64,000 nucleotides of DNA, from positions 61,854,788-61,918,787 of the forward strand of contig CM120640.1 of the NCBI GenBank assembly GCA_051362555.1, written 5' to 3'. Shown here one piece after another: positions 1 to 64,000 of this stretch. This stretch comes from Lingula anatina (taxonomy: Eukaryota > Animalia > Brachiopoda). Each line of letters starts with the position of its first letter. Position 1 is the first letter of the stretch. The position numbers and the translations under genes are program-made. A model generated the notes under the pieces. It was not told where the DNA came from. It saw nothing but the letters and a program-made list of their open reading frames with translations, and made no database searches.

Positions 1-3000
1 GAAACATCACTAGCTCCAGAGAAAAGTGTAGCACTAGCACCAGCAAAATTTATACACTGTTCCCGAGAGTAACACTGGTTATTATGCCAATAAGGTTTAT
101 CAGATGGACAAGCACATCCAGCACGACACGCCAAATTACACGGTACGCCAATGTTTGGTTGCAAGCATGTGGATGAGCATTGAGAAGCACACTGCTGGTA
201 GATCTGTCCGCCAGTGCATGCTGTAAAGCAACAAAGCAGAAGCAAATTAGCTCAGCCACGAAAGAAATGTGCAAAAGAAGCCACTTGTCAATAGAATTGT
301 CGCTAATGTGAAGTATAGCTCCTGCACAAGCAAACAAATGTACAATGCATTGGGAAATAACATTGGCATTTATGCTAGTATGTTTTACCAGTGTAATGTC
401 AGTAAGTGACAGCATGCAGGGAGTGTTTGGTAGAGTAACTTGAGTTGATTGACATGCTCTTATGGTATTTATACAACTGCGCATAATATAAACGAGGGAA
501 AAGGCCGCTAGATATTGCATGAGGTAGAAATAGAAATGAAGAGACCGGCACAGGTAACAACTGGACAGTAGTTAAATAAATAATATGAAAGATAATATCT
601 GAGTTGTATTTGCTACCTGGCTTAACATCAGCAAAAACATCGTCACACCAGTAAAACAATGACTGAATATACATACACTGAGTTGAAACACCACTAGCTC
701 CAGAGAAAAGCGTGGCACTGGCACCAGCAAAATTGATACACTGTTCCCGAGAGTGACATTGGTTATTATGCCAATAAGGTTTATCAGATGGACAAGCACA
801 TCCAGCACGACACGCCAAATTACACGGTACGCCAATGTTTGGTTGCAAGCATGTGGATGAGCATTGAGAAGCACACTGCTGGTAGATCTGTCCGCCAGTG
901 CAAGCTGTAAAGCAACAAAGCAGAAGCAAATTAGCTCAGCCACGAAAGAAATGTGCAAAAGAAGCCACTTGTCAATAGAACTGTCGCTAATGTGAAGTAT
1001 AGCTCCTGCACAAGCGAACAAATGTACAATGCATTGGGAAATAACATTGGCAGTTATGCTAGTATGTTTTACCAGTGTAATGTTAGTAAGTGACAGTATG
1101 CAGTGAATAAGAGCAGGGAGTGTTTGGTAGAGTAACTTGAGTTGGTTGATATGCTCTTATGGTATTTATACAACAGCGCATAATATAAACGAGGGAGAAG
1201 GCCGCTAGAGGTTGCATGAGGTAGAAATAGAAATGAAGAGACCGGCACAGGTAACAACTGGACAGTAGTTAAATAAATAATATGAAAGATAATATCTGAG
1301 TTGTATTTGCTACCTCGCTTAACATCAGCAACAGCATCGTCACACCAGAAAAACAATGAATGAATATACATACACTGAGTTGAAACACCACCAGCTCCTG
1401 AGAAAAGTGCAGCACTGGCACCAGCAAAATTGATACACTGTTCCCGAGAGTAACATTGGTTATTATGCCAGTAAGGATTATCAGATGGACAAGCACATCC
1501 AGCACGACACGCCCGATTACACGGTACGCCAATGTTTGGTTGCAAGCATGTGGATGAGCATTGAGAAGCACACTGCTGGTAGGTCTGTCCGCCAGTGCAT
1601 GCTGTAATGCAACAAAGCAAAAGCGAATAACCTCAGACATAGAAAAATGCGCGAATTAATAGAATTGTCGCTATTGTAAAGTACAGCTCCTGCACAAGCG
1701 AAAAAGTACAATGGATTGGCAAATAACATTGGCAGTTATGCTAGTATGTTTTACCGGTAATACACTGAATGAATATACATACACTGAGTTGAAACACCAC
1801 TAGCTCCAGAGAAAAGCGTGACACTGGCACCAGCAAAATTGATACACTGTTCCTGAGAGTAACATTGGTTATTATGCCAATAAGGTTTATCAGATGGACA
1901 AGCGCATCCAGCTCGGCATTGTCTTGTACACGGTACGCCAATGTTTGGTTGGTAGCATGTGGATGAGCATTGAGAAGCACACTGCTGGTAGGTCTGTCCG
2001 CCAGTGCAAGCTGTAATGCAACAAAGCAAAAGCGAATAACCTCAGACATAGAAAAATGCGCGAGAAATAACCATTTCTTCATTAATTGTAATGACATGCA
2101 AGCATTATACCATCAGCCACCTCGTTTGTTATAAAGTGGGAATCAACCACATTCATTTTGTGCCAATACAAGAAGCACCCCGAAGATTTTTTATGCACAG
2201 CATGGTCCAAACAACCGAATGGAAACTAACGCTATATACATGTTGGGCGCCTACTCACTTTGGCTGACGCCACTTCCACTAAGGGTCATCTGGCACTCCA
2301 TCAGGGTTCGACATTGTCCGTTGTGGAGGTAAGGCTTTGTGCTGGGACATTCACATCCAGATCGACATGGGGCAAAATTGTTGCAGTTTTGGTTCTGGTT
2401 AATGTTGTAACACGTTTTCACATCGCACTTTGACAGGCACTGCGTGAACGTTTGACCTCCGCTGCAAACTATTTGAAAAAGAAACAAAAAGGGAATCGGT
2501 GTTAATCAAATATCAACATCGCTTTCATGCATGGATTAGACAACTCGCAGTAGAGCCTATTTCATTTCCCACATATTGTTTAAATCATTCTTCTATAGTA
2601 ACATTCTATCCTATCTCCAATCACCGTCAGAGACTTACACTGTCCTGCAGTTGCGCCAGCATTGGATCCAGTGCTGGTAATACCTCCATTTATTTGACTG
2701 CATTGGTTCAGGTCGTGACACTGGCCATTGTGTAGGTAGGGCCTGTGAGACGGACAGACACAGCCTGGTTGACAGGGGAGGTTATTACACGTGCGTCTGA
2801 GTTCGAAACATGTATTTGGACATTGAGATGCGCAGTTACTGTAAATTTGTCCACCGGAACATGCTGAAAAAGCCAATTACCAGAGTCAGTTATGGTGATC
2901 AAGTGGATGGTTAGCACGTTTTGCTTTTCACTTTTTTTCATTTTTCACGCATATATAGGCATATACTCGGAGGATTGCAGTTCTCCTTATCCTTGTTGAA

Positions 3001-5540
3001 TTCTGAGAAATTGCCATGGGCGTCCGCAGAGGGGGGTCAATGGGGTCACTCCCCCCCCCCCCCCCCCCCCGGAATTTTGGCGGGCACATTAATTGCGGGT
3101 ACCCAGCCAATCATTATCTCCCACTTCGATGACTTTGACCCCCCCCCCCCGGAAAATTTTCTGCTGACGCCCATGGAAATTGCCAGTTTAAGACTAAGTA
3201 CTGTTGATATTACACGATGAAATGATAGGGAATATCAACAGAACTTAGCCAGTTTAAGACTAAGTACTGTTCATATTCCCTATAATTTCATCATGTAATT
3301 GTTAGTGAAATCATTGATAAAATAATTTGATCAAAGCTGATGAGATACATTTAAATACATCTTGCAAAAAATGTTATGAAGTCTGATACATTTAGAACAA
3401 ATTTGGTGCTATAGCACTTCAAAAAAATTTGAATTCCTCATTTTTGCATGGTCTAAGAAATGATCTGAGTGCTTAGAGAAGAAAAATAGATGTCTGTTAT
3501 TCCAATTGGTATATTTTTTGTTAATTCTACAATATGCAAAAAGCACGCAGCCAGTAGATCTGACTACCAATGCAAGATGGAAGTCGACGACAGGCAATTC
3601 ATCAGGGGAAACCCGTAAACGAGATGTAGGGTGCAGGTTTCGCCTGGAAGTCTATCAGACTATGCATGTATCTACAATGTCGATAAGTTGCAATTTAGTA
3701 AACGCTAATTGCAAAATATAGAATTGTTTCATTGTTGGCGAATCATTGTACATGTACATATGAATTAGTTGATGACTGACAAACCTAAAAGAAAAAGTAT
3801 AGACAGATAATTTAACAAAGCAACAACAAACACACACACACACACGCATGTCACGTTTTCATTTCATTGGTGTGACAAGCTGAACAAGGTTACAAAACTG
3901 ATATACATACACTGGGTTGAACCGCCACTAACGCCACCTGCGTTTGAAACACCACTAGCTCCAGAGAAAAGCGTAGCACTGGCACCAGCAAAATTGATAC
4001 ACTGAGTCTGAGAGTAACATTGGTTATTATGCCAATACGGTTTATCAGCGGGACAAGCGCATCCAGCACGACACGCCCGATTACACGGTACGCCAATGTT
4101 TGGTTGCAAGCATGTAGATGAACACTGAGAAGCACACTGCTGGTAGGTCTGGCCACCAGTGCAAGCTGTAACGCAACGAAGCAGAAAAGAATAAGCTCAG
4201 TCACAGAACATTACAAGCAATGAAACAAATTGAAAATATTAAAACAAAATAAAAAACACTTTAGATTTTCGTTTCATTGGTATGGAACCCGCACAAGATT
4301 ACAAAACTGATATACATACACTGGGTGGAATCACCACTAACACCACCTGTGTTTGAAACACCACTGGCACCAGAGAAAAGCGTAACACTGGCACCAGCAA
4401 AGCTGATACACTGTTCCTGAGAGTAACATTGGTTATTATGCCGGTAAGGTTTATCAGATGGACAAGCGCAACCAGCGCGACACGCCCTATTACACGGTAC
4501 GCCAATATTTGGTTGGTAGCATGTAGATGTGCATTGAGAAGCACACTGCTGGTAGGTCTGTCCGCCAGTGCAAGCTGTAACGCAACAAAGCAAAAGTAAA
4601 TAACTTCAGCTATAGACCATTTTACAACCAATGCTACGAATCAAAAAGTTTTATGAATCACAACAGAGCAGACCAGTGAATTTGTAAATCGCAAGTAATA
4701 TAAAAATAAACCAGTAATTAACGTTATCAGTAGGAAAACACACTGACCCAAAATGTTCAGTGCACAAGCAAAAGAAGACTGGGAAAGATGAAAAGTAACG
4801 TGGGATTTATCAGCGTCACTAGTCAACGAAATAGGAAACGAGATTTTGTCAGAGAGCATGTTCATATATGGCACTCTGTTCATTACCTCGATTAATGGAT
4901 ATGCACTGTGAATCAAAACAATTTTAGCCCATCAATCCCATAAAACAAGCTGAAAAGCACTTTTACAAACAATGAAGCCATGCCGTATTGCAATTAACAT
5001 TTTTATAAGAAAAAATACATACTCTGGCTAGAACCGCCACTAACGCCACCTGTGTTTGAAACACCACTGGCACCAGAGAAAAGCGCAGCACTGGCACCAG
5101 CAAAATTGATACACTGTATCTGAGAGTAACATTGGTTATTATGCCAATAAGGTTTATCAGATGGACAGGCGCATCCAGCGCGACACGCCAAATTACACGG
5201 TACACCTATGTTTGGTTGGTAGCATGTAGATGAGCATTGAGAAGCACACTGCTGGTAGATCTGTCCACCAGTGCACGCTGTAACGCAAAAAAAGCAGAAG
5301 CGAATAAGCTCAGTCATAGAAAACAGTGCAACCAATGCTACATATTGAAAATTTTCTTGACTCACATAATGCATCCATACGATTAATGTTAAACACTTAA
5401 ATAACTCTAAAAATCATTTAAAATTACTTATGCTAGTGGAAATGAAACACAAGCACTAGCAAAGGAGGTGCAGTGAATTTGCAAATAGCATTGGTTATTA
5501 TTTCAATAAACCAGTGATAAAAATAATCAGTAAGTAGATA

Positions 5541-5581
<41 letters not shown>

Positions 5582-8500
5582 CAGTGCATTAGCAAAATAG
5601 ATTGGGAAAGATGAAAAGTAATGTGTGATTTATCAGCCTCACTAGTCAACGAAATAGGAAACAGATTCTGTCGGAGGGCATGAAAATACAAGGAGCTCCC
5701 TTTAACGTCCATTAATTGATATTCATTATGAATCAAAACAAGTTTTAGCCCATCAATCCCATAAAACAAGCTGAAAAGCACTTTTACAAACAACGAAGCC
5801 TTGTCGTAATGCAATAAACATTTTTATAAGAAGATATACATACTCTGGCTAGCACCGCCACTAACGCCACCTGTGTTTGAAACACCACTGGCACCAGAGA
5901 AAAGCGAAGCACTGGCACCAGCGAAGCTGATACACTGTTCCTGAGAGTAACATTGGTTATTATGCCAATATGGTTTATCAGATGGACAGGCGCATCCAGC
6001 GCGACACGCCAAATTACATGGTAAGCCTATGTTTGGTTGGTAGCATGTGGATGAGCATTGAGAAGCACACTGCTGGTAGGTCTGTCCGCCAGTGCAAGCT
6101 GTAACGCAACAAAGCAGAAACAAATAAGCTCAGTCATAGAATACAGTGGAACCAATGCTACAAATTGAAAAAAATTTGACTCACATAATACATCTATGAG
6201 ATTAATGTTAAATACTTATATAACTCTAAAAACACCACCAAAAACTTACTGGTGCTAGTAAAAATGAAACACTACAGGTGCAGATAGAGGCCGTCTTCTG
6301 GGTCTTCCGGAAGACGATCCCAATTTTTCAAGTTTACATTGAAGGTCATCTAATTTGTCTGTCGTTAGACGGTCAAAATGGAGGACGGATGAACAAAGGT
6401 AATTTGGAAGATTGTCAGAAAATATCTCTCGATCCGCCCCTGCACTAGTATTAGCAAAGGGTGTACAGTGAATTTGCAAATGGTATTGGTTATTCTTTCA
6501 ATAAACCAGTGATAAAAATAATGAGTAGGAAGACATAAAACCAAAATATTCAGTGCACTAGCCTTAGCCCATCAATCTCATAAAACAAGCCGAAAAGCAC
6601 TTTTACAAACAATAAAGCCTTGTTGTAATACATACTCTGGCTAGAACCGCCACTAACGCCACCTGTGTTTGAAACACCACTGGCACCAGAGAAAAGCGCA
6701 GCACTGGCACCAGCGAAGCTAATACACTGTTCCTGAGAGTAACATTGGTTATTATGCCAATAAGGTTTATCAGATGGACAAGCGCATCCAGTGCGACACG
6801 CCAAATTACACGGTACGCCAATGTTTGGTTGGTAGCATGTAGATGAGCATTGAGAAGCACACTGCTGGTAGGTCTGTCCGCCAGTGCAAGCTGTAACGCA
6901 ACAAAGCAGAAACAAATAAGCTCAACAATAGAACATTTTGCAACAATGCTACAAATTTAATAGATTTTTGAATTACATAATGCATTTTATTCCATTAATG
7001 CTAAACAATTATATAACTAAAACGTCACTTAAACCTTACTGGTGCTAGTGAAAATAGAACACTGGCGCCAGTAAAGGAAGCACAGTGAATTCCAAAGTGC
7101 ATTGATTATTATTCTTATAAATCAGTGACAAACATCAATTGGAGGAAATCATACATCCGAAATGTTCAGTGCATTTACAAAGTAGACTGGGAAAGATAAA
7201 AAGTAATGTTGCTAAATTATTCAGCCTCGCTAGTCAACGAAAAGGGAAACAAATGTTGCTGGAGAGCAATTAATGGAAATACGTTGTGAATCACAAAAGA
7301 TTTTAGCCCACCAATCCCATAAAACAAGCTGAAAATCACTTTTACAAACAATGAAGCCATGCCGTAATGCAATTAACATTTTTAACAAGTTATACATACA
7401 CTGGCTAGAACCGCCACTAACACCACCTGTGTTTGAAACATCTCTGGCACCAGAGAAAAGCGTAGCACTGGCACCAGCAAAGGTGATACACTGTATCTGA
7501 GAGTAACATTGGTTATTATGCCAATAAGGTTTATCAGATGGACATGCGCATCCAGCGCGACAAGCCAGATTACACGGTACGCCAATATTTGGTTGGTAGC
7601 ATGTAGATGAGCACTGAGAAGCACACTGCTGGTAGGTTTGTCCGCCAGTGCAAGCTGTAACGCAACAAAGCAGAAGCAAATAAGCTCAGCCATAGAACAT
7701 TTTGCAACCAATGCTACAAATTTAAAAGATTTTTGAATCACATAATGCATCTTTACAATTAATTAATTAATGTTAAACAATTATTTAACTCTAAAAACAT
7801 CAGTCAAAACGTATAGGTGCTAGTGGAAATAAAGTATTGGCACCGGTAAAGAAGCGCAGTTAATCTGCACATCGCATTGCCTATCATTCCAATTAAAGAT
7901 TGATTAATTTTATCAGTGGGAAAACACATTAACCCAAAATGTTCAGTGCGCTAGCAAAACAGACTGGGTAAGATTTTAGTTTTTATCAATGTCAATACTC
8001 AACGAAATAGAAAACAGATTTTGCTGGAGAACATGTAAATATAAATACACGGCGCTCTCTTCAACGGATGATGGAAATGCATTGTGAATCAAAACAAGTT
8101 TTATCCCATCATCCCATAAAACAAGCCGAAAAGCACTTTTACAAACAATGAAGCTATGCTGTAATGCATTTAACTTTTTTTATAAGAAGATATACATACT
8201 CTGACTAGAACCGCCACTAACGCCACCTGTGTTTGAAACTCCAGTGGCTCCAGAGAAAAGCGACGCACTGGCACCAGCAAAATTGATACACTGAGTCTGA
8301 GAGTAACATTGGTTATTATGCCGATAAGGTTTATCAGATGGACAAGCACATCCTGCGCGGCACGGCAAAGTACACGGTACGCCAATGTTTGGTTGGAAGC
8401 ATGTAGATGAGCATTGAGAAGCACACTGCTGGTAGGTCTGTCCGCCAGTGCAAGCTGTTACACAATAAAGTGAAAGCTCAGCCATAGAATATTGTTTAAT

Positions 8501-11500
8501 AAAAGCTACAGGTTAAACAAACTTTTTTTATCCCAGAGTGCAGCCGTGTGATTACTGATAAACATTTATATATCTCTGAACACATCACCACAGTAAATGT
8601 CAGCAGACAAGTACATAAACATTCAGAAGTGTAACAGTGGCACCAACGAAGGAAGCATACAGAATTTGCAAGAATGGTTAATATGGCACCAAGCTTTTCA
8701 GTTTAACATACAAGCTTACTTACTTTGGCTGCCGCCACTACCACTAAGGGTCATCTGGCACTCCATCAGGGTTCGGCATTGTCCGTTGTGGAGGTAAGGC
8801 TTTGTGCTGGGACATTCACATCCAGACCGACATGGGGCGAAATTGTTGCAGTTTTGGTTCTGGTTAATGTTGTAACACGTTTTCACATCGCACTTTGACA
8901 GGCACTGCGTGAAAGTTTGCCCTCCGCTGCAAACTATTTGAAAAGGAAACAAAAAAGTAAATAATCGGAGACTTAGAATTGCGCCCTTCTCTTGTACAGT
9001 TGAGCACAATTCCCAATCTTCACAGCATATGCCTGTGTAAATCTCAAAGAAAATATCAATATTCTTTTTGTCAAATAGACATTTGAGACACATTTTGAAA
9101 CTTTCTATATAAATGATACGATAACTGAAAAAGTAATGATTGTCAACACGGTATGTTTGGAAACTGTATCTGCAAGGGGTATTGGTTTTTAATAGCAGTT
9201 AGCCTCATCAGTATGGCAAACACAAGTATGGCAAGTGGAAGTAATCACTCAATACATAAAGGGAAGTTTGGCGGCTGAGTCAAACGTTGTTTTATGGCGA
9301 CGGATTGTAACCTAGTTCCGACGGGATACACACTAAACTGAAACACTACTAACGCCACCTGTATTTGAAACTCCACTGGCTCCAGCGAAAAGCGTAGCAC
9401 TGGCACCAGCAAAATTGATACACTGAGTCTGGGAGTAACATTGGTTATTATGCCAATATGGTTTATCAGATGGGCAAGCGCATCCAGCGCGACACGCCAA
9501 ATTGCACGGTACACCAATGTTTGGTTGGTAGCATGTAGATGAGCATTGAGAAGCACACTGCTGGTAGGTCTGTCCGCCAGTGCATGCTGTAACGTAAATA
9601 AGCAGAATAAATAAGCTCAGCAACAGGACACATAATATTGTGCAATTAAAAAGCAGGTAAAAATACACTGATGAATCCCAAAGTGCATCTGAATCTATAG
9701 GTTAAATGTTAAACGTTATTTTGTTTACAATAAAAGACACACTCTGACTTGACAATTAACAAGTGGTAAAAAAAGGTGAAGCACTTCCATAAGCAAGGGT
9801 GGCGGAGTGGTGGAGTTGAAAGGCACATTGGTTATTTTGACAGTAAGCTTTATCAGTTAATCGAGGGACAGATATAAATATATACCCTGGGTTGAACCAC
9901 CACTAATGCCACCTGTGTTTGAAGCTCCGCTAGATCCAGAGAAAAGTGTAGCACTGGCACCAGCAAAGTTTATACACTGTATCTGAGAGTAACATTGGTT
10001 ATTATGCCAATAAGGTTTATCAGATGGACAAGCGCATCCAGCACGACACGCCAAATTACACGGTACGCCAATGTTTGGTTGGTAGCATGTGGATGAGCAT
10101 TGAGAAGCACACTGCTGGTAGGTCTGTCCACCAGTGCAAGCTGTAAAACAACAAAGCAGAAGCGAGATAAGCTCAGCAACAGAACAGCAAGCCAAATAGG
10201 CCCGAGAAATTCATTGGTGCCTCCATATGGCTTATGTAATACATTTTTTTGTAAAAATGTAAGACACTCTGACTTGAGTAAAAGTTAGGGGAAAATGAAG
10301 CACTATAGCACCACCAAAAGAAGCACACGGAATCGGTTAATATAACAGTGAACTTATTATATGTAAAACAGAATGGATATACTTACACTGTGATGAATCA
10401 CCACTAACACCACCTGTATTTGAAACTCCACTGGCCCCAGAGAAAAGCGTAGCACTAGCACCGGCAAAGGTGATACACTGTATCTGAGAGTAACATTGGT
10501 TATTATGCCAATATGGTTTATCAGATGGACAAGCACATCCAGCACGACACGCCCTATTACACGGCACGCCAATGTTTGGTTGGTAGCATGTAGATGAACA
10601 TTGAGAAGCACACTGCTGGTAAGTCTGTCCACCAGTGCAAGCTGTAACGCAACGAAGCAAAAGCAAATAAGCTCAAAAAGCTCAAAAATTGAATTGTGTT
10701 TAATCAGAGCTGCTTTTCAAACTATTAAGTGCCATCGAGCAACTGCATGATTTATGGTAAATATAATATATATATCTCTGAATTTTATTCAATTTCAGGA
10801 CCATTGACTTGAAAAACACTGACCACAGCAGAGGAAGCACACTGAATCTCAAAGGCACATTGGTTATTATGTCAGTAAGCTTTATCAATTAAGCGAGGAA
10901 CAGATATAAATATATACCCTGGGTTGAACCACCACTAACGCCACCTGTGTTTGAAGCTCCGCTAGATCCAGAGAAAAGTGTAGCACTTGCTCCCGCGAAG
11001 TTTATACATTGTATCTGAGAGTAACATTGGTTATTATGCCAATATGGTTTATCAGATGGACAAGCACATCCAGCACGACATGCCAAATTACACGGTACGC
11101 CAATGTTTGGCTGGAAGCATGTAGATGAACACTGAGAAGCACACTGCTGGTAGGTCTGTCCACCAGTGCAAGCTGTAACGCAACAAAGCAGAAGCGAATA
11201 AGCTCAGCCATTGGTAAAATAACTGAAGAAACAACTGTATTGAACGACAATACATGTACGTGGCATTTTGACGTATTTCACAAAAATAGAGACGCGCAGT
11301 TTTACAGTATTTTGATGAAATTTCAGTGATAACATCAGCAGTAAATGGTTTAAAAGAATGAAGCAATAGTTAAAGTTAAATGAAAGCATCTAAAGCAAAA
11401 AAAGTAAAAATAAAAAGCGAGTTCTCTCACATACAGAAACTAAAATGTTACATGTAAAATTAAGGGACATATCACGCGTTTCTTCTAAATAGAAATTCTT

Positions 11501-14500
11501 TGCAAAGGTTTGCAAATGGCCTTAGATCCAATATCAAAGATTCTTTCTGCCCCATGTTGCACACGTTAAAGCTGTTGGTGGTCTAACATTGCCTTGGAAT
11601 AGTTTAACTTATCCTGTCCTTATTCAATTTCAAACATTTGTACATCACGAAAACTTTATTATTATAGGCATACTTCGACTAATTACTTTAGTGATAGAAA
11701 AAAGTGAAACACTGCCTCAAGCATAGGATGAACATTGCATGTGCAAATACATTGGTTGTCATGGTGGTAATTATGTCTTATCAGTGGGAGTACATATTTG
11801 GTCAAAAACTCGATGGTACCAGCACATTATGTTAGTATAATATGGATGCACATTCAGAGCACGAAGTATATCTGACCTCCAGCGCAAACTTTAATGTAAA
11901 GTTGTGTTATTCATCAGGGTCACTCGTCAAAACGAAGGAGACCTAGAAGATAGGCCAGGCAGTACTTGATGCCTGTACATGATGCCATTGCCAACATCTA
12001 TTAACAGCAATTTCATAAGTTTAAGGAAAATAAAAGGAATATAATTTTTTGAGAACTAACACCCAACATATCGTAAAAAAAAGTTGGATTTCCGTTCCAT
12101 TTGGTTTTAAAAGAACAAGATATACATACACTGGGTTGAAACGCCACCTGTGTTTGACACTCCACTGGCTCCAGAGAAAAGTGTGGCACTGGCACGGGCA
12201 AAGGTGATACATTGTATCTGAGAGTAACATTGGTTATTATGCCAATAAGGTTTATCAGCGGGACAAGCACATCCAGCGCGGCATGGCAAAGTGCACGGCA
12301 CGCCAATATTGGGTTGGTAGCATGTAGATGAGCACTGAGAAGCACACTGCTGGTAGGTCTGTCCGCCAGTACATGCTGTAACGGAAGAAAATAAAAATAT
12401 AGATAAAACAACGAAAGAAATTGCAGAGATGAATGACATCATATGCTCCTCTTGATGTTTACATGAAGATAGTAAGCAATGTAAAACGGTTAATGATCTT
12501 TGATTAGACACGCTGTCAATGACACCCTAGTTAAAAACGTCTAAAAGCACCGGACAAAAAGACTAACATCAACGAAATAATACTGTAATCATTACAAACG
12601 TATTAAGTATTTCTAATCATTGCACGGAATGTTTTGTTAAAATTCTGTGTTCTTTACTTTAAACTTGAAAGGATAAGTATCGTTAACTCATCTAAGCTGA
12701 ATGTACACTGAGTGTCTAGTAAATTATATTAAAAAAGAATGAATTAAGTTAACACGCTGTTACAGTTCTAGAACAAAAGGGTATAAATTAATCATCAGTA
12801 ATAATTGACAGTATAGAAGTTGGGTTACACCATTTAGATATTTTCAAGCAGCATGCTTTCTGACAAGGATATAGATGACAGATAGCAAATAGATAAAAAA
12901 AAAAAAAAGAAGAAGATAGTAACACCACAGTTATGTCTACCTGTAAAGCAAACCATATTGTGAAACTGGTGATCATATATATTAATTCACATGTTAGAAA
13001 GTAATATTGCATATCTTATCTATAAATGAGGAAAATGATACTATGATGAACCTGCAATTGTACGGCACTGAAAATGCCATAGCTTGCATGGCAATTATGA
13101 TTCAACGCCCTTGCATCCAGTAATCCCAACTCATGCATTTCTTGTCGCCTTTAAATGTATATTGACGGCTAGGGAGACACGGTGGGTGTTGTTATCGCTG
13201 TTGTCGTTTCTTGCCCTTTAAAACTCCACCGCTGTAGCATAGACAGGACTTCGTGTACCCTGTATATTGTGTCACGTCACTGATGTTAATGGGCTCACTT
13301 CCAGCATTAAAACGCTACGTAATCTAACTGGTTATGATTGTATTAGAAAAAGGCATAAGCACACTTCTGCCTGATATTCAACCAATTTTCAAAGAGGTAT
13401 GAAAAAATACATTTAGATTGTTGGGAGTATTTGTTATGGGAAACAGAGTTTATAAATTATCTCAAAATGCGAAAGTTGATTTGCAATGCCTCCAAAACAT
13501 TTTCTTTGGTTGTCGATAAGTGTGTTAATAGGTATCCAAACATCAAAATAAACTCAGAAGTTAGTTAAATCATCTGCTGAATGTTGTACATAAATATCTC
13601 AAAGCTATTCAAACAGTTTTGTTATTGTCAGGCTGAGAGATGTCAGTAAGCACACGATAAACTGAGCTTACAATAGATGATTCCTCCCGTACCAGAAGAA
13701 CCAGGCGGACACTGATTTTCCTGGATGCACAATCCGTTATAATTGATAGGACGATACGATGGACACTGACAGCGTGGGACGCATGATTGAGTGCATCGAG
13801 GTCGCCTGTTTATGCAGGTGGCAGTGCAGGCAGACCCACACTGCGTGTATATCTGTCCTCCACTGCAAACTAAAACACGCTATTTGTATTTAACACCAGT
13901 AATGTTACAAATAACAGTTATAACATACAGATTGGTACAACAAAGACTGGTTCAGATACAATAGTGGTTGGCAGTGGAAATGCATGGAATTGTGTTTTTT
14001 TTTTTTAAGTATACGTGTATATGGTGGCTCTATATTTAATCCGTTTGTTCGTTAGATTTACTATTGGAAACGTAAAACCGAAATTAACATCTTCTGTTAA
14101 TTTTGCCCTATAAAAGTAAAGTTCATCAAAATATGTCTAAATTAGACTAAGATGACTAAATTAAAAATATTTCACCCTCAATTCATTTTCTTATCTCCCC
14201 TTCGCCAGATTTAGATGAGTTTCACCAGACTAAAGTTAAACCGATGTTACAAGTCCCATGCCTGTTAACTGAAGTGACATTCATTTTCTACAAGTTAACA
14301 ACCACCTCAATCGTCTGCATCCATTGGTGCTGCATCTATGAATAATTATCTCCATTTAGCTTTCCCTGTAAAATGCGTTTTCCATAAAACGAAAGTGTTC
14401 CACGACGGAATAGATAAACCATGTATTATAAAATTGTTCGCTTACATACGGAGCCGCTGTTCTGAGATGAGATCCAACGGATTCTACTTGGACACTGGTA

Positions 14501-17500
14501 CGCTTGGATGCATTGTCCATTGTGAATTACTGGTTTACTGAATGGACACTGACATCGCTGTACACACTGGCCCGTGCACTTGGGGTTTGGGTTGTCACAC
14601 GTGCGAATGCATGCTGACCCACAGCGAGTGAACACCTGACCACCGCTACATCCTACACCAAGTAAATGCAATCATCTGACAACTAGATTAATACACACAT
14701 TCTACACTACACAAGTCTGTGCAAGGTGGAGCAGTGTCTAATTGTATCTTATACCTTCCCGTGTAACAGCCGTTAATTGGTATCGGAGAACAATATTGGG
14801 GGGTTTAAGACGGTCTGTTATTATCAATCTGTGCAACTGTCTAGGAAATAGTATTTTTCCTGTTAAATCTCCGTTTTAATTACCACTTTCACCTTGCATA
14901 GACCTTCATGTCGATATGGAATATAGAGTCCAATTTTGGGGAAAAAAAACAAGGAAAACTTTAAAACAAAATACTGCTCTTCAGGGATTCACCGTTTTTG
15001 TACATCGTTCATTCAAAAATGGATTGTCCATTTTTGAATGAACAATGCGCAGTAAGAGTAAAAGGGGACAGTGTATGGGATTTCCGTGTTTTTAATAACT
15101 TTGGGATAGCCTTTAGTAATGTCCAAATGCACACTGGATCGTTCTTTGGAAAGAATACTAATATCCTGTTGCATAAAATAAAATACAAGAAAAACGACAT
15201 CGTTTATATGGCTTAACCAAAATGGAGGAGTGGTCCTACATGTAAAATTAGTACAAATATTATTGTATTTCGTCGCACCAAAATCCCGTTAACAGTCCCT
15301 ATAAAATTATTTGCGACCCATTTATATTCAACATACTTATTATATCAGAAACATTCAGGGTTTAAAGCATACTATCAAGATTCTAACTAAATTCTCTAAA
15401 TACTCTGTATTGTTCTTTTACCTTTTTAAAGGTATTAGTTAAAACTTCTATTCAAATATAATTCTAGTAGATTCTATTCATATACTCTACTAATAGTTTG
15501 GTTTAGATCTAGTACTGTATGACTACCAATGAGATCATACAAAACTAAGCATGCACCCAAATCTTATTCCTACACATTTTACTTTATATTTGGTTTTGAG
15601 GGGTTTTGACTATTTTCTAGATTTTCAGGGTAAAGATAAGCATCTGTCATTGGGCAATTCCCTGTGGTTGTAGGTATTTTTCAAAAGCACATTTAATCTA
15701 GGTCTATTTCTTAGAGCTTACTTGTAGGGGCGACCCCGGATATCCCGACATCGGTTCCACCTGGGCATTGGTTTTCTTCAACACACTGCCCATTGTGATA
15801 TATCGGTTTTGAAAATGGGCATTGACATCTTGCAACGCACTGCTGAGTGCAAGCAATATTCCTTCTCTGGCAGGTGCGGGTGCATGCTGAGCCACACTGC
15901 GTAAAAAACTGACCGCCGCTACAAGCTGAAGTAAGCAGGCGAATTCACAGACTAGCTTATAAGGGAAATGTTTTTGTGTCTTTGACTACACGTGTCGAGT
16001 GCATAAGCACTAAGTCAACTGAATTCATCTAGAGACACATGCTCAATTTTTTTCCATTTTTCCTATTGAAAATTAGATGACCCTTCATTTTATGGAGAAG
16101 CTAATAATGAACATAAAGGAAATAGTGCTTTTAATTAGCAGACATGTTCCATATCTAACTATACAAGGTTGATGTTTTTGCACGCACGATTGCAAGAAGA
16201 ACCACATATTACAAATACTTGACATGATGTTAATTGACAAAGTATATACGGGGCTGTGTACTTATACATGTGAGGGACACAAGCGGTAACAACATTTGTA
16301 CAAATGAATTACACATACAGGTTTCGTGTGCACATAAACGTTGGGCAATGCAACGTGTAGGTAATCAACTATGCCACGACATCGCAAACATTCAAATGAC
16401 AACTTACTTGTACCTGACCCAAGATTGTTTATACCGGTGTTAATTCCAGCGATGCTTCCAGAGGAACCTGATGGACATTGTGAAATGCACCTGTTTTGGT
16501 GAAAGAATGGGGCGGAAGGTGGACACTGACAACGTGCTACACACTGATTTCCCAGGTTGCACTGCTGGCTGGGAGAGGCACATGTTCTGGTACATGGCGA
16601 ACCACAGGTTGTATAAATTTGTCCCCCGGAACATGCTAAAAAGATAGAATTAAGATTTGACATAGTGGTTGATAGTTTGAGAGTATTTATGAGAAACAAG
16701 GTTTATTTTGCAATGAAAACGGGCTGTTATCTTCAAGGATAAGTCAATATATCTTGATTTATCAAACATTTGCATAGCCACAATGGTGTGAAGTTGTTCT
16801 TACTCTGACTGCCACTTATCAGCTGCCCGTTTGCATTATAAATTTGTCCTTGTTGACCGATACCTAAAAGCAAGTAGGTAAGGCCATGTTAAAGATATCA
16901 AATGTATCAATATTTTTCTTTTCATGCAGATACAAATACCCAAAATATAGTATTCCAATCGAGCATTATTATCTTGAAAATTATCATTTCATTTTGAATT
17001 ATAGCATTGTAGTTTGACTGTCACATTATATCTAGTTTGATTTATTATTAAAAGAACAGATAAAATTACCTATGTATCGTAATTTGAGCCCTACTGTTAA
17101 AATGGACACATACGTACCTTGATTTTGTCCAAACTGATTCTGGTTGAATTGATTCTGGTTCAATTGGTTCTGCTGGACTGAGCCTAGACGGCGTTGTTGG
17201 TTCAGTTGGAGTGCAACTAACATTGGAAAATGATCAGTTTACCAAAAAATGTGCAGAAATTCATTTTTTGGGTTATTCCTACAGATTACCTTGATCATTA
17301 ATTAAATTTTGAAGTGATAAGACCTCAAACAAATCTACGTTACAGGTCATTCATATTCACTGCCTGTGGCTTTTTTGTGATGTCGAGTTGGGCCCTGTGC
17401 AAATGTCGATTCTATAAATTCTACTAGAAAAACGCTGATCAACATTTTCACAAAGGAAACTTAGCATGCGACGAATGCACCATTCAATTAATGACTATAT

Positions 17501-20500
17501 AAATTGATATCCATGCACATTAAAAGCAACAAGAAGTATTTAAACAACTTTCTTCACTAATTTTAACTAACGTTGTCTGGTCTGTTCCCCGCATTGAGCT
17601 CCACGCCCATCTGAAAGAAGGGTACATGGGTTCTGTGTATCTGGATATTGGTCGCTTCTCCCGTACTCATCAGGTACACCCGTACCACGGGCACAGGACA
17701 TGGCGTTGGCCTCAAATCCTCCCAAACCGAGAGTACATTTGTAAAATATGCAGTGGTTGTTCATATCCTTGACAAATTGTCCGTCGCGCTGACATGGTGC
17801 CGCTGAATTCAGAAAAAAGAGCAAGTAAGTGGTGATCAGCATTATTGGTTTTCAAGGAAAATTGCAACATAATTTTTATTATGTCACTTTGGTATTAGGC
17901 CATCTATTTTATGCATCTGCCAAAATTTAAGTTAAATTAGTATACAACCGAGATAATGGCTTTTTAAATTTGAATGAAAGAATTAAACGAAAAACAATTA
18001 GCATAATGATTTTTCTCCGTATTTCTTTTCAAATTCAATCTTTATAAAGTTCATATTGTAAATCGCGTATAATGATCTTTTAGCTAATAAAAACACATCT
18101 CCTGTCAACTTGCTTTGCATTTGGAGACATGAAAAGACATTCCCGTTATACAAAACCCTACCCATCTTCTAAATTCCAACTCTTTTCATTATATTTTTTG
18201 ATAGTTGAGATATTGTTAACGTGACAAAACACGCCACGAGTTCAAGAAAAAAGAAATAAAACTAAACATTTTCAACGTCAACAGCATTACTTTGACCTTG
18301 ACGAAACCGCAAGTTCAGGTTTAATAGTCAATCAGCAACTTTTCCCGGGGGAAAACGCATAAGGATGTTATTAAATAAATCTAGGGATGTTATTAAATAA
18401 ATTTTATATTGTCCTTGTGTATTGGCACCAATTCTGTACACATTATGAATACGTCAGGATCATTTCCATAAGAACAACGATAAGGAGAAGACGATTCAAA
18501 ATTATAGGCTTTTGTTAATAGAGAATAGTGACTCATTAAAAGAAGGTGGTCAATTAAGGGGGTCTGCAGGTAAGAATTATTTGGCTACAGACACGATGTG
18601 ACACTACCACATTTTCTGTCACGCAAATGATATTTTAATCAAGCATTTGAGTGTTATCTCGTATATTCGATCAAATTTCTCACACAGGAGGAAGGGCACA
18701 ATGAAAATATGCGTTCATAACAAACTTGGTGCGTATGAAAAATATGTTGCGTATTTTCTAATTAAATAAATATAGTAATTATTTGCACCCATTATGAAAA
18801 TATTCTGATGAGGTAAACTGCAGCATTGATTGAAGTCTGTATGCAAAATAAAAGCCCTCCATGGAAAATTTGGATCTTAGCAATATGACCTTTTTATATC
18901 TGCAGAAGAATGGGCCTTATAAAACCTGGGTGGGAATTTATCGTTTGCAAGCAATCAGATTAAGAAGAAGAATAATAAGATTAAATCTACCACATTTGAA
19001 CTGCTCGATTGTGCCTTAGGTAATACAAGTAGAAGACTTCAGTCCAAAATTGTATTTGTCCTTTTTTTATCCCCTTGATATTATTACATGACAGTGTTGC
19101 GCGTTCTACCTTGCCTATTATTTGCACTTCTTTTGCCAAATACGGTGATGTTCTCAGTTAGAGAAAACTGGACCCCCCCCCCCCCCCACACACACACACA
19201 CACACACCTCGGAAGACAATTTCTGAACTTTTAAACGCTTACGGTGATAAGGTATCTTATTACAACTGGAAAAACGTCTTTAAGCGCAATTGTACGTGAT
19301 TAATCACAGCAGGGAAGGAAAACATGTTAATAAATCTTCTGAACAGGGATTAAATACAATGCATTTTCATTTTCTTTGAAATTTTCAAGAAATATCTGCA
19401 TGTCGTGACAGAAGTGTTCAAGTGGGTGTGTCGAAAAGTAAGCAACTATCCAAACATATTGACTTATCAATTAGATATCAACATGTCCATTGTGCCGGGT
19501 ATTGACCGACTGGTGGATCAGTGTGTAGGTAAGCCGCTTTGTATAAGTTACTCTCATATCAGTTTCCATCTTATATATAACAAGCTGGCCAATTACATTG
19601 CCATTAGAAAAGATTGAAAACGATAACCAGCGATATGGACACCGCGACTCCACGGAAATGGTCTTCAATTTTGTAACCACTTAACAGACGCTGTATAAAC
19701 TACGTGAGTGCCACTTAACATTTTCCGTTAACAAGGCCTAATTTATTGCATCGTTGCATGTACCGCTATGATGCCTATCTAACACCGGTATTTAACTGGA
19801 AGTCGTAATTTCCTTGCACATTTTAATCGTTGCTAATAGCTCATTGAGATCTGTTAAAGTATTATACATTAAAGGAAAAATATATTATATTATATTATAT
19901 TATATTATATTATATTATATTATATTATGATTTGTAAAGCTATGCTTTGTCACAAGCGAGAAATAGAGAATGAAACAATTACAGAGTTATTCAAATACAC
20001 TTTGGAACAGCTTTTTGAGGAAATCAGTGGAGATGGGGATATGCTCCTGGCGTATCAAATATTAAATTAAACCTAGTATGATATGTGAAAAACCAAAAGT
20101 ACATACAAAAGACAAATGAGATTTTTTTAGATGTTTTGATATTAGATATGATATTAAATATACTATGTATATTCAATTCTCTTGACAAAAATAACAATTT
20201 ATTTGATATCAACAATCAAACCACCTCTGACCGATTCACTTGTGACATGCTTTGGTTAAGTACCATATGGTTTATGAAGGCTTAATTACTATGAAAATGG
20301 TCACGATCTGACCGCGGTCACACGCTCGAGTTTATCAAGGTAGTCTCGTGCCAATTCGGAGCCAGTTAACATCCTATCAGTTTAACGCTTCGACACGGTC
20401 GGGCGATAATTATAAACCTCGACGGGGAAATAGCTGGTAAATCTTGAAACAAGCAGTTTGGTAACAGACCTGGTAAATAAACCAGTTAGACTTGCAAATA

Positions 20501-21466
20501 CTGCCTAACTGACTGGTGATTCAACTGAGAATCCAAACCGGGTTCTAAATAGGCATTATTTCATATATACTTACATCTCAAGCTTGTCGGTTGAAAGACA
20601 TCGGCAATGTTTGCGTGGAAAGGTGAATGGATTTTTTTACTTCTTTTGTGCAATTATAAATACATCATAATCCTTCCATTTTAACTTATTGTGAACTGTA
20701 GAATTCTGGCATAGAATAGAATGAAAAACGCGGTTGTGTCCCTAAAAGAAAGTTCCCAACACGTCATATAAGGATATTGCGACTTGTAGAGTTTCAAAGA
20801 AGTTAAAACTCGCGTGTTCTTTCTTTCAGCTTCATATAGAGAATATTGTGTTTAACAATAATAAGATGTAACAATAATACATCCAGACCAAATAAATCTT
20901 GTCAATCTTGAATCAAATTTTTAAAACGATCTTTTCAGAAGGCAAGGGTATTTAGTTTTCCATCAAAGAACAGTGAAGCAGTTTCAGATGGTGTATCAAA
21001 CAACTATTGACATATTACAGCCAAATCAAATAATTCCTTGGCGAGAAATACTACATGAAGCGTATTTTAATCGCGCTTTCGATATTTTTATTTAATTATT
21101 TTATTTACATGTTTATTTATTTATTTTATTTTATTTTTTGCTCATACTTAGCTTCACGTGAAGAACCATAATTTCGCTCTTTCCTACCGAAATACATTTT
21201 CATCTATTGTCATCATTTATCTCTGTATGCATAATCTCGAATCTCTGTTGTGTTTTCATTTCAGCTACTTACGTAGTTTAATTGTTTAAAACAGATCATT
21301 TACGCCTTACCATTGTTCTTAAACACAGTTTCATTTTAATATAAAAAAGACTGGTCTTTCTTCCTGGCTCGCATCATACAAGTCAGATGGTTCTACTGTA
21401 GATATTAGTTTTTGAAAAGAAATCTTACCTGGTGCCGGCTGCATGGAGATCCCACTCATCCCCTGC

Positions 21467-21501
<35 letters not shown>

Positions 21502-21648
21502 CAATCTTTGTTGCTGCAACAACAGCTGCTGCTGCTGTTGTACAGTAAGAAAGTTCTGTTGTTGTTGTGTAAACGGATTCTGTTGTGCAACAGTCCTGTG
21601 CACAACACAACTTAACAGCAACAGGAGGGAGAGTTTCATCTGACCCAT
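1..21648 (-). CDS. Gene A: secreted polyQ / CBM14-like / multi-TIL serine-protease-inhibitor-like protein (3' end outside window)
   Basis: Exons: 21648-21429 (signal peptide + polyQ), 17802-17572 (6-Cys domain), 17216-17118 (N/Q-rich), then TIL exons 16635-16408, 15925-15722, 14652-14446, 13869-13672, 12375-12130, 11172-10918, 10641-10387, 10140-9886, 9586-9332 (has a stop), 8933-8724, 8454-8200, 7654-7400, 6890-6636, 6098-5844, 5277-5023, 4574-4320, 4165-3911, 2863-2639, 2468-2259, 2010-1783, 1601-1374, 904-677, 220-<1. All internal exons have AG/GT boundaries, lengths divisible by 3 and phase 1. Each TIL exon has the 10-Cys TIL pattern. Confidence 0.88.
3015..3175. mobile_element. hAT-type MITE in a gene A intron
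   Basis: TIRs CATGGGCGTC(C/A)GCAGA and a perfect 8-bp target-site duplication GAAATTGC (3007-3014 and 3176-3183), with internal poly-C runs. Confidence 0.9.
3182..3299. repeat. Short foldback with internal direct repeat
   Basis: 3209-3241 is nearly the reverse complement of 3267-3299. GCCAGTTTAAGACTAAGTACTGTT occurs at 3182 and 3248. Confidence 0.65.
6275..6442. mobile_element. MITE inserted in one intron copy of the TIL array
   Basis: Imperfect TIRs CAGGTGCAGATAGAG / CTCGATCCGCCCCTG, flanked by CACTA on both sides. It is absent from the homologous introns near 5445 and 7060. Confidence 0.7.
17572..17802 (-). CDS. Gene A exon 2: divergent chitin-binding type-2 (CBM14)-like 6-Cys domain
   Basis: PCQRDGQFVKDMNNHCIFYKC...SCARGTGVP...NPC...QC. 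The C-x3-G-x-F-x2-D-x4-C-x-F-Y-x-C...C-x2-GT pattern resembles peritrophin-A. It is homologous to gene B exon 4. Confidence 0.65.
19881..19928. repeat. (TATAT)n microsatellite
   Basis: Read directly from the sequence. Confidence 0.9.
21429..21648 (-). CDS. Gene A exon 1: signal peptide and polyglutamine tract
   Basis: Translates as MGQMKLSLLLLLSCVVHRTVA-QQNPFTQQQQNFLTVQQQQQLLLQQQRLQQQQQQQQQQQQQGMSGISMQPAP. It ends at G|gtaag and has a TATA box upstream. Confidence 0.88.
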
Positions 21649-21655
21649 CGTGGTT

Positions 21656-21692
21656 ACTGAAATGTTCTTCTGTAAAATGTTTCTCTTTTATA
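21656..21692 (-). promoter_or_regulatory. Gene A core promoter: TATA box and initiator
   Basis: Minus-strand TATAAAA at 21692-21686 and an Inr-like TCAGT at 21660-21656, just upstream of ATG 21648. Confidence 0.6.
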
Positions 21693-24343
21693 GTGCTGGC
21701 TGGCGCCCGGTATTTCTAATTAAGGGGGTATGGCAGGGCAACAGCTCTTTATTATTTTCTTTGTAGAAAATATGCCGTTGACATTTTCTACTTATATTAA
21801 GATCTGATATTGAAATCGGTCATGAAATCATTAAGGATTTAGCTGTGTTTTACCCTCTCATGCCTCAAGAGACAACCAACCAATGCATCCATCAAGACAG
21901 GACTGTCTCTGTAGGAGCTGAAATATGGCGTGTCAGGAGAAGATGATCGTTACAATTACTGTAATTGAGAGTCAAATATCTCTCCATCAATTCTTTTCTC
22001 TCACAGAAAGTTAAGGAAGTGAATCCGTGATGATATCACGTTTAAGAGCGTTTTTCTCTTACTTTACGTTTTTAATGCAGTTCATAATTTTGCAAAACTA
22101 AAAAGTGAATAATCCAATTTAAAGATGCCCTGATGTACCGTATATTATAAACAATATATATAGCCTCGCGCTCTGGCTTTGACAGCGAATTGAAGTTGTG
22201 AAAAAAGGCGAGATGTTAGTGTTGGAGTTAAGATAAAGTGCTAAATAGCAGTGGTGACCATTTTATATTAACTTTTATTTTATGCTCATACAGATTTTAA
22301 AAACCCAGATATTTAAACATTTTCATCAACTTGCACCACAACAAGTTATATAAAGTATGGCAGTTTACATAGGACTGACACTATCACGCGTGTCTGATTA
22401 CGGTGCTTTGAGTCCCGATCAGGTATACAATTACCGTATTACGGACGAGATAGAATCAGCCGGTGTCAGGCACTCTGAAATTATAAGGTCTCATCGTCAG
22501 TTGATTTGCTTTACGAAACACGTATGACCTCCACAACCTTTATGTTCAACTAGCTTAACAAACGAAACAAGTTGAAAGTGCTATACGAGTGTATTAGATG
22601 AGCAGCTGTTCACCATTTAGAATGCCCTCTAGAATTTAAAACCCTACACAATTTTTATTGTGCCTCAACCCTTTTTTCTCTTTTTCCAGAATTATAAAAA
22701 ATTGGAATATTTCGAAGTCATGTAGTATTAATCATAACAATTGGAAAATGCCCCAAAGGCAGATTGCAGTAGCTGTAGGAATTTATATCACGAAACACGA
22801 TGCTTTTTCCTTTAGAGAATTAAAAAATATTTCCTTTTTCTCTAGTTCTATGTTCAAACTTTAGAAAAAAAATGGATGCACAGGCACATTAAAATTTATT
22901 TATTTATTTATTTTATTTATTTATTTATTTATTATTATTATTTTTTATTTATTTATTTTGGGGCGGGGGGGGGGGCATTTTTTTACTTTTGTATTTGATT
23001 TGTAATGAAAATTATATTTTCCATGCAGTTTTCTGTAGAAATAAGTGAAGACTCGGACACTGGCTGTGAGAAATAATTACACTTTTATCAGTTGACTTCG
23101 TGAGAAAGAAAAAAAAGGAAAGCATTTGAATAAATTGTTCTATAATTGCGGTAATTGAAAGGTCCTAATTCATTTGTTATATACCACTAATACCACCGTC
23201 TGCCTTTTAAGTATATGTCGACTGTGCCGTTATGACACGGTCGGTTGGGAGGAGAAAAGAAGGGGACAGTCCTTTAATAACATACATACATCATAGAATA
23301 TAAATAATACCTGTCGTGGACACCTTTACGTGAGCACCTTGCTAGGACGCAAGGTGGTGGAAATTTTTCCCGGCGAGCGTAAAATATATTATTTTTCTTA
23401 CAATAAAAAAGAAACAAATACTGGAATTAGCTCTTTGACATTACTGCTTTTGAAAGTGTCAATTTTCTCTATTTTATAATTTTATACACATTTTAATCAA
23501 AGTAGTACCCAATTTTATTGAGAGTATAATGAAATATAGCCATTCAGATTTGTATCGCGTATAATGTTAGTGTTACAGTTACTTTTCATCCATCCCACTG
23601 CTTAAATATAACCTTATCATAAATCAAGAATATTTTTCTCACATTTTAAACATTATACTGAAACAAACATTCTACTTTAAAAACTAAAACGATACTTTTT
23701 TATTGCTCAGATAGTAATTGTGGTTGAAACGAGGGTAATATTTGATTTCACATATTTTGGTACCTGTCTCTGATCGCGCGAGTGCATCCACAAGGCTTAA
23801 TTGCAAGACCGTGCGATTAGCTTAATATTTCTGTGTGAAAGAGAGTTCTTAAAGTCCTACTGAAAATCATGAGAAAAAAACAGTTAACATGCAGAATAAT
23901 TACGCTTTGGATCAAGCCTGACTTAAAAACTTTTAACGTCTTGAACAACACGGCATCGGAAGGAATCTCTGTCCTAGACATTTTTATGTAGAACCATCTT
24001 TATATGTCCATTGATAGGTTTGCTAATTAAGATCTCAACCCCTATTATACTTCTTTCGATAACTGGTGCCATTAAGATGCCATTGTATCCTGACCGTGCA
24101 ATTAAAGGCCCATACATGCGCTAGATACGTTAGAAGAAGGGAATATATATCTGAAAGTAGTTTTTAAACAATTCTGAGTGTCAGTTTGACATTATAATAA
24201 TATAACTGCTATATAAAGAGCCTATAGTTAGGTCATATATCAAAATGGTGATTGTGAGACTCGCGGGAAAAAAACTAGAAAATAACTCGTCATTTTTTTA
24301 GTGATTTGAGCAGGCAAATTAGGTAAGATACTGCTTCAGTATC

Positions 24344-24345
<2 letters not shown>

Positions 24346-24376
<31 letters not shown>
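24346..24376. repeat. (CA)n microsatellite
   Basis: Read directly from the sequence. Confidence 0.9.
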
Positions 24377-24378
<2 letters not shown>

Positions 24379-25515
24379 CTGTTTGGTATGTACAACTGTT
24401 CTGTATAGATTGGGAAAACTTAGTTCAAATTCTAAAAGTTTTATTATCATTATTGTCTAACAACGGGGAAACCATAATTATGTTTATCAAAAATAACATA
24501 ATTGCTATGAATAGGCTCTTGAATTAGTAAGCTGGTGTCAGAAAACAAACGGTTTAAAAGCATTAAAATCTAAAAGCTGGTTATGCTAGGCCTACATCAT
24601 TTCATACTATAACTTCATACTATAACTTCCAAGACAGCTTGCTTTACAACTACACGCTGATATTTTTTTAATTTTTTGAAATCTTCTTTTGGCCACAGAC
24701 AATCGAAAACTGCCGAAAATAATCTGTAACTTGCGTTATGCAACGTGGAACGCAGTCAAATTCACATAGAGTTCGTAGAGTCACGAATCAATGATAGGTT
24801 TATTCTTTACAATATCAGGGTGGATATTATTTAGTCAACCAGATGTATATTTAAATGTTTATTTTTATCCCAAAAATAACATGTCGGGGATATTTGATAC
24901 ATAAAAAAATTAATGCGTTTTTCAAAGGTATCCAAATTTTGTTTTTCATTCTAGACATCACAATAAGAAACGGTGCTATTTACTTTGTCACACATATTTT
25001 CGCTCATTCTCAATGTTTTGGATTATCGCGTAGACTTTACTGGGTTGTTGAATCGTGCTTTCGAGACCGCTATTGGATTACCGACGAACCAAACCTAAGT
25101 TTGAGAGCCAAACGGTTAAAAAAGAAAATCTACAAGAACAATCAAAATTCTATTCCCCTCACCAAGGTGACTCAATCTGAAAAGTGAAGATTCTTTTATG
25201 ACGCACTACATTATTTCATCTTATACCATAAACAGATAAATATATCGTTTTTTTACATTCCCACGTTTTAATTCAGGTAATAAAACAATCATACTACTTT
25301 TATTAGCAGCTAGCTGTTTACACTCCCTTTACACAACAATTTCTCTATACTACATATTAGAGTTCTGCCACTATGTAAGGGACCGCGGGGAACAGTGAAT
25401 GGATGATGTATTTCAAATGTTATAATGATATAGACCTACAGATACACATACTAAAAGTTATTAGAGATATTAGAGATGCACCTGTCTCAACTATTGCAAT
25501 TGCGTGCTTCTGCGT

Positions 25516-25852
25516 TGTCACCTCCGCCAAGGAAGTTATGCTTTCATCTCCGTTCGTCCGTATGTTTGCCCGTTTGTTGACACCAGCCTAACTCAAATTA
25601 TTGATGGATTTTGGTGAAATCCTCAGGAAAGGTCACAAATGGGCTAATTTGCAAGTGTTGTATTAAAAGTTTGGTGTTGATCCGTGATCGGGTCACAATC
25701 GGGTTGCCAAGAATTTTTAAAATAATTCTTTAATGCGAGAGAGGGCCAACGACCTTCACCTTGTACCATAGATAGACGTGCTCTCAACTACCACAGTTTA
25801 TAACTACAGGGTGCTTGGCGGAGGTCTGCGCTTTCTGAGTGCTTTTCTAATT
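25516..25852 (+). mobile_element. Non-autonomous Helentron/DINE-1-like (HINE) element
   Basis: Subterminal inverted repeat ACCTCCGCCAAG (25520-25531) / CTTGGCGGAGGT (25814-25825), a short GTCC/GTTT-type microsatellite after the 5' end and a 3' small hairpin (GCGCTTTCTGAGTGC) followed by a T-rich end. Confidence 0.75.
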
Positions 25853-26438
25853 CAAAATGCAGCAGTTAGATACAGTATTTGATCGCATCTACCTGCTTTG
25901 TTAAAAAATTAGACCGGTGCTGTTCTTAAATCTGTTATAGTAGGCTATCTAGTGTCCCATAAATCAAAATATCTAATTTTGAACTGGTTAGCGAGACATT
26001 CGACTACAATAATTTTTTGTAAATAACATGGCAGTTACAAGAGGAAAACATAATTATTAACATGTGAATGTATTCTGTACACTAGATTTTAGTACTTGGT
26101 GGATTCTAGACTAGATGTATCCTTCATTCATGTAGTCTCCGAAGCGTTCTGTTTATGCGGTGTCCGTGCTCCTTCGTCGTTATTTAGTGACTAATGGTTT
26201 TCACTCTTGACATCATTTTATCTTTACTAATACCTTATTGCATATGAAATACAATAACATGAAGTCAAAAGTTAGAATGGATGTTATGCACTCCTATGTA
26301 GTGCCCGCACCCCTGGAATTCCACAATGAACATTTAGTGTGTAATCGTTGCTATAACGAAATCTAATGGAAACACAATGTCGCGACTGTTCCGGATACAA
26401 ACTCATTAGCTCACATAGATTTATACACAAAACTACTT

Positions 26439-29400
26439 TCAATAATTTGTTGGTTTCTTGCAGTCGCTATCCCTGATGCATTCACCGTTATCGCTCAGTA
26501 CGGGTCTGTCTGCCGGGCACTCACAGCGGGGGACACACTGCAGTGTGCAGAACAGAGCTTCATCACTGCAGGTCCTGGTGCAAGCAGAACCACATTCATT
26601 GAAGACTTGGCCCCCGGAACATTCTGAATTGGAAAAAAAACGTGCCCGTGGAAAATTGATATCCAATTAAAAAAGGCATTAACTGAAAGGCGCTCACCAC
26701 TTTCTCTATCAAACATAAATGTGATAACTGTTAATGAGATTTATCCATTCCCTTTTCCTGTCATATCTCGTCTTTAATGTGTAAAATATACATGCTGAAA
26801 TATACCAACTACTATATGACGTTCTAGTGACTCAAGACAGACAACACACAATTTTTGTATCTTAAGCGCTTCCTTGAACCTAAAATATTACCATCTAGGG
26901 ATATATGTTTCAAATTAGATGTGTCTCTTACTTGGTATTGGGCACTGAGACTTCGTGATACACTGTCCGTTGTGGAAGACTGGTTTATCAGGTGGGCATT
27001 CACATTTTTCCACACATTGCAATGTACACGGCCTAGGAGACTCGAAGACTGTCTGGCACGTTGTCTCGCATGCAGATCCGCACCTATTGAAGACCTGTCC
27101 ACCCGTGCATCCTAATTGTGATAAAAAGTATTAAGTGGCATTCATAAAGAAAATTGCCAGCTCTGTTAAATGAAAATTACAGTGGTATTAAGTTTGATAT
27201 CAGTTGTTTATTCGAAGAAACTGTTATCGTACCATTTTATTACGTGCATATTGAGATTGCTACTTGAGGGTTGTACGGTGTCAGTTATCGTATTTTGAAA
27301 ATTTGTGTAAGATATTGTAAATTTTAAGACCTTGATATAAATTTCTTATTATCCTCAAAATAAGAGATTTAAATCTCTATTGTCCAAACTAGCAAAATGT
27401 TTACAGAATCCAACCTTGTGGCGTTACAGGGCACTGGTTCAAAGGCACACATTTCCCGTTATCCAAAATGGGCGCGTCCTGGGGGCACTCACACTTTTGG
27501 ACACACTGGCGCGTGCAGGCGGGGTTGGGTTCTTGGCAGGTTCTCTCACACACAGACCCACATTCCTTAAACACCTGGCCAGGTATAGGACACGCTGAAT
27601 ACAAACGTTGAGAATAATTACAGGGATCAAAAGCTGTGCATTGATTGAGGTTTACATCATTTTCAATTGTATTTTAAAACCAAATACTGTCTATTGTTTT
27701 CTTTATGTTTCATTTATGATATCATTATTATGATGTAAGCAATGTCACACACGTAACAAGATTAAGGTTAAACAGCGCAGATTACATTTGTTTTAAGTCT
27801 TAACATAAAAATATAATTTTTATCTTCTACAAAAAAGCCTTCGTTCACACAAAGATATAACCCCACATATCAAAATCCATATACCATTCTAATATTGCCA
27901 ATAATCTAAGGGTTACATTCATTATAAATGTGTCAACCTTTATGGCTTTCCTTACAATATGAATCCGTAGGTACATCTACTAAGTAGCAGAGATGCATGT
28001 AGAATGATCAAATGTTAACTTGACTTGACACGTTCGACAAATGAGCCTTTCACACGGTAAAATACAGATATGGCAAACGAAGAGGGGCTTGACAAAGCGG
28101 TTAAAAAGTATACACCTCTTTTCGGTTGGCATAAGAAAAATATCGAGGGAAATTTAGAGCGGTATTACTCGTATTAAATTACGTACTTTTCCTAGGACAG
28201 GCATCATTACTGATACAGTTGCCTTCGTGCAGCAGCGTCCCAGAGGGGCATGCACAGCGGCCGACGCACACCGTTGCACAAATAGGGTTAGGTTCTTCAC
28301 AGGTGGGATCACAGGGGGATGCACACTCGGAAAACACTCGGCCACCGGTGCAGGTTGAATCTATACATGTATAGGTGGTTATACTTCATTTTATTGGCAC
28401 TGATATTTATTTACCTATGAAAAGTTACTGTATGAAACCACACTTCTATGATGAAACATATATACACATATATTTGGAAGGTTCGATTGTCTTTCCCAGT
28501 CTATTTCTTGGTCTGGGTGCAACTGCAAGCATGAGAAAGTTGAACCTGAACTAATTTTGGATGTCCATGGAATTCATTTAAAGGACTAAATCACCTACCT
28601 GGCGGTGGGGGTGCCGTTCGTGCGTCAGGGCACTCGGAAGCTTTGAGGCAGTTTCCGTTGCGTAGAAGTGGTCTGTCGGGAGGACAGTGACATCCAGGGA
28701 CGCACTGAAGAGTGCAGACAATATTGCCCATGTTCTCACACGTGGCGGTGCAGGCAGAACCGCACTCGTTGTACACCTGGCCACCTCTGCAGGACTCTAA
28801 ACCCACATAACAGCACATTAGTATTATGCTTTAAAGTACAACAGTGTATGATAAAGACTTTTGAAAAAAAAGCTATTTTTAGGCAACATGAAGATCAAAT
28901 TCCAGTTTAGACCCAATCGTAGGTTCTAGTAACTAACGTTGAATAAAGCCAAAAGCGCATGGTTTTTTTAAATTCCAGCATAACAAAGGACATAAAATTG
29001 AGAAGCAGTTGTTTCTCTTTTCAACAAAGCGTTGAGGCTTAAAAGACAACATATTTTTTCTTCTTGGCTGCATTATTTGATACGCATGACATTGCCTCAG
29101 CTCACCTCGGACAGGCACGCATACAGGTGGTGGCTGTGGACAGGGGGCAGTAACACAGAATATTGTGTCTTGGACGCAGACCGTTCCACTTGGGCAGTTT
29201 AGATCCTGACATGATAAACAGTAACAAGTTAGAATAACAAATAAGTTAAAAAGTTTTTCCCCACACGTAAGGATCAAAATGCATTGATTGTTATTTTCCG
29301 TTATTTCATTTATCCTTATTATATCATCTACTTATCTATCTCTTTTCACTACACCATATATGTATATTTATTTATTCATTTTTATCTGATTTAGTCTCTC

Positions 29401-32400
29401 TCTCTCTCTCTCTTTCTTTCCCTACTGTAAAATGCTTTTAACATCTGACATTTATTAAATACAAAGCATAATTCTCCCATAAAAACAAATAATACACTGA
29501 ATTAAAGACTGCTGTTAACATTTCAGGAAGTGGGGACATCTCACTTACTGCACATGTGGCCGGAGGTGGCGGTTTTGTTGTGACAGTCGCCGGATCAATA
29601 CCGACAGCACATGTTTGCTGGCACTCTTGCACTGTGTTGAAGTTATTGGCATTGCCTTGGCAACCGCCAAATCCGAACTCCTCACATTGCTTAGTGGCTG
29701 CGTTGTAAAATAATCTTGGGATGCTGGCTCTGCATGGACCGATTTTCTTGGGGAACTCGCACGCAGCTAAAACATAACATATTGAAACAGATGACATGAA
29801 TAAGACCAAAAGGGTAATTGTATAATTGTGTTAACGATAACTCATTATTTGTCAATTTAAATGAAATAAGTATTGTTCTAAACCGATACTCACGATATTT
29901 ATCTAACTGGCCTACAACTTATTTACCTTGGGTCAAATAAAGTAAAAAATGTTTTGATTTTTGGACATAAGTTATTTTGTAATACAACAGCATTAGTGCC
30001 TCACTTACTTAGACACTTTGGGGCGATGAACGGACAATTATCCCCGAAGCAGTCAAATGGTCGGTCTACGCAAAATGTGTCGGGGCTACACAATGTGTTC
30101 TGAAGCGCAAATAATAAAATGATAAATGATAACAGTTTTATTCTTCGCCATTATCATCTGCATTGCGGCTGTGTCCAGTATTTCATGGTCAAGTCCTAGG
30201 TCGCAATGATATGCTATTATATATATTAAAACACTTGGATGAAATCCCCATGTTTTGTTTATAAAAACGCCGTTATAAAATATCTGGAAAAATAGCAATA
30301 TAATAGATCGTTTACGTACGGCGCAAGTGATTGCAGGAGTGGGCCTCCCACAGGTGTTCTCACAAGCTGCTAAAGTTTCGAAGTTATTTTCGTTTGGTTG
30401 ACAGCCGCCATAAGTGAAAGTCTCGCACTGCCCGGTTGCTTGGTTGAAAAAGTATCTATCGACACTGGCAAAGCATGGGCCCGATTTCTTCGGCAGCTCA
30501 CACTGGGCTGAAAATGTAAAAGCGATCCCATCAGTTATCATTAAACTACTCGGCCACCAAAGCCACCTTCTGCATTTATTAATAATATCAGGCATTTTGA
30601 GCCTTATTTAAAAAAAAGCAAATGTTGAAAAGATTATTAATATTAAGAATGGAAGTACATTATTACAAAAAAAGACTTATTTTGACACACAAAAAACTTT
30701 TCACCTCTAGTACTATTTGGGGTATAGTTAGACCCTGCATTAAATTTAGTGAACAAGATACAAGTGTCAAACCGATACTACCTGGATTAAAGTGCAAGGG
30801 TTGAACTTACGAACACAAGTTGGCACTGTCAGACAAGGGGCAGCGACACACTGTACTTCTTTTTCATAGCAGAAAAGATTCAGGTCACACTTCGTGTTCT
30901 AAATAAGATTGAAATTATGTTGATGTGTTGAAAATATGCCACCACATTAAACCCATCACTGGGAGATTTTTTAATATACAGATGTAAGCACAATCGAAGC
31001 TGAAAGGTCGCGTCACATTTCTATGAATATTTATTGTTCTAAATTAGTTTCTGCTTAGTTATTATTCCTCGAGTATGTTAACTCGACCGTGAAATACAAA
31101 GGTGTTATACAAAAATAGAAATCAGTTTATTCATCCAACACATACCTCACAGGTGGGAACAGCCTGAAATGAAAAAAAAGCCGTAGTATTTTCAAATCAT
31201 ATCATATTCAAAATAGGATTTGTATATTTCAAAATTGTGTCCCAATGTATTCAATGTCTTATCTTTTAGTGGAGGGTATATTAAAGATGAGCACATAAGA
31301 TCCGCAGTATTTTAAACGGCGAGTAACCACGTGCTTTAACAGATGGTAAGACAATGAAATGCAATAGGCAATGCCAGTGCTATTTCTGCTACTGTATACG
31401 TATTGTGGACATTTAGTAAATCGACCAATGAACCAAACAACGTACAAGGTCTTCAGTCCTTGCCTTTGAGCCATCATCAACTGGTGCCGCTGAAAAAATA
31501 TTCAACAACTTATTTAAAACGACTGGAATGGGAGAAGGGGTGTGCCAAATATGGACTTGAACAGTTTTGAAAGGTATTCAATTTGATATTTACCCACTAC
31601 ACAGAAAGTCCATCTATTCACAATACCTTATGTTGTGTATAAAACGCAACCTATCTTTTTTAAAATCCTAATATTCTGCAGTATTTGAAAGTATGATAAC
31701 AAAAATCAGACCTTAACAAGCCAATATAATACCAACCAGGAATTGTACTTAACCTACATTCACCATACCATGATTGTTGTTTGGCCTTTACCTTCAGCTC
31801 CGGGACACCTTTCATTCGCCAAGTCATCGACTGTGCTCATGCTCTTCCCCACGCAAGGATTGCTGGTGTCGGGTAATTCCGGGACTTTTCCGTACTGTGG
31901 AGGCACGGCCGTGCCAGGGGCACAGAGTTTTCTGTGGGCTTTCAACCCCAATGTATTGGCACCAAAGTTGTGGGAAATACATTGGAAATAAGCGCATGGG
32001 TTTGTCTCATCGGGCATGAACTGCCCTTCTTTGAAGCAAGCTGATCCATCAACTATATAGAAATTGAAATTTCAATCAAAATAGATCAAAATCTCAAATG
32101 TACTACAAAGAATAATGACTTTTGCCATTTTTATCAGGTTTTCCCTAATTTTTTTTAACCGTAAGTCAAATTTATTGTCTTTTAAATATTCCTATCACGA
32201 TTAAAAATAATACTTCAAGTTATCAACTGTAATAATGGCGAAATATGCATTATAATATCTGTAACATATTTTTAAAAAAATCTTAACAAAATGATAGGCA
32301 GATAAAAAGCTTCAATATAAGTAACACACATGCAGTTTTGAAACTGAAATCTTATCAAAACGAAAATATAACAGGCACAAGTGCTAATGCCGTACAAACT

Positions 32401-35400
32401 AACAAGCTAGCAATCTACATATCCAAACTAAAACACAAAGCAGAGATGACCCTAAAGACCACGTCCTTACGATAAACACTTCCAAGAGCCATCACCGATC
32501 TTGCCGCTAGATCTGTGGCCGTGTCTGACGCTACAACATAGCAAAACTTACTAAGTACAACAGAACAGCCATGCAAAATCATGAGATAAAAAAGAAACAA
32601 ATAAATCCGGCCTGAGTCATAAAAAGAACTAAATCCCATGCTTTAATACTACAATAAAAAACAAAACCAAGTGCTACTAAACATATTAAAAACTACAAGT
32701 AAGAAGACTGAAAATTAAGATTCAGTATTTTCAGTATTAATATTCACATATTATAATTTTAAAAAACATTCAAATATTGTTTTTAGTCTTATGATATTTG
32801 ATGGCCACTGTTTAATAAAAGCTTTTGCCCTTTGACCCTTTTTACATCCAATATATCTGTAGATATTGTTCGGTTTAAGCATATAGGGTAGGTTTTACTT
32901 AATTCGCATATGAGCAGTATTGGATTATGTTCCGTTTATAATGTGCTAGGTAGGTCGATGTGTGAATATGTGTTTACATGTATATACAATTTTGATACAA
33001 ATCTATTAATTATATCATTCAAATCACTGTCCTTACTTTAATGAGTTAAAAAAAAATCCTTTTTTATTCTGTATCTTTGTGCTTTTTTAAAGTTGCTAGT
33101 TCTGATGTATGCTTTCTTTGAATGATGGTACATACAAGTACATTCTGTACACATAGGCCTATATGGATGAAATACAGCATTAAGTACACATAATATAAGC
33201 CTCTCTCCTCCAAACAAGAGCATTTTGCACCTTTTGCCATCTGTAGTTTTAAAAAATCCCTCATACTGATTAGAGCGGCTGATCTGCACCAGTGAGCCCT
33301 ATCTTATGATAAATAAGCGGTATTAGACATGCTTGAGCAATTTCGTTCGTAAAAACGAGTGGCACAATGTGTTTTTAGGCTACATGGTGCATCGTAAGAG
33401 CTGTGCAACTATGCATCAATTAATCTTTTAATGTGAAGGTTTTCAATTATATGGGATGTCTGTTATTTGAAGGTAAATTTCACTGTTTTCTTAATTTTGC
33501 TAAAAAAAACACTGTGCAAATCAAATAGCATGCCAAGATGCATAAAACATTCGGTATTAAAAAGCCGTTTGATAAACATATTATATGTTAAATACGTGCT
33601 AACGACATTCATTCTGGAAATGCAATATCAGTACAATCGCAACAAATGACGCTACCCAAAAGAAACATTGTAGCAGTTGATACACCACAATCTCCTATAG
33701 CACAATGACGACATGCAGCCATGCAACAAACACAGAAGTGTTATCAAGCCCTAAGCCCTTACCTGATACAGTTTTAAAGGGCTTGAAATCTACAGCCTTA
33801 AAAGAAACTGGGACACCAGGTGGTGCAGCGGTCACTGCAACATAAATGTCAAAACGATAATAATCTGTAACTCTCAGAACTCTTACTGTTTCAAACAAAG
33901 CTTTATGGTTTCATTTAATCAACAATTCGTCATTTTGGCTAGGGAACGAATATTAGCGTATTGCATAAAGTATTTCAAGATAAAAATCAAAGCCTTTATG
34001 GTTTACACATTATAATTGGGCGCTGTGTACCGAAAACAAAAACCGGAGGAGTTGGACGTTTTAGGATTAATGTTATTAGTGCATGACACGCGACGTCTGA
34101 CACGTGACGTATGGGTGAAGAAGAATAAAGAGCCTACTCTTGTTGCTCATTAGGCTCAAGTTTTACACTTACCACAGTCAAATTCACATGTTAAGTAATC
34201 TGCTTGTGAGGCAAATAACATAAAAGGGTGATTTAAAGGTACCGTTTGAGAACACCGGAGTTTCAGGACACCGTAGTGCGTCTCATATTATTTCAGACAG
34301 ATACAAATAATACCTGCCATTTAAACTGAAGGTTTTAGTGCTGTGGATAAATGATAAATTAAGAATTCTAAAGGAGTTATTCCCCTGGCCTTTAAATGCC
34401 TTGAGAAGAAAATTACCAAAAACAGTGCTCATATTGTGCAAGATCAAATATGAATATGAATTTCGAAAAGCAGCTGATAGCGTCGTGCGCACAATGCCAA
34501 TTTAAAATTGTTGTTGAAAACTGTAACGTTAGTATTTTGAATTGTAAGAAGTATGTTTCAAATAATAAAACACGTCCCACTTCGACAAAACCATGGTACA
34601 CCATAGTAACCACACATTGAAGAGCCACACAACTTAAACAGACTGACCAGGGCCCGTAACTCGAAAGCATCGCGCATTGCGACCGAGCGCAAGCCTCCAT
34701 GTGATATCGCTATTCGCAAGGCGCGATGCTTTCGAGTTACAGGGCCCAGACAGACGGCTTGCCCTGGCCTTCCTCAGAGACATACCCCTTATTTTTTACA
34801 TCAAAAGCGAAAGCATAATTTTTATAATTTTGACAACAAAAAGAAGCTGTGACTTTATTGTTAAACTTTCACTAACATACATATAACCTCTCCCTGACGT
34901 TGATTGCAACTGAGCTGTGACTTTATTGTTAAACCTTCACTAACATACATATAACCTCTCCCGGACGTTGATTGCAACTGATTTGGTCTGAGCATTTTGT
35001 CATTTGGTCAAAGGTGTGATGAAGTCACCCCTGATTAAGATATGATAAGATGACTTAGCGTCGATATCGGAATGTTAATGGAGCAGTGGGAAGAGGAAAT
35101 CAACGCACTGATGTTCAGTAACGATCTGACAACTATGTTCCACAAGGCACACTTGATACTTCCTCGTTTCACATTGACCGATCATGGTGTGAGTCAAATT
35201 TGGTTCATTTCAGTTCTAGATATGTTTTGAAAAGTCGAATGGAAGATGAATAATTGATAAGATTTAATTGAAATATAATAATGTTCTCGGTTACATTTTA
35301 TAGTTATAGGATAAATAAAAAATAGAAGGATACACATTCAAAAACTGATCCGCCAATTGTTAGTCTCAAATACACTCCCCCTAAGCATACATAGGGCCTA

Positions 35401-36515
35401 CACGTGTATTACGTGGAAGTGTTAAAATTTCTTTCCTTACTATCGCGTGTTTAAATACATCGCTCCATCACGACCCAGCATGTTTTAAAACAATCAAGTA
35501 TTATTTCCTTGTGGTTCGACCTTAATATAATGTTAACCAAAACATCAGATAAAAAATGTCGTGGTCTAAAATGCACTGCCAATATACCCGTAGTACTGGC
35601 TGCCCATCGATTCAATATCTGTCTGAATAATGACTTGTAAGAAACTGGAATTCCTGAACTTAAGCATTAATCATATGCGTTTGTCCAAAACTTTTTCGGT
35701 GTTTTATTGCACCGCATTAAGCAGTTGTGCGATATGTAATCATTTTACAAAAGTAATTTGTCAGGATGCCGACATGTTCTTGTATTTTATTAAAATAGAT
35801 GTGTATTCTCCAAACATAAGCCTTGTAAACTTTTAAAATGTTACTCAGTTTATTTTCAAATGCGAATATATTCGTATTCAACCTGCGTAATTTTTTACAA
35901 GTCGCTCAATCATAAATGCCACCTGATGAATGAAATACATCCGACCGTATATGTGTATACAATCTCCCTCAAGGAGTTTTGGCATCAGACATAAACATAT
36001 AAATGTTGACTTGAAAGACGTCATCAATGAAGGGTTAAGAACTTGGTCTTTCTATTCAATAAAAACATGAAATCATGAAACAGACTCAAATGACGGCCTC
36101 GTTCAGTGATAATGATGAACTTCTACTAAGGGCCACGATACATGTGTACATGTGTATGTGTATATATGTATCCTAAGTCTAAGATTTCTGACACATCTGT
36201 GTGGCCTTGATAAATGAATGGATAAGAATTTAGTAAATCTATCGTTTAAAAGACAAAATTATTAATGCGCCTGATTTCCATCTATCCATCGCATTCTATT
36301 CCTGCTGAATAAAAAAGAGGAATCTGATTTTGTCATAAAATCCAGATTATGATCGACAAATCTACTGCATTGTTCAAGTAGATTTTTTTTATAATAAAAT
36401 TCGATGGACAACTTTAACCGTTTACACACTCACCTTTAGGTGTCTGTGATAAGACGCTTAGCAAAACCAAGACCAGAAGTGGTGCCCGTGCATTTTTGGT
36501 TGTTGTGAGTCCCAT
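26439..36515 (-). CDS. Gene B: secreted CBM14-like / 3x 6-Cys module / 2x Kunitz / 5x TIL multidomain protease inhibitor (~712 aa)
   Basis: 16 phase-consistent exons: 36515-36434 (signal peptide MGLTTTKNARAPLLVLVLLSVLSQTPK), 33834-33763, 32530-32471, 32052-31792, 31489-31446, 31163-31146, 30898-30811, 30507-30320 (Kunitz), 30099-30009, 29766-29549 (Kunitz), 29205-29106, 28796-28599, 28360-28187, 27594-27415, 27111-26932, 26623-26439 (TIL domains, TGA stop). They sum to 2139 nt with an open frame. The first three exons are less certain than the rest. Confidence 0.85.
29549..29766 (-). CDS. Gene B Kunitz/BPTI domain 2 (P1 Arg)
   Basis: CEFPKKIGPCRASIPRLFYNAATKQCEEFGFGGCQGNANNFNTVQECQQTC. Confidence 0.95.
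30320..30507 (-). CDS. Gene B Kunitz/BPTI domain 1 (P1 Phe)
   Basis: CELPKKSGPCFASVDRYFFNQATGQCETFTYGGCQPNENNFETLAACENTC has the canonical Kunitz 6-Cys pattern and the F-x-Y-G-G-C-x2-N-x-N-N-F motif. Confidence 0.95.
34650..34747. mobile_element. Small palindromic MITE in gene B intron 1
   Basis: GGGCCCGTAACTCGAAAGCATCGCGC...GCGCGATGCTTTCGAGTTACAGGGCCC, with arms of about 30 bp. Confidence 0.7.
34846..34981. repeat. Tandem duplication of a 68-bp unit
   Basis: GCTGTGACTTTATTGTTAAAC...GACGTTGATTGCAACTGA occurs twice with two mismatches. Confidence 0.9.
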
Positions 36516-36553
36516 GTTGAGTCTAAAATGTGCCTCCAGAGAGAAACAAGTCA

Positions 36554-36559
36554 CTTATA
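36554..36559 (-). promoter_or_regulatory. Possible TATA box of gene B
   Basis: Minus-strand TATAAG about 40 nt upstream of the proposed ATG at 36515. Confidence 0.4.
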
Positions 36560-39236
36560 TCTAAAACACACGCCCTTTGCAGGATAGCAACGGCGCTACC
36601 AAGGGTATATTTTTATGCCTGCTTGGTCGTGACTTGATTACTAACCTTAGCCATTTACGATGCTCATTGGTGACTCTGCGCTTATTGCAGTAGTAAGAGT
36701 TTACCAGACACGAGTGATTAGAATAATCCAATTTGCGTAAGTGTGAGGCACTACCAGCCAGACCATCTAAAACACGCAACGGAGGTTAATTTTATTCATA
36801 AGCGGCGCTTCTGTTTTGCACCATCGACAGCCTCCAATGAAACAAAAGTAATTACCACACTAATAGTATCTCTGCATGTCCTTCCAATATCAAGAGGTCA
36901 AAAATGACCGATCCTCTGATGGCTTATTGAGGTCACTATCTGTGTCTTTGCGTGTCGAGCAGTGATCCAAACTTTTATTCTTTTTTAGAGTATGTTTATA
37001 GGCAAAACGAGAAATATGCTACAAATTCCCTTTTCTTTCAAGCGATTTGCATCTTACATTCCAGTAAGATGTAGGACTGAGGTAGTCAGAATTGTAAGGT
37101 GACCATTTTGGTGCGTCCGTCTGACTGAGTTCAGAATTATTGTACACGTATGAAACCAGCCTGTACCATTTGTGTCCCTTGAAAAAAACTGCCAAGCTAT
37201 TTTTGACGTAAAATGGTATCAGTCTGTTCCACAGCACTGAGGTTAAGGCTACTTCCGATGTGACTATTGGAAGATCGTTGTAAACAATTACTTCCCGTAT
37301 GGACCAGTAGATCTACAGGTAGTTAATTGTTTGAAGCAGAAATAACACTCTTGTCTGAGATAGCTGCGGAGAACAGGCCAAGGGGTCTAAGAATTAGGTT
37401 TCGTAATGCTAGTTACGAGTTTTTCATACATCATACAAACGTACATCATACTTTATTTTATCGCAGCATAAAGACATCTACCTTGACAGGGAAATGCCGC
37501 TGCTGACCATTGGAAACTGACTCCTCCCAAATGAAGATAGTTCGTTATGCCTTGGAACCTTGATAGAGGGGTCCAAAGTTTTGAGTACAGCAAAATAACT
37601 GTTTTTGTGAAATCAATTAGACAAGCATTACATTATTTGAAAGATTGATGTTGGGAAGTAGTATTTTTCATATCTTATTATACTGTAAAACAAGTATTCA
37701 GGAAACATAAATTTAGTTCATTGCAATAACATTTATGAAGGAAACGTGAACCTTTTTAAAATGTATTAATTTCGATGATAACAGCATGCACGTGCATTTT
37801 TACTACGGTAGTTCTTCTAAATTTGTCCTTAATGACATCAAAAACAGTAATCTTGAGGTAAAATTAGAATATATGGAAAACCACCCTTTCCTCGTTGGCG
37901 TGTCGTTTATTCACCTCTTGTGGCGACTTCCGTGTTGTGTCTTAACGTTTTGGCGTATATATATACTGTTTTACATTGAAAGCGCTTATTTAAAGGATGA
38001 AAAAGATAAAACTCCAGTAGTTACTGCCAAAAAAATCGGTGTGAGTTGTTACACCGGTCGTAATGTTTTAAAATACAGACCAGAAACTGCCGGTATGGTG
38101 ATGAAATCTGTCTGCATAGAAGCAAAAAAATTGGCTATAAAAATAGACAAATAACATCCTCGCGCAAAAAGGTAAAATTCAAAGTGCGTGGACATTTTGT
38201 TGGACCCCGATAAAAGTCCAAATGGCTTCACTGCATTATACCAGGTCATAATTTAGGTCTAATCCTATTTAGTCAGCTGTTATTTTTTAACAATAAGACT
38301 AGTATCTTACCAAAAACAAACAAAAGACAAAACGCATTACACAACAAAACAAGAAAGTTTTCTTAAAATGGAGACAATAGAAACATCTTTTCCTCTATGG
38401 GTATATACTTTGTGAGCGTTAATGTTTTTACTCACGGTATTACTAAACGTACGCTTTCATCATGTACCACAAGTACTATATGTGTCATTTTAAATTTCCA
38501 CCTGTGACACATGTAAGTGCCCAAGCACTTTTCAATCTGTGTATTAAAACATACTTTCTTTTAAAGATAAGATTCAAATTGTTGGACATATATTTTGGTC
38601 GTGTTTTTAGTCACAAGCAAAAATCTTCACATAGCATTTTTTCCTTTATGGATGTTACATAAAATTGTAAATATAAACCAAATGTTTTGGCATTTAGTAT
38701 CAAGCTTTCTGTATTTAAGATTCATATTTGTCTTAGAACATTCTATTTTTAATACAAATAATATTTGCTAACAAATAAGGATGTTCACATAAAGTGATTT
38801 TCACATAAAACAACCTGTCCGACAAACAGACGTAGTTACAAGTGACCAATATCCCATACAAATTCTTTTAGTTGAAATGTTTTTTTAGTTTTCTTTTCAG
38901 TGTCTTTGGTGAGCTGTAGTGATTGGAAATAAATACACTAATCATATGTCAATTTGACAATTAAAATCTTCCTAAACTGTCCCTTTAATCAAAACGGAAT
39001 AATAGGTGCCAATGAAGGTATGCAGAAAAACAGCATTTACTATAGCATATACCTGCACACGAGAATGCTACTCAAATTGTTCTCTGACTGTGAAAGGGAA
39101 ATGATTTCATGCCAGGCCTTTGTCATGGAGGCAAATAGCCCTTACATATTATACACGAAAATAGATATGAAACGCAATGAGAATGATGAATACAAACGTC
39201 TTTTATCAGTTTTGTGGACACAGAATATTAGGCTCT

Positions 39237-39439
39237 ATTCCCATAGATTTTAGATCGATCTATCCCCGCGGGGAGTCTCACTAGATTACTTTCAGATAAT
39301 CCGACTTAAATGTCCGTCCCGCCTACTACAAGCTGTAAGAGGGTAATTAACTTTCGTGTCCGCTCGGCTGACAGCCATTTAGCGTGAACCCCCAGGGAGT
39401 TAGGTTGATCTAAAGTAGGTCGATCTAATCTATGGAAAT
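39237..39439. mobile_element. Putative MITE (terminal inverted repeats)
   Basis: CCATAGATTTTAGATCGATCTA at the left end pairs with TAGGTCGATCTAATCTATGG at the right end. Confidence 0.55.
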
Positions 39440-40778
39440 GGGGTGTTTAAGAGGATATCATTGCATTTGTTTATTGTACGTGCCCTCTAGAAAAACTACT
39501 TGGGCCTACATGTACCTTTGCACGAAGTTGGCAGAAATCAAAGTGCCTAAAGGTGGAGGGAAGGTTATGACCATTTAATACTCCCCTGACCATTGTGCAC
39601 TTACACAAGATGTAAACAAGGTCAACCAGGAGTAGGGTGGTGGCTTACTAGGGCCAAAAAAGCCTCAAGGTGTGGTTGAGTTTTTAACCTCTTTTCATCT
39701 CTGGCCTCTGTTAAAACCCAATAAATGTCTGGGTACATGTCTTTTTGCAAAGTCAGATATTTCCTCCCAATATACCCCCCTTCCCCACCTACACCAGCAA
39801 ATGCCTGGGTCCACAAGAGGATGGAAGTAAGAGGTTTATCATTACGGTCAATATGGAAAATCCATAAAATGTTACATTAACAAGTTATAAACACACTTCT
39901 GAACTTTTAATATCTAGCTTTACAATTATGATTAATCCATATGAAAGTCTTGCCATTGGGGATAGTCTGGTATTAATTTTTCATTCAGTACCTTTATTGT
40001 GTCCTTTGTTTCAGCTTGATGGTCCAAAGGTTTCAGTTATCAATGCAAACCAATTAAAGTTAAATAAAGGATAGGTTCAAAACAATTAACATCTTTGAAT
40101 TGAGAAAGGCCTATATGATAGACATGTCAAAAGCATTTGGAGAACATAAGTGGACTTTAGTCCAGTCATCCACATCATTAAGTATTCACATTGACCCCTG
40201 GCATAATGAAGAAATTAGGGTTAATGCCATATCATTTGTACTAAACAATACCATGACCATCCTCCATTATGATAGAATATTTTTAAAGAGACTTATCAAC
40301 ATTCCCCTCAAGTTTAAAATGACAGGGTACAACTCATTGTTTCAGTAAAGTAACAAAAACACAAAATGCTTTTTAAAGCTGTTTATAACTAATACAATTT
40401 CATCTTATGAATATGTACAATGACCTTTTGCCTTGAATAAGCCTACTAGAATGATTTTATACAAAGACTGTTTTCTTTTCCAATGAATATAAATAAAAGA
40501 TCAACTTAAAATTCTAACCTAAATTGAAAAAACAATCATAATCTGAATAGAATATTGAAAAGAATATTGCTTTGTGTCTTGAACAAAGTTGCATTGTTTA
40601 AGATAACTGTCAAAAATAGGAACTCAAGTAGCAGCATGTAAAAATAATCAACCAAGTTTCATATTTTGGTCTTGTTACTATTAAAAGTTTAAAAAAATTA
40701 ATTTTAAAATGTTCAAGTAGATTTCACTGTATCAAAACTTAACATGAGATCATTAATTCCAGCATTATCAGCATGCCT

Positions 40779-43700
40779 TCACTCTTCTTCCTTTATTTCA
40801 TTTGCTGTGGTACTTATATTTAAATCTTTGAATTCTTTTAACAGATTTTCACGTGCTGAAATCATTCTTTGTCTGGCTCTTTGAAAAGCATCTGAGGGGA
40901 AAAAAACAATCATTATTCTTTTGCAAGATACTTTCAGCATGTATTATAACAAAAACTTAAAAATGTTATTTTAATGAGTCATTTTCTTTCTTTCCTGTTT
41001 AGAAATTATCAAGTTTAGTAAAAAATGCTTGTTAATACTGCCCATGTTGAAGAGCTTCTAGATGAGACAGCTACTTAGATTTGTAACTTTCACAGTTCTA
41101 AGTTACCACCATAGCAGCATTATGCAGCCCTGGGAAAATTACATATTCTCTCAAAATTTGTTTTTCTATATTTACTCACCAAGTACATTCATAATGCTCA
41201 ATTGTGTCGATGTAGCACTACAACAGAGGAAACAAAACAGTAAATTTACTATGAATATATATTTAATCGAAAATCTTGCTTATTTCAAACATATTCAAAT
41301 CTAATTTTGGCAATTCAAATGGAATGAATAACTCATTCCATAACTACAGTTAGAAGGTAAATAATTTTTTTCTCCCTATTTCACACACATGTAATAAATG
41401 CAATAAACCAGCAATCAATCCCTAAATAAAAGAAACAAAAAGGCCCTTATAAAATCATTCTACTGGTTAAACAATCTATTCCCTGTTAAATATATCTCTC
41501 AGTAGCAGCACTGTTTTCAACTTCATTTTCTTATACTCTTGGAGAGCCCATATGGACTGTCTGCAGCCAAGTATTGTTGTTTTCTGGCATCTTATGACCC
41601 TGGCAGCCTGGATTCTACCAAACTAATATTCATACTCACCCAAGTCTATCCATTAAATTTCCCATTTTCTTTTTAGAATGAGCTTTATCTAGGAAGGCTC
41701 TGTAAAAATAAATTATGCTCATCAATATTAAATTTGGCTTAATTTTGATACAAACATTTCCCCCTTATCTTTCATCATACTTTTGGGCTCAGATTGACAT
41801 GTATCTCAAAGAGAAACAATAGATCACAGCAAAGAATTCATACAAAATCATTTTTGGCCAAAGTATGTTTATCATCTAGGAAACAACACAGTTTCATTTG
41901 TGAACACTGTCTGATAGACACATTATGAGGTGGCAAATGTTAATTTTTATCTTTTTTTCTTTGGAAGAGTCTTAACATCATACACTTACTGAGATTGATG
42001 AAGAATATTCAACCTAACAGTCACACTCCCTGTGGTCTCGGTTTTAAACCCATACTTGCTGAGATGACTGCCCTAAAAATACAGCTTATATACATTAACA
42101 ACAGCTGCTTACTTAATCACACAGTATCATTTTATAATAATAATAATAATAATTTATTGAGCACATGAAAAGAGTGTACATTTATAGGCTCTCTACACTA
42201 CTAATTATAATATACTTAAAGGGATAATACTCTTCGTTTCGGCCAAAAAATGAATTTTCCTGGAGTAAACAACAATTTTCCCATACTTACCAATGGTTAA
42301 TGAATCCATTTTAACATTCAAAGTTAGTCCCTGGTTTTTTTCTAAAAAGTTTGGTTTTTTGTTAAAATCACTTAAGAGATTTTAACAGAGTATAGCCATC
42401 AATGGAGGTCACGTGGTCTAAAGACAAGCTCAGATATCAGAATAATAGCTATAACTGCCATTTTTGTGGTAAAACAGAATATATTATATTTCTATGAGTT
42501 ATTCACAATGTTTTTATTGTGAAATAAAGATCTCATACAAAGAGTTATTATCCCTTTAAGTTAAAATACATGTACATAGTAATAATAAAGTTAAAGTATA
42601 ATACCAGGTGTCATCTCATTTTGGATAGCTTCCATTTTATAGTCAAACAGGGAACTAAACCAAACTGCACTTATTTTCATGTCTGTTACATAATGAGATT
42701 GAGGCAAACAAATTACTGGTATAGGTTTCTTAAATACCACCCTGTTCTAAACAGCAATCAATCTATGAAAAGACCTCCTTACTCAAAGAATAAAAATAAT
42801 AATTATAATACTTAATTAACATACTTCAAAAGTTGAAGGAACAGAAATGTATGAAAGATCTTCCAACTCCGGTGAGCCTCCGATGAAAAAGCGCCTCAAC
42901 TCTGATACCACAGAGTTTCCTGTAGGCCTCCAGCATGTCACTTCCTCTGTACTGACACCTGATAAACAAATGTGTGTTCTTAACATATTTACCTTTGTAT
43001 GGTTGTCACATGCATATGCTGTGTGACAATCATACAGGAATAAAGATTAGAAACTGCCATTTAAAATTTTGATTGAAATTCTTAAGGCACAGTTGAAATA
43101 CCACTTAAAATGTTCCTATATTATGACATAAAAGTTTCTAAACTTAATCTCAAGTAAATATGCTGAAAAAAACAAGTTTTTTTTATCAGATATTTATCAC
43201 AATTTATAAAGTTAATTTGACATTTCAGGACATCCTAAATATTGACTGCTTAAAGACAGAAAAGTAACATAAATAAAGAGATATGCTTAATCACAAGGAT
43301 ACACAGGAATTTGGCCAGAAAACAAAATCTACAATTAACACATTTTTCAGCATAGTCAAAATTCTTGAAATGCTTACCAGTCATCAGTCCACCCCCATCA
43401 TTCAAAAACCCTTTATTTAAAACTATTTCACTGGGCATAAGTAAGTCGAGTGAATGGGAAAAGGGAATTAAATACATTCTATAACAAGTGTATAATCAAA
43501 AACCATATGTTACAGTAACATCCCTCAATGATATAAATGTTATATAAATATACAATCCTCACCTGGAATACATGGTAGTGTCAGGTAACCATAGCCCTCT
43601 GTCCTATACCGCTGCCAAGAGTCTAAAGACAGCACCTCTATGTACATAACTGGCCACTTGGGAAGTAAATCTAAAAATTAAGTCACGTTTAGGTACTCAG

Positions 43701-46700
43701 AATTTTATTGTTTCATAACCATACTGCAGCGCAGGTTATTATTTGCATCCTATAAATATTGACAAGATAATCATTATATATGAAGAGCTCTGTGATCAAA
43801 AACATTACCAAATCACTGTAAAAATCCAAAAATATCAATAATAATGATTTTTCTTGGATTATTATTCCTATCAAAAATAATGTTTCCCCAAAAGATGTTC
43901 AAATGATAGCTTACCCTTATTTTCTTCAATAACTGTTTCATTCTTGTAAAAAACTTCAAAGTTGAAGGGGAAACTGTAATATGCCACATTATCCTGAAAT
44001 ATAATATAAGAGATCTGTTAAAAAGATACACTTTGTTAATAGAATGGCAGTATCCTTTGTTCTATTGAATTATTAATAATCAGTTTAACAATACAGAATA
44101 CACAACAGAAGATTAAAGGAAGTTGTACCAATAGTAAACTTTTTGCAGTTCCTCATACCATGCAATCAAAAAGACTTCATAATGTTATACATACCCTTCC
44201 TTCCACTTTGGTAGTACAAGTTTGTGTTACTCCAGATAATTGCTGATTTCTGTCTACTCTCCAATCTACAAATAAAAAAATAATATAAAAGTATGATATA
44301 GGAAATTTCATAAAAATTTCATAGAAATTTCCGGGTTACATATGTAAATTTTGTGGAATCGTCTTACCACAGCCAGGTATGGGTTCAAAATTTTAAACAT
44401 TACATGCCATTTTCATTTGAAAATTTTGCCACATCTACATATTACCAAACTTTCACAGGGATGCAGAGCAATGACACATGATACTCCCTGGACCACGTCT
44501 GTGACAACATACAGGACCCTAACATCAGAATCACTGATATACTAACTACTTAGGTTGGCAAGGGATAATATCCTCATGGACTATTAAAAGAGAAATGTGG
44601 TTATTGAAACACATGAATTTCATGAATCAACTGTCACAATACATGTTATTTGGATTGTTTTACTTTCCATAATGATGTTAATACAAATGAAGGCAGTTAA
44701 GTAATACTGAAAGGGATGCATGTTAAGTAGTATTAGTTGTACTCTTTAGACAATTCATTTTTATATATAGACTATACAGTATTTCTTAAACACTGTTACT
44801 TACTTCTTGGTAGTTCCACAAAATAGTGAATATAAAGATTGTCATAGTCAAAATTCTTTGCAGACACAATTTCACCATATACTAACATCCTTAGAACATC
44901 TGGTGGAGGCTGAAATACCAGAGCACTTTATTATGAATACTATCTGTACAATCACATTGAGTACTGTCTTGTGAACAAAATTTGCTTCGAAAAATTGCTT
45001 TCAGTTCATCATAATCAAAGATTTCTCTTTTACAGTCAGTAAATATGACATTTTTACTTTCTGCTCTTCATTAACTAAATGTTTTACGCATTTCTCTACT
45101 TTAAATCAATCTATAATATAATTTTGAAGTGTTAAAAGTTATATTCTAATTTATATTTCCCTCTAATAAATTTGTCAAGGTATAATCCACAATGTACACA
45201 CATGCCTTGTACTTGGATGTCTGTTCTGCCATTTCTAATCAGTAATTTAAAAAATTAAATTTTAAGAAGATGTGACTAGGACACGAACACTCTTACCATT
45301 TCAAAATCATGCCCAACCACTGCTGTGAGAAATTCCCCATGTCTGTTATAAAGCTAAAAGTAGTAATATTCATAATAAATATTCAGGTGCTGAAAATTAA
45401 CTACATAAGAGGTTTGTAAATTTTTAACTGAGGAAATGACATATGTTTCTTGGTAACTTGTGGCATACCAGGATTTCAACATATTCCAGTAACTACACTA
45501 TTATCACATATTATTAAATACAGTTATGTTTTCATAGGGAAGCCTTTTGTTACTAGGACAACATGTATAACATTGTTAAACTGTCAACCAAAGCTCAAGA
45601 CATAAACAAAGACACCTTGACAAGTGAAAAGCTACAAATGCCATCTGTTACCTCTTTATACATCTTCCTCTCTCTATCCTGTTCCTGTCTGCTCATTTTG
45701 GCAGAGGCATCCTCAAGAGTATACTCATAAACCTCTGGAAAATCAAAACATGATATACCACAGACTTGATCTAGAGATCTTAATTTTACATTCAGATGGT
45801 TTGATATTACTCCATGAACGATATTTATTTTGTTAATTCACTTCACTTACTATGTTTAAAAATAATCAAGGTCCTGGAACATCTGATTTGAGTATTTTCT
45901 CACCATTCAAGACACAAGTGCATTATACATCTCTCTTTTCACTCTCTTCTGTCTTTTACTTTTGTCCAGGTGATCCACAAATATAAACAATTATGTACAA
46001 TAATACAGTATTATCTCTACCTCTTCCAATGCTTTGTGTCTCTATTCTATAAGGTTTCTTTCCTTTACTGAAGTCTGGCTTGATGCTGATCACTCCATTG
46101 ATGTCCACTTTAATCACACACAATACATACTCATCTTCTATTGTGGCCTCACTGAAGAAAAACATGCTTGGTTATGTATAGTACAATCATTGGCTGTGTA
46201 TTTTTTCATGAAAATAGTGTAATACTGTATAGAAAACTAAGTATTTACCCTCTTTCCAAGAAATTATAAATCACTGACTGTTAAATTTAAAGTAGGGCGT
46301 ACAAAGTCCCGCAGCTTTGTCCTGTTGTTAGGAAATCATAAATACATTGAACCACAAAAATTCAGTTCGATATGTATGATAAACAAAATTTGTCTTTTTG
46401 TGAGCAAGTCAAAAACTGATGTCAAAACTAGTTTGGCTTAAGAGTACAGAAAAATTGATCCAAATTTAAATTGAAACTCCCAAACATGAATTTTCACAAA
46501 CTGGTAGCCTAGCTAGTGACTAGTTTTTTTTTACACTTAATGTACAGGCTGACAGGCAAAAGCAACCACAAATCTTATACAAACACAGGTTAACTTACTC
46601 ATCTGCTGAAGAGAGGTCCACCATGATATACATGGTGTGCTGTGGGGTGCTGATAAAGTGATTCTGTTTCACAGATTCCTCAGTAGGCTCCAAATCAACA

Positions 46701-48790
46701 ATATTTATCTTAGGAACTATGGCATTCTCACTGAAATAGAAAAAAAAAAACAGAAATATGACACACTTTCAACTGACTCAACACAGACACCACCGTTAAA
46801 AAGATTCAGTTTAGGAAATATATTGTCTATATGCTTTGTTCAATCCCTCAGATGGTTAAGATTTGCATTATAATATTACTTGACTAAAAATATAAAACTG
46901 TCACCTTTCCCTTTTCCTATTTGCAACAACTCTTCTTCTCCTCACATTGGCAGCTCTCTGTGAGAGAATATTTGGCTGTTCACTAACTGATGTGGTTGCA
47001 TGCTGAACGTGCTAAATGTTGGAGAAAAAAGACATGGACCTATGATCTCAAACAGCAACCAGAAAAGAATGATATTAAAAAGATTTAGCATATCAGAAAT
47101 TTGATGATGAAGAATGGGGCACTCTTAGATAAAACACCTGATGTATTAAAGATAGCATATGATTCTAAAATATTTTCTTTGTCATAAAGCATTAATCAAA
47201 TAGCCTTTTTTCCTTTGGTATATGTTACTTTGATTCTTGAGGTGCACAGCTAGATGATTTATACCTCCTTCTGGTCTGTGAATGGGTCATTTGCAGTGTA
47301 TGAAAATAATCGCTTGGTTGGTCGGCCTTTCTCTCTGGAGTTGTAAATCATTCACAATTTGTTGGCATACTTATTAACAAATTAGTTTGTTCCTAAATAC
47401 TAGCATGAAATTAACCTCAAAGCTCTTGAGGTTTGACATAAAGATTGTACCACATACCAAAAAACTAAACAAATAGTAATAGTCAAGGAGGTGAGTTTCA
47501 AGTCTTAAATAAAAAAAATCATTCAAGTCCAAATATTCAAAATTTAACATGATACAAGTACATTAAAAATCTTAATCATGCATAATATAATTCAAGTGGG
47601 ACAGGATCCTTACTTCAGTGGTTGAACATCTTGGTGATATTTTCTCTCTAGGACCCCTGTGCAGTTCTCCTCTTTGCTGTACAAATCAACTTCTCTCTGG
47701 AGAATTGTTTAAAGAAAGAAATAATGTAAACCTTCTATATAAACATGCATGTTACAGTTGTGTATTACAGGCTTAAATTAAACAAACCATAATATAAGCA
47801 CTTTCATATAATTATATAGGAAGATGTTTTTGACCTCCACTTAAAGGTATACTGTCCCCGTTTGACAATTTCCTAAAGACATATTCTTTATGTTTAGAAA
47901 TCCTGCAAAGCTACTAATCTTCCCCTTAAAAACCATAAAATCCTCCAAATGAAAGAACCTTATACCTTCTGAAGAGTCCAGAAAGACATGGAATGCTAAA
48001 CGGTAGACCAGACATTTAGAACTAAATATTTAAATTAAAAAGGGAATAAAACATATTGCAAGTGCAGGGATGGGTTCAGCAATGATTTTTGAGGGGGAGA
48101 AAATTGCTATTTCCCCCAAGAAAAATTCACTTTGGCAGGTATATCTAATGAAAAGGACCTTTAAACAAAAGTAACAACAATTTATCTACCATTTTCATAC
48201 TTACCTGGCTGAATACTTTTTCTTGCCAACTGAAGGTATATTCTTCTCTATCCTTCTTTGACATGGCCTGCTGCTGTTTCCGCACGTCCTGGAGTCCCAT
48301 TCCTCCGCCATGTTCTTTTTCAAGTTGTGCTTGTGGTACTATACTGGCTGATGTTACTCTTTCTACACAAACTCTGAAATAAGTCCAATGTAAGTCAGTA
48401 TATACACAATTATAACCTTGTATCACGGAAATCCAAGGTATTTCATTTGCATGATGTTTATATTAGACTAGACCAACACACGCTGGTATGATTGTATTCG
48501 TTATAATGAATTATTGATGTAATTTCTTTGCGTCGTATTACGCTAAAAAAATAAAACAAAAACTACTGAAAAGTAAGAATAACCAGCGCTTGACTTGAAT
48601 GATTCAAAAACGAACTCCCGCGCTTTGTATATTGTTTAGTTTTCGGAAGGTTTTTGATAACATTTTAGTTTTTAGGAAAACTAATACTGTACTCTTAAAG
48701 AACACATAAGTACCGTATTTTTAGGTTTTTTACGGGATCTCTTGATCTGTAATAGCCAGCTCCAGTGTCAGCATCGTACATATCCACCAT
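40779..48790 (-). CDS. MKS1: Meckel syndrome type 1 protein (B9-domain ciliary transition-zone protein)
   Basis: N-terminus [26 protein letters not shown], internal [12 protein letters not shown] and [12 protein letters not shown]9 domain ([29 protein letters not shown]; [14 protein letters not shown]; [15 protein letters not shown]) and C-terminal [14 protein letters not shown] all match known MKS1 motifs. About 18 GT-AG exons; first 48790-48714, last 40891-40779. Confidence 0.93.
42220..42555. mobile_element. TTAA-target MITE (Kolobok/piggyBac-like) in an MKS1 intron
   Basis: TTAA|AGGGATAATACTCTT...AAGAGTTATTATCCCT|TTAA. Confidence 0.75.
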
Positions 48791-49063
48791 TGTGAAACAA
48801 ATTTGATTCCTTTATATGCCACTAGAGGGCCAATTTCAAGACAGGAAAAAAATATATATAAGTTATTTAATTAAACTAATAGTTTTAAGTCTATCATTAA
48901 AGTTAAAATTTCAATATATTATATTTTTTGCATTTCCTTAAATGATTTAAGGTTGTTAACATTCCAACAATCAATCAAGTTACAGTGCCAAGCTTTTATT
49001 GGTCCCATAGAGGGAGCAGGTGCTATGTGACGTCAAAAGCCAAAATGGCTGAAAAAATTGAGT
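48791..49063. promoter_or_regulatory. Bidirectional promoter shared by MKS1 and NCoR
   Basis: The divergent start codons are 273 bp apart. The interval contains CTCF-like CCACTAGAGGGC (48819-48830), ATTGG (48998-49002), CRE TGACGTCA (49028-49035) and YY1-like CAAAATGGC (49041-49049). Confidence 0.7.

Positions 49064-64000
<14,937 letters not shown>

Follow-up and report, generated by a model that had tools for sequence, protein, structure and literature searches.

Results

Two tandem genes join a common 6-Cys domain to inhibitor-type modules

The window analyzed here, a stretch of 64,000 nucleotides from Lingula anatina (GenBank assembly GCA_051362555.1, contig CM120640.1), carries two genes in tandem, named A and B, both on the minus strand. 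Gene B extends from the ATG at 36515 to the stop codon at 26439 and has 15 exons encoding 692 amino acids with no internal stop; the model matches RefSeq XP_013385642.1 ("zonadhesin") at 691 of 692 residues. Gene A starts with the ATG at 21648 and runs off the window edge at base 1, with 26 exons and 1,986 stop-free codons. The parts of the two genes are as follows.

Gene B
36434..36515, minus: exon 1, start codon and hydrophobic signal-like peptide (joint 36434-33834, 15 reads of run X7)
33763..33834, minus: exon 2, 24 aa, alternatively spliced, not low-complexity (skipped in RefSeq isoform X2)
31792..32052, minus: 6-Cys domain exon, predicted CBM14-like fold (yields one shell peptide)
31146..31489, minus: linker exon 31489-31446 and 18-nt micro-exon 31163-31146 (read joints)
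30811..30898, minus: Cys6 repeat 1, residues 158-187 (without Pfam match)
30320..30507, minus: Kunitz domain 1, predicted P1 Phe (Pfam PF00014, E 1.5e-20)
30009..30099, minus: Cys6 repeat 2, residues 250-280
29549..29766, minus: Kunitz domain 2, predicted P1 Arg, P/T-rich linker (Pfam PF00014, E 2.8e-19)
29106..29205, minus: Cys6 repeat 3, residues 353-383
26439..28796, minus: five TIL domains, one exon each (28796-28599, 28360-28187, 27594-27415, 27111-26932, and 26623-26439 with stop)

Gene A
21429..21648, minus: exon 1, start codon, signal-like peptide, poly-Q (joint 21429-17802, 13 reads of runs X7-X9)
17572..17802, minus: 6-Cys domain exon, predicted CBM14-like fold (reads and fold searches)
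17118..17216, minus: Q/N-rich exon (reads, composition)
13672..16635, minus: four divergent TIL exons (16635-16408, 15925-15722, 14652-14446, 13869-13672)
1..12375, minus: 19 more TIL exons, forming an array truncated at the window edge (every exon has an S/G/A-rich linker)

Gene B thus encodes a signal-like start, the 6-Cys domain, two Kunitz domains, three short Cys6 repeats and five TIL domains, and gene A a signal-like start, poly-Q, the 6-Cys domain, a Q/N-rich exon and at least 23 TIL domains. RNA evidence came from seven of nine Lingula runs (all but X2 and X6), X8 and X9 being applied to gene A only. Of the 14 introns of gene B, 11 were visible in reads, and at the micro-exon the 15 letters between the flanking sides agreed with its sequence in nine reads. 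Reads also joined the start of gene A to its first TIL exons, the second divergent TIL exon being skipped in the reads seen; a joint between the fourth TIL and the type-a array was not among the reads listed. The splicing agrees with the original reading of the sequence.

On the minus strand a 10-Cys TIL pattern gave 28 matches, 23 in gene A and 5 in gene B, with all 10 Cys in every copy, and the four TIL exons submitted to Pfam all scored above the cut-off for TIL (PF01826). The whole gene B protein matched Pfam in two Kunitz and five TIL stretches and nothing else. Both Kunitz domains were six-Cys matches with 73.6 and 69.5 bits (PF00014 cut-off 21), carrying Phe (domain 1) and Arg (domain 2) after the second Cys. 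The cargo predicted for the two genes was hence found in full, except that for the three repeats of gene B described as FOLN-like, which are present as Cys6 repeats, that name is a tentative label: none of the three reached any Pfam cut-off, and repeat 3 had no PDB sequence match below E 0.46. Likewise, a low-complexity segment had been assigned to both genes, which holds for gene A (27 Q in 51 residues) but not for gene B, whose 24-aa segment has an ordinary composition. Signal peptides are suggested for A and B by peak 9-residue Kyte-Doolittle values of 3.2 and 3.4, respectively (hydropathy alone), whereas a published table lists gene B as "transmembrane YES, signal peptide NO". An Rfam search returned no matches.

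The 19-exon array of gene A consists of 16 near-identical type-a copies, two type-b copies (8933-8724 and 2468-2259) and one type-c copy (2863-2639), and S, G and A make up 61% of its linkers. An assembly artifact was rejected as the source of the array, since the duplicated units including introns are 78-92% identical; purifying selection on the TIL cores (pN/pS 0.044/0.22) also contradicts it.

Structure models predict a CBM14-like fold for the 6-Cys domain

In agreement with the claim of two adjacent same-strand genes with a common N-terminal domain, the 6-Cys domains of A and B share 27 of 66 residues (41%, E 6e-16), and each is encoded by a single phase-1 exon. Neither matched any Pfam family at E 3, CBM14 (PF01607) included, P0005 gave no CBM14 match at E 5, and a profile of the 6-Cys domains found no PDB sequence at E 10. 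Structure models were predicted with pLDDT 71.9 (B) and 83.6 (A). In Foldseek, CBM14 structures took ranks 1-4 and 6-8 for the B model (best Blo t 12, probability 0.96, with a weak E of 0.094) and all of ranks 1-8 for the A model (best probability 1.00, TM 0.50/0.55, E again weak at 0.047). A search independent of Foldseek, covering 48,161 chains, placed six CBM14 structures at the top for both models (Der p 23 for B: Z 6.0, rmsd 2.5, 48 aligned residues; for A: Z 5.1, rmsd 2.3, 46 aligned). CBM14 structures thus came first in all four fold searches, yet with E 0.047-0.094 and Z 5.1-6.0 no match reached E 0.001 or Z 8, and a Z below 8 can reflect a common arrangement. The leading matches in the ESM Atlas, at the level of a lead, were CBM_14 clusters at 0.85. 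Together, the models predict a divergent CBM14-like (chitin-binding type 2) fold.

Like members of CBM14/ChtBD2/peritrophin-A (PF01607; CHIT1, tachycitin, Avr4, Der p 23, Blo t 12), the domain has six Cys, a predicted distorted beta-sandwich and a modular use at protein ends. It differs from them in lacking a Pfam match, in the 15-22 residues that separate Cys4 from Cys5 and include an invariant Tyr, and in having no aromatic residue immediately after Cys5: F, W or Y was found within four residues after Cys5 in none of nine complete copies (the P0023 copy, without Cys5-Cys6, was excluded). In CHIT1 the aromatic just after Cys5 (Trp465), a position that we equated with the 6-Cys domain by Cys order, is required for chitin binding (PMC4844120). 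The loss of this single aromatic is not decisive, because CBM14 members bind through differing residues (PMC6128652). All six aligned proteins carrying the domain keep the same Tyr, Gln, Asp and Asn-Pro.

Homologue searches gave 1 match among 6 candidates, 4 among 2,207, 1 among 115 and 6 among 1.84 billion representatives, the first three covering proteins of up to 2,000 aa; the gene A N-domain was recovered in none of the four. P0004 and P0008 were dropped as homologues, being long and repetitive and without the Cys pattern. The domain is not special to inhibitor genes: five further Lingula clusters or Owenia proteins carry it together with different cargo. In Lingula it is N-terminal on TSP1, C-type lectin and WxxW proteins, and in Owenia it lies behind a P/T-rich linker on three PAN proteins and is doubled in a small protein. 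A domain behind a P/T linker is the layout of carbohydrate-binding tails.

Variation among TIL copies concentrates on the Cys5-Cys6 loop

We take the reactive loop and P1 residue of the TIL domains to lie between Cys5 and Cys6, as in inhibitors of the Ascaris/AMCI/BSTI type. Across the 16 type-a copies, the three residues between Cys5 and Cys6 show the greatest variability among 28 contiguous non-Cys triples, with pN/pS 0.24/0.37 compared to 0.033/0.21 elsewhere; the loop ratio stays below 1. On a tree built without the loop codons, these three positions, out of 45 non-Cys sites, took 11 of 30 amino acid changes, with five switches between Leu and Arg at the loop middle; exchange between repeats may inflate both counts. 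The middle residue is Leu in 11 and Arg in 5 copies, directly followed by Pro in two. In the four divergent TILs of gene A the loop middle is mostly Q or G; in TIL 1-5 of gene B it is L, T, R, L and L. The best PDB sequence match was the inhibitor BSTI for a type-a copy (E 1.1e-4) and VWF for the first TIL of gene B. TIL domains also serve as structural parts of VWF and mucins.

Gene B peptides are listed in a Lingula shell proteome

Shell was among the matrices originally proposed, and gene B peptides are indeed present in the published Lingula shell proteome: XP_013385642/650/661 was identified with two unique peptides (4.4% coverage), is listed as a Kunitz/TIL protein of the class "immunomodulatory" and belongs to the 54 curated shell proteins (PMC13425148 supplements). 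One peptide lies in the 6-Cys domain and the other in TIL 3. Its iBAQ of 60,249 is about 1/24 of that of a canonical ChtBD2 shell protein (1,467,400; PMC13425148 supplements), and the shell contains chitin (PMC13425148 section 8). Two motifs searched for gene A gave no match in the shell lists, and it is only through paralogy and adjacency that gene A would be placed in the shell. XP_023933310 ("SCO-spondin", 2,362 aa), also on the shell list, was rejected as gene A, as it is listed under TSP1 and not TIL and its peptides differ.

In four of the seven RNA runs exon coverage was nil except for one read, a pattern indicating expression restricted to certain tissues or stages. A separate lead, not mapped to this locus, comes from Luo et al. 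2015, who reported the mantle-specific "Zonadhesin" genes 11761 and 11763 with FPKM of 416 and 381 in mantle and 0-9 elsewhere. No "Kunitz" entry was found in the 2015 supplement.

Discussion

Relation to known proteins

TIL domains are common to genes A and B and to zonadhesin, VWF and gel-forming mucins, whose D-assemblies consist of VWD-C8-TIL units, with MAM added in zonadhesin. MAM, VWD and C8 are all absent from gene B (Pfam), and the cargo of gene A is TIL exons only, with no VWD or C8, up to the window edge, beyond which its C-terminus lies. By domain content, then, gene B and the visible part of gene A are not fragments of a zonadhesin or mucin, and the RefSeq name of gene B is a best-hit label driven by the TIL domains.

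Inhibitor-bearing shell matrix proteins of molluscs (the abalone two-Kunitz protein, perlwapin, lustrin A) resemble the present case in having Kunitz-type modules in a biomineral matrix, whereas the portions of the literature considered here describe no CBM14-type anchor or long TIL array on the same chain (PMC2989941, PMC5854119); the Lingula shell, moreover, is apatite on chitin, unlike the shells of these molluscs. In the vestimentiferan tube, ChtBD2, TIL and Kunitz domains share a chitin matrix but are listed as separate proteins, whereas here they lie on one chain whose anchor is only predicted to be of the chitin-binding type (PMC8476170). Insect zonadhesin-like silk proteins likewise have Cys-rich TIL-like repeats in secreted material, fast duplication and a proposed protection against microbial proteases, but belong to another lineage and material, and the sections considered mention no chitin-binding-type or Kunitz domain (PMC9432349). 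No description of the 6-Cys domain or of a CBM14-Kunitz/TIL fusion was found in titles and abstract openings, a collection that lacks subscription journals. The fusion to a putative anchor and the long TIL array are new, while shell antiproteases are already known as a kind. To call the locus an undescribed system was an overstatement: gene B already had an entry as a shell protein with Kunitz and TIL domains, and a role of shell protease inhibitors in protecting the matrix was proposed in 2010 (PMC2989941).

Proposed function

We consider it likely, at a probability of roughly 0.55, that both genes encode secreted, matrix-tethered polyvalent inhibitors. Both products would be secreted from the mantle, and the 6-Cys domain would hold the chain of Kunitz and TIL modules on the organic, chitin-rich framework of the shell, binding chitin or an associated glycan via a non-canonical surface for which the invariant Tyr before Cys5 is a candidate. 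The loops would inhibit serine proteases in the canonical manner, those with Arg acting on trypsin-like and those with Leu or Phe on chymotrypsin-, elastase- or subtilisin-like enzymes, with microbial proteases as probable chief targets. Gene A may be a high-valency version whose phase-1 TIL exons multiplied in tandem. Against the model count the weak fold scores, the lack of a sequence match to CBM14, the missing aromatic after Cys5, a loop pN/pS below 1, the Gln or Gly at the loop middle of the first four TILs of gene A, the Pro after that position in two type-a copies, and the detection of gene B by two peptides of low abundance.

The TIL arrays, above all that of gene A, might instead form disulfide-rich rods or cross-linkers between S/G/A-rich spacers in a structural matrix or mucus protein devoid of inhibition. 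VWF and MUC5B ranking high among the PDB matches of the TIL domains, the poly-Q and Q/N-rich segments and linker composition of gene A, and a TIL copy order and number that seem to vary between individuals would all fit such a protein. We nevertheless judge it unlikely, as variation clusters on the Cys5-Cys6 loop with its middle restricted to Leu or Arg, the TILs of gene B are coupled with two Kunitz domains, and VWD and C8 are missing from gene B and the visible part of gene A.

Inhibition by the modules could also be combined with a CBM14-fold N-domain that does not bind chitin and instead binds protein, glycosaminoglycan or polyphenol, or self-assembles. Such an N-domain would account for the missing canonical aromatic in nine of nine copies and for Der p 23 and Aplysia EHEP among the top fold matches, CBM14-fold proteins for which, to our knowledge, chitin binding has not been demonstrated. 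The absence of all three other Lingula carriers from the shell list and a primary shell layer rich in glycosaminoglycans (PMC13425148) would fit as well. The differing binding residues of CBM14 members (PMC6128652), the invariant Tyr, Gln, Asp and Asn-Pro, and the Owenia layout recalling carbohydrate-binding tails speak against it and make it distinctly unlikely. That the products are mantle mucosal or haemolymph defense proteins that play no part in the shell matrix and came into the extract as passengers appears very improbable: the few gene B peptides, the histones and other housekeeping proteins in the same proteome and the authors' "immunomodulatory" class would agree with this, but gene B was retained in the curated set and expression seems to be tissue- or stage-restricted.

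A more far-reaching version is conceivable, although we regard it as doubtful. The 6-Cys domain might represent an unrecognized lophotrochozoan branch of the CBM14 fold, present in a brachiopod as well as in a tube-building annelid of an early-branching lineage, with a new Tyr-centered site for chitin or shell glycan. The domain would then direct inhibitor, lectin and adhesion cargo alike to the matrix, as a portable address tag. Gene A might be an inhibitor array of varying copy number, with proteases from microbes that degrade the shell driving its Leu/Arg switch.

Shell proteomes often contain protease inhibitors, and the two genes offer a test case for how the matrix holds them and what they oppose. 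They place a putative anchor and inhibitor-type modules on one chain, each encoded by a single exon and separately expressible, and among the type-a TILs Leu and Arg form a natural pair at the position predicted to set specificity. The published shell list shows no such anchor domain for gene B, though one of its two peptides falls within it. As the putative 6-Cys anchor escapes Pfam, counts of chitin-binding-type proteins in the matrix proteomes of brachiopods and annelids may be too low.

Two adjacent genes and their transcripts

In a six-frame translation of the window, Cys-rich exons lay on the minus strand only, from 1 to 36.5 kb. When exons were modelled with AG/GT ends, they fell into two genes side by side, in agreement with the tandem same-strand pair of the original prediction. 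The main features are:

36515, minus strand, start of gene B (15 exons, 692 aa)
21648, minus strand, start of gene A (26 exons, 1,986 codons, open at the window edge)
62806-63000, plus strand, SANT/Myb domain PF00249 (Pfam E 1e-13)

The last belongs to an unrelated neighbour, a multi-exon plus-strand gene (56955-64000) with two SANT/Myb domains and N-terminal exons that we take to resemble the nuclear receptor corepressor NCoR/SMRT.

The 10-Cys pattern identified 28 TIL exons, of which 23 lie below 16.7 kb and the other 5 at 26.4-28.8 kb. The predicted minimum of 23 TIL domains in the open-ended gene A was thus confirmed; the donors of its array were picked by frame and consensus, and reads confirm only some of them. 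For gene B, Pfam returned the anticipated two Kunitz and five TIL domains and no other family. An N-terminal six-cysteine (6-Cys) domain had been claimed for both genes and is indeed common to them (41% identity over 66 residues), whereas the low-complexity segment, also claimed for both, was present in gene A only. The Lingula anatina RefSeq protein XP_013385642.1, named "zonadhesin," equals gene B at 691 of 692 residues; exon 2 (X2) and the second TIL are absent from RefSeq isoforms X2 and X3. The single-codon difference is at 30829 (residue 183), where reads of RNA run X7 have the other base. A read-supported 18-nt micro-exon (31146-31163) supplies the first Cys of the first of gene B's three short six-Cys (Cys6) repeats.

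Run X7 supported at least 11 of the 14 introns of gene B with 3 to 22 reads each; introns 2, 6, and 10 were not among the joints listed. In 20 X7 reads TIL 4 was joined back to TIL 3 (26932-27594), with raised depth there, reflecting either additional tandem copies carried by that individual or circular RNA/back-splicing. For gene A, reads of runs X7 to X9 linked exon 1 with the exon of the 6-Cys domain (13 reads with a short side of 27 nt), then with the Q/N exon (13 reads) and with TIL 1 (13 reads), so that the N-terminal exons are spliced to TIL exons as had been proposed. TIL 1 was joined to TIL 3 with TIL 2 skipped in 10 reads, and TIL 3 to TIL 4 in 3. Within the array of type a, b, and c copies we observed a-a, a-b, b-c, c-b, and b-a joins, some in orders absent from the window; the listed joins include none between TIL 4 and the array. 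The reads came from diverged individuals, since they were mostly 88-95% alike. Reads of runs X1, X3, X4, and X5 matched repeats only, except for one spliced read in X4. Short interspersed repeats at 25814-25849, 34650-34750, 6275-6442, and 3080-3150 had many partly matching reads in all runs and are probably small elements of transposon origin, located within introns and between the genes.

Variation in the putative inhibitor loops

The 16 type-a TIL copies share 85-99% DNA identity. Purifying selection was evident outside the Cys5-Cys6 loop (pN/pS 0.033/0.21) and slight within it (0.24/0.37). We take this loop to be the inhibitor reactive-site position. When the loop codons were left out of tree building, the 3 loop sites, among 45 non-Cys sites, took 11 of the 30 amino-acid changes. 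With a uniform null this share was reached in none of 100,000 draws; the sequences were few and the tree weak, the repeats have likely exchanged sequence, and the pN/pS ratio stays below 1. The middle loop residue underwent five Leu/Arg changes. Variation of this kind would be expected at the reactive sites of inhibitors, and inhibition is a prediction. In gene B, Kunitz 1 has Phe and Kunitz 2 Arg at what we assume to be the P1 position. A recent tandem duplication of a 684-bp exon-plus-intron unit occupies 1-1758 (92% identical over 1,089 columns).

The putative anchor domain and the shell proteome

The 6-Cys domain had no sequence match in Pfam or PDB. Relatives were found only in Lingula and the annelid Owenia fusiformis, and its range may be wider because the searches were word-limited. 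Lingula carriers combine it with TSP1 and C-type lectin (two near-identical proteins) or with TSP1 and WxxW; those of Owenia are a 172-aa protein with two copies and three PAN-domain proteins in which a P/T-rich linker precedes the 6-Cys domain. Structure models built from alignments of 3 and 6 rows reached pLDDT 71.9 and 83.6. CBM14-type structures (Blo t 12, Avr4, Der p 23, CHIT1, EHEP) came out on top in all four fold searches, with weak scores (E 0.047-0.094; Z 5.1-6.0, next unrelated rows Z 2.6-3.0), and a language-model search pointed the same way at the level of a lead. In CHIT1, Trp465 directly after the hairpin Cys is reported as needed (PMC4844120), and CBM14 members are described as varying in the residues used (PMC6128652); none of the nine complete 6-Cys copies has an aromatic within four residues of Cys5. 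By its fold ranking, with weak scores, the domain likely adopts a CBM14 fold; it lacks two features of the family, the aromatic and a profile match, and chitin binding is predicted.

Chen et al. 2026 (PMC13425148) report in their supplements two unique peptides for the gene B protein group, one from the 6-Cys domain and one from TIL 3. This group is one of 54 curated shell proteins, classed as "immunomodulatory" with only Kunitz and TIL domains given. Gene A motifs were not found in these supplements, whose search database may not include the gene A model. Luo et al. 2015 (PMC4595640) list a pair of "Zonadhesin" genes specific to the mantle, their ids two apart, that we treat as no more than a lead for genes A and B; searches of that supplement found no "Kunitz" entry. 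The supplement of PMC13425148 also holds "keratin-associated protein-like" shell proteins of 132-147 aa (XP_013398783/749/751), with a peptide that begins with the same four residues as the Cys4 motif of the 6-Cys domain; these proteins may carry the domain as well. Also there is a second shell protein with a Kunitz domain, XP_013385339/338 (135-163 aa); one of its peptides is similar to the last part of the Cys6 repeats in gene B, and the Kunitz-Cys6 pairing may be recurrent among Lingula shell proteins.

Discussion

Shell protease inhibitors and the idea of matrix protection are established (PMC2989941, PMC5854119), and TIL-like arrays of insect silk have the same proposed protective role (PMC9432349). 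In tubeworm tubes, ChtBD2, TIL, and Kunitz domains are reported on separate proteins (PMC8476170), whereas here the putative anchor and inhibitors share one chain. Searches of PMC13121700 and its supplement files yielded nothing on gene A or B, and literature searches found, among the titles and abstracts listed, no description of the 6-Cys domain or of a CBM14-type fusion to inhibitors. New are the array of 23 or more TIL domains with Leu/Arg switching in gene A, a modelled, Pfam-invisible CBM14-like module common to brachiopod and annelid, and its fusion to inhibitor arrays.

The TIL arrays could instead be structural rods, since TIL domains are also structural in VWF and mucins, both close PDB matches; we consider this unlikely, though the strongest of the alternatives. 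Less probable is that the inhibitor modules are real and the anchor binds something other than chitin, and it is improbable that the proteins are passengers from mucus or haemolymph.

Anchored inhibition, taken as one model, is the most likely reading, at a probability of about 0.55. Mantle cells would secrete both proteins, the N-terminal domain would bind a chitin or glycan scaffold, and the flexible chain would present trypsin- and chymotrypsin/subtilisin-type inhibitor loops. These loops may shield collagens and other matrix proteins from proteases that would be either microbial or the animal's own remodelling enzymes.

Follow-up and report, generated by a model that had tools for sequence, protein, structure and literature searches.

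A tandem array of TIL exons in Lingula anatina with predicted reactive sites in two states, Leu and Arg

The window analysed here, a stretch of 64,000 nucleotides of Lingula anatina DNA, carries on its minus strand a gene, which we call gene B, with an array of at least 16 near-identical exons, each encoding one TIL domain and a Gly/Ser linker. On balance we favour, with some reserve, the view that gene B encodes a many-headed, likely secreted TIL protein, in which a two-state P1 residue, Leu or Arg, has been kept by selection to block both protease classes. Secretion is suggested by a signal-peptide-like first exon, judged by eye only. All 16 TIL exons listed in the initial annotation were found on the minus strand, at the starts given there and with the same loops (Table 1; exons are named here by their start). 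The copies differ from each other at 2-24 of 165 nucleotides and 0-8 of 55 amino acids, with AG/GT ends and phase 1-1 throughout, and the window exons of gene B keep open frames and have similar splice sites. Exon 220 extends past the window end, and gene B continues beyond it. Three divergent TIL exons in the array interior (8724-8933, 2639-2863 and 2259-2468) had been overlooked, as had an in-frame TAG at the position of the usual donor of exon 9586; a pseudo-exon was ruled out there, as RNA splices from an upstream donor. An assembly artefact was also ruled out, since the introns are present in two DNA samples and the copies lie 2-24 bases apart with a synonymous excess: contigs of DNA runs X2 (which may be the source of the assembly) and X3 contain unique introns along the array, which is thus real DNA. 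No terminal inverted repeat was found in the element at 6275-6445.

The likely first exon of gene B lies outside the stretch compared with RNA, so we infer its splice link to the next exon. The domain at 17572..17802 had no Pfam match, and a weak lead pointed to the chitin-binding family CBM_14 (Atlas score 0.87).

Table 1. Features of gene B and its tandem paralog in the window, with predicted loops and P1 codons
Feature	Position	Strand	Basis
Tandem paralog gene A, 2 Kunitz + 5 TIL (loops TLQ, ATV, TRQ, TLQ, TLQ)	26442..36515	-	XP_013385642/50/61 'zonadhesin', Lingula anatina
Likely first exon of gene B: ATG, hydrophobic signal-peptide-like stretch, poly-Gln	21429..21648	-	translation
Cys-containing domain, spliced in RNA X18	17572..17802	-	41% identity over 66 aa to gene A N-terminal domain
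Gln/Asn-rich linker exon	17118..17216	-	RNA joints 17572-17216, 17118-16635
Divergent TIL exon, loop NLGNQ	16408..16635	-	Pfam TIL 33 bits; RNA joints
Divergent TIL exon, loop TQQ; 3' end by eye	15725..15925	-	bypassed by X18 joint 16407-14651; zero depth
Divergent TIL exon, loop TGQ; 3' end by eye	14449..14652	-	sequence + RNA
Divergent TIL exon, loop TQS; 3' end by eye	13672..13869	-	sequence; RNA depth
Array exon 1, TLP (P1 TTG)	12130..12375	-	sequence; RNA joint 12130-9586
Array exon 2, NLA (TTG)	10918..11172	-	sequence; Pfam
Array exon 3, NRA (AGG at 10555-10553)	10387..10641	-	sequence
Array exon 4, NLA (TTG)	9886..10140	-	sequence
Array exon 5, NLA (TTG), short form, upstream donor CAG/GTGGCG leaves TAG intronic	9359..9586	-	RNA joint at 9359, 7 reads
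Divergent TIL exon X1, loop NNFAP	8724..8933	-	Pfam TIL 27.8 bits; RNA joint 8724-2863
Array exon 6, TLP (TTG)	8200..8454	-	sequence
Array exon 7, NLA (CTG)	7400..7654	-	sequence
Array exon 8, NLA (TTG)	6636..6890	-	sequence
Array exon 9, NLA (TTG)	5844..6098	-	sequence
Array exon 10, NLA (TTG)	5023..5277	-	sequence
Array exon 11, NRA (AGG at 4488-4486)	4320..4574	-	sequence
Array exon 12, NRA (CGG at 4079-4077)	3911..4165	-	sequence
Divergent TIL exon Y, loop NNLP	2639..2863	-	Pfam TIL 32.8 bits; RNA joints
Divergent TIL exon X2, near-copy of exon X1	2259..2468	-	sequence; RNA joints
Array exon 13, TRQ (AGA)	1783..2010	-	sequence
Exon 2010 loop tract, codons 28-32	1913..1927	-	base comparison with majority
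Array exon 14, NRA (CGG at 1515-1513)	1374..1601	-	sequence
Array exon 15, NLA (TTG)	677..904	-	sequence
Array exon 16, NLA (TTG), truncated by window end	1..220	-	sequence

The assignment of the array exons to the TIL family is supported. Exon 11172, the one array copy scanned, scored 34.3 bits against Pfam TIL (PF01826; curated cut-off 24.5), the divergent exons X1, Y and 16635 were also above this cut-off, and all ten TIL cysteines are invariant across the 16 copies. The array domain matches BSTI and the bee chymotrypsin inhibitor in sequence, with CTMQC of the latter aligned with CNLAC. A structural model (pLDDT 74.8, with the lowest confidence in residues 21-30 including the loop, pLDDT 56) matched 1ccv, 1hx2, 8hwu and 1eai in Foldseek with probability 0.99-1.0 and TM 0.63-0.70, all at E >0.001; von Willebrand factor and mucins match the array domain as well as inhibitors do. 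Residue 29, which we take to be P1 of the Cys5-Cys6 loop, has the Met of CTMQC in 1ccv as its counterpart in the alignment. In Ascaris-type TIL inhibitors the second residue of the CxxxC loop is taken as P1, where Leu targets chymotrypsin or elastase and Arg targets trypsin. A Pro following P1, as in TLP, usually hinders protease binding. Among 202 relatives, Thr and Gln are the commonest residues flanking P1 (TRQ also occurs in gene A and in papilin), and Asn at P2 is rare (2/202). The accessible part of one report on TIL proteins states that P1 sets specificity, with Arg or Lys conferring trypsin inhibition, and gives the disulfide pattern as 1-7, 2-6, 3-5, 4-10 and 8-9 (PMC10004685).

The loop reads NLA in nine array exons, NRA in four, TLP in two and TRQ in one, so that 11 copies have Leu and five have Arg at the predicted P1, encoded by the codons that the initial annotation had named (here TTG ten times, CTG once, AGG and CGG twice each, AGA once). 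It had also named the loop as the most variable part of the exon, which holds: codons 28-30 are the top three-codon window (nucleotide diversity 2.48; 2.08 for the next non-overlapping one), with p = 0.002-0.06 against random triples of non-Cys codons in eight test variants. P1 is not the single most variable residue, as its amino-acid diversity (0.46) is only third after codon 53 (Ile6/Thr3/Glu7; 0.68) and codon 19 (Tyr/Phe/Leu; 0.57), and its nucleotide diversity is 1.16 versus 1.52 at codon 53. Multi-nucleotide differences between copies are seen at P1, but they are not peculiar to it, since codon 53 has them as well. Single-base steps link the five P1 codons in a chain, TTG-CTG-CGG-AGG-AGA, for which a single amino-acid change plus three silent ones suffices, and the single-step neighbours of TTG (Phe, Ser, Trp, Met, Val) are found at P1 in none of the 16 copies. 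P1 is a two-state switch rather than a site of open diversification.

The Arg copies are scattered over the copy tree. Their distribution runs against the tree of flanking sequence and an Arg clade is rejected (p-AU 1.3e-4), thus they do not form a clade. Exchange of tracts between copies is borne out by a site incompatibility of 0.487, reached in none of 750 simulations without conversion, and by an Rm of 16; a neighbour-clustering recombination test on the copies was not significant (p 0.08-0.29). The homogenised scaffold proposed initially is not supported overall: exon pS was 0.157 versus an intron divergence of 0.174 in 15 alignable pairs and 0.177 versus 0.151 in 12 pairs (r about 0.77), and the greater likeness of exons than of introns at silent sites that marks concerted evolution was not seen among alignable pairs. 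Exon 2010 is an exception, with 10 of 15 loop bases differing from the majority versus 6 of 201 elsewhere (Fisher p 4e-10, which is post hoc, the tract having been picked after inspection) and with Cys31 and Arg32 retained; no donor for this loop was found in the window, the nearest other match having 6/21 mismatches. We propose that the array exons would have multiplied together with their introns by tandem duplication, that short gene-conversion tracts may then have carried loop variants from copy to copy, and that one or a few Leu-to-Arg changes would have spread and been kept. Judging from the family, each domain would bind a serine protease in a substrate-like manner via the Cys5-Cys6 loop, with Leu heads predicted to act against chymotrypsin/elastase-type and Arg heads against trypsin-type proteases.

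A pN/pS of 0.66 in the loop (0.91 at P1 alone) versus 0.15 outside it supports the conclusion that the loop has escaped the purifying selection acting on the rest of the domain. Diversifying selection at P1, as initially proposed, found partial support. In a site test of 16 sites on the full tree P1 is the only clear site with omega>1 (about 4.3, p 0.0013), and apart from it only codon 64 reaches p 0.045; against this, the family-wise p over 14 variable sites is about 0.16 and the diversity of P1 fits an unconstrained codon. Codon 29 was chosen by M2a in all four fits (posterior 0.96-1.0), the M1a/M2a test on the tree including the loop was not significant (p 0.10-0.12), and the test of P1 as a pre-specified site with conversion in the null gave p 0.009 (n 217) and 0.039 (n 205). 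With leave-out trees the signal of codon 53 exceeds that of P1 (omega 7.2), indicating that this design inflates, and these tests were therefore set aside. The diversity seen at P1 was reached in 4-12% of neutral simulations, and that of the loop in 21-35%; five codons with two residues and a minor state of at least 4 were obtained in 0-1.6% (18 settings of 250), a statistic selected after data inspection. The evidence for selection at P1 is suggestive only.

Gene A adjoins gene B on the same strand and has a homologous N-terminal domain and a TIL run with TLQ and TRQ loops, one TIL exon of which can be skipped; it differs in that its five TIL domains are old and divergent, that it has two Kunitz domains besides, and that it lacks a recent array. 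Its RefSeq name was assigned by similarity, and its product has been reported as a shell matrix protein, with 2 peptides in the shell proteome (PMC13425148 supplement S1, S19). By analogy with this neighbour, the gene B protein would act in the chitinous shell matrix or its secretions, guarding against proteolysis. Gene B is apparently unannotated: its protein was not found among 98 candidates with exon 11172 as query (0 passing), among nine longer proteins with the N-terminal domain as query (0 passing), or with gene A as query among the 120 of 149 matches listed, and the 99 matches of a HMMER search were all at most 49% identical, which together is weak evidence for this status. A literature search that covered few subscription papers found no publication on gene B, and none on selection at P1 in an array of TIL domains.

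It could be argued that the loop is merely unconstrained, and that an early Leu-to-Arg change drifted by duplication and conversion without any selection for dual specificity. Neither pN/pS value in the loop exceeds 1, codons 53 and 19 are equally variable, and the family-wise p and the diversity reached by neutral simulations agree with such drift. Yet the five other residues one step from TTG are missing at P1, the two-residue pattern is rare in those simulations, the pre-specified test gave p 0.009-0.039 and exon 2010 has regained TRQ, a loop shared with gene A and papilin; we regard drift alone as unlikely, while giving it some weight. The domains might instead be structural repeats of a chitin-anchored scaffold, in which Leu/Arg shifts would alter surface charge or binding and not protease specificity. 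TIL domains are structural in von Willebrand factor, mucins and zonadhesin, the first two ranking among the top matches by fold and by profile; in several of the upstream TIL exons Gln or Gly stands where P1 would be, gene B also encodes extended Gly/Ser linkers, poly-Gln and a domain resembling chitin-binding ones, and the paralog belongs to the shell matrix. However, the Cys-rich frames of the window, beyond which the 3' end of gene B lies, include neither VWD nor C8, the paralog has two Kunitz domains, and it is the inhibitor loop that varies, between two residues classical for P1, which leaves a structural role quite improbable.

The initial proposal that a single polypeptide carries the mix of specificities was not confirmed: RNA from diverged animals takes a shorter exon path. 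The joints in RNA X18, 12130-9586 (4 reads), 9359-X (7), 8724-2863 (11), 2639-2468 (11) and 16407-14651 (8), together bypass 10 array exons and one other. In all three expressing runs the summed array depth corresponds to about 2-8 exons, by a rough estimate, and not 16, with depth near zero at 3583-4776 and little coverage of Arg exons; runs X12, X13 and X15 had no exon coverage, only repeats. It may well be, with a chance slightly short of even, that most array exons are skipped or haplotype-limited, and that a typical chain carries a handful of Leu-type heads, the full mix of 16 copies being seldom produced; gene A isoform X3, which lacks one TIL exon, agrees with this. On the other hand, depth over the array is low (2-14 reads), every window exon is open-framed with like splice sites, and the RNA animals diverge from the window (at least 12 differences in about 954 unique exon bases, versus 9/5560 for DNA run X3) and may therefore carry another haplotype. 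We consider improbable a spliced cassette library, with Leu/Arg TIL exons alternatively chosen and 15-base conversion tracts swapping whole loops; if true, it would give the brachiopod a combinatorial anti-protease repertoire for shell or mantle secretions.

Returning to the favoured reading of a many-headed inhibitor of both protease classes, it is textbook knowledge that protease inhibitors vary at the reactive site while their scaffold is conserved, so the principle behind gene B is not new. Gene B is a clean test case, with natural domains distinguished by one loop residue alone, in an apparently unannotated gene next to that of a shell matrix protein in a brachiopod with a chitin-phosphate shell. 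Exon 2010 makes it testable whether selection shields a functional site from gene conversion within one gene, and the array allows a test of whether the mix of inhibitors is adjusted by splicing or by copy number. With the TIL inhibitors of MEROPS family I8 (C/E-1, 1eai; AMCI, 1ccv; BSTI, 1hx2; BmSPI38/39) gene B shares the ten Cys, TIL spacing, CxxxC loop and fold; most of those are one-domain proteins of measured activity, whereas gene B has at least 16 near-identical heads and seven divergent TIL exons in one gene, and its inhibition is predicted. In plants, the accessible part of a study on Pot II/Pin-II inhibitors describes heads for trypsin and chymotrypsin in tandem repeats, a P1 under positive selection, a Cys scaffold under purifying selection, and concerted evolution through unequal crossing-over and conversion (PMC2259423). 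Pot II belongs to another fold and kingdom and its precursors are cut into units; in gene B every head is a separate exon and P1 is limited to two states. Pacifastin precursors are animal multi-domain inhibitors with exon duplication, splice variants and variable P1-P1', as described in the available portion of PMC2689174, but they differ in fold, in their far more diverged domains and in having dibasic cleavage sites. The Leu/Arg pattern is thus already known from plant and insect inhibitors, and gene B is a further example.

The TIL-exon array gene at the left end of the window (gene B, minus strand) carries 16 near-identical TIL exons, and a six-frame scan together with a codon table confirmed both the exon starts initially annotated and the loops between the fifth and sixth cysteines, which read NLA in nine copies, NRA in four, TLP in two and TRQ in one. 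At the middle residue of this loop (the predicted P1, codon 29), the copies use TTG (10), AGG (2), CGG (2), CTG (1) and AGA (1). The exons lie between phase-1 introns and comprise 55 TIL codons and a Gly/Ser-rich linker apiece, and the one array exon scanned gave a passing Pfam TIL match. The array is interrupted by three divergent TIL exons (X1, Y and X2), four further divergent ones lie upstream, and the gene extends beyond the left end of the window. Among the exons, X1, X2 and Y show the best RNA coverage. In exon 9586 (array exons are named by their start) the donor at the usual position has decayed and an in-frame TAG occurs there (9332-9359); RNA uses a cryptic upstream donor at 9359, thereby avoiding the TAG, and an upstream donor of this type is present in some form in all array copies. 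An assembly artefact was ruled out, since contigs of two DNA samples, one of which (DNA run X2) is possibly the assembly's source, carry unique introns along the array. The repeats within the array introns are listed separately.

Features of the window outside the near-identical exons
Feature	Position	Strand	Remarks
Divergent TIL exon X1	8724-8933	minus	interrupts array; longer loop NNFAP
Divergent TIL exon Y	2639-2863	minus	interrupts array; loop NNLP; related to X1/X2
Divergent TIL exon X2	2259-2468	minus	interrupts array; near-identical copy of X1
Candidate 60-base phase-1 exon	16804-16863	minus	Gln/Gly-rich; boundaries by eye; bypassed by RNA joint 17118-16635
Very high-copy interspersed repeat	6275-6445		within array intron; contig depth 6,500-74,000; reads in 6/6 RNA runs; terminal inverted repeat looked for, none found
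Further repeated elements	about 419-540, 1076-1300, 9254-9327		array introns; raised DNA depth, many joints
Gene A	26442-36515	minus	Kunitz-TIL protein; RefSeq 'zonadhesin'
Exons presumably resembling MKS1	about 45600-50400	minus	Pfam: no match in 3/3 pieces tried
Nuclear receptor co-repressor-like gene	about 50200-63600	plus	Pfam GPS2-interacting and Myb/SANT domains; we take it to be NCoR

The homogenised scaffold proposed in the initial annotation is not supported. Divergence of alignable introns was 0.174 (15 pairs) and 0.151 (12 pairs), with exon synonymous divergence of 0.157 and 0.177, respectively, and the two measures were correlated (r 0.77 and 0.76). Since exon synonymous divergence equals and tracks that of the introns, the similarity of the scaffold is due to tandem duplication and purifying selection, not to exon-specific homogenisation. 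The copies have nonetheless exchanged sequence. Of 561 informative site pairs, 273 are incompatible; none of 750 conversion-free simulations reached this level, and up to 30% did so when short conversion tracts were frequent, though a neighbour-clustering recombination test was not significant (p 0.08-0.29). With the loop removed, a clade of the five Arg copies was rejected (p-AU 1.3e-4; 10 of 13 inner branches weak), and therefore Arg at P1 arose repeatedly or moved in short tracts. The clearest case is exon 2010, which departs from the majority at 10 of 15 bases in codons 28-32 and at 6 of 201 in the remainder; Cys and Arg are retained, and the resulting TRQ loop is also found in gene A.

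The loop is the most variable part of the exon when taken as a three-codon window, codons 28-30 ranking top (p 0.002-0.06 against random triples in eight test variants; pN/pS 0.66 versus 0.15 in the remaining core), but P1 alone ranks only third in amino-acid diversity among 45 non-Cys core codons, below codons 53 and 19. Multi-base differences between copies do occur at P1; however, the five codons can be linked one base at a time with a single amino-acid replacement along the way, and such differences alone are therefore no proof of selection. Codon 53 (Ile/Thr/Glu; 11014-11012 in exon 11172, for example) also shows multi-base differences. It lies close to Cys10, whose expected disulfide partner, Cys4, adjoins variable codon 19, and this region is possibly a second contact surface.

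Selection was assessed with purpose-written codon models, not PAML/HyPhy, with branch lengths scaled from nucleotide trees. In the M1a/M2a comparison, p was 0.003 and 0.007 with a loop-free tree and 0.10 and 0.12 with the full one; all four M2a fits placed codon 29 at a posterior of 0.96-1.0. In a per-site test of 16 variable codons, P1 had an omega of about 4.3 on the full tree (p 0.0013). Codon 53 outscored P1 when leave-out trees were used, which indicates that the leave-out design is inflated. Calibrated against a null that allowed conversion and kept P1 neutral, the test gave p 0.009 and 0.039 with P1 pre-specified, but about 0.16 when the highest-scoring of 14 sites was considered. The diversifying selection first suggested is thus only partly upheld. 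The amount of P1 diversity is compatible with a neutral codon (p 0.04-0.12), as a relaxed loop with no selected dual specificity would predict, but five codons encoding only two residues arose in 0-1.6% of neutral simulations (a statistic chosen post hoc), and we regard such relaxation as unlikely. The pattern is suggestive of a constrained Leu/Arg switch, not of open diversification.

By analogy with the inhibitors of Ascaris and the bee, we take the second loop residue to be P1; in alignment it falls on the Met of the 1ccv loop CTMQC. The predicted TIL model (pLDDT 74.8; lowest block 56, residues 21-30) matches 1ccv, 1hx2 and 1eai, and VWF and mucin TIL domains equally well. The latter would suit repeats with a structural role, a reading that we judge quite improbable and against which the Leu/Arg restriction at P1 speaks.

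The gene B transcript is real, with RNA covering exons in three of six runs. RNA run X18 contains the joints 17572-17216, 17118-16635, 16407-14651, 12130-9586, 9359 to an X-type exon, 8724-2863 and 2639-2468, plus one from an X-type exon to a 12375-like exon (3 reads). That one polypeptide carries the mix of loops was not borne out by these runs: the X18 path leaves out exon 15925 and ten exons of the array, depth is near zero in the bins covering Arg exons 4574 and 4165, and summed array depth is roughly 2-8 exons' worth in the three RNA runs, intron repeats included. The RNA animals show at least 12 differences from the window in about 954 unique exon bases (DNA run X3, 9/5560), and the difference between Lingula populations is 0.0759 (PMC13425148), so that exon skipping and a shorter haplotype are indistinguishable here.

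Gene A, the neighbouring tandem paralog, matches Lingula anatina XP_013385642 at 93-100% in 11 pieces, which identifies the window as DNA of this brachiopod, and has three annotated isoforms, one without one TIL exon. It is on the Lingula shell matrix protein list with two peptides (PMC13425148, supplement sheets S1 and S19), both encoded within the window. An N-terminal domain is common to genes B and A (41% over 66 aa); its likeness in gene B to chitin-binding CBM_14 is a lead only, and a Pfam search of it returned no match. The gene B protein was absent among the matches listed in protein database searches, and a literature search found no paper on the gene. In silkworm TIL proteins, the ability to inhibit trypsin comes from an Arg or Lys at P1 (PMC10004685). 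On balance we favour, with some reserve, a secreted multi-headed inhibitor as the predicted product of gene B, whose Leu-headed domains would target chymotrypsin/elastase-type proteases and Arg-headed ones trypsin-type proteases, and which would guard the organic shell matrix or secretions.

The array is real, partly as first described, and its kind of pattern is already known. Background on TIL domains is given in bioRxiv 10.1101/2024.10.04.616518. Pacifastins are described with duplicated exons, splice variants and varied P1 residues (PMC2689174). For Pot II inhibitors, tandem repeats are reported to evolve in concert, with P1 under positive selection and the Cys scaffold under purifying selection (PMC2259423).
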